A stretch of DNA of 64,000 nucleotides from Hormiphora californensis. Taxonomy: Eukaryota; Animalia; Ctenophora. The stretch lies in contig CM035352.1 in NCBI GenBank assembly GCA_020137815.1, positions 8,928,001-8,992,000 of the forward strand, in the 5' to 3' direction. Both the position numbers and the translations under genes were made by a program. Numbering within the stretch: position 1 is the stretch's first letter; every line of letters starts with the position of its first letter. This document shows positions 1 to 64,000 of the stretch, piece by piece. The notes beneath the pieces were generated by a model, which was given only the letters and a program-made list of their open reading frames with translations, had not been told where the DNA came from and made no database searches.

Positions 1-318
1 CCTACTTTCTGAATCCCTCCGTGACCGGTGATTTGGGATATATGGGGGAGATTATCAAACGTCATTCCTTTGATACTGTCTCAAACGGCTTCCCATCCGT
101 CGACTCCTTCTTCGCACTAAGCGGTTTCCTCGTGGCGTATCTGCTCCTGAAGCAGCTCACCAGGAAGGGAAGTCTCACTCCAGTTCAGTGGATCTCCTAC
201 TACGTCCACCGGTACATCAGACTGACAATACCCTTCTCGATGGTGATACTGATAGAGGGGTTCTGTTATCAAGTGTGGTTTACAGGGCCCCAGCGACCTG
301 AGATACAGGGAGCCCCAG
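1..318 (+). CDS. NRF-6-like exon (open from window start)
   Basis: Frame 3 open from base 3; donor CAG|GTAACT at 319, phase 1. Confidence 0.88.
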
Positions 319-2186
319 GTAACTAGGGGTAACTAGGTGGTAGTTAGATAGTTAACTAGGTGGTAACAAGGGGGTAACTAGAGGGTAGTTTAGGAGACAG
401 GAATCACCACACACCTCAATTATGTGATGATACCAATTGACAACCATACACCCACAGGTTGTCACAAGTCCTGGTGGAATAACCTGCTATACATCCAGAA
501 CCTCTACCCCTGGAAGGTGGACACGCCCGGTACTTGTGTTGGACAGGCCTGGTACCTGGCTAATGACATGCAGTTTTATATATTCGCACCTCTTTTTATC
601 CTTCCCCTATTTTACAAGCCTAAACTAGGTAAGTTCCCCAGTTTTATAAGCCTAAACTAGGTAAGTTCCCCTGTTTTATAAACCTAAACTAGGTAAGTTC
701 CCCTGTTTTATAAGCCTAAACTAGGTAAGTTACACTAGACAGTAGACACCAGGAACCGACCGGACCAAGTAAACAACCAATCAGAGCTCGTTATTTAGGT
801 CACGTGACTGGTTATCAGCCAATCAGGGACCAGTATTTCCTAATTCGGTCGGTTCCTGGTAGACACTCTCCTTGTATTGTTCAATGTTCATGTATATTTT
901 TTTAGGGTAACACAACACTCTCCTTATATTTTGTCATTTCTTGTTACCCCTAACCCCCCTTTGACCTTCAAATCCATCTTACATCCAGGTGGTTTCCTTC
1001 TAACTGGAGCGGTGTCCGCTAGTGCAATAGCAGCAGCAGTGATCACATTCCACTACAAGCTGGGAATCTCCCTCATGGGGAACACCAACCCTGACCAGTT
1101 CTGGCTGACCTACGATAAGCCGTGGATACGGTGTACGCCCTATCTTATTGGCATAGCGGGCGGTTGGTTCTACTGGGCATGGGGAGAACATATCGTATCA
1201 ATAGTTCACAATACACCCATGGTTAGTTTAAGTCGCCTGACACTGTTTCCGTGCTCCGAATAAAAAGAAAGTATGAGCAATTCGTTAATATCGTTACGAA
1301 TTCTAACAATCTATCTTTTAAGTCCAATATATTATAGCAGTCTAGATTTCATATATTTAGCGAGAATCCTGACCCATTTCCAATCCTCTCCGGCCTCCTC
1401 AGTACATTAAAGTAGCGCTGTCAGTGCCGGTTTGGTTAATTACCTTTGGTCTACAATACGGTGTTGTGTACGGTCCCCACAGTGATACCCAAAACGAGAT
1501 ATTCCTTCAACGACCTGCCCCAACGGCCGATGCAGTGGCGTATGGGTGTCTAGCACGCATCGCTTGGGCGGTTTCCCTTGTAACACAGGTCAGATTGAAA
1601 TGTACTTTACACGTGTATCAAACATTAAAACTGAATTTGAATTTGAATTTAAACTCCCTGATAGTTGATACCTCATATATACATTACTGTACCACTACTA
1701 ACTTCATTCTTCCCTGACTCGACTCTTTCTCTTTCCGCTCCAGGTGTTGCTATGTCAGTGTTCCCTTGGCGGGTTCATCAACTCTCTTCTATCCTGGAAG
1801 GGATGGCTGGTTCTCTCTCGACTCACCTACTCAGTCTACCTAGTCCACATGGGTCTACTTAGTATCGTCCTGCTTCAGATGAGGGGCTCTTTCTTCCTTC
1901 AACCTGCCTTCCAAATGGTATGTTGTCATCTCACATCTGGTCTTAGGGAATAGATTACAGACTTAAGAGTCCACAAACCCCCCCAACTAAGTTTGTGCAA
2001 TACCATTGTGAATCATTGTCTGAATTCGAAACGCTCCTACAATGCAAGTGTCCCTAATAATACGATATTATATTGCAGTCTGTTGTCTACTTGGGAGTGT
2101 TGGCTATGAGCTACCTTTGGGGAGCAGTACTATATCTACTAGTGGAACTTCCCGTTGCTAAACTAGAGAGGGTTCTTTACCGATAA
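1..2186 (+). CDS. nrf-6: NRF-6-like / acyltransferase-3 family multi-pass membrane O-acyltransferase, 3' part (6 exons visible; 5' end lies outside the window)
   Basis: Spliced frame with GT-AG introns and compatible phases: exons <1-318, 458-628, 989-1221, 1403-1588, 1744-1917, 2079-2186. Family motifs SVDSFFALSGFL, YYVHRYIRLT, WWNNLLYIQN, CVGQAWYLANDMQFY, YDKPWIRCTPYLIG, GGFINSLLSW, LSRLTYSVYLVH, LLVELP. The symbol is a family-level call only. Confidence 0.92.
458..628 (+). CDS. NRF-6-like exon
   Basis: Acceptor CCCACAG| at 457; GCHKSWWNNLLYIQN...KPKL; donor GTAAGT at 629. Confidence 0.9.
   Translation, partial: VVTSPGGITCYTSRTSTPGRWTRPVLVLDRPGTWLMTCSFIYSHLFLSFPYFTSLN
611..731 (+). repeat. 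32-bp tandem repeat (~3.8 copies) spanning an exon/intron junction
   Basis: TTTATAAGCCTAAACTAGGTAAGTTCCCCTGT repeated; each unit carries AG|GTAAGT. Confidence 0.9.
750..858. mobile_element. 109-bp hAT-type MITE in an intron
   Basis: 13-bp TIR CAGGAACCGACCG/CGGTCGGTTCCTG; 8-bp TSD GTAGACAC (742-749, 859-866). Confidence 0.9.
989..1221 (+). CDS. NRF-6-like exon
   Basis: Acceptor CATCCAG| at 988; GGFLLTG...YDKPWIRCTPY...TPM; donor GTTAGT at 1222. Confidence 0.88.
1403..1588 (+). CDS. NRF-6-like exon
   Basis: Acceptor CCTCCTCAG| at 1402; YIKVALS...ARIAWAVSLVTQ; donor GTCAGA at 1589. Confidence 0.85.
1744..1917 (+). CDS. NRF-6-like exon
   Basis: Polypyrimidine tract plus CCAG| at 1743; VLLCQCSLGGFINSLLSW...LSRLTYSVYLVH; donor GTATGT at 1918. 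Confidence 0.9.
2079..2186 (+). CDS. NRF-6-like terminal exon (missed by the ORF track)
   Basis: Acceptor TTGCAG| at 2078; SVVYLGVLAMSYLWGAVLYLLVELPVAKLERVLYR* with TAA at 2184-2186. Confidence 0.88.
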   Translation, partial: SVVYLGVLAMSYLWGAVLYLLVELPVAKLERVLYR

Positions 2187-2541
2187 CGATGCTAGTGGAT
2201 GGTCTGACGATGCTAGTGGATGGTCTGACCAATGGTCAGGCCATCATGAAACTCTACAGAGAACTAGGAAGAATGAACTTTAGAGACCGGAAAGTGTTCT
2301 ATGGGTAGCAATATCTTGCTATGCTACGAAGTCTGTCGTTCAGCTTCAGCCCAGTGTGAGACTGTGAGAGCTGACTGGGAACAAGCCCAGCAATATCATC
2401 TGTGTGCAGTGGTTATTGAAATTATTGGTTGAATTTTCATTTTTCTATGTGTCGGTTACCGTTTATATTAAAAACCAAAACGTCGTTGACGCATACAACA
2501 CCGAACACGAAAGACGACCAATGCTCTTATGAAGCAGACAC

Positions 2542-2690
2542 CAAATACAAATACAAATACAAATATACATTTATTGTCCGCTTTTCATTGTCCATATTTT
2601 AAAGAACAACACGAGTTCTGTTAGGTCTTGACTACTAGCATCACTTGGTGCAGACTTCGTCTCACTAACTCTCGTTTCAAAAGCGGTTAG
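2542..2690 (-). mobile_element. 3' end of a LINE/SINE with (ATTTGT)n tail
   Basis: On the minus strand CCGCTTTT...AAAAGCGG, then AATAAA and (TATTTG)n; analogous end at 3806-3945. Confidence 0.5.
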
Positions 2691-3099
2691 TTTTATACCA
2701 AGGATTTCCAGATATTTTTCAAGAAGATATTTTCTGAAGGTAAGTTTTGTTAGTTAAACCATATTTAAATCGGATGATGAAATATACTGTCTCTGCTTAC
2801 TGCAGATTAATAGAATATGCTCTTGGATCTAGAGATCCAGAAATGAATATTTTAGCTCCAGGGCTTTAGCCCTTAAACAATCGATACTGTCTTATACAAC
2901 CTGGGTGAGGATCTTTCTGCTGCACCTGTAGGAGAACCAAGGAGCGGGAGAGAATTCATACTAGCTTAAACTCACTTGTGTCCATACGATACACGGCATG
3001 CCTCACGGTAGCTCACGCCTCACACCGGGGTCCGGGGTCTCAGATATCATAACATACACATTACATCCACGATTGGTCACAGTGTGAATTTAAATTCCT

Positions 3100-5086
3100 T
3101 TATTTTCTTTAAATGGAATGCTCCTCCGTGCCCTTAAACTCGTCTAGGGTGTCCATGGACACCTGGACACCCCCTTTGCGGCCTGCAAGGCCCTTGCATA
3201 TCCTTCGATCGGTTCGATCGCGAGTTTTCCAGCGAGCGCTAAAGCCGCGGCAGAGCTTTTAAAAATGAGCGCGTTACATTCTTGGGAGCGCTTAATTTTA
3301 AGTTTCGGTCGCCGCGCGCCCGGATCAAAGCGCTTGATCCGCGATTTTCAGTTTCCGTTTTCGTTGTTTGTTCGTTAAAGTCCGTTTCAAGCGACTTGAC
3401 CCGTAATTCTTGGAATTTGGCGCATTGCGCGTGTATTTACAAAGGGGAAATCCTGAATTTCCAGGAATCTCAGGTCAAGTCGTTTGAAACGCACTTTAGT
3501 GTGTGTAGGGATCCCTAAAAAAGTTCAGTATTTACACAGAGTTTACACAGTCTTTAAAGTCGGATTTTTTGAAACTGTCACCCCCCCTGTCTGGCGGCGC
3601 CAGACCCCAATTTGACAGTGCGCTCAGATGGGTCGCGGCGCCAGACAGCACCCCCCTAGAGTTTTCAAATTTCTTTAAATGACCATAAGTCCGGTTCCTG
3701 ATGAGATAGAGACTTGAAATTTGGAAGTTACGAAGATCTTGCTAAGTTCTTCCGAACCTCCAAATTTCAAGTCTCTATCTTATCAGGAACCCACTGTCAT
3801 TAAAGTACAAATACAAATACAAATACAATTATAATTTATATCCCGCTTTTGGGCCTATGCATTGTTAGTGCTAGGAGGACGCCGTTTCAATCAGTCGATT
3901 GAAGCAACGCACCCACCACTAACAAGCCTTCTAAAGCGGCTCTTATAGGATTATAAGATCCTAAAGGCCTTAAAAAACCGTCGGCAGTCATTCGATATAA
4001 TATATATAAATGTAAGTAGAAAATAAGGGTTATAAAATATCTAATTAAGAAATAGCGTAATTAATTCGTTGAGTGATTAAGTAGTTAGATAATTGAGAAA
4101 TTAACTAGTTAGATAATTGATAATTAACTAGTTAGATAATAACTAGTTAGATAATTAACTGTTGATTAATAAGTACATAGTGTAAATACTAAGTAAGTAG
4201 TATAGTTTAATAATTAATTCAAGTAAAAGGCTAGTGATCTAAAAAGGAGGCGAATAGCTAAGTAATTAGTTAATGGATAAAGTAACTGTAACAGGATAAC
4301 CGATAAGGTAATACACACTAACCATATTAATTGCTATATAAGGTTATGATCTAATAAATGGCCTATGGAAAATTCTAAAGAAGCTGGTAATAAATTAACG
4401 AATAACGAGGTAGAACAAGAATTATTGCATTATGTATTCATAATGCTGTGTTTCCCTGCCCTCCCGGCCGCTCTCCCTTCCCCACTTGCCGACCCCGTCA
4501 ATCACTTTCATTTCTGCGACAAATCGTCGTCCGTGGACATGCGCTCTGAGGACTGCCGACTAGACTGAGGAGCATCAGCCAAGCTTGAAGGCTGAAGCGC
4601 GTGAATTTTGTAAAAAAGTTGACCCGACCAAACAAAACCTTTACTTTTTTAGATGCAAATCCGCGCGCGCGTATTGTTTCAGCAAATGGCGCGGCGCGGT
4701 TTTTCCAATTGACCAGCGCGTTACATTCATTCAGGTCTGTTTTTCTCATGCTAAGGCTCCCGCTTTGGGCTGGGAATTCCATGAACCTAGTCAGACACTG
4801 CAAAGTCTACAGTAGCACAGCTGCACAGTTACAGTGAGTGTGTGCTGGATCCAGTAGCATCAGCCATACCCATTGGGTGGGGCTGATGCTACTGGTACCC
4901 ATTCACATTGTAAAATTGCTACTTGGTAAATGGTCTAAAACACGTCTAGGTATGACGTCGCCAGACAGAACCTGTATGGCGGCGTCATACCCCATTTGAT
5001 TCTCGACAGTGCGCTCAGAGGGGTCGCGGCGCCAGACAGGACAGAACATGCTCATTGCTCGAGCACAGCGGCTCGCAGCTCGCTAG
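3100..5086 (+). mobile_element. Non-autonomous DNA element, possibly Helitron-type; left boundary uncertain
   Basis: Direct repeat GACAGTGCGCTCAGANGGGTCGCGGCGCCAGACAG at ~3614 and ~5005; internal palindromes 3694-3790 and 4851-4895; ends in hairpin CGAGC...GCTCG followed by CTAG|T (5083-5087). Confidence 0.4.
3806..3945 (-). mobile_element. 3' end of a LINE/SINE with (ATTTGT)n tail and nested stems
   Basis: Minus strand: CCGCTTT...AAAGCGG encloses TGTTAGTG/CACTAACA and TTCAATC/GATTGAA stems, then (TATTTG)n. Confidence 0.5.
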
Positions 5087-5539
5087 TCAAATATTTGCAA
5101 ATATGACGCGTCATTTATTTAAAATAAAATGGGATTCACACAAATTCGAGTAGACGTAGCTTATAACTACAAAATAAATCAACACGTATCACTTTCAACT
5201 TCAATTTAATAAAATACTGTAGCACTGAAACCTTTTTTCACTTCAACAATTATCAACTTGTAAATTGTATAAATAAAATAATTAAATTAATAAAATATTA
5301 GATTGTATAGATTGTATAAATAAGATAATGTCTCTAGCTATTGAATCTTGTATTAGATTGTATAGATTGTATAAATAAAATAATGTCTCTAGCTATTGAA
5401 TTCCCCGGGGCGCGGGGAGGGAGGGTTACAAGTTTACAAGTTTACAATAAAAGTTTTATTTATAAAGAAACAGGCCTTCCCTGAATGGGTCCACCTAAAT
5501 AAATATTAAGTTAAAAATATCCCTTCACACTCACACACA

Positions 5540-5875
5540 TCAGCACAGCACAGCACATTGAGGCGAAAGGTCATTTGGAAGTGGCGGGTACCCTCTGACT
5601 GGAGGACGATCGTGAAATCCTGTCAAGTAATTCCCCAATGATGATTTGAACTGATTCAAGCTCACACAAGAATTAACAGCAGCTGGTAGAGTGTTCCATA
5701 AATGAGCTGCTCTAGGACCGAATGAGCAATGAAATTGATTAGCTCGTTTCGTTTCTGCTCTATAGGGGTAAGGTGGAGGGACTATCCGCGTACCCAATCT
5801 AGCGTGCTGTTGAATTACTAGGTGGGCAGAATTCGGTACAAAACCCTGAATCGTCTTCCACACATGAATCAGCAT
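5540..5875 (-). pseudogene. LINE ORF2 extreme C-terminus
   Basis: LIHVWKTIQGFVPN...SFGPRAAHLWNTLP...FKSSLGNYL...DRP..GY, typical of CR1-group ORF2 ends. Confidence 0.8.
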
Positions 5876-6290
5876 TGTCCATCAGCTTTTGAAAATCTAA
5901 CACACTTGACTCAGAGCGATACACAACAGCATAAATAGTGTTTATTTGTTCAACATAAACAGCACACATATTGTTATTCGCACTCGCAAAACATGTAGTA
6001 TCAGAAACAGCCAGCGAACATTGAACATATAGGGCACAGCCACCGCCCACTCGGTTTTCTCTATCACTTCTATACACGTCATACCCTGGTATCTGAACCT
6101 GAGCATCAGAATGATATCCTTTAAACCAAGTCTCAGTTACTGCAATCGTTACTATGGGAGTTTTCTCTTGCTTAACATAGTCTCTAATAAGCCCAAGTTT
6201 CCAACATGTATCACCCGCTGGACTTAAACTTCTCCCATTTAACAGTAAAAGTTTGCTCGTAGGCGAGACAGGCCCTAACGTTCCCTCCAC
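5876..6290 (-). pseudogene. LINE ORF2 N-terminus (partial APE endonuclease)
   Basis: LLLNGRSL, IAVTETWF, GYDVYRSDR..GGGCALYV, VVYRS; stops before the GDFN and SDH motifs. Confidence 0.85.
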
Positions 6291-7010
6291 GTTCGTCTTG
6301 GATCCAGTCTCACGTCTAGCATTTCTCTCATCCTCGCGTCCATTCTCGCGTCCATCGCCCCCAAGAGTCTTTCGAAAAAAGCCTGCTCATCAAATGGGGC
6401 TGGCTCCCGTGATGCATTGGAGCTCGGTTGCTGGGACCGTGGTATATTAGTGTTCCTATCTGTAGTGTTAGTAGCATAGGGTGTCATGGTTTTCGGCCTG
6501 CTCACGTCGGTTGCCTGGGTGTTATTTGGCTTCGCGTTGGCAGGAGCACGACGTGTGTTCCTCAGATGCTGAAAACGACAGTCAGTCTTGAGACATTGAT
6601 GACTGAACTGCGAGGAACGACACAGGGGTGGGTGGAAATAGCGACATTCCTTACCCAGCTGACATCCGTATTTCTTCATAGATCCATGTGAGCAGTACTT
6701 CCGGCACAGTGGAGGGTGTGACTTCTGGCAAGCAACTCCATTGACAATCTTCGTTCCAGCACGACCATGCTTACAGCGATGTTGAAGGTATTGCTGGCAC
6801 ACTGGGATTGGTTTGTCTGCCTCACTATCGATCTTTTTCTCTGTTTCCTTGGGTAGTTCTTTCTCCTTCCTGTCCCCGGCAGCGGTCACCTCCCCTGGTT
6901 TCTCACCAACCTCAGCCGTCGACAAGAAACTGAACTTCCTCCTCAAACTGTCATCATTTGCCTCACTAGCTGCACTTTTAGGAGGACTGGCAACAAGGGG
7001 TCTTGTTGTG
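6275..7010 (-). CDS. LINE ORF1 C-terminal part with three tandem CCCH-type zinc fingers
   Basis: CQQYLQHRCKHG..C..SH, CRKYCSHG..GC..GKECRYFH, CRSS..QCLKTDCRFQH; frame open to ~7010. Confidence 0.8.
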
Positions 7011-7390
7011 AAAAAATAAATAAGAAATTAAAAAAAGAGCCCCCCTAGAACGTTAGACGAGACCTTCTTCTTGGTCCTGATGGTTCGGAAATCACTCGGA
7101 CTGCTTCCTGGAATCAGCGCGGTCGCTGCGGAAAATCTCGATGAAATGCGATGATTTGCGAGAGGTTACGAGTGTTTACGCGCACATGCGACAGATTTCA
7201 AACATCGCGCGGCGCAATATTTGCGCGTTTACTGCGCGCGCACAAAAAACAAGTATTTTCTGAAATCCAAGCTCGAATTTCGGAATTTTTTTTGATCGAA
7301 ATTTTTTATGATGAGATTTTGTGAAATTTCCTACGGTCAATTCATAGCCCCACTAGACAGAGACTTAAAATTTGTTATGTACAAATAACT

Positions 7391-7903
7391 GGGGGTCGGC
7401 CGATATTGGCCTTGAATATAAATAGTGGTACACACACTAACAATGGAAATAATAAATTAAACAAACGGGGTCAATAAATTATATAAATAAAGATTTAGTC
7501 TATTTGGTAGATACTGTCATCCCGACCGCTGCTGCCTTCTGCCCTCAGTCGTCCACGGTGTCCCCTGATGGAAATGGTGACGGACCGGACCATAGCAAAC
7601 GACAACCTTAGCCTAAGGTACCGGATACACTGATCATATGAATATCCTGTTTTAGTAGCTTTTTTCTCAGCCAATTGCTTCAAAGTCTTATCAAATTCCC
7701 TTCCGAGGCCCCCCGTAGTTGACATAACCAGTGGGGTGAATGCTGACTTTTCCACCTCAAGGACGCGATGGAGGTAGGATGTTTTCTTCTCTCTCTCGTG
7801 TTTTTCATATGTCTTGGCGATGGTCTGGTTTGAGTTGATGGTCTGGTTTGAGTTGATGGTCTGGTTTGAGTTGATGGTCTGGTTTGAGTTGGACGATATC
7901 CTA
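7391..7903 (-). mobile_element. 5'-truncated CRE-clade non-LTR retrotransposon (restriction-like endonuclease C-terminus)
   Basis: YEKHEREKK.SY..RV.EVE..AFTPLVMSTTGGLG.E...LRLRLSFAMVRS..ISIRG.R (7495-7820); 11-bp TSD TACAAATAACT (7380-7390, 7904-7914); 4 x 18-bp tandem repeat at the 5' end. Confidence 0.85.
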
Positions 7904-8116
7904 TACAAATAACTTGAAATAATCTTCCTACAATACAAATTTCAAGTCACTGTCTCATCAGGGAGCCATGACCGTGGGAAATTCCACAAAAACCAAGCGA
8001 CGGTCGAGTCTTTTTAGTATCGTATCAGTCGTTATCAGTTTCGTATCACATCTCATCGCTCTGACTGTGACCGTTCGCGTTACTTGCTGCAGTTTTCTAG
8101 AACAATCTCTACATCA

Positions 8117-10035
8117 ATGTCCAATCAGGACCCCCCTTTCCTTGATGAGGATCCTTGTTGTCTGTTGAGAGGAGTAGTACCGTGTGCGGCAAAAAAAGGC
8201 CCCCCCTAGACCACCATAGTTGCCGATGTGGTGGAGAGCTGTAACTTGGCAGGGTTGCTCCACTATGTCTATCTTGATCCTGACAGAAAAATCAGAGCTC
8301 TAGCTCAAAATTCATTTTCATGAACGGAATGAACTTCTCCGTTCCTTCGATATGAGACCCCCTCATCATTCAGAATTTTTTGCCCGTCTTTGGCTAACGA
8401 TTATCTTTGTAATGAGACCAATTTGAGCATAATCTGATTACCAGGAGAGACACAGTGGAGGGTTTTCCGACCGTCACTCCTGACATGTGATCCAGGCCCG
8501 GTCACGTGGTGAAAAGTGGGTTTGGGGTGCTGTTAACATGTCTCAATAACGGATTATTGCTCTCATATCCCTTGAATATCCCTCCACAATGCTCTCAAGT
8601 CACTTTGTGATGCTGATTGATTGGGTTCATGTCACCAGTTCTTGTCAAAGTTCTCAAGCGGCCCGTGATACGAGATCATTTCATCAAGGAGGGGCCATCT
8701 TGTGTCACTAATCAGCCTATCATCTCACATTACACTAGCCAAGGGATCTGGGGTATTTAAATCTTCAAATGTTCATCAAAATCATTCCCAATCGTTACTT
8801 GCAATGCATTTTACACCCGAACAGAGGAACTTCACCTGGCTCAAGAAGGAAACCAACACCCTCTACCCCACCATCGAACAGGAGTTCTTTATCAAGTTTG
8901 GCCGCCATGCCCCATCCAAGAAGTCCTGCAGAAAGATCCATGCATTGCAAGTAACGATTGGGAATGATTTTGATGAACATTTGAAGATTTAAATACCCCA
9001 GATCCCTTGGCTAGTGTAATGTGAGATGATAGGCTGATTAGTGACACAAGATGGCCCCTCCTTGATGAAATGATCTCGTATCACGGGCCGCTTGAGAACT
9101 TTGACAAGAACTGGTGACATGAACCCAATCAATCAGCATCACAAAGTGACTTGAGAGCATTGTGGAGGGATATTCAAGGGATATGAGAGCAATAATCCGT
9201 TATTGAGACATGTTAACAGCACCCCAAACCCACTTTTCACCACGTGACCGGGCCTGGATCACATGTCAGGAGTGACGGTCGGAAAACCCTCTACTGTGTC
9301 TCTCCTGGTAATCAGATTATGCTCAAATTGGTCTCATTACAAAGATAATCGTTAGCCAAAGACGGGCAAAAAATTCTGAATGATGAGGGGGTCTCATATC
9401 GAAGGAACGGAGAAGTTCATTCCGTTCATGAAAATGAATTTTGAGCTAGAGCTCTGATTTTTCTGTCAGGATCAAGATAGACATAGTGGAGCAACCCTGC
9501 CAAGTTACAGCTCTCCACCACATCGGCAACTATGGTGGTCTAGGGGGGGCCTTTTTTGCCGCACACGGTCCCGGCATGCCATGGCCTACAAGGTTGAGGA
9601 TTTTGCTCGATCTGTGTATGGAGACAAGCGTAAAGATGTTGATCATATTGGTATTCTAAAGCTTGTCTCTATAATGGTAAGGAGGTCCCTAGTTTCTCCG
9701 CCAGTGATTTTGACACGCGTCAGTTTACCAAATCGGTTTTGAGTACCTCGTTGGAGTCTGCCTGCAGTTTGCTATTCAAGCAGTGCCTTCCTTACTTCAT
9801 GCAAACTAGGAAGTTACACGACCAGGTTGCTCAGTTAGAGAAGGAAGCAGAAGAAAAAAAGAAGAGTCAAGTTCCCGCCACCTCCACCAGTGCCTTACAG
9901 CTGAGTGAAGAGGTGAATGCTGCCCAGAGGAAGATCATCACCCTCCAGGAGCAAGTGATTGGCTGATTGGCTGAGTCCAATGCAGTCACCAAGACTGCAG
10001 TAGAGAGATATAAAGAGCTTTTCTACTGTTCTCTC
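8117..10035 (+). pseudogene. Degenerate coiled-coil ORF (probable LINE ORF1 5' part) split by the palindromic element
   Basis: ATG 8117 MSNQDPPFLDEDPCCLLRGVV | SRHAMAYKVEDFARSVYGD... then a frameshift and heptad-like QVAQLEKEAEEKK / EEVNAAQRKIITLQEQVI with an internal stop. Confidence 0.45.
8180..9568. mobile_element. 1.39-kb foldback element (~630-bp near-perfect inverted arms, 130-bp spacer)
   Basis: Arms 8180-8809 and 8940-9568; termini CCGTGTGCGGCAAAAAA / TTTTTTGCCGCACACGG; I found only one substitution and one homopolymer-length difference. Confidence 0.92.
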
Positions 10036-10043
10036 CCTGCAAC

Positions 10044-11160
10044 CCCCCGCAAGTCCCCGCATCTTCCCGCAAGTCCCCGCATATTCCTGCATCTTCCCGC
10101 AAGTCCCCGCATATTCCTGCATATTCCCCGCATCTTCCCGCATCTTCCCGCAAGTCCCCGTATCTTCCCGCATCTTCCCCTAAGTCCCCGCATCTCTTCG
10201 TAACCTTTCGCATTTTTACGCAGTTCCCTAAAACTCTCCGCATTTTCACGCAACCATTTTCCGTACTTAACCAGAGTTTTACACATATTATTCAACTTAC
10301 ATTCTCTTTTCTCAGCGTAACTTCTCATCATCACAAGTTGTGGAAGGATTGATTGACTGTTCGGATTGGATTATTGAAATCTACTTCTTTTAAATGCCCT
10401 GCACCCCCCCCCCCTTATCGCAGTAAGTAAAATTACACACGAATGAATACCCTAACTTTGTGGAGATTTGTGTGTCACATAAATTTCCACAACATCCTCG
10501 AATAACACCCATCAATCCTCTTTCCCAGGCGTTTGGTTATAGTCCAAGTTTCAGATCCGTAAAGGAGAGACAGAACAAAAGCTGCTATAATCGGTAAGCG
10601 GTAAAAGTTAACCCGAGAAATTCCCTTTTTTGAATTTTTTTCCCCTCCACACGATCTAACATTTAAAATCAGCGGCTCTTAACAGCTCAAAACATTCTCA
10701 GTTTAAGGGTGAACACACCGCTTTAACCGTTCATTACCACTTTTATAGAGCACACGCCACGTAATCTTCCCGCAAGTCCCCGCATCTTCCCGCAAGTCCC
10801 CGCATCTTCCCGCAAGTACCGCATATTTCCGCATCTTCCCGCATCTTCCCGCATCTTCCCGCAAGTCCCCGCATCTTCCCGCAAATCCCCGTATCTTCCC
10901 GCAACTACTACTACTATTCCTTAAAACTCCCCGCATTTCCACACAACCATTTTCCGTACTTTACCAGAGTTTTACACATACTATTCAACTTACATTCTCT
11001 TTTCTCAGCGTAACTTCTCATCATCACAAGTTGTGGAAGGATTGATTGACTGTTCGGATTAGATTATTGAAATCTACTTATTCTAAGAAACGCCCTGCCT
11101 CCCCCTCTCAGTAAGTAAAATCACACACGAATAAATACCCTAACTTTGTGGAGATTTGTC
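10044..11160 (+). repeat. Two copies of a 10/20-bp minisatellite (CATCTTCCCG/CAAGTCCCCG), each followed by the same ~250-bp flank
   Basis: Arrays ~10044-10195 and ~10763-10903; flanks ~10228-10470 and ~10922-11160 nearly identical. Confidence 0.85.
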
Positions 11161-11528
11161 CACAAAGTTAGGGTATTTATTCGTAAATCGATTCAAGTGT
11201 TTTACATTTGTATTAATTAACCTCATGTATTAATTGCGATTTCCAAAACCTAAAAAAGTACTAGGTAACTCTAGTTGAGACTTGACTACCACACCAGCAT
11301 TTCACTCGAACTAATCAACTTACATTTTCTTTTCTCATTGTAACTTCTCAACCTCACAGGTTGATTGGCTGACTTGGTTGCAATTAGGACATCGGAAAAA
11401 TGTCTTCTTCAAAGTTACTGTACATTAACACGGGAAGTTATGATAGTGATACAGGGTGACCCAGAAACATGAAGCCACTCGCAGATAAGATTTGAAAAAA
11501 CCCCAGGGGACAATTCTTCTAGTCAAGA

Positions 11529-11529
<1 letters not shown>

Positions 11530-11620
<91 letters not shown>

Positions 11621-11628
11621 CTCGCTCT
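11530..11628. repeat. (CT)n microsatellite
   Basis: ~88 bp of pure CT, then CGCTCT units. Confidence 0.97.
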
Positions 11629-12199
11629 GATCTGATCTATTTGTGACGTTTGTAATTTCGTTATTTGTACTGTTTTATTTTCGAGGACTGAGATATCTCG
11701 TAGTGAATTTGTAACTTGATCATGATGCACCATCCAGGTATGCATGGAGATGGCGGTGGTTCATTTGGCCGGTTTTGTAGCCGATGGGCGCTAGTTTCAA
11801 TAATTGTTCATGTATAGATGACAGGATCGCGGGTGTCACCAAGTGGAATGAGACCAACATGTGTCAACTCGTTGCAAAACTCGCGCGCGCGAAATCCAAG
11901 GATGGTCTCTTTATGAAAAGTGCGCGCGCTCACATTGTTAGCATTTATTACGCAAAGGTTCAAAATCTGTCGAAAATTATCGCAAATTCCCGCTTTTCAT
12001 CTCATCCTTTCGCAAACTTCCGCAGGCTCCGCGCTAATTCCATGACACACTTCTCTCTTACTTCCGGGCATTTTGTCACTCTAGAACATGTTATCTAAAC
12101 ATCCTAGGGGGCTCTTTTTCGAAATTTTATCGTCTTCTAAAAAGAGAACCCTAGGGAGGGTCGAACAAGGCAAAGCTATTGAATCAAAGGAGAATTTCC

Positions 12200-12349
12200 A
12201 GTTCAACACACTAATATCTCAAAGTATTTAGGTGCCGGCAGGCACCTCCGACCCGAAGAAAACAGAAAAAACGAAGAAAAAAAATTTTTGCCCCTGCACC
12301 AAATCCAAAAAGTGACGGCCCTATATAGCAGAAGAATAGAAGATTTTCT

Positions 12350-12382
<33 letters not shown>

Positions 12383-13450
12383 AATTTCAGGCAGCGATTG
12401 CGGCCACATCGTTTGAGATATCGACCTGAAATTTTGTAGGCATGTTCTAGTAGTATAACTACGTGTCATAACGTGGCCGGATTTTTGATTTTTTAATTAA
12501 TTAATTAATTATAAGCTATCAAAATTTGCCCCTGCACATTGCCCCTGCACATTTCGATTTTTTGCCCCTGCACGCGTGCCCCTGCACACGGTTTATCTTC
12601 CGTTCTGCTTGAAATATCGACCTGAAACTTTGTAGGAATGTTCTTCAATCATAAAAAATGATATTCGAAAAGTGGGAGTATTGAAAATTAATTAATTAAT
12701 TAGTTATAGGCATGCAAAAATTGACTTTTTTAGGGCCCCCTGCACTTTTTTTGAAAATGTGCAGGGGCAAATACCCCTGCACATTTTTTGCAATTTTGAT
12801 ATTCAAACTGTGGCCAAACTGTTTGTTTTTTCGAAATGAAACTTTGTATGCATGTTCTAGTAGTATAACTACGAGTCATAAAAAGGCTGGATTTCTTATT
12901 TTTAATTTAACTAATTAATTATAAGTAATTAAAATTTTGCCCCTGAACCATCTTTCCCCTGCACCGCTGATTTCGACCCCCTGCACATTTCCTGAACAAG
13001 GCAACTAAAAATGGTATATTTTCTGTTCTGCTATAAATAACGACCTAAAATTTTGTAGTAATGTAGTTCATGCATATAGAAAGATCGACAAAAAGTGGGA
13101 ATAGTCAAAATTAATTATCCAATTAATTATAAGTAATTAAAATTTTGCCCCTGCACATTTTGCCCCTGCACATTTGCGGCAAATGTTGCCCCTGCACATT
13201 TTTGGTAAATTTGATATTCGAACTGTGGCCACACCGTTTGATATTTCGAAAAATGACTTTGCATGCATGTTCTAGTGGTATAACTACGAGTCATGAAAGA
13301 GCCGGATTTCTGATTTTTTAATTGATTAATTAATTATAAGTAATTAAAACTTTTGCCCCTGTACAATTTTGTTTGCCCCTGCACAGTTTTGGCAAATTTG
13401 ATATTCAAACTTTGAGCCTTTGTGAAAGTAATGAAAATTATTTATTTCAG
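12200..13450. mobile_element. Non-autonomous DNA transposon remnants with GCCCCTGCAC subterminal repeats and a poly-G run
   Basis: Many GCCCCTGCAC and AATTAATTATAAG motifs; terminus-like AAAAAGTGACGGCCC at ~12308-12321 resembles the TIR of 51445-52695; G-run ~12350-12380. Confidence 0.6.
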
Positions 13451-14123
13451 GTTATGATGAACAATAAGCTATAAAAATGCCCCTTTTTGTTACACAAGCC
13501 TGTGCTTGGTATCGAGGACACCTCACACTCTGTCGCCGGGCGACCTTCGCGTGCGCTGGCAAGGGGTAACTTCGTAACCAAAGCCTGTGCATTGTGCACA
13601 ATGAAATGGATAAATTTCATCCAGTGGCTGGCGGTAGAACTTGAAAGAGTTCGATTGATTTACCATGACAACGGATTTGGTTACCATAGCAACCAGGGAA
13701 TTTGCCGTAAAATAGCCCTTTCTTGCTATAAACTCCACCTTTAGTTCAAATTTGAGCACCTCTAAAACAAAAAAGAGCATTAACTTAATTAATTATTTAT
13801 TAACGTGGTGAGATAGGAAATTGATTTTGGGAATCCCAAATTGGGATTAGATCATTTGAGAAGTAGTGAAGATTTGAAATATGTTAGCAACTTGCCGGTT
13901 CGACAAACTAAACCCATATGATTCCAACTTCGGGTCGGACGAGGGGAAGCTTGCCTTTTGCGAACATATCATAATCATGTCATACTTGTTGTATGGTCAC
14001 TGGTCAGTGACATGTGTGGGTGTGCGTTTGTGGAGGAAGATAGTCAAAACAAAATTAAACCGAGAAAACGTGTCAACCATATTTAAATTCAATTCGAACT
14101 CCACCATTCGAATGCATTCCTTA

Positions 14124-14578
14124 GGCGGGAGACACACTGAAGTTGGGCGCGCTCGTTCAAATCTCAACCTCGCGACACACACTGAAGTTCGAAGTTCGAA
14201 GTTTCGCGAAACCCCATTTTCGGCTGAGAAATCATTTGTAAGATGCTAACTTATTTACTGGTACATCTCTCGAGGTGTCCTTTATCCATACTGAGTCAAT
14301 TTCACCGTTTTTGAAATTTTTGGCTAATCCGATCACAATTGTCAATTGTCCCAATTCACCAAAAATTTCAAAAACAGTGAAATTGACCCGGTATTGATAA
14401 AAGACACCTCGAGAGATGTACCAGTAAATAAACTAGCATCTTACAAATAATTTATCAGCCGAAAATGGGTTTTCGCGAAACTTTGAATTTTTCCGCGAAA
14501 CTTCGAACTTCGAACTTCAGTGTGTGTCGCGAGGTTGAGAGTTGAACGCGCGCGACCAACTTCAGTGTGTCTCCCCCC
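14124..14578. mobile_element. PIF/Harbinger (Tourist-like) palindromic MITE
   Basis: TIR GGCGGGAGACACACTGAAGTTG / CAACTTCAGTGTGTCTCCCCCC extending ~200 bp; TTA TSD at 14121-14123 and 14579-14581. Confidence 0.85.
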
Positions 14579-14705
14579 TTACACCTTGTGCAATGTGCCC
14601 ACCCTGTGCTTACACCCTACAACTGTGCGGAGCACCAACCACCAATGTTGGCTCCATTGCAACCTATTCTCAGTCACGCACGACGTCGATCTCACTCAGG
14701 TATCA

Positions 14706-15286
14706 ATGTGGCCAACCACCGATGGACCTCGTGGAGCGAGGAAAAGAGGGATCTACGGAAGGCGTGGAGGACTGAAGGCAGACGACGAATGGAGGGGCCG
14801 ATCCGGGATCCCTAAACCGGAGTTCATGGGGAAAGAAAATTCTTTCTGTAGTGCGATGCAGATAGCAGATTGTTCCACCTTTCCAAGATTTGTGGTGGAG
14901 TCACTGCAAAATTCAATTCGGGAGGCGTATGAGGAGTTGATCGAGAGGATTTTGAACGTGGACCTAGAGGCGCAGTGGCTATTGCGATTTATGGAATCAA
15001 ACTTGAACTGGCGTTGCAGTTTTCGGCCGTGGACTTGACCATGGTGAGGGCTAACAGAAAAAGCCAGATAGAAACCAAAGGGGCGGTGAGAAGATTGATG
15101 GTATCTTGCAGGAAGGAGCGCGGGTTGGTGATGCCATCACCTCTCTACTGTGGGCTGCCTCTCAATCAGCTACTGGTTGATGAGGGCCAAATCACACCTG
15201 ATGGATTTCCAGCACTCGAAAGGCTGCAAGGGATGAAATTGCAACCAGAGTTGAAGACCACCAAGAGGATAAGGAGAGCAGCATAA
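14706..15286 (+). pseudogene. Unknown coding module(s), frameshifted
   Basis: ATG 6 nt after CTCACTCAG|; ORFs 14706-15038 and 14975-15286; RANRKSQI has a synonymous-diverged paralog RPNRKSQI at ~28705. Confidence 0.4.
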
Positions 15287-16057
15287 ATGAAATCAACACT
15301 ACCATCAGGGACAATCGGGAGATAGAAAACTGAACTTAATTGGGGAAGTTCTTATCAGGAATGGTGGAAAAAAGGCATCGTGTACATATTATCACAACTT
15401 GTTTAACATATCAAAGATCGAAGGCAAGGCTTCCATCCAAACAGTTCACAATGAAAAAGCTTCTTAGGACAGACGGTAATAATAATGATTTTGAGATGTT
15501 TTAAACTAAATTTCAGCATTTTAACATTCGAAGAGTCAGGTGGCCAAAAAAGAGAGAGGTAGCGAGGAATCGTTTGAACAGCCTTCGTGACGGATTAAAT
15601 CTTGTACGCTTAAGAAATTTCTGAGCAGGGGTATAGAGATAGTAGTGAGGGAGGCTGCGTACAAATCGGCAGACAGAGAGTTATTCGCCCAGTTCAGATG
15701 GAGTAGTAGTGCGGCCACCCCATATGAGAAGAAGAATAAGTTACAAGATGTGATCAAATACAGGAGTATGATGCCGAGAAGGAATCTCACCGACCTGGAG
15801 CGGCAACGCGACGGTGATGACAGCCACCCCACGGCACGAGCAGTTCTAGAGGACTTGTGCAAACTTGTGCAGCGTCAATTGGACAATCTATTCTGGATTA
15901 TGAATTTGGACGCTGACAATTGTTAGTATGTTACACGGACTTATTTATTTATTTTGTGAAACAGTCGTTATAGCAGTTCTATTATAACTATCATGGATTA
16001 CCACATCATGGTGATCACTAGTATTCGTAGTAAAGTAACTGCAGCCCTTGTAGGAAC

Positions 16058-16290
16058 ATGTTTCCTATATTAAGTCGACCTGGACCGCTCCTTCTTCCAC
16101 TGTTATCTTTGCCATGCCCCTACGACTGTGGCTATTGGTACATGGAACAGAATCGGGAGGCGCACAAGAAGGTGTTCCCAAACCGGCCAAGAGAGTGCTC
16201 AATGTGCGAAGAAGAGGTAGGACAATTCACCTCGAAGCAGTGCGTCATTGTGCCTCGGAGGCGGCATCCATCGACATTGGAACGGGAGAG
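16058..16290 (+). pseudogene. SINA/Siah-type zinc-finger fragment
   Basis: LSLPCPYDCGY...REAHKKVFPNRPRECSMC resembles the Siah FPCKY..GC....H...C..RP..C segment. Confidence 0.6.
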
Positions 16291-16630
16291 GCATATGTCA
16301 TGTTGGGAATTGCCCCGGTAGTGTTATGTCACTTAGGGGTAGAGAGGAGGAGGAGGCATATGTCATGTTGGGAATAGTGTTATGTCACCTGGGTAGAGAG
16401 GAGGAGGAGGCATATGTCATGTTGGGAATAGTGTTATGTCACCTGGGTAGAGAGGAGGAGGAGGCATATGTCATGTTGGGAATCGCCCCGGTAGTGTTAT
16501 GTCACCTGGGTAGAGAGGAGGAGGAGGCATATGTCATGTTGGGAATAGTGTTATGTCACCTGGGTAGAGAGGAGGAGGAGGCATATGTCATGTTGGGAAT
16601 AGTGTTATGTCACCTGGGTAGAGAGGAGGA
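16288..16630 (+). repeat. 54/63-bp tandem repeat, 6 copies
   Basis: GAGGCATATGTCATGTTGGGAAT[CGCCCCGGT]AGTGTTATGTCACCTGGGTAGAGAGGAG; single copy in the paralog at ~22757-22820. Confidence 0.9.
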
Positions 16631-18957
16631 GAGGCAGGCAGGCTGTCCACCCAGGTTTTGGGGGATTATCCGGCAACCATGGCGGTGGGAGCGTCTGGAA
16701 GCATCGGAGGAAGAGTTGCCCACACTCAGAGGGGTTCATTCGGCGATCGAGTCGAGGTGGATATCTCTACGGGACCCTGGATCTTGTGCCGACTGAGAAC
16801 TCTCTCGAGGTTCCCGTGTCCTCCCCTGTTGTGTCCGTTGTAGTATTATATTGTATATTATAAACTTTGTATAACTTTTATATTTTTTATATAATTTTTT
16901 TAAATTCCCTGTAGCTTCATTTCCCCTTCTTAATATAACTTGAGTGACTCCTCTGTGAAAACCTGGAAACTAACCCACCCTCATTTTCCCTCTAGCTGAC
17001 ATGACCACTACTCGAGTATTACCACGACACTGAGGTTCTCACCAAAGAAGAGCTCGGCCTTGCCCTATTACCCGACAAGCTGCTGGTTACATCGGATGAC
17101 ACCCTTCTCCAATCTGTGTTTATGAGCCTAAAGATCCCTGCACTACCTGTTAGCCCATGTAAATTGCCCTGTACACCGGAAATTGATCTGTTTAACAAGG
17201 GTTTATTTTCCTTTTCTTTCTACTGGGATTGGCAGTGAACCCGTTTCCCTAGAGCCAGAGTCACCACACGCACATTTCTCAAAATATTCACTGTTTCTCT
17301 CACCCTCGGCATCGCTTATGTATGTGATCATACTTTCATCATCGCGTAATTTATCAATTTAATCTATCGTTTGATTATATTTACTAAGTTTATATTATAT
17401 TATTCCCTCATAGTTTGTTGTTAAAGGAGGGACATGACTACCATTATAATTGCACGATACCAGAGAATCAAAGCAGAAGCGGACACCCAGATTATTATCA
17501 TCAACAGATATTGTGGAGGATCTGAACCTATCCTACTCGACACAAGAACCGTACTGAGAGAAGTCCTTGGCGGACCTGCAGGAGAGGGGAGATAATATCT
17601 CTACAATAGAAGAGGTCGAAGCCCTTATTAACAAAATATGGAAGCTAGGGTATCAAGAACGATTCCCAAACAGCGAGCAATACCAAGCCCAGGATAATCT
17701 AGCCCAGGCGAACCGAAGTGGACTCGAGGACGCGGAGGCAGTGGGAGAGGGAGAACCAGCTGCTCAACGGACACTTAAATAATTTTTAGTTTTTTAGACT
17801 TTTATTTATATATGAATTAATTTTATACCTTTTTTAATCTTAATTCTTTTAACAAACCTTATCAGCTGTGCTTTAAATGTCGGCTATTATTCATACAAAG
17901 AAGGTGAAACGCAAGACCATCGATACCACACTGACACCGCCACCATGAACAATAATGAACAATAAATCTGTAACTGGGCCCTAAGTGGTGTGTTTAATTG
18001 TATCCGGATACCAGAGAATCAAAGCAGAAGCGGACACCCAGATTATTACTATTATTATCATCAACAGATATTGTGGAGGATCTGAACCTATCCTACTCGA
18101 CAGGACACCCGGAGAGCAGAAGTTCAAATTGGAACCTCCTATATATCCTACTCGACAGAACACCCGGAGTGCGATGGAACTTGCGTTAGTTGGAGGAGGA
18201 TAAAAGCCGTTTGAAATCCCAGCGTGAACTCATACTAATATTTTCCCTGAACATAACGATTCCCACTCCTAGGCGAAGTTTACCCAGATAAGAGACAGTT
18301 TGACCTCTAGTACTGCCCATTCTTTACAATTATTGAATAGAAAGTGCTGAAGGAATTGATTTAAAAGAGATCTAGATAGTTATGGCAACATTCTTCTGTG
18401 AACCATTGGAGTTAAATATTTTCTTACAGTCGGCGTGAGATACAAAGGGATGTATTCATTAACCCACCCCGGGAGTTCAGGAAACCTGGGTACGTCTGGA
18501 AGTTAAAGAAACCGATCTATGGTTTGGAGGATGCATCCTGGAGCTGATATTTTACGATCTCTAATGCTCTACAGGAGGTTTGTGGGGTTTCCCGCATCGA
18601 TAAGACGACGTTTTACGGGAGAAATTTTGTGCTTTTATCCCCCCTTTTTATCTTAGTACCCCAGAACCAGCAGTAGTACGAATTGAAACAACTGTATATG
18701 TTGAAGTCAGCGGTGGTGCTGTCAGAAGAAATTTATATGTAGGGATTTGTGTTTAGGGATTTGTGTTAATTTAGTAATTTTAATCTTCTATGAGCTACTT
18801 TTGTACCCAAGGTTGGAGATGAATAAAAGGATTAAAGGTAATTATGCTTTAACAATATCCTAACCATTTGTTAAAAAATCTTGAGCCACGTTGGAGATAG
18901 CTTTGACAATATACTAAAGATTTGTTAGAAATATTTTACCGCATGGGTGCTGTGACC

Positions 18958-18970
18958 CTATATAAATAAT
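18958..18970 (+). promoter_or_regulatory. Candidate TATA box, duplicated at ~27219
   Basis: CCTATA(TA)AATAATGG in a ~160-bp non-coding block conserved between 18830-18990 and 27090-27250, with upstream repeated GCTTT(A/G)ACAAT motifs. Confidence 0.35.
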
Positions 18971-21099
18971 GGACTGAACGAGAAGAACTTGGAACTCTGA
19001 TTCTACTGAGTATTCAAGTAATTCAAAGGAAAAGAGAGAAGATATCAAACAATTGGGTAATCCTTATACGACCTATTTTTTATAGGAACCCCCGGCGATG
19101 CGGTACTTGTCACCTACGTACCAACAGGATCCTAGCGATGAATATGATCCGGCATTTCCGACTTACCAAGATACCCCACCCTCCCTTTATACCTATGTGA
19201 GAAGAAGGAAACGATCTCAAAGCCCGATTTATCAAGTCAAGAGGAGATCACAAACGAGTATTATTCTTTTAAATGTTTTAAATAACTTTTTATTTTTTAA
19301 TCAAAATCTCCAGTGTCAACTCTAAAACGTGTCATGTCTTATATACTGTCGCTGTCTGCCGTCTTTGCCTTCGGACCGACATCACCAAGAGAGGACTGAA
19401 GAAGGGACTGGAGGACTGAAGTCAACCTAGAAGGCATGGTGTTATCAAAGGGCTAGGACCGACCGGTCCTAAGATATCTCATAATGGGGCGATTTAAGTA
19501 CGTCACGGCAATGTGTGACTGGTTGCTTAAAAAGCAGATCGCAACATGTTCTACTTCCCAGGGCGACAAAAAAGCCTTGTTATCATTTGTATGGCGAGCG
19601 GCATATCCACTATACCATCTCAACATGAACTCCTAAGACCTAAGACGTTATATTGTTGTTGAAGGAGTAGAGGGACCAACATGACTACCGTTATTGCACG
19701 ATAACAGAGAATCAAAGCAGAAGCGGGCACCCAGATTATTATTATCAACAGATATTGTGGAGGATCTGAACCTCTGAAAATTTCAGTGAAACTTTTTTTA
19801 TGGCCTCACATGGTCAGGCTGTTGCGGAAGCATAAGAGAGATGGGCCAGACATCACGACCCCGTGGCGGCTGAGCAGACCCTGGAGGAGGAGATTAGGGT
19901 AAAGACGGAGATTCTGGCATTGCTCCGGCCGAGAATGTGATCCCAGATTAATTTGAGGTCTATGACCTCAGATTAAAATACTTCCCTAGCCATGGCGTCT
20001 AGGTAGGGAAAAGTACATGGCATATTCCTGTATTACTTCACCTCGATGGATCGCCTATTCCTTATCAGCGTATATCTGAGCTGGCAGTAGCCCAACTTGA
20101 CCGAATAGTACTACATTTATCTGACGAGATCAAATCGAGGAAAGCCGTGTAGAAACTTGTCGTGGATTGTCTTGCGAGGTTTGATGCTACTGATGACGCA
20201 GGAGAACGTGTAAACTAGTTTCACCGCTTCACCGACCTTCACCGACCTTCACCGACCTTCAGATGCCACCTGCGCTGAGAAATTTTGGAGGATCTCGACC
20301 TGTCCTACTCGACATTGAACACCTGGAGAGCGGTGGATCACTACTAGCAAAGCCCTGAATTTCGTCGATATTCCGTTCCGACTCCTTATCGAGTTGCGAT
20401 GAAGGCGTAATTATTAAAAAAGGTATTCCCCTGCCGGCAGCTGTCAGTTCTCCTCCATCCAGAAAAGGAGCCTATTGGTCCCTTGGACGAGACTAAGTGG
20501 ACAACAAGAAAGAGGCGTCATCACATGTAAAACAATGAGTGATAGGCCAGTCATATGATACATGAAAGAAAAAAATAATTAATCTAAATGTGATTCCACT
20601 TCAATAAGTCCCTGCAGAACCACCAAAGAAATTTCACACTTGTTTCTTCTCTGACAGGTCTAATTAGTTTTAGAAGAAGATATCTTAGAGAGAGTGAGAA
20701 CAGCCCCTCTGACCATTCTGCTATTATCCATTAACCAGCAACCTGTCATCGGCCAGGGACATTAAGTCGACCTGGACCGCTCCTTCTTCCACTAGTGCGT
20801 TAGCTGAGTCACGTGACTCTGCCCTGGGAAAGGGGAGTTGAGAGAGAGAGGAGAGAAGGTTCTGCATCTCCATCGAAACATAATAGCTATAAGTTGTTTC
20901 GACTGTAGTGTTTGGTGCGATTCTGCAACTAATAGAGTAAAGTAATTACGAATAGTATAGTGATTTAGAGATTTTGCCGGCACCCTAATATTTACTTGGA
21001 CACGTTCACCCCTCAGAGGGCCCCTAGCTCCCCGTGTCCCCTAATAATTGTTTATGAGAAGTTCGATATTACGTAGTTTTATAGAGTTGTATATTCTAA

Positions 21100-22690
21100 T
21101 GGATCTTGAGAGAGCACCAGTCTGCCACGAGGTGATCATTACAAACATCATCGCAGCTGTGAGCACGGTCACATTGTCTGTACGGAATGCAAAGAATTGG
21201 GGAGTTTGTCCTCTCTGTCGGGCTTCTTTAGTTCCGGGGATTAAGGGTACACCTGGCGTTTTTCATCATCGAGTGCCCAACCAAATGACTTCACCAGGGT
21301 TTAGGCCATACAAAATGGACCTCAAATATGCAATTTTAACCCTAAAGTCGAATTCATATTTTTGCTACAGCCTATTTTCAAAGTGGCGTTTTTTCAATTT
21401 TTGTTGAAATTTTTAACCTCAGGACCACTTTTTTTGAGATAGAAACATTAAATTCTTGGAATTTGAAGAGAATATAAAGGTGAATAAGCCCAAAGAAGGA
21501 TTTTTGAAATGGAGCTTATTTCTGGCCATGAGAACGGTTTACTTTTTTGCTTCTTTGACACGCTGGCTGAGAATGTTCCCATGCTTCATTAGAGATGAAA
21601 ATCTGGAAATAGTTGCTCAAAACGATTATCTATGTGGCCCAAAAATTTTGGAACTTTCCCGCCAAAGATGTGGTGTACAGAGCTTTTTTTGTGAAACCTG
21701 TCTTTTTGAAAAAGAGGGAAATTCCCTGTATCTCAAAAACGGATGATCATAGAGACCTGGGACCAAGCTTAATCGATTCAGAAGGTCCGATTTTGGGGGG
21801 GTCTTCTGAGAGACATTTTGCTCCTACTCCAACCGATTTTGCTGTAATTGCAAAAAACTAATTCTATGAAAAGGGGAAACAACTCTATTCCAGTAGCCTG
21901 CTTCGGGCTGATTTCCCCCTTACTTGCTGATACCTTTTTCGCAATTACAGCAAAAACGGTTGGAGTAGGAGCAAAATGTCTCTCAGAAGACCCCCCCAAA
22001 ATCGGACCTTCTGAATCGATTAAGCTTGGTCCCAGGTCTCTACGATCATCCGTTTTTGAGATACAGGGAATTTCCCTCTTTTTCAAAAAGACAGGTTTCA
22101 CAAAACAAGCCCTGTACACCACATCTTTGGCGGGAAAGTTCCAAAATTTTTGGGCCACATAGATAATCGTTTTGAGCAACTATTTCCAGATTTTCATCTC
22201 TAATGAAGCATGGGAACATTCTCAGCCAGCGTGTCAAAGAAGCAAAAAAGTAAACCGTTCTCATGGCCAGAAATAAGCTCCATTTCAAAAATCCTTCTTT
22301 GGGCTTATTCACCTTTATATTCTCTTCAAATTCCAAGAATTTAATGTTTCTATCTCAAAAAAAGTGGTCCTGAGGTTAAAAACTTCAACAAAAATTGAAA
22401 AAACGCCACTTTGAAAATAGGCTGTAGCAAAAATATGAATTCGACTTTAGGGCTAAAATTGCATATTTGAGGTCCATTTTGTATGGCCTAAACCCTGGTG
22501 AAGTCATTTGGTTGGGCACTCGATGATGAAAAACGCCAGGTGTACCCTTAAGCACCGTACGCTGGTCGCTGGAGGCCATGGCGGCTATGTTGTCTTTGCC
22601 ATGCCTGTGGCTATTGGTACATGGAACAGAATCGTGAGGCGCACAAGAGGGTGTCCCCAAACCGGCCAAGAGAGTGCACTGACAATACAC
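21100..22690 (+). pseudogene. SINA/Siah-like RING E3 ligase pseudogene split by a Kolobok-type element
   Basis: After removing 21245-22551 and allowing frameshifts: PVCHEV..SCEHGHIVCTECKEL..VCPLCRASL...LEAMAAMLSLPC...REAHK..PNRPREC. Confidence 0.7.
21245..22547. mobile_element. 1.3-kb palindromic non-autonomous element, Kolobok-type
   Basis: ~610-bp near-perfect arms; termini GGGTACACCTGG...CCAGGTGTACCC (RR...YY); TTAA at 21241-21244 and 22548-22551. Confidence 0.9.
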
Positions 22691-23087
22691 CTCGGAGCGG
22701 TGCATCATTGTGCCTCGGAGGCTGTACCCATCGACATTGGAAGGAAGGAACGGGAGAGGCATATGTCATGTTGGGAATCGCCCCGGTAGTGTTATGTCAC
22801 CTGGGTAGAGAGGAGGAGGGGCAGGCAGGCTGTCCACCCAGGTTTTGGGGGATGATCCGGCAACTATGGCGGTGGAAGTGTCTGGAAGCATCGGAGGAAG
22901 AGTTGCCCACACTCAGAGGGGTTCATTCGGCGATCGAGTCGAGGTGGATATCTCTACGGGACCCTGGATCTTGTGCCGACTGAGAACTCTCGAGGTTCCC
23001 GTGTCCTCCCTTGTTGTGTCCGTTGTAGTATTATATTGTATACTATAACCTTTGTATAATTTTTATAATTTTTTTATATACCCCCGC

Positions 23088-23330
23088 GAGATAACACAGG
23101 GTGGAGTCAGCAGATCGACAGTCCAATCTACTACTGTCCTGCGTGAGCTCCAAGTGGATTCTGTAGGACACTGTTTGGGTGAATGCCTGATGCAAAAGCG
23201 GTGTCACCAGATCTCATACAATTTCGAATCTGGTGATTGTCACCTGGAGACCGGACTGAGTTATGGAGCAGGCAACGTGCATGGGGACATCCTGATCAAC
23301 CAGTACTCGGTCGACTGTCTTTCCTGTTAG
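23088..23330 (+). CDS. Isolated PAN/apple-like domain module
   Basis: VDSVGHCLGECLMQKRCHQISYNFESGDCHL fits the PAN pattern S..C...C.....C....Y......C.L; no clear start. Confidence 0.6.
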   Translation, partial: EITQGGVSRSTVQSTTVLRELQVDSVGHCLGECLMQKRCHQISYNFESGDCHLETGLSYGAGNVHGDILINQYSVDCLSC

Positions 23331-23656
23331 AATTCATGGGCATGGACCGTGAAGTAGCTTGCGGATCGGGCAGAAACGACTTACATAGCAGACTAATGCG
23401 GGAGTTACAGTTAGTGAGGAGGAAAATCCGGGGAATGATCTTGACTGTTTCCACGACCTGAAACAATCCTATGATTTGGGCCCCTCCGACGAATCGAGGG
23501 CTCGGGAGAAGAGAGGATGGGAGATGTTAGACGTCCTGGAACATATTCCCATAGCGGGGCATTTTTACCAAATACTAAAGAGCCCATCGGAGATATATAG
23601 GCCGGTACAAATTGATATATTATATTTAAATATTTATACTATTATGTTAATTATTA

Positions 23657-25067
23657 CCGTAAGTTGGGGTAACTTTGTACCACTTTTTAGCATTCTCCTA
23701 AAATAACTCCTTGCCAGAACCACACTCGAAAATTTTTGAACCAAATAATCCCGTTCCAGACCTAGTACACCAGATATAACTAGTGAAATTTTTGGTCCCC
23801 TTTCATTTAATTACATTAATTAACGTGTATTTTAGTGTAAGTGGGGTTTTAGGGCATGGGGTAACTTTGGAATGAGGGTGGGGTAACTTTGGACACCCGT
23901 CCAAAGTTACCCCACGATAGTAATATTGGAACAAACATAAATCCGAACATTTTGTAATGATACATAAATGAACCTAAAATGTTTAAATGGAGTTTAAATG
24001 GGTCAATAAATTAAAAAAAGAACAATAGGGTAAGCCAAACGCCCCATGATTTAAAAAAATGGTTGATCTCGACTCAACTTTTTTGGGTGTGAGGAATAAT
24101 GAAACTAACCACCAAATAAAATTTCAGCTCAATCGGACTTGATTTAGAGGTTGCCACATCCGGCCTGAAACCCATCAAACTTCAATAATTTGGGGTCCCT
24201 CATTCACCCTGTAGTTTGGTAGATGGTATTGAACCTCTAGGCGAGTGTGTTAGTTCTTTTTGCTGAATTGGATAGACAGGAAGTGGTCTACTTATGGGTA
24301 CTTGATAAATAAAGGAGTTTTGGTATCTCCATACTCCTGTATAGATTGTCTACAAGAACTAACACACTCGCCTAGAGAGCCAATACCATCTAACAAGCTA
24401 CAGGATGGATGAGGAACCCCAAATTATTGAAGTTTGATGGGTTTCAGGCCGGATTTCTGTGATTTAGCTCCATAAAATAGTCCAAATCCTAGTTGTTTTC
24501 ACTAACATATCGAATATATAGATGGAAATGGGCGTGGAGTGGGCTGAATCTTGGTTATATAGCCCTAAATAATTCAGTGAGGGTCTAAGGCAACTCTACA
24601 GACATCAAAAGTTCAAAACCTATAGTGTGGGGTAACTTTGGCACCCCGTCCAAAGTTACCCCAAAATTCAAAAAACGGTGGGGTAACATTAGCCACCCCT
24701 ATTAGTCTCAATTAAAGTAATAATTGATCGGGTTTGAAAAATGGTGCCCCGAATTATTTGATCGAAACCCTTCCACTCTATGGAGCAAACTTGATTCGGT
24801 CATTAGCCCGGTCAAATCTATGGTACCCATTTTGATTTGAACATTTTTAGCGATTTTGAGATCAATTATGTTTGCCCCTAATTAGGAGCCAATTAGCATA
24901 GAATTGAAAAAAATAATTGTACCGTTAGTTAGACATTTGTGGGTCAATTACTTGTACACCCAAAAATTATGCCAAATATGTCGTTATCTGTTGGTAATTT
25001 TGGACTAAAGCCAAATTTCGAAAGTGTCCAAAGTTACCCTGCAAAACAAAGTTACCCCAGATTACGG
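23657..25067. mobile_element. Non-autonomous pogo/Tc1-mariner element
   Basis: TIR CCGTAAGTTGGGGTAACTTTG / CAAAGTTACCCCAGATTACGG; TA TSD; GGGGTAACTTTG subterminal repeats; empty-site paralog TTATTA|TCTGGTATCGAACTAATTTTA at ~26495-26521; internal palindrome 24158-24454. Confidence 0.88.
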
Positions 25068-26790
25068 TATCTGGTATCGAACTAATTTTATCCTTCCTAA
25101 AACTGGGGTGGAGCGGGGTAAGCGATAAACACATTCGATACCTAAAGACCTGTGTTGAAAACCTACTCATATTTGGGGACGAGATCAACCATGATACCAA
25201 ACTCCGAGACATATTGCATTTTTTAACAGTACTAACTGTACTAACGTCCCACACTTCATGGCGATGTACGTTATGGGAATTGTATGCATCATCCTGTGCA
25301 AAACATTTAGTGGCAATGCTGAATCCCAACATGACGCCTGGTGAAGAATCAATAACCTAGAGAAAATACAAGGTACAAGAGGGACATATCAAGGCCATGA
25401 AGAGATATCTGGAATCTGGAGTTCATCAAATGAATAAATGTGGTATAATGAAGGCTTCACACGGACCAAAATCGAGATATTGAAAGCCTTGAAGAAGAGA
25501 CTGAGAGACCATTACAGTATAATGAGGATAACCGACTATCCGGCGAGACAGTGGAGAGAACAGCTTATCGAAGGCTTATGTGATCATACTATCGAAGGGT
25601 TGTATGTGATCATACTTTCATCATCGCGTAATTTATAAATTCATTGTATAATTATATTTGCTAAGTTTATATTATATTTATTCCCTCATATATTGTTGTG
25701 TTTATATTATATTTATTCCCTCATATATTGTTGTTAAAGGAGGGACATGACTACCGTTATTGCACGATACCAGAGAATCAAAGCAGAAGCGGGCACCCAG
25801 AGAAATCATCAACAGATATTGTGGAGGATCTAAAACTATCCTACTCGACAGAACACCCAGAGAGCGGTGGATTCCACCGGGTGGAACTTGCGTTAGTTGG
25901 AGGAGGATAAAAGCCATTTGAAATCCCAGCGTGAACTCATACTATTGTCCCTGAACACAACGATTCCCACTCCTAGTCCCAATCCATTCTCATTTAGGAA
26001 CACCTGGAGAGCGGTGGAACTTGCGTTAGTTGACAGGGCGAAGTTTACCCAGACAAGAGACAGTGTTGCCTCTAGTACTGCCCATTCTTTACAATTGTTG
26101 AATAGAAAGTTCAAGGAATTGATTTAAAAGCGATGGATCTAGATAATTATGGCAACATTCTTCTGTGAACCATATTGGAGTTAAATATTTTCTTACAGTC
26201 GGGGTGAGATACAAAGGGATGTATTCAATACCCCGGGAGTTCAGGAAACCTGGGTACGTCTGGAAGTTGAAGAAACCGATCTATGGTTTGGATGATGCAT
26301 CTCGGAGCTGATATTTTACGATCTCTAATGCTCTACAGGAGGTTTGTGGGGTTTCCCGCATCGATAAGACGACGTTTTACGGAAGAAATTTTGTGCTTTT
26401 ATCCCCTTTTATCTTAGTACCCCAGAACCAGCAGTACCCCAGAACCAGCAGTAGCCGTAACCGTTAAAAACTGAAACATACTACTGCATTATATTTATTA
26501 TCTGGTATCGAACTAATTTTACGTATGCGAGAAGCTGTACTAGCACAGTCCTGGATTTCATCGATATTTCGTTCCAACACCTTATATCGAGTTGTAATGA
26601 AGGCGTACATTGAAAAAAAGTGGTGATCCCCTCCCAGCTCTCCCCCTCCTGTAACAAATAATCGGCCCCGCCCCCTGTTGTAACAGTGTTTCTTCACACA
26701 GCTTATTTCCAGAGCTACTACTAGAGCATTGAAACATCCTAGTCTTACTGTAATTATACAATTCACTAAGAGGAACTCCAGGGACAGCAG

Positions 26791-26910
26791 TTGATCTTGA
26801 GAGAGCACCTCACATGCCCTGTATACCACGAGGTCACCACTACAAACATCATCGCAGCTGTGAGCACGGTCACATTGTCTGTGCGAAATGCAAAGAATTG
26901 GGGAGTTTGG
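26791..26910 (+). pseudogene. SINA/Siah-like RING fragment
   Basis: LREHLTCPVYHEV then (frameshift) SCEHGHIVCAKCKEL; near-identical to 21100-21208. Confidence 0.65.
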
Positions 26911-27336
26911 AGTTCTACTCTCAACCTGGTGACACTGCATCAAGAGAGACATGAACGAGGAATGAAGTTATTATAACAGAATTACCCGAGTGCTGGAGAG
27001 AGGTTGTTAGAGGATACATGATGGAATTGCGATAACTGCCGCCGATATATTGGAAGGCGAAACCTGTGTTTGCCCTAAAGTAAACAAACGCATTAAAGGT
27101 AATTATGCTTTAACAATATCCTAAACATTTGATAGAAAATCTTGAGCCACGTTGAAGATAGCTTTGACAATTTACTAAAGATTTGTTAGAAATATTTTAC
27201 CGCGTGGGTGCTGTGACCCTATAAATAATGGACTGAACGAGAAGAATCAGCCTGACACTTCCTGGAACTGTACTGTTACCGGTTTTCCCATTTTTATGCA
27301 TTCCAAAAATTTCTGATATTTTGATACTTTGATTAA

Positions 27337-27750
27337 CCCTTTGGAGACGATTGGGTCACAGCCCACAGGTGACCCAGTACTTTGAACCCATTTAGCATTT
27401 AAATAGGTGATACTAATGGAATTGGAAATGAGGGGGGCCAGGCCACTACAGCAGCATTACCACCAGCAATATTCGGGTGATGGAAAAATACATAAAAAAA
27501 TCTACATCCCCTAAAAAGAGGATTTCGGATGAAAGTCAAACTGCCCAAAATTACGCCCAGAAAACTGTGGGATCCTAAACTACAGCCGCTTAATACAACA
27601 GAGCTACAAAAGGAGCTAATTCTGGAAATATCGGTCTTTCTCGAGAAATTATAATATAGGAAGCTAAAATATACACCAATTCGGGGACTTTCACACGGCC
27701 CTATAAAAATATCATTGTTATCCATCCAAGAGGAAAAGATTAGACACACA
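27337..27750 (+). mobile_element. Possible piggyBac-type left end, truncated
   Basis: TTAA|CCCTTTGG start followed by hairpin TGGGTCAC...GTGACCCA; no matching right end found. Confidence 0.3.
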
Positions 27751-28907
27751 GCAACGGCAGGATCGTCGGAGAACGAGGAATTGAAACAGTTCAGGGCATG
27801 AATGGGAACAGTTCAAGGTATGAATGGGAACAGTTCAAGGCATCGACAGCTAGGTAAAATCATGAGAGTATCACCGCATCCAGAAACATCAATGTAGAGG
27901 TAGAGGATCGTCATGACAGGGAAATCAACACCAAGAAACATTCGAGAGATCTGGAGAGATCTATCAACAAAATAAAATTCTGTCCACAATAGGAAATGGG
28001 AGATTCCAACTGGTATTCAAGATGCCATCACGACAACATATGTAGATAACTCATGTTCCCAGAATGTTGTGGGATGTGAAATTCTAGAAGATCTATGGAC
28101 GTTGGAGCGTCAGAGGACGTTAAGAATCGAAAAAAATACACGCGAACAGTGTTTGAATCCAGGAAGAGTAGGAAATGCCGGAGTCCGCATGTAATTCAGA
28201 ATACCGGTAAAACAGCACTTGAAGTGATTCCGAGCAGAACTTATCCTTATCCAAGCTCTGATTCCGAGCTTGGACAATCAGAGAGAATGAGGAAGCAAGT
28301 AACATCGCGGCCAACTCCAGAAGAAGTGAGGAAAGAGAGCGTGAGAGGGATACCAACATCACTCAACGCAACATACGAGACATGGAGCGGACAATCAACA
28401 TGATCGTGATTCCTGCTGCAGTAGGAATTGCCGGAGTCCGCATGGAATTCAAAATACCGGTAAAACAGCACTTGAAGATGACACACGCCCCAAGGAAGCT
28501 CTGGGACATACGCTTGCAGCCATTTAATACATCAGAGCTGCAAAGAATCTTGAATCCTGAGATAAACATTCTGCTCCAGATCGTGGTCGAGGAAAAGAAT
28601 GTGGTAAAAAATACACGCAATCAGTGTATATATTGATGTTGTATTATATAGTAAAACTAGAACAGTCAACCCATTTTACAGGAGATGACTTGGCTTGAAC
28701 AGTGAGACCAAACCGAAAGAGCCAAATTTAGACGAGAGAAGCCACCACATGACTCAACTTTCCGACTGTCTTTCTACTGTGAATATATGGAGAGTGAGGA
28801 CCTAGGAGACAGACCTAGGAGACTGAGACCACTGTCAGGATAACCAGCATGGAGCACAGAGACTGTACACTATAAACTGAGTGTATAGTGTAATGTCCCC
28901 CTTTCAG

Positions 28908-29280
28908 CTCATTGGCAATGGGCAGGCAGTAATGCTGGAGAACGCCAAACTGGCGATACAGGCCAATGTTCGAGCAATGTTTGACGAATGGTCAACCCAG
29001 AAGGGAGTAAGAGACATTTCCTTTAACAAGGCCTTTGTTGTAGTTACAGATGAAAAGACTTTTATGGTGCAGTAATGCTTGAAATCGCAAGACTTGTCGT
29101 TCAAGCGAACGAAAAAGTACTCGTATCACGTGGCACCGGAGATCATAACAACTGAGATGATCACGGGCTTCTGTCATTGGTCACTGAACAAGATGGGAAG
29201 TTCATGGTCTGTGACCTGCAAGGAGTGGGAAAGACTCCAGATGCTGCAACGAGCGATGAGTTTGACCCGTTCACAGTAAT
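28908..29280 (+). pseudogene. Alpha-kinase (eEF2K/MHCK family) catalytic-domain pseudogene
   Basis: AIQANVRAMFDEW...ISFNKAFVV...FMVQ then GFCHWSLNK..GKFMVCDLQGVG, with stop and frameshifts. Confidence 0.75.
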
Positions 29281-29355
29281 ATTTAACTAACTGTGGGTGC
29301 AAACTTTGGGTGATAAAGGAAGGTGTTATATATTTGTAATATTAATTGATATGTA

Positions 29356-29470
29356 CCACCACTGATACCCCACCACCTACACCGATACCCCACCACCTAC
29401 ACCGATACCCCACCACCAACTACACACCACCACCTACACCGACACACCACCACCAACTACACACCACCGA
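29356..29470 (+). repeat. Short C/A-rich tandem repeat (~21 bp)
   Basis: CCACCACCTACACCGATACC units. Confidence 0.8.
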
Positions 29471-29489
29471 AATAAATTTGTTTACCTCT

Positions 29490-30430
29490 CAATCAATATA
29501 CAAATAGCTGAACTATTCGGGAAAGCAATCGAGGGAATAGTAGAGTCGATAACTACATCGACTTCTCCCAATTGTTCCAGTTTTTGTCACATCTGTTTGG
29601 AGCCTCGACACGACCTCTAAACAGGTGTTACTTTTTCACAAACTGTTTTCATCTTGGTGTAATCAGCAGTTGAAATGTTGCTAATCATAACAAAAACCTG
29701 ACTAAATTTTTTCAACTTGGGGTAAAACCATGGGTGTCAAAAGTTAGCTCTAGGTCCCCTGAGTAACCATCCGGAGACTCTAAGAGATATTTCAAGCCGT
29801 TCTCCCGTAATCATTAATCCCGGTGGAGAAAAAAATACAATGCGGACGTACGTGAGCGCTGGCAGGCTGTTTACATGTTATTGTATGTCTCTCACTCTCT
29901 CTGGAAAATCCGCACGTGCGGTTGCGCCGCGCGAGATAACTCTTTCTCAAGGGGGAGAAAAGAGAGAGACGCACATTAACGTTATACATTAAAGTTGAGG
30001 TTGTAGGCAATTGCACGTACGTCCATACTCAAATATGTGCTCTACCGGGATTAATGATTACAGGAGAACGGCTTGAAATATCTCTTAGAGTCTCCGGATG
30101 GTTACTCAGGGGACCTAGAGCTAACTTTTGACACCCATGGTTTTACCCCAAGTTGAAAAAATTTAGTCAGGTTTTTGTTATGATTAGCAACATTTCAACT
30201 GCTGATTACACCAAGATGAAAACAGTTTGTGAAAAAGTAACACCTGTTTAGAGGTCGTGTCGAGGCTCCAAACAGATGTGACAAAAACTGGAACAATTGG
30301 GAGAAGTCGATGTAGTTATCGACTCTACTAGAAACGAATGACAGGAAATTTCGCGTCCGGATTTCAAAAGTGTGGCTTATGGCCGGTAAAGGACGAAATA
30401 TTTGAAGGACAGTGTTTGACAGCCCATCAG
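29490..30430 (+). pseudogene. pogo/Tigger-like (DDE_1) transposase C-terminal scrap, split by an insertion
   Basis: IAELFGKAIE...GNFASGFQKCGLWPVKDEIFE matches the post-DDE 'N..SGF.KCG..P....F' motif. Confidence 0.6.
29538..30330. mobile_element. Palindromic non-autonomous element, Academ-like
   Basis: ~290-bp near-perfect arms; termini TAGTAGAG...CTCTACTA; 3-bp TSD GAA (29535-29537, 30331-30333). Confidence 0.8.
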
Positions 30431-30609
30431 AACCCCTCAAAGAGTATAACGGACCCTGCAGCTCCGATCTCTCATCTGATGAAGGACATCCGGACACCAA
30501 TTCCATTGACCCAGCAGACATATTACCCACCATCACCTACAGTGGTAAAGGAAAATAACGGAGGAAAACCAACAGCAGTGCTGGTTCAGTGGTAATCACC
30601 AGTAGCCCG

Positions 30610-30969
30610 CACTTGAACAAGGTCTCATGGTCGGCGAGACAGAACTCGTGAGACCGATGGAAAATTCATGGTGACTTACTTAAGGAGTCGGCAGCACATT
30701 AATGGACCCGGACGAGTTTGACCCGTTCACATTACCCTAGTTTCCGATTTACATCAGGACCGTGTTGGAAAATCGTATCGAACACCGGAGACGTCTACAC
30801 CTACCACGTTGCTCCTAATACCATTAACACGGAAATGATGACGGGCTTCTGTCATTGGTCTCTCAATAAAACTGATGGGAAGTTCTGCGACCTACAAGGT
30901 GTGGGTAAAACATTCATGGACCCGGAGGCTGCGACGAGCGATGAGTTTGACCCGTTCACAGCAATGTGA
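30610..30969 (+). pseudogene. Two tandem alpha-kinase C-lobe fragments
   Basis: 30610-30730 degenerate TDGKFMV..GVG..LMDPDEFDPFT; 30740-30969 YHVAPNTINTEMMTGFCHWSLNKTDGKFCDLQGVGKTFMDPEAATSDEFDPFTAM*. Confidence 0.78.
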
Positions 30970-31910
30970 TTAATAATTATATTTACTACACTATTATATT
31001 ATTTGTTTGTTGTTGAGGGAGGGACAGGCCAGAGACCGTCGCCAGCTGGGCCCCACCCACGGTCTCCAGAATGATCCAAACCAGGAATCATTATATATAA
31101 TGTTAACAACAGGAATCATTATATGTCTTCCTGTTGTTAACCGCCGATACACCTGTACCTGCAACCCGGATCCACCCACCGAGACTCCATCTCCACAGTA
31201 ACTTATCACTTATGCTTACATTCAAAGACCAGGCCGACACCACCTATTGGGACTATTGATGAACCCCAACAGTATCATGGTGATACTATAAGGAAAGTGT
31301 TTATATTTGTAATATTTGATACGTGCCACCACCGACGACACCACCGAAGTATTAGATATTTCTAAGTTTTTGTACTGTGTTATTTGCGGCGTTGCCAACA
31401 ACGACAACTACCAGGAGTCATCCTAGACAGGCAGCTTACAACAACAACGACAATGTCAGTATTCGATATGTTGCGGTCCAGGTACGTGAGTATATTGTAC
31501 CTGACCAATAAATAATGTTATGGCCACTACATGAATAAATAATGTTATGGCCACTATGATTTAATTTTGTAATCAATATAAAGTAGAACCCCGTCCCCGA
31601 TTTACCGGGAGGAAAAACTTACCCCGATATAATGGGAATTTAGTTGCCAATTAGTAATCACAAAAGGTTTTTATGGAAAAGGAGCTCATGGAAGCTTCAC
31701 GTATATAATATTTAATCTGCTTTATCGGGAAAACATTAGAATAAACAATGCAGAGCGATCTGTTCTATCAGTATTATAAAGCAAGAACGTTTATATGGAT
31801 TTGGAATCCGGACAGTGATATTATATAAGCCGGTGCGAGTGAGATATCCATTGTTGTGCTTACCCCACCTTTTACCTACCTGTTACCTACCACCTTTACA
31901 TACACCTTAC

Positions 31911-33261
31911 CAGGAAGCGACCGAATATTCGGTTCGGTTCGGTTCGGTTCGGAAATTCGGTGTTTTTTGGGCGGTTCGGTTCGGTTCGGTTCGGTAGGAA
32001 ATTTTGGCCGAACCACCGAATTTTTTGGTCAAAAAATGCCCAGAAATCGGGCTTTTTCATGCAAAATTTTTCAATTATTTCACGAAAATTGTATGGATTT
32101 CAATGTCAATTTCGCCGTATTAACCCTATTTCGAATCGGTGGTGCTATGTGGAAATGATTTCGCTAGTTAGCGGGTTCGATATGGATTGATTTGATACCT
32201 GACTTCCCGTCGAATCGTGTCCTCATGAGAGGGTCAACAAATTCAGAAACTTTTTTTTCAAAAAATTCATGGAGAGCACCGATCAAGGTGTTAAGAATCA
32301 TTCTCTGAAATTTTGTAAAAAAAGTTTGGAAAATATTTCAAAGTCAATTTTATGGAAAATTTTCTATGTCAATTTTTGCGTACGAATCGTGTTTCGAATC
32401 GGTATTGCTAAGCGGGAGTGATGTTGCTAATTAGTGGGTCCGAGATGGATTATGCTGATACGTGATCCCCCATCAAATCTAATTAGGAAGTTTAGGGGAA
32501 ACGATTCATGTTTCAATAAATCCTGCTAATTATCGAGAGCACTGCCGCATAGCATCACCGATTCGCAACACGATTCGTACGGCAAAATTGACATAGAATT
32601 TTTTTTCCGAAATTGACTTTGAAATATTTTACAAAGTTTTTTCACAAAATTAAATGTTTCTCTAAAAATTCATGGAGAGCATCGATCAAGGTATTGAGAA
32701 TCATTACCTGAAATTTTGTGAATTTTTTTTTGTGAAAAATATTTTAAGTAAATTATGGTATACGAATCGTGTTTCTAATCGACAATGCTAAACGGGAGTG
32801 ATGTTGGTAATTAGTGGGTCCGAGATGGATTGTGCTGATACGTGATCCCCCATCAAATCTAATTAGGAAATTTAGAGAGACACGATTCATGGTTCGTTTA
32901 ATCCTGCTAATTAGCAATACCATTCCCGTATAGCATTGCCGATTCGAAACACGATTCGTACGCAAAAATTGACATAGAAAATTTACGATAAAATTGACTT
33001 TGAAAATTTTTTCACAAAATTGACTTTGAAATTTTTTCAAACATTTTTTAACAAAATTTCAGAGAATGATTCTCAATACCTTGATCGGTGCTCTCCATGA
33101 CTTTTTAGAGAAACATTTATATAGAAAAAGTTTTGTATGGTTCGGTTCGGTTCGGTTACCGAAATTCGGTTCGGTTCGGTTCGGTTCGGTTCGGTAAAAC
33201 AGTTTTTCAAATTCGGTTCGGTTCGGTTCGGTGGAAAAAAACCCGGTTCGGTCGTTTCCTG
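31911..33261. mobile_element. Non-autonomous hAT element with (GGTTC)n subterminal repeats
   Basis: TIR CAGGAAGCGACCGAA / TTCGGTCGTTTCCTG; 8-bp TSD CACCTTAC; TIR related to the 750-858 MITE. Confidence 0.92.
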
Positions 33262-33830
33262 CACCTTACAACCGTTATAGTCGTACCCGTTACATCAAAA
33301 AGAACATGTCCCAAGCTGAGGGCGTGCAACGATCAGGAAATACCGGCTCCCTCGACTCGGGACAATGGTGACCTTGATGGGACCTTTCTTTTTTAATGGA
33401 CCTGTTTTCGGTGCTGGACAGCTGTTTCCATCCATTGCGATATTCACTATCAGTAGAAGCACGAAAGTTTATATGGACTCTGAAGCCATATAATATATAT
33501 ATATATATTATAAAGCGGGAGCGAGTGAGGCATTGGTGTGTTTTACCCCTCGTTTTTACCTTACCACATTATCTGTAGTCGTACTAATTACAATAACAGA
33601 ACATGGCACATTCAGATTTTTGTTTTCTGTTGCAACCCCCAGTAACTCTACGTCTTACAGACTCTACGTCTTACCTGTTTCACCCGGTGAGTCGACCCGC
33701 AGCACTTGTGATACAGTAACCCCCCCCCCTTCCTAGCACCCTTTACACCAGTCAGATGTTTTTGAAGCTGTCACCTCCCCCCTTTTTGCCGCCTTTTTAT
33801 TAACTTCCATTTTCTTTTCAGGTTATTACA

Positions 33831-34073
33831 ATGCCCCTGAAGAGACTTATAGTAACAGAGTGTTCCGTCCAGAAGAAGCTGTCCACGTATCTTCGTGTAG
33901 GGACCGATGGAGGGACTTTTGTATGTTTTAAGATGGGGTTGAAGCATCGGTTAAGACCAAGGAGCAGAATACTTGCTGTAATTAAGGAGAGCTTCAAGGA
34001 CTCCAGTGACCAGCACCCCTCCGGCCGGGATACCACCAAGGTTGCAGAGAATTTGGGAGACACTGTCATATAA
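33831..34073 (+). CDS. Small basic protein of unknown function (MPLKRLIVT family), copy 1
   Basis: Acceptor TTTTCAG| 9 nt before the ATG; paralogs at 35219 and 49028 with synonymous divergence. Confidence 0.55.
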   Translation: MPLKRLIVTECSVQKKLSTYLRVGTDGGTFVCFKMGLKHRLRPRSRILAVIKESFKDSSDQHPSGRDTTKVAENLGDTVI

Positions 34074-35218
34074 TGGCAGGGGGGATAATTTCTTGCAGCG
34101 GGAGGGCGCAGAGAGGCATAACGGTACCTGCAGCCACTGTTGACGATGGTGAGGCATCTAGCACCCTGAAATAAAACGGGATTACCCATCCAAGAGGATT
34201 TTTTTCGAGATTGTAGGATGGGTTTCTATATTCTGTTGATGATTCCAGATTTGGCCACACCGATGCCGTCAAATCCATATATTACAACATGGCGGTACTT
34301 TTATACTATTTATGTAATTTTATATCTTTTATATCTTTTGTACGTATTTCATCTTTTCTTTTACATCTACCAGCTCCCATTACTCCCCTTAGCACAATGA
34401 TCCCCCTTCTTCATCCCTAGATCAGCAAAGGACAAGGAATCATCCCTACAATAAATGGGGACATGTACACGGCTGCATATAGGAAATCCTCAATAAAAAC
34501 CAACACCTTCCAAGATACCCTTGTGGGTTTTGTGGCAAACCATCAACATCGGCAAGAAATTTCCCTAGCCCTTTCCACCACGAGATCCTACGTACCCTGC
34601 AGAAGGGAAAGTGGATGTTGAGAAACATTTGGAAAACGAGTGCCGGACATGAGTCAGCGACCGGTTTAACTCACTACTACCTGGACAGAAGAACAAAGGT
34701 GGATATTGAATACGTTCAGGTTTTGATGAGATGCCTATCAAACCATGAAAAGGGTGAGTTGTTATATGTACATGATAATTGACAGCTATAGTATAGAGTG
34801 AATTAAAGATGATGTTTTTGACATTCACTCTTGTATATAAACCACCCGGCAGGTGTACAAAGAGTAATTCTTGCATTTTATCAGTGATTACATCTTTATT
34901 TTACATATTTTATATCTTTTACATCTTTTATAGCTTTTACATCTTTTTTATCTGTTATATATTTTATATCTTTTATATTTGGCACTATCGGAAAATCACA
35001 AGGTAATTCAATTATTTCGCTTCGTTTTAAATCAATCCCGCAGTATTCTCTACGTCTCACAGAACCTGTTTCACCCGGTGAGTCGACCCGCAGCACTTGT
35101 GATACAGTAACCCTCCCCCCCCCCTTCCTAGCACCCTTTACACCAGTCAGATGTTTTTGTCACCCCCCCTTTTTTGCCGCCTTTTTATTAACTTCCATTT
35201 TCTTTTCCGGTTATTACA

Positions 35219-35470
35219 ATGCCCCTGAAGAGACTTATAGTAACAGAGTGTTCCGTCCAGAAGAAGCTGTCCACGTATCTTCGTGTAGAAACCGATGGAG
35301 GGACTTTTGTACGTTCTAAGATGGGGTTGAAGCATCGGTTAAGACCAAGGAGCAGAATACTTGCTGTAATTAAGGAGAGCTTCAAGGACTCCAGTGACCA
35401 GCACGCCTCCGGCCAGGATACCATCATGTGTTGCGTCGTGGTCGTTTCTATTCTATCGGAAATTCATTAA
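35219..35470 (+). CDS. MPLKRLIVT family, copy 2 (upstream acceptor mutated CAG>CCG)
   Basis: Near-identical to 33831 for 65 codons; part of the 33660-34510 / 35048-36400 duplication. Confidence 0.45.
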   Translation: MPLKRLIVTECSVQKKLSTYLRVETDGGTFVRSKMGLKHRLRPRSRILAVIKESFKDSSDQHASGQDTIMCCVVVVSILSEIH

Positions 35471-36029
35471 CTCCTACATAACCTCATATAAACCACCCGA
35501 CAGGTGTACCAAGAGCAATTCTTGCATTTTATCAGTGATTACATCTTTATTTTACATATTATTTATATCTTTTACATCTTTTATATCTTTTACATCTTTT
35601 TATCTGTTATATATTTTATATCTTTTATATTTGGCACTATCGGAAAGTCATAAGGTAATTCAATTATTTCGCTTCGTTTTAAATCTTGAGAGATTTACCA
35701 TTTTGGGAGACACTGTCATATAATGGCAGGGGGGATAATTTCTTGCAGCGGGAGGGCGCAGAGAGGCATAACGGTACCTGCAGCCCCTGTTGACGATGGT
35801 GAGGCATCTAGCACCCTGAAATAAAACGGGAATACCCATCCAAGAGGATTATTTTCGAGATTGTAGGTTGGGTTTCTATATTCTGTTGATGATTCCAGAT
35901 TTCCGAGGGTTTTATGTAATTCTTGCAACATACGGGCGTCTCAACAAGGGTGGTGAATCAATATATGAGTATCCTCTCAGGTGGCCTCTCTACAGTGTAG
36001 ACTATACCTAGATCCTATAGATATGAACT

Positions 36030-36170
36030 ATTTGGTTGGATTTACACATTGGACTCTAGAGAGGACTGCCAAAAAGAATGGCAATCATGGATTTGCAGGG
36101 GATTGGGGGTACTTTAATAGACCCTGAATGCTGCACATCAAGTGAAGGAGACCCCAACAAATACCTCTAC
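36030..36170 (+). pseudogene. Divergent alpha-kinase C-lobe fragment
   Basis: LVGFTHWTLERTAK (frameshift) MAIMDLQGIGGTLIDPECCTSSEGDP. Confidence 0.72.
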
Positions 36171-37105
36171 TATGTATGGCAGTACTTTTATCTTATTTAT
36201 GTAATTTTATATCTTTTATATTTTTTGTACCTATTTCATCTTTTCTTTTACATCTACCAGCTCCCATTACTCCCATCACCACAATGATCCCCTTCTTCAT
36301 CCCTAGATCAGCAAAAGACATTCCCTGCAATAAATGGGGACATGTACACGGCTGCATATAGGACAGCACATCCTCAATAAAAACCAACACCTTCCAAGAA
36401 AGGACAAGGAACGCCATCATCATTTTGTGGCATGTACAAACCCTCAACATCGGAGGTACATGTGGTACTCCTTTTCAAAAGCGTACGGATCCCAGAGGAA
36501 CCAAAGAACGAGAATGAGATATATATTAGTAGATATCTTTTCTTATACATCTTTTACATTTTCTATATTTTTATATTTGGATCTGTCACTGACAGACAAC
36601 TCTATCGGAAAGTCATTCACTCCTACATAACCTCATAAAACTAGGACACAGGCGTGAGTCATATATATCCACGTTTTGATTTTAGAAGACCGGGAGAGAA
36701 CACAAAACTAAAAAAACCACTTTCTTTGTTCTGTGCTCAAAACCTTCTTTGCCTTGTCTAACCAACAAAATCTCTGTGTTTTCTCTGACTCTATGGGAGG
36801 TGAAGTGGCTGCTGCATCGGTGAAATGAAGTGTAAAAAAGGAGGAAGGGGGACATATAATAAAGCGGCAAAGATAGCGAGGTAGAACACCAAAGAGGTAT
36901 TCCCCACCTATTTAGATGAGAACTCAATCCTCAAGACTGAAAGACTGTGAAAAGAATTTAAATTATTGAATAGAATTGTATATTACTACTTTTTATTTTT
37001 ACATCTTTTAACACCTTTTAAATCTTCTATATCTTTTATATTTAGATCTGCCAGTGACAGACAATTCACGTTCACTCCTCCTACCTCATCAAACTAGGAA
37101 ACAGG

Positions 37106-37284
37106 CAGTGGGGTAGCACCCCAACATCATATTATACCACAAGCAGTGCAGTGGGGTAGCACCCCAACATCATATTATACCAGTGGGGTAGCACCCCAAC
37201 ATCATATTATACCACATGCAGTGGGGTAGCACCCCAACATCATATTATACCAGTGCAGTGGGGTAGCACCCCAACATCATACCA
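37106..37284 (+). repeat. Tandem repeat, 5 copies (~32-42 bp), each with a small hairpin
   Basis: CAGTGGGGTAGCACCCCAACATCATATTATAC; stem TGGGGT/ACCCCA. Confidence 0.9.
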
Positions 37285-38099
37285 AAGGGTCATTGTCCCA
37301 AAGGCCACGTACGGAACCATTGCTTGGAGCCACAAGTTAAAATCCCTCGATCGGAAACTAAACTAGATATCAGCTAACGCGGCCAACACAAGGACCCTCC
37401 TCACTGAACAGGCGCAACTCCCCTAGCTATACCATCAAATGAGGTGGAGGTGGATTCTATACCTCAGTGGATAGCCAGAGAAGCAGAAAAGGGATTAGCT
37501 GATATCAAGAAGAAGGGTTCTGTGAGAACATCTATGAGGTAGAAAACACCTGGAAGAGGGTACTACTAACACTATAAGGAGTAGGCAGGACGGCTCCTTT
37601 TATTAAAAAAAGATAAATAAAAATGAACAATAATGAACTTTGTAACGATGTAACTGGTGTATCTAAGTGTATCCAACTGTATCCAACTGTATCCTTATTG
37701 TAACAACAATTATTTAGTTTTAAAGACCAAGCATCTTTGTATCAACTTGTTTAATTGTCACCAGATTGTTAATAACCCGGAGAAGGAGGTCAAACTCTGT
37801 TTTATGGGAGGGGGGTGAATATGATCATCTCCACGCATACAATAGAGATTCAGCATAGTGATTAAGCATAGCGATTAATCCAACCCTAACCCCTAACTAA
37901 AACCAAACAATAACCTAGGGACTTGATATATACTTTGATTAAACGGGTGATAAGAAAGACCGCTGAGGCAAACCTCTTTGACCTTACTGACTACGCTAAC
38001 AAGCAGACTAAAATTCCCAAGGTACCCAAAAGGCTAAAGAGTGAGATAAGGAAGGTTCCTGAGAACAGGAAGAATTTGAATTATTGATCGGAACTATTA

Positions 38100-40560
38100 T
38101 TACTTATTGTCTTTATATCTTTTATACCTTTTAAATCTCTACTTTTTACATCTTTTTATGTGAAATAGTAGCCTTATTATATATGGATATTGTATCCGCC
38201 TGTAAAATAGCAGATCTGTTCTGTATAGGGGTTTATTATCCTCACCTAATATTACCTTATATAATTCCCTTGTAGTAAACACTGAACATGATCGTTCCTG
38301 AAGAAGTTACCTCACAGGAGGAAGAGTCACTGCTAACCACCCAAACGATCCGCATAGTATCTACTGTTTTGTATTTTCTATTATCTTCATCTAAAATTAC
38401 CTTGTAGTGAATACTGAACATGGAAATTGATCCAGCACAGGACGTCTCCCGCCAGGAGGAGGAGGTATTATCTGAACAATCAGCATTGTAGCAAATTGTA
38501 GCATTGTAGTGAATGTAGCATTGTAGCATTGTATCATTGTAGCATTGTAGTATTATATCATTGTAGTATTATATCATTGTAGTATTATATCATTGTAGTA
38601 TTATATCATTGTAGTATTATATCATTGTAGTATTAAATCATTGTAGTATTATAGCATTGTAGCATTATATCATTGTAGCATTGTAGCATTGTAGCATTAT
38701 ATCATTGTAGCATTGTAGTATTGTAGCATTGTAGCATTGTAGCATTGTAGTATTGTAGCATTGTAGCATTGTAGTATTATAGCATTGTAGTATTGTAGTA
38801 TTATATCATTGTAGTATTATATCATTGTAGTATTATATCATTGTAGTATTATAGCATTGTAGTATTATATCATTGTAGTATTATATCATTGTAGCATTGT
38901 ATCATTGTAGCATTATATCATTGTAGCATTGTAGTATTGTAGCATTGTAGTATTGTAGCATTGTAGCATTGTAGTATTGTAGCATTGTAGTATTATAGCA
39001 TTGTAGTATTGTAGCATTATATCATTATATCATTGTAGCATTGTAGTATTGTATCATTGTAGCATTATATCATTGTAGCATTGTAGCATTGTAGCATTGT
39101 ATCATTGTAGCATTATATCATTGTAGCATTGTAGTATTGTAGTATTGTAGCATTGTAGTATTGTAGCATTGTAGTATTGTAGTATTGTAGCATTGTAGTA
39201 TTATAGCATTGTAGTATTGTAGCATTATATCATTGTAGCATTGTATCATTGTATCATTGTAGCATTGTAGTGAAACCATGGCGATTGATCCCGGTACTGA
39301 GGATACCGTCACATTGTCACAAGAAGAGGAGGTTCTGTTGTCCACGTAGTCCACTTGTGGATGGCGAAGCCCAATCATCCCATCTTGTTCAAAGCACGAA
39401 TGACTCCAAAGGATAGAGCAAACTTTATATCTTTTATACTTTTTACATCTTTATTTTTTACATCTCTTATATCTTTTGCACCTTTTATATATTTTATACC
39501 TTTTAAATCTTTTTACATCTTTTTATGTGAAATAGTAGCCCTATTATATTTGGATATTGTATCCGCCTGTAAAATAGCAAATCTGTTCTGTATAGGGGTT
39601 TATTATCCTCACCTAATATTACCTTATATATTCCCTTGTAGTGAACACTGAACATTGTTCCAGAAGAAGAAGTTACCTCACAGGAGGAAGAATCGCTGCT
39701 GACCACCCAAACGATCCACATAGTATCTACTACTGCTGAGAAGGGAAGCCAATTCTTCCCAGTGGATAAAGAGAAAATCAGAACAGCTGATGGGCCAGCA
39801 AATCCCCCGTGGATAAGTACAGTGTCATAGATAGCCCACACATGTTGGCATTGTCAACGGAATAAATTAAAATACATGGTAATCCGAGACACCTGGTAGT
39901 GCCATTCTCTTCGCCTGATTCGTCTCTCCAAGGCTAGGACTCCCGGCTCCACTTGCAGTTGACGCCTCGGACCGGCTCCTCTTTCGATCTTTCAGGAGGG
40001 TTGTCATATCTCGGCCAGGGCTGACTGACACCTTCAGGTTGATAGCTCGCCGTCCTACAATTAATGTCCATGCGAGGGTTAGTTTAAGCAAGCCTCCTCA
40101 TAAGCACCCTCTGAGAAGCATGTAGGAGGGTTAGCCGATGACATTTGTCAAAAATTCTTATATTGGTTCGCGGGCTTCGTTTTGCCGCGCTTCGCGCGGC
40201 CAGTGTAGGGGTGGCCGCGTCACCAAATATTTTATATATCTTTTATATCTTTTACATCTTTATTTTTTACATCTTTTTATGTGAAATTGTAGCCCTATTA
40301 TATTTGGATATTGTATCCGCCTGTAAAATAGCAGATCTGTTCTGTATAGGGGTTTATTATCCTCACCTAATATTACCTTATATATTCCCTTGTAGTGAAC
40401 ACTGAACATGATCGTTCCAGCAAGAAGAAGTTACCTCACAGGAGGAAGAGTCACTGCTAACCACTCAAACGATCCGCATCATTACTACTGCAGAGAAGGG
40501 AAGCCAATCCTTCCCAGTGGAGAAGAAGAGAAAATCAGAACAGCTGATGTGAGACAGTAC
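38100..40560 (+). repeat. Three dispersed copies of a ~270-bp spacer+ORF-start module
   Basis: ~38110-38370, ~39480-39790, ~40255-40550: TTTTTATGTGAAATAGTAGCC...CCTTGTAGTGAACACTGAACATG then (M)IVPEEVTSQEEESLLTTQTI. Confidence 0.85.
38484..39270 (+). repeat. 8-bp-period satellite (CATTGTAG / TATTGTAG / TATTATAT variants), ~790 bp
   Basis: Uninterrupted octamer array. Confidence 0.97.
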
Positions 40561-40754
40561 ATTGAGTACCACCTCGACCTCTTGAAAAGCAAGAGGAGAA
40601 TGTACCTAACCGACTTCAGGTCCAGAGTGATCAAATCACTCATAGCATACCTGACACGACCGGGTTTTCGTAATTTTAGCACTAGAGTCCGCTTACCCCC
40701 ATACCCCTCTTCGTCCTTTTTAATCACCCTAATTAATATTCTTTTTCTTCTCAG

Positions 40755-41816
40755 CCATCTGTGGTGAGGGTCGCACCCACTGTCAACCAAAGTGATCATC
40801 CTCAAGGCCATCCTCAGGCACCGGCAGAGACAGAGGTGGTGGCAGATGCACAGCAGGCGGGCGAGGAGGTGACACAGGAACAGCAGGCGGGCGAGGAGGT
40901 GGCGCGGAAACAGCAGGCGGGCGAGGAGGTGGCACGGAAACAGGAGGCAGGCGAGGAGGTGACACAGGAACAGCAGGCGGGCGAGGAGGTGGCGCGGAAA
41001 CAGCAGGCGGGCGAGGTGGCGCAGAAACAGCAGGCGGGCGAGGAGGTGGCGCGGAAACAGGAGGCGGGCGAGGAGGTGGCGCGGAAACAGGAGGCGGGCG
41101 AGGAGGTGACACAGGAACAGCAGGCGGGCGAGGAGGTGGCGCAGAAACAGCAGGCGGGCGAGGAGGTGACACAGGAACAGGAGGCGGGCGAGGAGGTGAC
41201 ACAGGAACAGCAGGCGGGCGAGGAGGTGGCGCAGAAACAGGAGGCGGGCGAGGAGGTGACACAGGAACAGCAGGCGGGCGAGGAGGTGGCGCGGAAACAG
41301 GAGGCGGGCGAGGAGGTGGCGCGGAAACAGGAGGCGGGCGAGGAGGAGGCGCAGGCTCAGGAGGCGGCAGCAGTAGGGCGGGCGGCGGAGCAGCGGGCAT
41401 GGGGGGATGAATCGGATGGGTGGGGCAGCTGGGCAGACGATGATAGCGACGTGGAAGAGGGACGAGATGGCCTGGAGGCGGAGGGGGAGGCGGGGGTACC
41501 AGAGGAAACAGAGTACGAATGGGGCAATTACAGAGGACGGAGGCGAGATGCGGACAATGAGGAGTGGCGGCGCTTCATGTGCCAGCGCTGGTATGGCCGG
41601 ATACAAAGAGAGACAGGAGCTGGCGATCGCGTTGATAATGCATGTGAAAGGGAGGATTGGGCCGCCCTGGCCAGAGCCGTTTTCGGCTACTATGGGATGA
41701 TAGTACCAGAGCAGCAGCAGTACATATACTGTAAGGCGTGTGGGTATTTTGGCCACATCGCAGCGATCTGTGGAAGGTATACCAGATACCTTGGCCGAGA
41801 TCTGCCACGCCAATAA
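40755..41816 (+). CDS. Glu/Gln/Ala-rich decapeptide-repeat protein ending in a CCHC zinc knuckle
   Basis: 351-codon open frame; 30-bp repeat (QQAGEEVARK) ~40850-41360; CKACGYFGHIAAIC = CX2CX4HX4C; acceptor CTTTTTCTTCTCAG| at 40754. Confidence 0.6.
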   Translation, partial: PSVVRVAPTVNQSDHPQGHPQAPAETEVVADAQQAGEEVTQEQQAGEEVARKQQAGEEVARKQEAGEEVTQEQQAGEEVARKQQAGEVAQKQQAGEEVARKQEAGEEVARKQEAGEEVTQEQQAGEEVAQKQQAGEEVTQEQEAGEEVTQEQQAGEEVAQKQEAGEEVTQEQQAGEEVARKQEAGEEVARKQEAGEEEAQAQEAAAVGRAAEQRAWGDESDGWGSWADDDSDVEEGRDGLEAEGEAGVPEETEYEWGNYRGRRRDADNEEWRRFMCQRWYGRIQRETGAGDRVDNACEREDWAALARAVFGYYGMIVPEQQQYIYCKACGYFGHIAAICGRYTRYLGRDLPRQ

Positions 41817-41979
41817 TTTTAACGACATGTTTATTTTTATTTTGAAATGAAATTTTTATAAAACTTCAAGCAAAAATATTTCACTTGACTAAAAAAACAC
41901 TTGGCCGTAGAGGACAATGTACCTAACCGACTAAAGTGAGCGACTCCAATTTCCTATTTGAGGCCTAAAATCTCCTTCC

Positions 41980-42270
41980 CGCCCATAACTATTGATAAAG
42001 TACTTTCGGAACGATACAACAAGTCACGCTGTTATGCTAGCAACGTCAGGGGACACAGTGCAAAAAATGACCAAACGAATGAGTAACTTGCCAACGATGT
42101 CGCGACCAACGTTGTTATAATGGTCGGTACCAATGATCTCCAGAGGCGGTTCGAGCGTCATGTATTTGTTATTTCTTATCGAAAGTTGATATCGGAAATA
42201 AGGAAAACTTGGCAAGCACAGGATTCAAGGATATTTTGTTGTCTAATCCCATACCGATATTGATTTGAGT
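41980..42270 (+). pseudogene. SGNH/GDSL esterase fragment (as found in some LINE ORF1s)
   Basis: NVVIMVGTNDL (block III G.ND) at ~42108-42140, followed by degenerate LISEIRK...IF..CLIPYR. Confidence 0.55.
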
Positions 42271-42800
42271 AAGTCTCGCTTTCAAAGTAACTCGATATTT
42301 GTAGTAATTAAATGAATTTTAAATTTACAATAATTGTGTCTTAAAGTGAGAGAGAACAGCAGGGATTTTCACAAAAAGTTATCTGGATACTCCTTGATGG
42401 CTAACTAAAACTTTAGCGAAAACCGCATGTCTCTAGCATGTTTTTGAAAATCGAGCTAACACATGCGAGACGCACCATTATGGGCCTATAATGGGCGTAA
42501 ATTCATATTGTACATGCAGTTACGCCCATTATGGGCCCATTATGGTGCGTCTCGCATGTGTTAGATCAATTTTCGAAAACCGCGATGGATGTAACATCAA
42601 GTCTGTGTACGATGCGAAAGCATATATAGCAGGGTCAATACTACGTACTTCCTGCGTGAGGGAAAAGAGAGAGAGATGCAGTGCCCTGCCAAGAAAGCTG
42701 GCACAAAGCACCAGAGCGAGGGTCCTCGAAGTATGTGTTGATTAGGATGGAGAGGCTCAGGCTCTCAAAAAATATCCAACCCTTCGTCGGGATCCCCAGC

Positions 42801-44050
42801 CAGGGCTGGCTCCAGGGGGGTGATGCGGGGGGTGCACAGTGTGCTATTTTTCCCAACTCATAAATCAAATCCAATTTTCACAAAGTTTACCCCTAGAATG
42901 AGTTCCTACGATCATTCTAAAACATTTGGTAAAAAAATTTTAGTCCTACCCTGGCCCAATTACGTGGGCCGATGTATGCCCATATATGGGCATATTCATA
43001 TCAAAAAATGTTTTTTGGGGCGTTATTTCGAAAAAAACCACACATATGAATCGCCTCATGAGAACCAGTACAACCATTATTTCCAGTCTGCACCTTCAGA
43101 ACTCTATTTTATAATGAAAAATTTTTTTTTTTCATCTTTTTTTCTTGCACATTTTCCTACTTTGCAGTATTAGTTGAGACGAATTTCAACTTTTTGAGAT
43201 TTTATTTGTCGGAAACCAAATTCCGGTTGTAACCGACTACTTTTGACCTGCTGAACACGATCCCGTTCATGAAAAAGCTCTCAAAATTGAAGAAAATGGC
43301 CAAAATGAACATTTTTAGTCAAAAATGAACATTTTTGGTCCAAAATGAACATTTTCAGGTCAAAAATGACCTTTGGCTAACTTTCATGATACACATCCAT
43401 TCTGATCGGTATCAAACCGCTGAACACGACCCTGACCATAAAAAGTTGATATCAAGAACATGCCAAACACTGGTGTAAAACACACATATTTTCCTTTTTT
43501 CGGTAAAAAAAGTAAACTTTTTTAATCGCCTGGCCCACGTAATTGACATACACTATCCCAATTCCGTTTTCAGGATGTAGTAGACAATTGTCCATAGTTT
43601 CATATCTACCCTTAACCTTTTGGCCAAGTCGACAAAATTTTCACTTAGCACACCCCCCCAAAAATTCTTGGCAGCGAAGCTGCTAAGACTGTCTGAGACC
43701 ATTTGGATTGGGAAACCACCCCAAAAAAACAAAATTTTCAGTAAAATTTTTGACTGATCACAACCTAATTTAAATCACATAGTGAACATCACTGAGTGAG
43801 AAAGAGAGAGCATTGTAGCATTCGTAATTCTAGAAAGTAGACGTCACAAATGATAAAAAACCCTAAAATTTGCTTGATTTAGTTAAAAAATTTCCGGGGG
43901 CCTCGCCCCCTGGACCCCCGGTTGGGGAGCTAGGCCCCCCAAACCCCCCCTGGGCGGAGCTCCCTATGCGCCCCTCGGGCGCTCCGGTCGCAAATGCTAC
44001 TATCCACTGCACCCCCCCCCCCCAGAAATATCGGGCTGGAGCCAGCCCTG
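42801..44050. mobile_element. Non-autonomous hAT element
   Basis: 15-bp TIR CAGGGCTGGCTCCAG / CTGGAGCCAGCCCTG; 8-bp TSD TCCCCAGC. Confidence 0.92.
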
Positions 44051-44883
44051 TCCCCAGCGTATTCAGTACCGGACCCCGAAACAATTAAGCACCTGCGAAA
44101 TGCCAGCCAGTTTTACAAAGAGCAGAAGCAGATGGAAGCACAAGCCACCGCCCAAGCAGTAAGAGTAAGAGAGCTGCTAGGCGACCGTGGCGATGATATT
44201 GAGTTGCCTCGACTTGAACAAACCGGATAAACTATTACATAATATTTTAATTCAAGGCCGCCCCCCCCCCCCTGTTTTTATATGGGTGAAAGAGCCTATT
44301 TATTTATGGAGTCCGGCATTACCGGATTATATCCCTGATGTGCTGCCTCGCTTTACGAACGGCTGTTTCCCACGTGAAGAGAATGAGTCAATATCCTGTC
44401 AGGAGCAACCTCCATTAATACGAGGCCGTGTGTCACACTGGAGGACTCTTCCTTCCACCAAGATAGGAAAGAGCATCAAAGATCCACCAAGATATGTTAA
44501 CCGGGTTTTGCCACTGGGTTCACGAGATATTGTGTAAAAAGTACATTGTACTAGATATCCAAGGAATCGGTTGATCGATCCAATACTTATACTTCAACTT
44601 ATTATTCACTTATTTGTTAACAATGAACGAGTTTAATATCACAACATAATTCATATTGAGGGACCAATCCCAGATATATGTGATAGTGGATGATGAAGAT
44701 TGGCAGTGGCGGGAATAATTCAACGAACAGAACTTTAGTCACGTGCTTGTTAGAGGAAAGAAACTAAGAAAGGCTGGTATACACAGTATCACATTCTCAC
44801 GTGCAGATCAGGCACTTGATTTATGTAACAAGTTTCGCTTAAAGATACCACGAGGTCACAAGGACACCACGAAAAAGCTTACT

Positions 44884-45389
44884 TCTCTATTATAAGTTGG
44901 AGTTGAACGTCGTCGAAGTCGTTCGTTCAGTGCGTTTCTACGCGACTTATCACCTTTCTTTCGTTCCCCAGAAAGGTGATAAGTTTCTGCTGCGTACAGC
45001 TGGTAAGCAAATAATTAGTTTATTATTAGTATATGAGATCGCAGATTGCAGATAGCACATATCATCTAACTGACAACTGTGTTATATCCATGAGTGTAAA
45101 ATTTCGACTGATTCTATTCACACGCCCACCTCCAAATTTTTACACTTACTAGCGCACCCACCGGGTGCGCCTCAAGGATTGGTGTATTCACCCTTTAACA
45201 CAAATTTTTACTGTTGCCATGAAGACTGAGTCGCTAAAATGTGTTTTAAAATAACCACAAACTCCCAAAAGTGTAAATAAAAACTTTACAGCTTTGGTCA
45301 CACATATGTTTTTATGAAGGAGCACTGTCGCGTAGAAACGCACTGAACGAACGACTTCGACGACGTTCATCTCCAAATTATAATAGAGA
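44884..45389. mobile_element. MITE-like element with ~60-bp inverted ends
   Basis: TCTCTATTATAAGTTGGAGTTGAACGTCGTCGAAGTCGTTCGTTCAGTGCGTTTCTACGCGAC and its reverse complement; TSD not resolved. Confidence 0.7.
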
Positions 45390-45480
45390 TAATAACTTAT
45401 TTGTTAACACTGAGTCACGATACAATTCATATTGACCAACCCCAGATTTTCATGAGCGGCACCCCATGCTTAACACAATA

Positions 45481-45751
45481 AAGTCCGATTTTTAATAATG
45501 CGAACCGGGGGTGCGCAAAAAACTTTCCCACGCACCGTGGGAAAGTTTTTTCCGTTTTGTTTCGATCATATCTCTGGCTCCTGATAAGATAAAGACATTA
45601 TCTTGGTTGCATTGAAAAGGTCTTAAAATTATCTTTCCGATACTTCCGGGATCAAGTCTTAAGGTTGTCAGGAACAAAATTTAGCACGTGCAAATAGAAT
45701 TAAGTGGAATTAAGTGCGCGCCCCCCGTTCACATTATTAAAAATCGGACTT
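45481..45751. mobile_element. 271-bp MITE flanked by TA
   Basis: TIR AAGTCCGATTTTTAATAATG(C/T)GAAC.GGGGG. Confidence 0.8.
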
Positions 45752-46144
45752 TATAGGGACAAACGTGACCCATCCCTTGAAGTCCACATACAGGAGAATA
45801 TGTAACATAACGAACGCAATTATTAGGTATTCATTTGTTAGCGGTGAGGACAACCCGTTTGAAACTGTTATATAATTGATTGAATTATTTACTTTTAACG
45901 ATGAAACGGCTACAGGGCAAGCATGGTAGACCTGCAGTGGAGTAGATAAAATGGAAGTATTCGCTGAGACAGTGGAGTTCTTGCAGCAACAGGTGTTCCA
46001 TCGATCCTTCACCCTGGCTGATGTACATCATAAGATTCTGGAATTAAAAAATGGCCGGGAGTGCTACTGTCAGAAAGCCCTTGGAAGTAAACTCCAGGAA
46101 GAGTTTGGAGTTTCACTGGAAGTTCGGAACATAGATATTGCTGG

Positions 46145-46600
46145 TTATATGGTTTTCAGCCTCTTCAGAGCCTATCTACTACAGCTATTGCCTCATGGAC
46201 TCGTATTCAGTGATTTGATCGTTCACGTTCCATATATTACATGTTTTCATTAATAATGGAACAGTTTCCATAATAATGGTATGTCCATTTATTAGGAGGC
46301 GATGAGAAGCCCGCCGAGTTGATTGCTCGTGGGATCATTAGCCACCTCGAGCAATTGGGCATTGATACGAAGGCGATTAGAGTGTGATGGTACCAACACA
46401 AACATGGGACGATGTGGAGGTAAAGCATCACGATTATAACGCATATAAAAAAGAAGTAATTCTGCCATAGAAATTATATATAAGAGAGAAGAGTCCTATT
46501 GAGATTCACTATTCATTTCCATTATTAGAACAAAACCCCTTCCAATAATTCATATATTCTAACTTATGATTCACCAGTAGCTTTTCATGTCACGACCAAG
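46145..46600 (+). repeat. ~450-bp block duplicated at 51015-51444 + 52703-52735; contains a hAT transposase scrap
   Basis: Near-identical sequence; IARGIISHLEQLGIDTK..CDGTNTNMGRCGG resembles the catalytic GCDGT.VNTG..GG motif of hAT-superfamily transposases. Confidence 0.75.
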
Positions 46601-48333
46601 TTCTAAAGTCCTTTTTTTGCAACTGTTCCCCCAAAAACTGAAATTTAGAATTTTTGTGGCGTGTTCTACACGTTAACATGTGATAAACGCGCAAAACAAT
46701 TCCGTGCACGACTTTGGGGGTGAACAGTTGAAAAAAATGGAGTATACTGATCACACAAAACTGCCCAGGCATCTCCGTGATGTCTCTTAGAAGCTTGACA
46801 AAGCCGACCTATCCGAATTGAGAGATTTAACTTCCTCAACACTGTCAAGACAAAGAATAAATTCTATGGGTCCACTTTTCCGGTATCGATAATCGTAAAT
46901 ATACTGAAATGGAAACCGATAGAGAGGAGGCACTGAGGGAACAAGGATCTTCCATCGGAATATGATTCGAAAGGAAAAAGATCCCAAAAGCCACGAGGAG
47001 AGGTGTGACAGGAGCAGATCGAAAAGATTCTTAGCGACGAGACAGGTACCAAGGATGCCGCAACACAGACAGCACCAACACAGACAGCATACAACCCGTC
47101 GCTAGAAGAACTGGCATCGCTTATCAGGCGGCTCCTGGCAGAGCTGAGAAGACGTGAGAGTAACTCAACTCGGGTTGCGCAGTCTCAAGGACTCCGTAGA
47201 AGAAATCACAGATACCAGGCCACCCACCGATAGACTCTCTGTTTGGAGGGGCGTGTGTGAGGATGCTAAACAACATTATTTGTATAACTAATTTAATTAG
47301 TTATATTTTTAATAATGAACGAGTGTAATTAGTAATATCACAATAACTCAGTTTATATTGAGGGAGGGGGCTGAATACATTTGGGAAGCTGAGAGTGAGA
47401 TTTTTGAGTGATTTTGAAATCTGTGAGACTTCGAAGGAGAAAAAAAAGGTTTTGTACCAGGTCTCTTGTAACTTGTTACTACATTTAGTTCATCCACCTA
47501 AGAGAGAACACGCGTTTTATTTGGTCACGGATTTGGTTAAACATCGGAACGCCCCAGACAAACACCCGGCCCCTTACAGCACTGTCTCCAAAAGGAAATT
47601 CTTCGAGATTCTTGGATGGATATCACTAGTAGTCACAGTATGCATGATCAGCTCGGTTATACTTAGACCTTTATACTACCGATATCAGTTATAAGTATAC
47701 ATTTTTTTCTTAGGAAAAGACTGAAGAGAACATCTCCTGTTCCAATACCAAGGTATGGAAGGAAATGGACACCGCGGCAGAAGAGGCACTGAGAGACCTC
47801 AACCTACCACTTCACGGTGAGATTAAGGATATTACGGATCGCCCGTGGCATCATTGGGCACCTGGACAAGCTGAGCATCAACACACATCGCTCAAAATGG
47901 CGACTCCGAAGGGACTGGAAATCCCAATGTTTCAGGAGTGGTTTTTTATCTTCAGCAATTGCTAAAGAGAAAATTAACAATGCTAGTGTGCATGTGCGGC
48001 CTTCACAGGTTAGAGCTAGGTCTGAAGGCCGCCGCTAAACACTTCTCAGAATATTTGTATAATTAATTTAATAAGTTATATTTTTAACAATGAACCGGTG
48101 TAATATCACAATAAGGAACAAGAATCTCCCATCAGAATATACTTCGAAAAGGTCCTAAAAGCCACGAGGAAAGGTAGGAACAGATCACTGTGATTCTGCC
48201 ATAGAAATTATATATTAGAGAGAAATTTAAAAAAATCAACAATACTACTCGGATTCATTTGATCGATGTCCAACTTTAAACTCAGACCTTCCTCAAAGGA
48301 CCCGAGAATTTCAAGACTGGAACTGGAAGTTAA

Positions 48334-48926
48334 AGTAAGAGTGGTGCACCGTATATTTTCACAAAACTTTGTGGATGAACTAGGAGTACCATCAGGACCA
48401 CTGCTATGGTATCGTAAATTTCTAATTCTGTCTCGTTCATTAGTTATGACGTAATTATGGCATTATTTTAACTTTCGTAAAATTGCTCCACGGCAAAATC
48501 TGTGCGTTGTGGATTGAAATGGATGCTTCCATCGTGTTCAGCGTGAAAAAATACCGACAATTATCAAAAATGACCAAAAATGGGAGAAAGAGAGTTTGTT
48601 ATCTTTGGTTTCTTTGGTTGTGTGCGTGCAACGAAGTGTAACAATCTCTCTTTCTCTCATTTTGGTCGTTTTTTATACTTGTCGATATCTCGCGTCACAG
48701 ACAAGGTAGAGACGCTGAACACGATGGAAACATCAATTTCAAACCACAACGCACAGATTTTGCTGTAGAACAATTTTACGAAAGTTAAAATAATGCCATA
48801 ATTACGTCATAACTAATGAACGAGACAGAATTAGAAATTTTCGATACCGTAGCAATGGTCCTGATGGTACTCCTAGTTCATCCACAAACAAAGTTTTGTG
48901 AGAAAACACGGTGTGCCACTCTTGCT
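48334..48926. mobile_element. Palindromic Kolobok-type MITE
   Basis: TTAA|AGTAAGAGTGG ... CCACTCTTGCT|TTAA; ~260-bp imperfect arms. Confidence 0.82.
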
Positions 48927-49027
48927 TTAAGTCTAAAGACGTACTTTTTGAAGTTGTCATCCCCCACCCCCTCTGTTTGTTGCCACCTGTTTATTAACAC
49001 CATTCCCATTTAGTTTAGGGAAGCATC

Positions 49028-49195
49028 ATGCCTTTGAAGAGGTTAATCGTTACCGACGTTACTCACCAACGTAAAGCAACCAACTACCTCAAAGTAGAAA
49101 CCGATTGCGGAGTCTTTGTTACGTTTAAACTCTTCTTGAAGTATCGATTGAGACCCCGGTCAAGGATACTGGCTGTAGTACGCGAGGCCTACTGA
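49028..49195 (+). CDS. MPLKRLIVT family, divergent copy 3 (55 aa, below the ORF-track cutoff)
   Basis: MPLKRLIVTDVTHQRKATNYLKVETDCGVFVTFKLFLKYRLRPRSRILAVVREAY*; 35/55 aa identical to copy 1 by my count; AG again 9 nt before the ATG. Confidence 0.6.
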   Translation: MPLKRLIVTDVTHQRKATNYLKVETDCGVFVTFKLFLKYRLRPRSRILAVVREAY

Positions 49196-50084
49196 TCATA
49201 CCCCAACAGATCCCGGATGAGGATTTATTAATTATTTAATTATGTATATATAAAGCTATGTTCTAATATATAGGAATGTATAAGTTTGGCATATCAAGAG
49301 ATACTGAAATTGAGATATTATTTGAAATCGACTTATAATAACTCTTTCCCAATAATACTTTACTCTTCAGTTGTTTACATCGCTCAACTGGCGACCCCGA
49401 AGAGACTAGAACCCCCAATGTTTCAGGAGTGGTGTTTTTATAATTCAAAGACCATAACCTCCCTTCAATCAGACCTCATTATTGAGGAGCATAGCGTTTA
49501 ATTATTAATTGTAAAAGTTGTTTCAATTTATATTAATTATGTAAACACTCGTTTTATTCATCATGTTACCAAAATGATTTGATGGAAGCGAAAGGTCATC
49601 AACACACATCACACAAATGGCGACCCCGAAGGGACTGGAAATCCCAATGTTTCAGGAGTGGTTCTTTGAAAAAGTGGCCAATATGTTACCTCTTATGTGC
49701 GAGAGTAATTGCGGTGAACAATTAGGACAAGACTGGAGAGAACATCTCCTGTTCCAATACCAAGGTATGGAAGGAAATGGACGGTAGAAGAGGCACTGAA
49801 GGAACTGAGGGAAGCAGGATCTCCCATGGGAATATAATTCGATAGGAAAAAGGTCCTAAAAGCCATGAGGCCCTAAAAGCCATGAGGCCGAATCCAGGCC
49901 TACTGGAGAGAACATCTCCTGTTCCAATACCAAGGTATGGAAGGAAATGGAAACCGCGGCAGAAGAGGCACTGAAGGCACTGATGTCAATTCCACCACCC
50001 TCGTATGAGCCGCCTGCTCCTCAGGAACCGGTCCCCGCACTGGATCTGGCTGAGGGAGATAGGACTGGAGGAGAGAATAAGGGC

Positions 50085-50336
50085 AGTGGTTCAGGAGAGC
50101 GTGGTTACCCTGCAAAGGGAGTGGTGCAGGAGAGCGTGGTTACCCTGCAAAGGGAGTGGTGCAGGAGACCGTGGCTACCCTGCAAAGGGAGTGGTTCAGG
50201 AGAGCGTGGCTACCCTGCAAAGGGAGTGGTTCAGGAGAGCGTGGTTACCCTGCAAAGGGAGTGGTTCAGGAGACCGTGGCTACGCTGCAAAGGGAGTGGA
50301 TCAGGAGACCGTGGCTACCCTGCAAAGGGAGTGGAT
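50085..50336 (+). repeat. 35-bp minisatellite, ~7 copies
   Basis: GAGTGGTTCAGGAGAGCGTGGTTACCCTGCAAAGG. Confidence 0.93.
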
Positions 50337-51444
50337 GGGCAGGCAGGTGAACCCACAGATGACAGGGTTTCTATTGGCGGACTGGAGTTCGTTCCTGGGC
50401 CGGTGGGACCGAGCGAGGGATTTGGCTCGAATAATTTATATAAGGAAATATATCACAATATTGACGACATCGTATCACTATAAGATTAGCTTTTTACAAT
50501 TAAATTATATATACTGACTTTAGTCAATGGAAGACCATGGAAGAGCCATGGAGAGGAGGCACTGAAGGCACTGAGGGAACAAGGATCTTCCATCGAAAAA
50601 AAAAGGTCCTAAAAACCAAACATGAATAGTTTGCGAGAGAGAGAATTTCTCCACACCGCGCTTAGGGTCCTAAAATCCAAGAAGAAAAGTGTTAGGGTCA
50701 GCACGCGCGGCTTCTAACTTTTGTAGTTGTACGAGGCCGCGCGCACTGGCAGAGCGAGATTTATTTATTCCAATTTGTCCGACGTTTTTATATATTTTAA
50801 CAGTTCCAAAACAACAAATCAAAGCATGTGTTAGCAGTCAACAAAATCAAAGAATCAAAGTTATCATAGATCCTAGTTAATGAGTTCTCTCCAATTAGCA
50901 AGGTAGAACAAATGGCGACGAAGATGGTAAGCAGCATAGAAGCTTGGGACGGACAAGCTGACTCTTTAAGAGGATGGTTGGACCGGTTAACGCAAAGGCA
51001 GGAGGAGATCACAGTTATATGGTTTTCAGCCTCTTCAGAGCCTATCTACTACAGCTATTGCCTCATGGACTCGTATTCAGTGATTTGATCGTTCATGTTC
51101 CATATATATTACATATTTTCATAAATAATGGAACAGTTTCCATAATAATGGTATGTCCATTTATTAGGAGGCGATGAGAAGCCCGCCGAGTTGATTGCCC
51201 GTGGGATCATTGGCCACCTCGAGCAATTGGGCATTGATACGAAGGCGATTAGAGTGTGATGGTACCAACACAAACATGGGACGATGTGGAGGTAAAGCAT
51301 CACGATTATAACGCATATAAAAAAGAAGTAATTCTGCCATAGAAATTATATATAAGAGAGAAGAGTCCTATTAAGATTCACTATTCATTTCCATAATTAG
51401 AACAAACCCCTTCCAATAATTCATATTATATTCTAACTTGTGAT

Positions 51445-52695
51445 GGGGGGGCCGTCACCTTTTTTTTGTCTACTTTTGTCTACTTTTGTCTACAGCACTT
51501 TGAAAATTTCAGTGCAAAGTAGACAAAAGTAGACAAAAGTAGACAAAAGTAGACAAAAGTAGACAAAAAATTTTCAAGTACAGAAAACAATTTCTGCATT
51601 TTCTGTAATTGTTATGTATTTTCATATTATACTTTGGATATATTTTTATTAATTATTCATATTCCAATGGCCCCTTCTTTATTCCTAAATTATAAAACTT
51701 TAAGAACAATTACTGTAAACGAGTGTAGACAAGCGCAGTTTGGGGGGTGTTTGGGGGTAAAGAGGGGGCAATTGAAGTCACAAACACCCATACACACATA
51801 AACATAGTCCCAATAGAGACCATGGAAATTCATATCAAGGATAGAAGTTGTTTTCTAAACTTGAAAAATTTTTTGTCTACTTTTGTCTACTTTTGTCTAC
51901 AGGTGTTCCTAAAGTGTTCCTAAAGTGTTCTAAGAGTGTTTGGGGGTAAAGAGGGGGCAATTGAAGTCACAAACACCCATACACACATAAATAAAGAACA
52001 TGGAAACACATATCAAGGATAGAAATCGTTTTCTAAAATTGAAATTTTTTGTCTACTTTTGTCTACTTTTGTCTACAGGTGTTCCTAAAGTGTTATAAGA
52101 GTGTTTGGGGGTAAAGAGGGGGCAATTGAAGTCACAAACACCCGTACACACATAAATATAGTCCCAATAGAGAACATGGAAATACATATCAAGGATAGAA
52201 ATTTATTGGGAATTGTTTTCTAAATTTGAAATTTTTTGTCTACTTTTGTCTACTTTTGTCTACAGGTGTTCCTAAAGTGTTCTAAGAGTGGTTGGGGGTA
52301 AAGAGGGGGCAATTGAAGTCACAAACACCCTTACACACATAAATAGAGAACATGGAAATACATATCAAGGATAGAGATCGTTTTCTAAACTTAAAATTTT
52401 TTGTCTACTTTTGTCTACTTTTGTCTACAGGTGTTCCTAAAGTGTTCTAAGAGTGTTTATGGATAAAGGGGAGCAATTAAAATCGAAATTACTAATAGAA
52501 ACGTAGATAAAGTGTATGAGAATACTTCATAAGTGCAGAAAATGTTTAAAAATTTCTTAACTTGAAAAAAAAGTTTTGTCTACTTTTGTCTACTTTTGTC
52601 TACATTTGTCTACTTTTGTCTACTTTTGTCTACATTTTCATTTTCAAAATCTGGTGCAATGTTCCTGTAGACAAAAAAAAAGGTGACGGCCCCCC
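51445..52695. mobile_element. Non-autonomous TIR element (MuDR/Merlin-like ends) with (TTTTGTCTAC)n and ~170-200-bp internal repeats
   Basis: TIR GGGGGGCCGTCACCTTTTTTTTGTCTAC; TSD (C)TTGTGAT 7-8 bp; empty site visible in the paralog at ~46555-46600. Confidence 0.88.
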
Positions 52696-53669
52696 TTGTG
52701 ATTCCCCAGTAGCTTTTCATGTCACTACCAAGGTCCCGATCGATTGGACGCAATTTGCTAGAGGTGAACCTCTGGAGAGGAGGCCCATGGACAGTGTAAT
52801 TGTAGTTCCAGGAGGCCATGTCTTGGAAATTGTATACTGAGTATTGTATACTGACTTTAGTCAATGCTATTGTCTAGGTGAAGTCAGGCGAGATCGAGAT
52901 TATAGACGATGAAGATTGCGACCAGGACGTCTCTCGGTGTGAAAACCCCTTACGAGGACAGCCAAGACTGCACATCAGACTGGCATATCGGATAGAAACT
53001 TGTGCCGGAACATCCTGGCTTACCATTGGGTGAGCTACTCAAACTAAGGATATAATTTATTTGATTAGTTATATTACAGTCGGACCCCGATTTAGGGACC
53101 CCCGATTTAGGGACACCCCGATTTAGGGACAGGATTTTTTCCCCCAAAAATTTTTTGAATTTTTTTTGTGAAATTTTTTGTGAAATTTTTTTGAAAAATT
53201 TTCAAAAAGATACCAGCCACGTCCGAATCGTGTTTCGAATCAGTGAATCTTATCGCATGTCCTGCTGCTAATTAGAAGTTTCGGAACGAACCGATACGTG
53301 ATCCCCATGCGGCCATTGAATCACAAGTTCACCAAGCGTCAAAATTTCGATTCGATGGGGATCACTTTTCGATTCGTTCCGAACCGTCTAATTAGCAGCA
53401 GGACATGTGATAAGATGTACCGATTCAAAACATGATTCGGACGTGGCTGGTATACGTTTAAAAAATTTTACAACTTTTTTGCAAAATTTTACAGTACGAT
53501 TGTCAATGCTTTGATCGGTGCTCCCCATAAATTTTGAGAGAAAAAGTTATTTTGAAATTTTCATACTTCCTAACCCGGTTAGGGTGCCCCGATTCACAGT
53601 TCTCTCAAAACATTTTCTCTTGTGCTTGTCCAGTTCTTTTAACAGTTGCTGTAACCTTATACCTTGGGT

Positions 53670-54737
53670 ATGTCCCGTACTCTGCTTAATGCTGCGAATA
53701 CGGGATACACGAGTTTGACCAAAATTAAAGCGCAGATCGACAAGGTGATCCAGTCATCCGGAAAAAGTAAAGAGGATACCATCAAGGAGTACAAGAAGCT
53801 CATGGAATGGGTGACAGGGGTGCTCGACAGGGATCTACCAGCAATCCAACGTGTTTTGCAGGGGAGTGAGGGCATTGCTAAACTGCAGAAAGAAAATACA
53901 GACTTGAATGGAGAGGTAAGTGTCTTGACAGCGAAGAATGCAGATCTTTGGAAGGTGAATGAGAAGTTGACAGACTACAGCAAGGTAACTGATAAGGTCC
54001 AGGAAATGCTGACCGAATTCAAGCGGGACCTCCCTGATCCAGCCCATTCTCAAGTTGATGTCACCATGAAGAAGGAGATCAAGGATGCAGTAAAGGACAA
54101 CCTGAAGGAGGTCATGACTGAAGCTGTGAACAAGATCGTGAATACCGATAAAATGAAGAAGACATTTGCTGAGGTTGTTAATAACTCCCAGAACATCATC
54201 AAAAAGGAAACAAAGAAGTGTTTCGACGAAAGTCTATCTTCTGCCCTGCAGGAGAGCCAGAACGAAATTGTCGCTAAGACTACAGCCCGACAAGAGGACG
54301 ATCAGTTTGAAAAAGAGAGGAGAGTCCGGAACGTGACAATTGTCAACATTCCTGAAAGTTCTCTTCCTGAATCCAAGGATAGGGAGGAAGCTGATGCAGT
54401 GTTTACCAGTGAATTACTGCAGATACGGAGAAACCAGGTAATAACTTGCTACCGAGCTGGTCCCCCGATCGGGACAGGTTCAAACAAGGATAAAGAGGGA
54501 CCACGACCCCTAATTGTTATCTTGGAGACTCCTGAGCTGGCCAAGTCTAAGCACAAATATGGTAACGGAGATAGACTAATTGTTGATGGAGTGATTTACT
54601 GGGTGAACCCCGACCTGACTCGGGCGGAAAGGAAGGCAAACTGGCGGGCAAGGGCGAAGAGGAAGGATCGGGCCAGGAGAAGAGAAGATGGGGGTACCGC
54701 ACCAGATTCGGGAAACTCCGCCATCGTTGTGACGTAA
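53670..54737 (+). CDS. LINE ORF1 (coiled coil plus RRM-like/CTD region)
   Basis: Uninterrupted ~355 aa; KTFAEVV, ERRVRNVTIVNIPES, YRAG, PRPLIVIL, YWVNPDLTRAER motifs typical of CR1/L2-group ORF1. Confidence 0.85.
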   Translation: MSRTLLNAANTGYTSLTKIKAQIDKVIQSSGKSKEDTIKEYKKLMEWVTGVLDRDLPAIQRVLQGSEGIAKLQKENTDLNGEVSVLTAKNADLWKVNEKLTDYSKVTDKVQEMLTEFKRDLPDPAHSQVDVTMKKEIKDAVKDNLKEVMTEAVNKIVNTDKMKKTFAEVVNNSQNIIKKETKKCFDESLSSALQESQNEIVAKTTARQEDDQFEKERRVRNVTIVNIPESSLPESKDREEADAVFTSELLQIRRNQVITCYRAGPPIGTGSNKDKEGPRPLIVILETPELAKSKHKYGNGDRLIVDGVIYWVNPDLTRAERKANWRARAKRKDRARRREDGGTAPDSGNSAIVVT

Positions 54738-54745
54738 GGACTTTA

Positions 54746-57700
54746 ATGCACTCAACTGCTAATATTGACAGTCATCTCAAGATATATTACACAAATGCCA
54801 ACGACTTAAAAAATAAAATACATGAGTTAGAACTCACGGCTAAACTCAATGACTGCAAGGTTCTTGGTGTAACGGAAACTATGTTCAGTGACGAGATTGT
54901 AGACGCTGAAGTGTCTATTGCTAATTTTAAGCTATTCAGAGTAGATAGGCAAAGTAAAGGAGGCGGTTCGTGTCTTTATATTCATGATTCGATTCAGTGT
55001 CACGAAATAATAATCAATGTCCCTGAATGTGCTTGCGTCAAAATAATGTTTGATACAATTTCCATTGTGCTATTCATTGTATACCGTGCACCTTCACTGT
55101 CCCTAATTGAAAATAAATGTATGTTAGATAGCTTATCTGTGGCAGTAAAACAAATGTCTGCTGAACATGAAATTATTATGATGGGGGACTTCAACCTCCC
55201 TGATGTTTTGTGGGATGTAGGTGTAGTCGCATGTCCGTTTAACCCATTAGTGCCCAGATATCGAAATTTTTGAAGAAATTTTCCAATTTTTTGGGAATAG
55301 TGCCCTAGCAGCACCAATATGGTAAGTTGAAAAGCGGAAGTCTCTATCTTATCGGGAAGTGCTTAAAACAACCTGTTGCGAAAACGCATCACTGGCACGT
55401 CCCATTTTCGCAACACTTTTCGAAGTCATTTTACAGCTAAAATTATGATGCAATCATTTTAAAATTTCACTTAACAGACTTCAATCTGTTATGAAAATAA
55501 TTTGTGATATCTAGTTTTTGTCTCCGGGCAAGTTTAAAATTCGTTGCGTTTTCGCAACAACATTCGCAGCCTGTTAACAGCTAAACATTCAATAATTTTT
55601 TTCAAACTAAGTTATTAATGGCAGTCTAGTAATAGTAGAAATAGTTTGTGATAGTCAGACTTAAGCTTGGGGCAGCTTAGAGTTTCGTTGCGTTTTCGCA
55701 ACACCTCATTCGACAGCAAATCTGGCCATCTCGTACAGTGTTTTTGACTTCTATACTACTGAGCAGCACCGTAAAGGTCTTACTACGGTATCTATGGGGA
55801 ATTTGAAGGAAATCAGAAAGGTTGCGTTTCCGCAACATGCAAAAATGTCAGCAAATAGTGCCACCCTCACACCAATATAATTTCATTATGAAATAGCAGT
55901 TAAATTATCACTAAACTTGATTTGAACCGACATTGGGTGAATCATATCGATATTGGAAGGTGGGAGATCATGTTGGATTAGAAAATAAGGTTGAATATTT
56001 GTAGATTTGACCGAAAATTCATGAAAATATAGTGTTTAGTGTGGGGGTATAGCCACTTTCAAGCCCAGTGGGCATATCGTTAGCCATTCTGTGTCTCCCA
56101 GGCCATAATCACTCACTGGGGCGTCCTCTGAGTTGTCCCAGGTGTTTCCCGGAGACTCCTGAGAGCTCGCTGAGCCGCTCTAGATACTCCCTAAAAAGTC
56201 CTATATACTCCATGAAACGTACTGGGACCTCCAAGGTGCTCCCTGAGTCGCCCAAGGCGCTTTCGGGGACCTCTCAAACGCTCTTTTAGGCGTCCTGTAT
56301 GCCCCTTGAGTCGTCTTGAGACCTCCCAGGTACTCCCTGAGTCGTTCAGTGTACTCGGTGAGTCCTCCTACGCTCCCCTGGGTTGTTTCAGGCGCTCTCT
56401 GAGTTGTTGCTGGTGCTCTCTGAGTCGTCCCAGACGAACACTGGGACCTCCTGGGTGCTCCATTTGCCGTTTCGGATGCTCCTTGATTCGTCCTGGGACA
56501 TCCCAGGTGCTCCCTGAGTCGTCCACTTTGCTCGAGGAGTCCTCCCACGCTCCCCTGGGTTGTTTCAGGCGTTCCCTGAGTTGTTGCTGGTGGTCTCTGA
56601 GTCATCCCAGACGATCACTGGGACCTCCTGGGTGCTCCATTTGTCGTTTTGGATGCTCCTTGATTCGTCCTGGGACATCCCAGGTGCTCCCTGAGTCGTC
56701 CACTTTGCTCGAGGAGTCCTCCCACGCTCCCCTGGGTTGTTTCAGGCGTTCCCTAAGTTGTTGCTGGTGGTCTCTGAGTTGTCCCAGACGATCACTGGGA
56801 CCTCCTGGGTGCTCCATTTGCCGTTTTTGATGCTCCTTGATTCGTCCTGGGACATCCCAGGTGCTCCCTGAGTCGTCCACTTTGCTCGAGGAGTCCTCCC
56901 ACGCTCCCCTGGGTTGTTTCAGGCGTTCCCTGAGGTGTTGCTGGTGGTCTCTGAGTCGTCCCAGACGATCACTGGGACCTCCTGGGTGCTCCATTTGCCG
57001 TTTTGGATGCTCCTTGATTCGTCCTGGGACATCCCAGGTGCTCCCTGAGTCGTCCACTTTGCTCGAGGAGTCCTCCCACGCTCCCCTGGGTTGTTTCAGG
57101 CGTTCCCTAAGTTGTTGCTGGTGGTCTCTGAGTTGTCCCAGACGATCACTGGGACCTCCTGGGTGCTCTCTTTGCCGTTCTGGGTGCTCCCTAAGTCGTG
57201 CCGGGTGCCTCTAGCTCGTCCCAGATGTCCCACGAGGTCATAGGTTAGACATATCAAACACTAGAATCGTTAATAACAAGATAAAAATGGCCCAGAGTCA
57301 TTTACAGTACTAAATTGTTTACTTTATAGATGTTGCGAAAACGCAACGATTGGAAACGGTTCATATACACACTTTCAACCAACCACAGTTGTAAAATGTA
57401 ATGTTTATAAGCATACTGATGTATAATTTTGCTAAATATCCCACTAAATGACTCAGAAACCGGCAGAAACAGCCAAAAAGTGTGTTGCGAAAACGCAACG
57501 ATAAATCGTTTGAGTTGATTTTTTTGCTTTAATCGATTTTAAAAAATATAAAAAGTCACCAAAAATAGCCCTATAATTTTTATTTATTTTAAATTGCCCC
57601 TTAACATGCTTTGAAAACCTCCAATATATGCCCCGTGCCAGTGTAGCGTTTCCGCAACCCACTTGTTTGAGGCTCTACAGGGCCAACAGGAAATCCGTTT

Positions 57701-58682
57701 GAGATCTAGTTTTTTTACAGAAACATCTCTGAACATTTCTCTAACTGATCAGCTATGTGTCATATCGGTAACTAGTCGAGATATATTACATAAATGCACA
57801 TTTATGTGCATTAGTCCGAATGCCAGAAATTGGTACTTTTTGATTGATAATTACGGAAATTAGGGTCAATTTAGAAAACTTTTTAATGACTAAAATTTTA
57901 GTTCGAACGATTCTCTAGTGATGTGTGGTGGTTACAGCATTTCAAATGCTCATATCTAGCCGTAATACGCCTCCAAACCTGGGTTGCGATAACGCGTCAC
58001 AGGTCACTAATGGGTTAATACCTCTAATCAAAAGTATATAATTCAGCAATTGTTTCTAGATTTCTTCGTGCAACATGATCTCACCTGGGTTATCGGCGAT
58101 GGTGTTAAAACTCGCAGGCGTCAAGTTTTAAATGAACTACAGGCAGCAACACTTGATAATGTCCTAACGTCAGACAACAACATCTTTGCTGATGTACATG
58201 TGACCGCACCTCTGGGAAAATCAGACCATGTCGGAATTATTAGCTCCTGGCGCATATCCAACAACTCGGAGTACATGCCTCATGAGAAGCGGAACTGGTC
58301 AAAAATGTCCCCGGAAAAGATCATAGCTGCTAATCACAATCTACAATGGGAGTGCAGTTCAGACTCAGTGGATATTCTATGGAAGAGCATGCATGCCAAT
58401 GCTATGAAGATTGTTGACCTGGTACCTATCAGCAAGATCCGTGTATCTCACACGGGTGCAGTGAAAACAAAATCCGTGTGGGACCGCCCTTGCCTTGAGA
58501 AGGCCAGGAAGCAGAAAGAGAAACACTGGGCTGAGTTTGAGAACTTTCCAACACATCGCAATCTTAGCATAGCCCTTAGCAAGCAGGGTGTGTTTGACAG
58601 GTGCCAAAATTCGTATGCTGAGTACATGTCTGCTAATCCGTCGCTAGCTAAATTAAAGGGAATTAACACCAACATGTTTTAG
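54746..58682 (+). CDS. LINE ORF2-derived APE endonuclease (386 aa after removing the piggyBac insertion)
   Basis: YTNAN, VTETMF, DRQSKGGG, VYRAP, MGDFNLP (54746-55242) join in frame (ACPF|NTSNQKYIIQQLFLD) to TLDNVL and GKSDH (58019-58682). Confidence 0.85.
55243..58014. mobile_element. Non-autonomous piggyBac element, 2.77 kb
   Basis: TTAA TSD (55239-55242, 58015-58018); TIR CCCATTAGTG(C/A)CC; recurrent GTTGCG(AAAA/TTTT)CGCAAC palindromic motifs; excision restores the host ORF. Confidence 0.93.
56290..57200 (+). repeat. 177-bp tandem repeat, ~5 copies, inside the piggyBac element
   Basis: TGCTCCTTGATTCGTCCTGGGACATCCCAGG recurs at 56477, 56654, 56831, 57008. Confidence 0.93.
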
Positions 58683-61503
58683 AGAACCGAACTGTTTTAA
58701 TGGTCAATGTATGTGCCTGATGCACATTTCAATGTATATTTTTAATTACTATTGTGGGAAATGGAAGTGAGTTTAGACGTAATTTGCGTAGAGTGAATTT
58801 CGAGTTGGCCGTGTGGCCAAAATCTTTATTATTATTATTATTATGGTATCACGTATCGGTTCGTTTTGAACCCGCTAATTAGACAGGACATCCAGTAAGC
58901 TGCACTGATTCGAAACACAAATCGGACGGGCTGGTATAACTTAGAAAATTTTTCCACATTTTTTTTGAAAAAAAATTATTTTATATTTTCCTATTTCTAA
59001 TCAGAAATGATCATGTCATCAATATATGAATATTGCATATATAACAGTTAGAGGTGTCTTTAGTCTTAATAATATAGGATGTTGGGCATAAAATAGGTTT
59101 TTATGGGTCAAATATGGCTCACCCCGATTTAGTGGACACCCCGATTTAGTGGACAAGACCCTTTCCCCCGAGGCTGTCCCTAAATCGGGGTCCGACTGTA
59201 TTAACAATGAACGAATGTAATATCACAATTGGACAGAATATTGTGACGGGCAAACTTCTTTACAAACCGGTATCAAAGAAAACCATCTCTCGTTCCCGGT
59301 GGTGTATTCAATATTCTGAACCCTACTACAGATTGGAACCGGTCGTCATCTGTACAATGCACGATTTAATTTCCAGCTACAACGAAAGCTTAGTATCCTC
59401 ATCTCAAAGGATATCCTTATCTTTAAATCTACTGTGTCTTGAAGAAGGTTTAACTGCCGAAAAACTACGTAGTTAGATGTTATATTATACAATTCAATAA
59501 AACTTACGTAGTTAGATGTTATATTATACAATTCAATAAAACTTGTGGAGGAGAGGACCTAAGAAACGTTATGGGAAGACACAGGAAATTGTGTTGGGCA
59601 AACTTCATAACAAACCATAACAAAGGGGCTATCACCAAGTACAATCTGATTTATGTTTTGTTATTTATGTTTTAATATTTATCTATTTTGAGCTTCTTTA
59701 ACTAAGAAGAACGGTTGATATTTTAAACGGGACTGATATTTATGAAGAGACTTCCTGTTGCAATGCTAGTGGATGCCATTATAGGAATATGTAATATTCC
59801 AAAATTCCTAAAATGTGTTTGTTACCCACTTCCGACTCCAGTCGACTGCAGTCCAGCCAGGGGAAATGACAACACACCATCAGGTCCTAGCAATTCCGAG
59901 GACGTCTTCCTTCTCCCAAACACCTTCAATGTGCGGCCTACCACCCCAACCAACCCTATTCATCCCTTCTACTGTTAAATGCTGGGACTGGAGGCTTGAA
60001 CACTGTTCCAGGAACTTCCTACAATGTGTCCGGAACAGAATGAACGAACACACGACAGAAAATGGAAGCCCTCTTCAATAAAGAGAGACGAAAAGTTGGC
60101 GAAAATTGTAAAATCTTACTATGATTTTGGATCAACCGTAGACTTTTTGAATTGTATAGCGAGCACTAACACTGCTAGTAGTAGTACATAGTGTGAACTT
60201 GCTTGACTTGCATAGTGCATAGTTTGGGTAAAAGATCCCATGTCCATATAATGACCTGTATAACAGAATGAACTAACACAGAGAACGAAAAGGGAGAACA
60301 AAAACAAGAATATTTAATTAATGAAATTTATAAATCTAGAATAAAATGGTCATGTTGTTTATAAAAACCAGATTAAACGAACGGTACGCAATTAGCAGAA
60401 CCTCCGACTGAATACGACATAAGATATGACTGATGAGAATAACAATAGGGAGAACAAGAGAGTTCCCTCACCAACCCTATCCATCCCGGAGAAGATGTCA
60501 GGGATTCCTTGGAGAAGTTGAACAAGGCGAGCATTCATCGATGCAAACCCTAGGGGAAACCATCCATGATGAATTCCAACCCAGCAAAGTTAGGAGCACG
60601 GAACTTACGACGCAGTAAGGAATATTCTAGTTGTATTTGGAAGTGAAGTTATGACCACTGACTGATATTGAGATGAAATAGGGGATGAGGAGAAAAGACG
60701 GTCTCCGGCTTATTCGGAACGAGAGAGCTCCCTCACCAACCCTATCCATCCCTAGAGAAGATGTCAGGTAGAACCCTTCCTGGCTTTGTATCTTCAGGGC
60801 CGCCGTACACCGGGCGAGGACAGGAACCTACCCAAACAGGGAGGAGGCCGTAAAGGCATGCTGTATCGCCGTGAAGGAACTCAAAGGTGTATACACCATT
60901 GATAACGCAGTTTCTGCTATTGGGCGGGCACAGAAACAATCCAAGAAGTAGAGGCGGAGGAGGCCCGGCTCCAAATGGGGCCGGAGGCTCCTAGAGAGAG
61001 GAGGGTCTACCCCTTGAGGGAGGTCCTCTTCGATCTCCGAGGGTGGTGCACAGTCACCATCCAGGAACATACAGATTTAGATTCCATAACTTCAGCTACA
61101 GTATCAGTCCACTACCTTTGTATCCACCTTTGGATCCACCAAGCAGTTGCATTATGATGCACAACTTTTTCCTCCGATTTGTGAGTCTAGCTCAGTGACT
61201 ACATGCAGAAGCTTGGAATCTTCTTGAAGTACCGTGGCTGTTACACAACGTATGTATAGTATGTATATAATATGGGGTATGTATGAAGAGGAGCATCACA
61301 AGATCACACCTGGAGTGCATTATAGCGGGGGGGGGGGGGGTCGGAGCGGAGTTTACCAAGGATGGATACTGGTTAGCGAGGCCATACTTGGGGTTTTAAT
61401 TAATGTTCTCACTTTTACATTTTTTGTGTTAAGACCAGATGCAAGGACACTCGAGTGGTGCATTGCACACAGAACGAAGATCTATCTGGACGAAGATAAC
61501 AGG

Positions 61504-63123
61504 AAGGGTATTCTAAGGAGCCAACTGCTGGGAGTCGCATCACTCAGAACAATAGTCAAGACATTGAGCCACAATACATCCCTTCAAAAGGGTATTCTAA
61601 GGAGCCAGCTGATGGGAGTGGCATCACTCAGAACAATAGTCAAGACATTGAGCCACAATACATCCCTTCAAAAGGGTATTCTAAGGAGCCAGCTGCTGGG
61701 AGTGGCATCACTCAGAACAATAGTCAAGACATTGAGCCACAATACATCCCTTCAAAAGGGTATTCTAAGGAGCCAACTGCTGGGAGCGGCATCACTCAGA
61801 ACAATAGTCAAGACATTGAGCCACAATACATCCCTTCAAAAGGGTATTCAGGGGAGCCAGCTGCTGGGAGTGGCATCACTCAGAACAATAGTCAAGACAT
61901 TGAGCCACAATACATCCCTTCAAAAGGGTAAGGAGCCAGCTGCTGGGAGTGGCATCACTCAGAACAATAGTCAAGACATTGAGCCACAATACATCCCTTC
62001 AAAAGGGTATTCTAAGGAGCCAGCTGCTGGGAGTGGCATCACTCAGAACAATAGTCAAGACATTGAGCCACAATACATCCCTTCAAAAGGGTATTCAGGG
62101 GAGCCAGCTGCTGGGAGTGGCATCACTCAGAACAATAGTCAAGACATTGAGCCACAATACATCCCTTCAAAAGGGTATTCAGGGGAGCCAGCTGCTGGGA
62201 GCGGCATCACTCAGAACAATATTCAAGACATTGAGCCACAATACATCCCTTCAAAAGGGTATTCTAAGGAGCCAGCTGATGGGAGTGGCATCACTCAGAA
62301 CAATAGTCAAGACATTGAGCCACAATACATCCCTTCAAAAGGGTATTCTAAGGAGCCAGCTGCTGGGAGTGGCATCACTCAGAACAATAGTCAAGACATT
62401 GAGCCACAATACATCCCTTCAAAAGGGTATTCTAAGGAGCCAACTGCTGGGAGCGGCATCACTCAGAACAATAGTCAAGACATTGAGCCACAATACATCC
62501 CTTCAAAAGGGTATTCAGGGGAGCCAGCTGCTGGGAGTGGCATCACTCAGAACAATAGTCAAGACATTGAGCCACAATACATCCCTTCAAAAGGGTAAGG
62601 AGCCAGCTGCTGGGAGTGGCATCACTCAGAACAATAGTCAAGACATTGAGCCACAATACATCCCTTCAAAAGGGTATTCTAAGGAGCCAGCTGCTGGGAG
62701 TGGCATCACTCAGAACAATAGTCAAGACATTGAGCCACAATACATCCCTTCAAAAGGGTATTCAGGGGAGCCAGCTGCTGGGAGTGGCATCACTCAGAAC
62801 AATAGTCAAGACATTGAGCCACAATACATCCCTTCAAAAGGGTATTCAGGGGAGCCAGCTGCTGGGAGCGGCATCACTCAGAACAATATTCAAGACATTG
62901 AGCCACAATACATCCCTTCAAAAGGGTATTCTAAGGGGCCAACTGCTGGGAGTGGCATCACTCAGAACAATAGTCAAGACATTGAGCCACAATACATCCC
63001 TTCAAAAGGGTATTCAGGGGAGCCAGCTGCTGGGAGTGGCATCACTCAGAACAATAGTCAAGACATTGAGCCACAATACATCCCTTCAAAAGGGTATTCT
63101 AATGAGCCAGCTGCTGGGAGTCG
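61504..63123 (+). repeat. 84-bp minisatellite (~19 copies) with a 667-bp higher-order repeat
   Basis: Unit GGGTATTCTAAGGAGCCAGCTGCTGGGAGTGGCATCACTCAGAACAATAGTCAAGACATTGAGCCACAATACATCCCTTCAAAA; 5-bp deletion at ~61928 and ~62595; AATATTCAAG variant at ~62220 and ~62887. Confidence 0.95.
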
Positions 63124-63722
63124 CAACCAGACCAGAATGAGTGTGCGGACCCTGAGATTACAGAAGCAATGGTGACGAATGAGATGGGGGCATTCGAGAC
63201 TGCAGATGGTTTGGTGTTCTTTAGAAATAGAAACAGAAGTGCTGGCGATGATGTCGGATCTCAAAGTGGGGAAAATCACTGTTACCCGCCCGGACAGTAA
63301 ACCCGCAGAAGAGCTGGTTACACGTCAACCAGAGACTAAACGAGCTGAAACGGAGTGCAGAAGCAGAGGCTATGGTAGAAGAGGAAAAGCCTGTCCGCGA
63401 AGCCTACCAGGAATTCGTGAAAGCCACAGTCTACTTGTGGAACCTACGGAGCCCGATAGAGATCAGCTAAATTTTAAATTCTTTTCAACCTATTTCTTGT
63501 TTCCATCTTGTTTACCAGACAGAGTTCTAAGGGAAAATTCGGTTTCACCTCATTTTTTCTTTGTGGAGGGAATTGTTGTATAGTCACAGTTGTCGTTCTG
63601 TCTGTGGTTGTCCTCTCACTCTCACGGTAGTAGTCATGGTAGTGCTCAGTATAGAGATTACATAGTTAAGGGGAAGAACACCACCGTTGCCTTGGTTGTC
63701 ATGGTAACGAGAAGGTGTCTAA

Positions 63723-63950
63723 TTGATAATGAGGTGTGATAATCACCCCCGTGGTGTTCTTCCGTAACATTTCCATACATTCCCATGATCTAATAAAGGA
63801 CCCCTCTGTTACACACTCGCATTGATATGGCTTCATTGATAATGAGGTGTGATAATCACCCCCGTGGTGTTCTTCCGTAACATTTCCATACATTCCCATG
63901 AACTTATAAAGGACCCCCTTACATTACACACTCGCATTGATATGGCTTCA
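63723..63950 (+). repeat. 113-bp tandem duplication
   Basis: TTGATAATGAGGTGTGATAATCACCCCCGTGG at 63723 and 63836. Confidence 0.9.
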
Positions 63951-64000
63951 TCTAGAGATCCTGTGATTGGTTAGAATGGTGTCATATGACCTTCCATGTG

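What the first reader, a model, noticed from the sequence alone, without database searches (positions are those of the whole stretch)
14700..63600. ~49-kb mosaic of co-oriented, shuffled mini-gene modules: possible decayed cargo of a giant mobile element or endogenous DNA virus
Seen: once MITEs and satellites are removed, the rest is short (50-150 codon) coding modules, essentially all on +, recurring 2-5 times in different orders and separated by T-rich spacers. Paralogs differ at synonymous sites or conservatively (MPLKRLIVT family; DIVEDLNLSYST vs EILEDLDLSYST; RANRKSQI vs RPNRKSQI), so they were once under protein-level selection. Recognisable modules are alpha-kinase, SINA-type RING, CCHC knuckle, PAN, SGNH and hAT/pogo transposase scraps. 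Inference: compact, one-strand arrays of small kinase, E3 and zinc-finger genes look more like an accessory-gene region of a large DNA virus or giant transposon than a normal host locus. I saw no capsid, polymerase, integrase or helicase gene, so its identity is open.
Basis: partly seen in the sequence, partly recalled or inferred. Interest (0 to 1): 0.8.

Follow-up and report, generated by a model that had tools for sequence, protein, structure and literature searches.

The report
Decayed one-way array of orphan genes
In a marine animal genome, about 49 kb holds broken pieces of once-selected kinase, RING-finger and unknown genes, all facing one way and patchily duplicated; they are likely leftover cargo of a large mobile element or DNA virus, but no gene that would identify such an element was found.

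Summary
The observation largely holds. Every module I could name lies on +: four diverged alpha-kinase copies, PAN, SGNH, a copia RT scrap, a LINE and a weak SINA-type RING. None of 173 minus-strand ORFs matched Pfam below E 0.006. All 43 local duplicate pairs are direct. Old paralog pairs show purifying selection (pN/pS about 0.04-0.4); the youngest show none detectable.

Corrections:
- Only 31% of the non-repeat sequence has a second DNA copy in the window.
- Much of the 'shuffling' is collinear tandem duplication.
- Many 'mini-genes' look like fragments of longer, decayed, intronless genes.
- hAT, pogo and CCHC could not be confirmed by a tool.

T-rich spacers tend to start at plus-strand stops (21 of 41 versus 5 of 23). 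Four of eight module contigs sit at half the depth of the neighbouring host gene, suggesting presence/absence polymorphism. I found no capsid, polymerase, integrase, Rep/helicase, termini, hammerhead or close relative.

Best reading (0.42): decayed accessory-gene region of an unidentified large DNA element or virus. Rivals: an oriented capture site such as a piRNA cluster or Helitron (0.28) and a host birth-and-death gene cluster (0.25). The scan's notes held nothing similar.

The parts
14717..63600 (+). Whole mosaic: about 30 kb of low-copy decayed coding pieces and T-rich spacers, about 19 kb of MITEs, satellites and a LINE; right end not defined
14706..15286 (+). Two abutting orphan ORFs (110 and 81 aa); the second is the RANRKSQI family, paralog at 28657-28755
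15340..15926 (+). Broken orphan coding stretch; lies within the 15228-16131 segment recovered from seawater run X7
16034..16893 (+). Cys/His-rich piece resembling the zinc finger that follows the SINA RING (recalled resemblance), with internal 54-63 bp tandem repeat; duplicate of 22588-23080
   Evidence: no Pfam or PDB match to SINA
17319..17545 (+). 'DIVEDLNLSYST' piece; further copies at 18007-18272, 19649-19773, 20278-20338, 25601-25976
18272..18675 (+). Copia-type reverse transcriptase scrap; 92% duplicate at 26037-26436
   Evidence: RVT_2 E 8e-5
21093..21243 (+). SINA-type RING, frameshifted; copy at 26793-26950
   Evidence: Sina_RING E 0.005 and 0.03
21245..22547 (.). Palindromic MITE flanked by TTAA on both sides, inserted between the RING and the zinc-finger-like piece; very high copy
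23049..23330 (+). PAN/apple domain
   Evidence: PAN_1 E 1e-6
27496..28636 (+). Three diverged tandem copies plus one young partial copy of the orphan 'KVKLP/PRKLWD' domain, directly upstream of kinase 1
   Evidence: pS 0.85, pN 0.24, p 1e-8
28850..29336 (+). Alpha-kinase 1, broken by a stop and frameshifts, no T-rich intron-like tract
30332..30595 (+). Possible pogo/Tigger transposase tail (recalled resemblance only)
   Evidence: no Pfam match
30748..30969 (+). Alpha-kinase 2, C-terminal half, DLQG motif present
   Evidence: PF02816 E 3e-8
33831..34073 (+). MPLKRLIVT domain copy 1; young copy at 35219-35470, old stand-alone 55-aa copy at 49028-49195
35700..36182 (+). Alpha-kinase 3, broken; 98% partial duplicate at 34052-34252
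40737..41816 (+). 359-codon open frame: 30-bp E/Q/A repeat, acidic stretch, CCHC-like knuckle
41940..42263 (+). SGNH/GDSL scrap
   Evidence: Lipase_GDSL_2 E 3e-5
44422..44574 (+). Alpha-kinase 4, fragment
   Evidence: PF02816 E 3.5e-4
46144..46570 (+). Block with a DDE-transposase-like scrap (recalled resemblance); 97% duplicate at 51014-51444
   Evidence: no Pfam match
46928..50593 (+). Patchwork of 40-80 bp pieces repeated in different orders (ENISC, MATPK and others)
53655..58682 (+). LINE ORF1 and endonuclease, split by a 2.7-kb insertion and cut short before the RT
   Evidence: Exo_endo_phos_2 E 2.5e-5 and 8.5e-4
61504..63125 (+). 84-bp tandem array with open frames on +

Best explanation
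The region is a decayed, locally re-duplicated array of co-oriented genes that were once under purifying selection, and it is likely the remnant of the accessory-gene (cargo) region of a large DNA mobile element or endogenous DNA virus. SHOWN: one orientation; tight packing with T-rich spacers starting at stops; four diverged alpha-kinase copies and several orphan families with low pN/pS; later direct duplications of 35-430 bp; MITE and LINE insertions; stops and frameshifts. INFERRED SEQUENCE OF EVENTS: (1) the source expanded small kinase, E3 and orphan genes by tandem duplication while active, probably to act on host signalling; (2) it became fixed in this chromosome; (3) selection lapsed, and slippage or unequal crossing-over copied short pieces forward; (4) host transposons inserted and deletions left the locus polymorphic between haplotypes. 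Today it is probably non-coding, apart from possible transcription near its left end.
For: Ten of ten families with an assignable strand are on + (6 by Pfam, 4 by selection and open frames; binomial p 0.002 if independent). Stop-then-spacer packing in 21 of 41 spacers. Kinase spans of about 470-480 nt carry no T-rich tract, while the neighbouring host gene has internal exons of about 170-230 nt. Old paralogs sit side by side with saturated silent sites. In run X1, 4 of 8 listed module contigs (272-518 nt, no differences from the window) have depth 134-157, against 269-346 for 4 contigs on or near the host gene; ordinary 2-3% heterozygosity would not leave such stretches unshared. A second sample (X5) holds variant versions. 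The nearest kinase relative (P0004, 40% identity, E 6e-6) occurs as variant, often truncated copies on short marine metagenome contigs; in L001 it is an uninterrupted frame of about 390 codons after an AT-rich spacer. That fits repeated or mobile DNA.
Against: No Pfam or PHROG match to any capsid, polymerase, packaging ATPase, integrase or Rep/helicase on either strand. No terminal repeats among the module duplicates. The kinase profile matches vertebrate TRPM7 kinase best (E 4e-8; myosin heavy chain and eEF2 kinases about 5e-4 to 9e-4), so it is an animal-type gene. Copia RT, SGNH and LINE pieces share the orientation, which one virus does not explain. Copy number looks low: summed depth in module bins is roughly 1 to 4 times that of the host gene (the tool warns that this is no copy number). 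Depth was checked only for 1-31.9 kb. Direct orientation of local duplicates is expected under any tandem mechanism.
Confidence: 0.42

Rival explanations
1. An oriented capture site. Fragments of unrelated elements and genes (copia, LINE, SGNH, kinases, RING) accumulated in one orientation, either in a one-strand piRNA cluster transcribed from the minus strand or by stepwise Helitron-type capture. The selection signal was then earned at the source loci, not here.
For: Scraps of different mobile classes are all on +. Short pieces are reordered at 44.6-52.7 kb. Mosquito core piRNA clusters are enriched for viral fragments in antisense orientation (10.1101/2022.08.22.504762, start of abstract in listing). 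Bat Helitrons carry mixed gene and transposon fragments (PMC4224331, passages).
Against: Diverged paralogs sit next to each other in tandem, and stop-then-spacer packing looks like native gene order. No convincing Helitron 3' hairpin plus CTRR on + (only 6-bp stems) and no A-tails.
Confidence: 0.28
2. A host birth-and-death cluster of fast-evolving defence or signalling genes (ALPK/TRPM-type alpha-kinases, SINA-type E3, PAN protein, orphans) that expanded in tandem and became pseudogenes, with presence/absence variation.
For: Animal-type kinase motif. Nearest Atlas clusters of P0004 are all eukaryotic, the first mostly chordate. Low copy number, present in both samples of the species. Orphan domains lie directly upstream of kinases 1 and 3, as in multi-domain genes. 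Some T-rich tracts at 34-40 kb have GT and CAG at their ends by eye.
Against: Kinase and RING spans lack the frequent introns of the neighbouring host gene. Splice acceptors after spacers are not enriched over the minus-strand control (14 of 41 vs 8 of 23 CAG). Spacers of 50-130 nt between a stop and the next frame are very short for separate host genes. At least six unrelated families are interleaved.
Confidence: 0.25
3. An assembly artefact, or chance ORFs in repetitive DNA.
For: ORF counts are equal on both strands; many named modules are weak or unconfirmed.
Against: Short-read contigs of 270-520 nt match the window with no differences, and a second sample holds variants. Silent-site bias has p 1e-5 to 1e-8 in several families.
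Confidence: 0.05

Closest known systems
Teratorn (piggyBac-herpesvirus fusion, about 180 kb, medaka; PMC10175614, passages)
   Same: Large gene-dense foreign-looking block in an animal chromosome with many genes of unknown function.
   Different: Teratorn has TIRs, a transposase and 17 herpesvirus-like genes, and 30-40 copies of its main subtype; none of these was found here.
Terminons of bdelloid rotifers (PMC6431247, section 8 read)
   Same: Long arrays of accessory ORFs that include a GDSL/SGNH esterase, with captured host genes (co-orientation of their ORFs is my recall).
   Different: No Penelope-type RT, no hammerhead, no telomeric repeat pair.
Helitrons with captured fragments (PMC4224331, passages)
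   Same: Mixed gene and transposon fragments, chimeric order.
   Different: No Rep/helicase, no convincing 3' end, and old paralogs in tandem.
One-strand piRNA clusters (flamenco; mosquito clusters with viral fragments; listings)
   Same: Fragments of several mobile classes in one orientation in a repeat-rich locus.
   Different: Most pieces here are orphan or kinase genes rather than known transposons; no small-RNA data available.
TRPM7/ALPK-type alpha-kinases (PF02816; PDB 1ia9)
   Same: H-W-x(10-12)-D-L-Q-G-V-G...DP core.
   Different: Compact, apparently intronless, four diverged broken copies within 16 kb, no channel or Ig domains seen.

Membership tests
Polinton/Maverick, Teratorn-like or other endogenous large DNA virus | Capsid, DNA polymerase, packaging ATPase or integrase gene | tested here: inconclusive
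   No Pfam or PHROG match in the ORFs scanned on both strands; decay and divergence limit sensitivity, and the element may extend beyond 64 kb
Polinton/Maverick, Teratorn-like or other endogenous large DNA virus | Terminal inverted repeats with target-site duplication | tested here: inconclusive
   No inverted pair among 43 module duplicates; right end not in view
Polinton/Maverick, Teratorn-like or other endogenous large DNA virus | Relatives in viral contig collections | tested here: inconclusive
   6 of 6 IMG/VR scans empty; they find close relatives only
Polinton/Maverick, Teratorn-like or other endogenous large DNA virus | Compact, intron-poor gene packing | tested here: met
   Stop-then-spacer in 21 of 41; kinase spans without intron-like tracts
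Terminon | Athena/Penelope RT | tested here: inconclusive
   Only a copia-type RT scrap and a LINE endonuclease were matched
Terminon | 3' hammerhead ribozyme with telomeric repeats | tested here: not met
   Rfam none; core motif 15 vs 11.3 expected; own structural scan 0 (shuffles also 0, so sensitivity is unknown); CCCTAA pair 0
Helitron | Rep/helicase gene | tested here: inconclusive
   No match; non-autonomous copies lack it
Helitron | 3' hairpin plus CTRR, AT target | tested here: inconclusive
   Only 6-7 bp stems, none at a region border
One-strand piRNA cluster | Fragments of several mobile classes in one orientation | tested here: met
   Copia RT, SGNH and LINE on +
One-strand piRNA cluster | Strand-biased 24-32 nt piRNAs | not testable with these tools
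   No small-RNA run listed
Alpha-kinase (PF02816) | Profile match and DLQG catalytic motif | tested here: met
   34.4 bits vs cutoff 21.3; TRPM7 kinase E 4e-8
Alpha-kinase (PF02816) | Intact full-length domain | tested here: not met
   All four copies are broken or partial
SINA/SIAH E3 ligase | RING followed by zinc finger and substrate-binding domain | tested here: inconclusive
   Sina_RING 17.4 bits vs cutoff 29.3; no PDB match

The most novel reading that the evidence does not exclude
The region is the fossil of an undescribed large DNA virus or giant transposon of an early-branching marine animal (probably a ctenophore, by my recall of its intron repeats) that carries an expanded set of alpha-kinases and RING E3 genes in one-way arrays. 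The 0.9-kb segment found in one seawater library with next to no host-repeat depth would then come from a transcribed or free copy.
Probability: 0.2. Interest if true: 0.8.

Novelty: new variant of a known kind. Interest (0 to 1): 0.46.

Why it matters
If the source is an element or virus, it would be a new vehicle for alpha-kinases and E3 ligases in an animal lineage with few described DNA viruses. Intact copies elsewhere in the genome would make this directly testable. Five literature searches listed no paper linking alpha-kinases to such elements; only listings were seen. If it is a piRNA-type capture site or a host gene graveyard, it is still a clear case of a polymorphic orphan-gene nursery, but of modest interest.

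Tried and rejected
No whole genome is held, so no genome-wide search was possible.

Homologue searches. Word-based searches found nothing for kinase 2 among longer proteins or for MPLKRLIVT. The representative search returned 4 proteins, 3 of them low-complexity repeats that I dropped. The Atlas gave no usable hit for MPLKRLIVT. IMG/VR was empty in 6 of 6 scans, and the JGI scan for MPLKRLIVT was empty. PHROGs gave 1 marginal hit in 60.

Folds. Both AlphaFold models were poor (pLDDT 52 and 51). Fold searches with the first gave nothing (best E 0.07, best Z 4.5). The second was not searched.

Expression and free copies. No RNA holder was listed. Run X16 (RNA by guess, same species) and marine DNA runs X8, X9 and X12 showed next to no cover of the modules; this is no evidence either way.

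Trans-splicing. I tested whether spacers end in trans-splice acceptors, since ctenophores trans-splice widely (PMC8527503, passages). Acceptors were not enriched over controls, so I dropped it as unsupported. A candidate in-frame intron near 40.7 kb failed because the GT is out of register.

Other mechanisms. Terminon and processed-mRNA concatenate readings were dropped (no hammerhead, no A-tails).

Dropped rows. One search stopped after 6 of 13 comparisons. In one search, 7 of 19 comparisons were out of register and were dropped. In one search, 7 of 20 passing rows were on the minus strand: 4 are antisense shadows of the kinase and MPLKRLIVT pairs, 2 overlie DNA duplicates and contain stops, and 1 (E 2e-3) is unexplained and probably chance.

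The scan's own notes had nothing for this place or sequence; the one word hit was an unrelated archaeal array. No supplements were read.
Full report
Setting. The window is animal genomic DNA from a marine species: its holders are 'organism A' and marine metagenomes. Bases 1-2185 carry an NRF-6-like acyltransferase gene with short introns (Acyl_transf_3 E 1.7e-4; sequence). I think the host is a ctenophore, from recalled intron repeats; no call tests this. No genome was available.

What is in 14.7-63.6 kb. By my hand-drawn mask, 18,924 of 48,884 bases are MITEs, satellites and a split LINE. Contig depth in the MITE bins of the left half is about 1e4 to 5e5, while module bins give a few hundred to a few thousand. 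Of the 29,960 remaining bases, 9,335 have a second DNA copy in the window. The 43 duplicate pairs (35-432 bp, 73-98% identical, at most about 9 kb apart) are all direct. Blocks 16.1-21.2 kb and 22.6-27.2 kb share six pieces, five in the same order, so they are largely one tandem duplication with later indels. At 44.6-52.7 kb seven short pieces recur in different orders.

Identity of modules. Pfam on 90 plus-strand ORFs of the region, 62 more and 30 frames read through stops with X gave alpha-kinase, PAN, SGNH, copia RT, LINE endonuclease and a weak Sina RING. 173 of 174 minus-strand ORFs of 45 aa or more gave nothing below E 0.006. Four alpha-kinase copies lie within 16 kb, all broken or partial. 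Their profile matches the TRPM7 kinase best. A TTAA-flanked MITE sits between the RING and a zinc-finger-like piece; the SINA reading of that piece is recalled, not matched. The hAT, pogo and CCHC labels could not be confirmed. Orphan domains lie directly upstream of kinases 1 and 3, so some 'mini-genes' are probably domains of longer genes.

Selection. MPLKRLIVT 33831 vs 49028 gives pS 0.74, pN 0.30; the kinase halves give mismatches by codon position of 2/2/13 and 0/0/9. KVKLP gives pS 0.85, pN 0.24 and kinase 2 vs 3 gives p 1e-6. An all-frame scan found six plus-strand families with p below 0.01. Choosing frames by protein alignment biases pN down, but the third-position excess in the ungapped pairs is plain. 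The young MPLKRLIVT pair differs at 6 sites with no silent excess. Most other young pairs have too few changes to judge; one (39645 vs 40412) still shows a silent excess, p 0.005. Selection therefore predates the latest duplications.

Packing. T-rich tracts number 41 on + and 23 on -. An open frame of 40 codons or more ends at the tract start in 21 of 41 on +, 5 of 23 on -, 11 of 41 read backwards and 29% of random sites. Splice acceptors at tract ends are not enriched. Kinase spans of 471-481 nt have no such tract, while host internal exons are about 170-230 nt. This looks like compact, intron-poor genes separated by short AT-rich gaps, though a few tracts at 34-40 kb may be introns.

Copy number and polymorphism. 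In X1, which may be the source sample, contigs on or near the host gene have depth 346, 269, 284 and 324. The eight listed module contigs have 134, 145, 150, 157, 212, 354, 389 and 485. Four unbroken contigs at half depth imply that the other haplotype shares no 31-mer there. In simulation this does not happen at 2-3% divergence (0 of 4000) and is rare at 5%. X5, another sample and study, covers all 30 bins of 12-31.9 kb with variant contigs. The locus is thus low-copy and probably structurally polymorphic.

One odd run. X7, a seawater library labelled RNA-Seq, holds 15228-15551 and 15564-16100 with 0 and 2 differences at depth 3-7. It has next to no depth on the MITEs, which dominate host DNA. 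This hints at transcription or a non-chromosomal copy, unspliced across a spacer. It is one sample, contigs only, strand unknown.

Relatives. Among 1.84 billion representatives the only real hit for kinase 2 was P0004, a 220-aa alpha-kinase (E 6e-6). Its near-identical variants occur on seven ENA contigs of 0.6-1.8 kb, six of them in a cluster whose five aligned members diverge after the catalytic core. One JGI contig, L001, has it in an uninterrupted frame of about 390 codons after an AT-rich spacer. No neighbouring genes are visible. All other searches were empty (see Tried and rejected).

Mechanism and verdict. Shown: a real, one-way, once-selected, now broken gene mosaic with nested direct duplications and insertions. 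Inferred: its source. Compact intronless packing, tandem old paralogs, orphan content and half-depth segments favour the cargo region of a large element or virus (0.42). The shared orientation of unrelated retroelement scraps favours an oriented capture site (0.28). The animal-type kinase and low copy number favour a host cluster (0.25). It fails or cannot be tested for the defining features of Teratorn, Polintons, Terminons and Helitrons, so I file it under none.

Papers seen: PMC8527503, PMC10175614, PMC4224331, PMC11663942 and 10.1101/2025.04.19.649669 as passages; PMC6431247 as passages plus section 8; all others as search listings only.

Noticed in passing
window 1-2185 (+): NRF-6-like acyltransferase host gene with five short introns; one intron carries a repeat of very high copy (about 750-860). 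Used as the depth control.
   Followed up: partly
window 5400-7250 (-) and 7495-7941 (-): LINE with a CCCH-rich ORF1 and a truncated endonuclease, plus another LINE-like tail (labels by recall); both on the strand opposite to the mosaic.
   Followed up: no
window 8179-9569: Near-perfect 631-bp inverted repeat (99.7%), a young palindromic MITE.
   Followed up: no
window 12156-14582: Contigs in X1 and X5 join 14582 to 12156, suggesting a nested 2.4-kb insertion or element ends just left of the mosaic.
   Followed up: no
window 15228-16131: Recovered from seawater library X7 at 99.6-100% identity with next to no MITE depth.
   Followed up: partly
window 44617, 47310, 48084, 59201: A shared start piece (T-rich tract, then an ATG reading MNE-C/F-NIT) heads otherwise unrelated frames; the 47310 copy was seen by eye.
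   Followed up: partly
window 56299-57190: 177-bp tandem array with open frames on both strands, inside the insertion that splits the LINE.
   Followed up: no
window 37878-37905: Short CCCTAA-like run; it did not pass the search for two adjacent telomeric units.
   Followed up: yes
L001 196-1350: Uninterrupted alpha-kinase frame with an unrecognised N-terminal domain (no Pfam match), ending early like P0005-P0009.
   Followed up: partly

What the first reader, a model, noticed from the sequence alone, without database searches (positions are those of the whole stretch)
14690..61445. Splice-acceptor AG 3-12 nt before the ATG in many unrelated modules: possible trans-spliced polycistronic array
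Seen (AG end, then ATG): 14699/14706, 16053/16058, 16995/17001, 19085/19098, 28681/28685, 33821/33831, 38275/38288, 38407/38420, 39270/39278, 40395/40408, 49018/49028, 50523/50527, 52860/52864, 61433/61439. Most have a pyrimidine tract and some a CTGAC/TTAAC branch-like motif. The 9-nt spacing is conserved between the diverged 33831 and 49028 paralogs. Established: ctenophores use spliced-leader trans-splicing, and in nematode operons acceptors lie just upstream of start codons after U-rich spacers. Inference: the array may be an operon-like transcript resolved by SL addition. Caveats: I picked the sites by eye, and some have plausible cis donors upstream (GTGAGT at 33687, GTAATT at 19018), which would mean 5'UTR introns.
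Basis: partly seen in the sequence, partly recalled or inferred. Interest (0 to 1): 0.72.

Follow-up and report, generated by a model that had tools for sequence, protein, structure and literature searches.

The report
Splice sites before decayed comb-jelly genes
In what is likely comb-jelly DNA, a 49-kb run of broken, same-direction genes has splice-site-like signals just before about half of the proposed start codons; these likely took the host's ordinary spliced leader or ended short introns, and an operon is neither shown nor excluded.

Summary
All 14 AG/ATG pairs exist, but they include copies and reduce to about 9-10 independent sites. Only 2 of 11 definitions gave about 2-fold excess. 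Four sites fail on inspection (16053, 28681, 52860, 61433).

A real core remains. In four multi-copy gene families, 10 of 15 start codons have an acceptor-like AG within 20 nt, against 7.7% of all ATGs (partly circular). The 33821/49018 upstream tract is conserved although third codon positions are only 40% identical.

The region is a decayed, reshuffled, + strand array (alpha-kinase, Sina-RING, PAN, copia-RT pieces), with a Pleurobrachia homologue for one family. No spliced-leader read was seen. AATAAA precedes 1 of 14 sites, and a perfect cis donor precedes 33821.

Verdict: partly real splice acceptors, most likely ordinary ctenophore leader addition or 5'UTR introns. An operon is unproven (about 25%).

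The parts
14590..64000 (+). Decayed, internally duplicated, same-strand gene array interrupted by MITEs and a LINE; likely cargo of an unidentified large mobile element (inferred; no ends or core genes found)
   Evidence: Self-alignments; Pfam domains on +, only 3 sub-cutoff hits in 131 minus-strand ORFs
33758..33830 (+). Best-supported 3' splice site: branch-like TTAAC, pyrimidine tract, AG at 33821, 9 nt before ATG 33831 (family A)
   Evidence: Aligns to the 49028 paralog upstream, score 66 vs shuffles 21.6±4.0, 0 of 2000; best unrelated spacer 36
33687..33692 (+). Perfect 5' splice donor GTGAGT that would give a 135-nt 5'UTR intron; copied at 35078
   Evidence: 3% of background AGs have one; host introns in 1-2200 are about 140-360 nt
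33831..34073 (+). Family A ORF; copies at 35219 (acceptor AG lost) and 49028
   Evidence: pS 0.78, pN 0.29 against 49028; homologue P0001 from Pleurobrachia bachei, E 6.8e-31
48945..49195 (+). Family A paralog with candidate acceptors at 49013 and 49018 and ATG 49028
38112..38480 (+). Family B cassettes: U-rich spacer, AG 38275/ATG 38288 and AG 38407/ATG 38420; TATA-like element at 38178; no strong donor within 200 nt
39262..40767 (+). Further family B copies: AG 39270/ATG 39278, AG 39641 (ATG lost), AG 40395/ATG 40408
16958..17595 (+).
18959..19325 (+). TATA-like element 18959, donor GTAATT 19018, AG 19085, ATG 19098 (75-aa ORF): looks like a separately promoted gene with a 68-nt 5'UTR intron (inferred)
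   Evidence: TATA region duplicated at 27220
14699..15286 (+). AG 14699/ATG 14706, 110-aa ORF then a second frame; acceptor weak and also donor-like
47714..50604 (+). Family D copies (Met at 46909, 47765, 49947, 50527); an AAG 12 nt before the Met in two copies, which also reads as a donor
16053..16060 (+).
28681..28687 (+).
52860..52866 (+).
61433..61441 (+).
30703..30966 (+). Alpha-kinase fragment; diverged paralog pieces near 29069-29287, 36017-36200 and 44440-44580
   Evidence: Pfam PF02816 E 3.1e-08; PDB 1ia9 E 4.9e-4; pS above pN
21102..22983 (+). Broken Sina-like RING gene split by a long inverted-repeat element at 21235-22557; RING copy at 26754
   Evidence: Sina_RING E 0.005, below the curated cutoff
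23049..23327 (+). PAN domain fragment
   Evidence: PF00024 E 9.9e-07
26147..26416 (+). Copia-type reverse transcriptase fragment, duplicated near 18400
   Evidence: RVT_2 E 0.0055, below cutoff

Best explanation
The region is a decayed, reshuffled array of same-strand genes, likely cargo of a large mobile element in a likely ctenophore genome, and about half of the listed AGs are likely real 3' splice sites at gene starts, which would take the host's spliced leader, or close a short 5'UTR intron, on transcripts likely started near each gene. Shown: co-orientation, decay, purifying selection on the old coding frames, a conserved acceptor-like tract in family A, and spacer-plus-acceptor-plus-ORF cassettes that moved together while their upstream neighbours changed. 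Inferred: that the sites were spliced; that a nearby promoter makes a short U-rich leader which the spliceosome swaps for the leader RNA where no donor lies upstream (families B, C) or removes in cis where one does (33687, 19018).
For: Family A: pS 0.78, pN 0.29, third-position identity 40%, yet the upstream 70 nt align far above shuffles. 10 of 15 start codons in four multi-copy families have an acceptor-like AG within 3-20 nt, against 7.7% of 506 + strand ATGs. Leader on at least 56% of H. californensis Iso-Seq reads, so an acceptor before an ATG is the expected state of a ctenophore gene (PMC8527503). TATA-like elements lie 98-330 nt before 19085, 33821 and 38275; a perfect donor precedes 33821; AATAAA precedes only 1 of 14 sites. 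Duplicated units include the spacer with the downstream gene but have different upstream neighbours (17319-17545 vs 25601-25853; 38112-38365 vs 39483-39792 vs 40230-40549).
Against: No read shows a leader or a splice joint at any site. TATA-like motifs precede 31% of background AGs and moderate donors 52%, so neither is enriched at the 14 sites (donors at 9 of 14). Spacers of 100-200 nt between a stop and the next acceptor (16796 to 16995, 17238 to 17413, 25638 to 25739, 38087 to 38275) leave little room for separate promoters and fit an operon as well. No element ends, intact transposase or capsid gene was found, so 'mobile element' rests on gene content and layout.
Confidence: 0.42

Rival explanations
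1. One reading: the array (or its source element) is transcribed as long polycistronic precursors that spliced-leader addition at each internal AG cuts into single mRNAs.
For: Strict + orientation of credible domains over 49 kb; U-rich spacers of 100-200 nt ending in an acceptor, in the range of C. elegans operons (about 100 nt, PMC7986045) and the tested Hydra RFC140/flp operon (417 nt, PMC3273482); families B and C mostly lack a strong donor.
Against: No motif enrichment as defined; 4 of 14 sites spurious; AATAAA before 1 of 14 sites (ctenophore poly(A) signals were not modelled); perfect cis donor at 33687; present gene order comes from later duplication and shuffling; no leader seen.
Confidence: 0.25
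2. The acceptors are cis-spliced only: either each gene has its own 5'UTR intron, or one shared upstream leader exon is joined to many acceptors, as in adenovirus late or retroviral subgenomic mRNAs (comparison recalled).
For: GTGAGT 135 nt before 33821 and GTAATT 68 nt before 19085; similar donor-acceptor pairs of 60-95 nt inside modules (40670-40754, 36201-36260, 17320-17413); a copia-RT fragment in the array.
Against: 5 of 14 sites have no moderate donor within 250 nt and donors are not enriched; no shared leader exon or LTR was identified.
Confidence: 0.2
3. None of the sites is functional: T-rich, G-poor spacers next to purine-rich coding DNA create AG-before-ATG patterns by composition.
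For: Counts match shuffles in 9 of 11 definitions, and the minus strand has as many or more hits in most.
Against: Family A's upstream tract is conserved well beyond synonymous divergence; the TTGTAG before the ATG is kept in three diverged family B variants.
Confidence: 0.13

Closest known systems
Ctenophore spliced-leader trans-splicing (Hormiphora californensis, PMC8527503, passages read)
   Same: Likely the same host lineage; AG acceptors close to gene starts are what leader-capped genes need.
   Different: There it is shown by Iso-Seq on host genes; here no leader read was seen and the genes are broken. The main text has 0 occurrences of 'operon'; supplements not read.
Hydra RFC140/flp operon (PMC3273482, passages) and nematode/tunicate operons (PMC7986045, passages)
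   Same: Same-strand genes, short U-rich spacer, pyrimidine tract and AG before the downstream start.
   Different: Those have a poly(A) signal in the spacer and experimental or read support; here AATAAA precedes 1 of 14 sites, the gene order is scrambled, and nothing is shown at RNA level.
Terminons and other giant cargo-carrying transposons (PMC6431247, section 8 and passages)
   Same: Tens of kb of diverse accessory ORFs, tandem build-up and secondary insertions.
   Different: No hammerhead ribozyme, no Penelope-type RT and no telomeric ends were found in the window.
IS3EU DNA transposons with alpha-kinase cargo in rust fungi (PMC12730594, passages)
   Same: Alpha-kinase genes carried on a mobile element.
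   Different: Fungal, with kinase and transposase on opposite strands; no IS3EU transposase, TIRs or TSDs were identified here.

Membership tests
SL-resolved eukaryotic operon | Leader sequence joined at the acceptor of downstream genes | tested here: inconclusive
   Only run X1 covered any site (16053, itself spurious); its contig crosses unspliced with no leader-like loose end; RNA status is a guess
SL-resolved eukaryotic operon | One precursor spanning several genes from one promoter | not testable with these tools
   No raw or long reads were available; a contig over two genes shows no transcript
SL-resolved eukaryotic operon | Same-strand genes with short U-rich spacers | tested here: met
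   stop-to-acceptor gaps of about 100-200 nt at four cassettes
SL-resolved eukaryotic operon | Poly(A) signal shortly upstream of the acceptor | tested here: not met
   AATAAA within 300 nt at 1 of 14 sites vs 16% background; variant signals not modelled
SL-resolved eukaryotic operon | Acceptor without an upstream cis donor | tested here: inconclusive
   9 of 14 have a moderate donor (background 52%); a perfect donor at 33687; family B mostly lacks one
Functional 3' splice site at a gene start | Branch motif, pyrimidine tract and AG conserved beyond neutral divergence | tested here: met
   Family A only; AG context kept in family B
Terminon (giant Penelope-like retroelement) | Athena RT and 3' hammerhead ribozyme with telomeric repeats | tested here: not met
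   Rfam scan of the whole window gave only sub-threshold miRNA hairpin hits; no such RT in Pfam scans; element parts may lie outside the window
Endogenous DNA virus or Maverick | Capsid, packaging ATPase, DNA polymerase or integrase genes | tested here: inconclusive
   None found among decayed ORFs or in IMG/VR scans with 2 queries; decay and the window limit reduce sensitivity
Cargo-carrying DNA transposon | TIRs, TSDs and a transposase bounding the cargo | tested here: inconclusive
   No bounding repeats among the 25 of 29 inverted pairs shown; a short transposase-like motif near 46300-46430 is a recalled resemblance with no Pfam hit

The most novel reading that the evidence does not exclude
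A ctenophore-specific giant mobile element or endogenous virus carries dozens of promoterless cassettes (alpha-kinases, RING ligases and novel small proteins) on one strand and expresses them as polycistronic RNA cut by the host's spliced leader: ctenophore operons, and a parasite that gains genes simply by adding acceptor-tagged cassettes.
Probability: 0.22. Interest if true: 0.72.

Novelty: new member of a known kind. Interest (0 to 1): 0.36.

Why it matters
If the ordinary reading holds, this adds little: acceptors before start codons are expected in an animal that leader-caps most mRNAs, and the copy here is dead. The array itself is an unclassified, lineage-restricted cargo cluster worth a genome-wide look. 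If the operon reading holds, it would give ctenophores operons and show a mobile element using host trans-splicing to express many genes. Three paper searches on ctenophore trans-splicing and operons (listings only) showed no such report, but the library lacks most subscription papers, and Derelle et al. 2010 could not be read.

Tried and rejected
No whole genome is held, so copy number, intact paralogs and a species-specific splice model could not be tested.

Sequencing runs: no RNA holder listed; two guessed-RNA contig sets were returned. Laid on 14590-21230 only: X1 covered 15228-16131 with 3 records at 99-100% identity plus one poor 40-nt match, and X2 nothing. Lack of cover elsewhere is no evidence. 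The 22560-38470 stretch, with sites 28681, 33821, 38275 and 38407, has no read evidence either way.

Homologue searches found nothing for 15591, 30763 and 14706, in IMG/VR or in JGI metagenomes. PHROGs gave 1 weak hit in 52 ORFs. P0003 was dropped as a repeat-driven match. The fold of family A was uninformative (mean pLDDT 48.6), so no fold search was run. The Atlas gave no answer.

Rfam found no SL RNA or ribozyme. An 11-nt match to the published leader's 3' end followed by GT at 19947 was noticed after the fact; 19 of 100 shuffles give a match with up to 1 mismatch, and the leader's 5' part is absent, so it was rejected as evidence. Three look-ups of earlier findings were empty. The Terminon primary paper was not held.
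Full report
Setting. The window is eukaryotic. Bases 1-2200 hold the 3' part of an intron-containing host gene with GT-AG introns of about 140-360 nt. A profile of the 33831 family searched against 1.84 billion representatives gave 3 hits. The best (E 6.8e-31) is a Pleurobrachia bachei gene model, the second an unnamed ENA protein, and the third a repeat-driven match that I dropped. A ctenophore host is therefore likely; the species was not determined, and no genome is held.

The array. From about 14.6 kb to the window end lies a patchwork of direct duplications, tandem repeats, MITE-like inverted repeats and a LINE. Among 137 + strand ORFs of 50 aa or more (143 proteins scanned in all), Pfam found an alpha-kinase and a PAN domain above their cutoffs and a weak Sina RING. 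Short targeted queries added three more alpha-kinase pieces (one above cutoff) and a copia-type RT fragment. The 131 minus-strand ORFs gave 3 sub-cutoff hits of no evident meaning. All six paralog pairs tested show synonymous above non-synonymous change in the + frame, so these were real genes under selection and are now broken by stops and frame changes. No capsid, polymerase, intact transposase, ribozyme or bounding repeat was found. 'Cargo of a large mobile element' is an inference from layout and content; alpha-kinase cargo has a precedent in fungal IS3EU transposons (PMC12730594, passages).

The observation. All 14 AG/ATG pairs are at the stated places, but they reduce to about 9-10 independent sites, and 7 ATGs open 25 codons or fewer. 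Of 7 other definitions, 2 G-poor ones gave about twice the shuffled count on +, with duplicated copies among the hits, and those requiring a branch motif did not.

Sites that fail. 28681/28685 lies in decayed coding DNA collinear with the interior of the 14706 gene (score 67, 0 of 500 shuffles). 16053/16058 is a junction: 31 nt shared with 20759, then the internal zinc-finger part of a gene whose paralog has a RING domain upstream. 52864 opens 5 codons. 61439 and 50527 are out of frame with the conserved or long frame.

Sites that hold. In family A the proteins differ at saturation (pS 0.78, pN 0.29; third positions 40% identical), yet the 70 nt before the acceptor, with a TTAAC branch-like motif, align at score 66 against 21.6±4.0 for shuffles and at most 36 for 17 other spacers. 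That alignment pairs 33821 with 49013 rather than 49018, so the 9-nt spacing may not be conserved. Family B keeps TTGTAG 7-12 nt before a shared start Met in three diverged variants. Over four multi-copy families, 10 of 15 start codons have an acceptor-like AG 3-20 nt upstream, against 7.7% of 506 ATGs on + and 7.6% of 537 on -. This count is partly circular, and the T-rich spacers favour it.

Cis, trans or operon. Moderate donors lie 45-250 nt before 9 of 14 sites (background 52%); only 33821 has a perfect one (background 3%). AATAAA lies within 300 nt of 1 of 14 (background 16%). TATA-like motifs precede several sites but also 31% of background AGs. Duplicated units carry spacer, acceptor and ORF together while their upstream neighbours differ, so the present order is not an ancestral operon order. 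But H. californensis carries the leader on at least 56% of Iso-Seq reads (PMC8527503, passages), and single-leader animals cap monocistronic genes too, so acceptors alone do not imply an operon. That an upstream donor favours cis over trans use is recalled from nematode work, not from a call.

Reads. No run on record as RNA holds 14590-21230. Contigs of seawater run X1, guessed to be RNA, match 15228-16131 at 99-100%. One crosses AG 16053 unspliced by 47 nt, with no joint or leader-like end. This may be DNA, and the site is spurious anyway. The best sites have no read evidence.

Earlier notes. One AI note (e1-7889052) describes YAG-before-ATG starts in an unrelated eukaryotic DNA virus. It is an untested parallel and is not used as support.

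Verdict. Most likely these are real 3' splice sites at some gene starts in a dead cargo array, used for ordinary leader addition or 5'UTR introns (0.42). An operon resolved by the leader stands at 0.25, purely cis splicing at 0.2, and pure composition at 0.13. Supplements of the cited papers were not read and could bear on whether ctenophore operons are already described.

Noticed in passing
window 1-2183 (+): 3' exons of an intact-looking multi-exon membrane protein gene, resembling acyltransferase-3/NRF-6 (name recalled; the one ORF scanned had no Pfam hit). Intron 629-988 holds a repeat I recall from pleurobrachiid introns.
   Followed up: partly
window 53655-58682 (+): LINE with an intact 355-aa ORF1 and an endonuclease split by a nested insertion with 177-nt tandem repeats (Exo_endo_phos_2); same strand as the array.
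   Followed up: partly
window 5540-7027 (-): Truncated LINE-like element with a Cys/His-rich ORF1 and endonuclease-like start, on the opposite strand and outside the array.
   Followed up: no
window 8179-9569 and 21235-22557: Long near-perfect inverted repeats (618-623-nt arms, 99-100%), likely recent foldback or MITE insertions.
   Followed up: no
window 48330-48930: Inverted-repeat element flanked by TTAA on both sides, piggyBac-like target site (label recalled), upstream of the 49028 gene.
   Followed up: partly
window 15228-16131: The only part of 14590-21230 present in run X1, at 99-100% identity and including the junction at 16053-16100; it may be multi-copy or expressed.
   Followed up: partly
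window 40737-41816 (+): Open 359-aa frame with 10-aa repeats and a C-terminal CCHC knuckle-like motif, behind a strong acceptor at 40754 with no nearby ATG.
   Followed up: partly
window 46144-46570 and 51014-51444 (+): Duplicated fragment with a short motif recalling hAT-type transposases (recalled; no Pfam hit).
   Followed up: partly
window 19947-19959 (+): 11 nt identical to the 3' end of the published ctenophore leader, followed by GT and an ATG 4 nt on; within chance.
   Followed up: yes
window 61420-63140: 84-nt tandem array, 19 copies, open in two frames with 5-nt slips.
   Followed up: no
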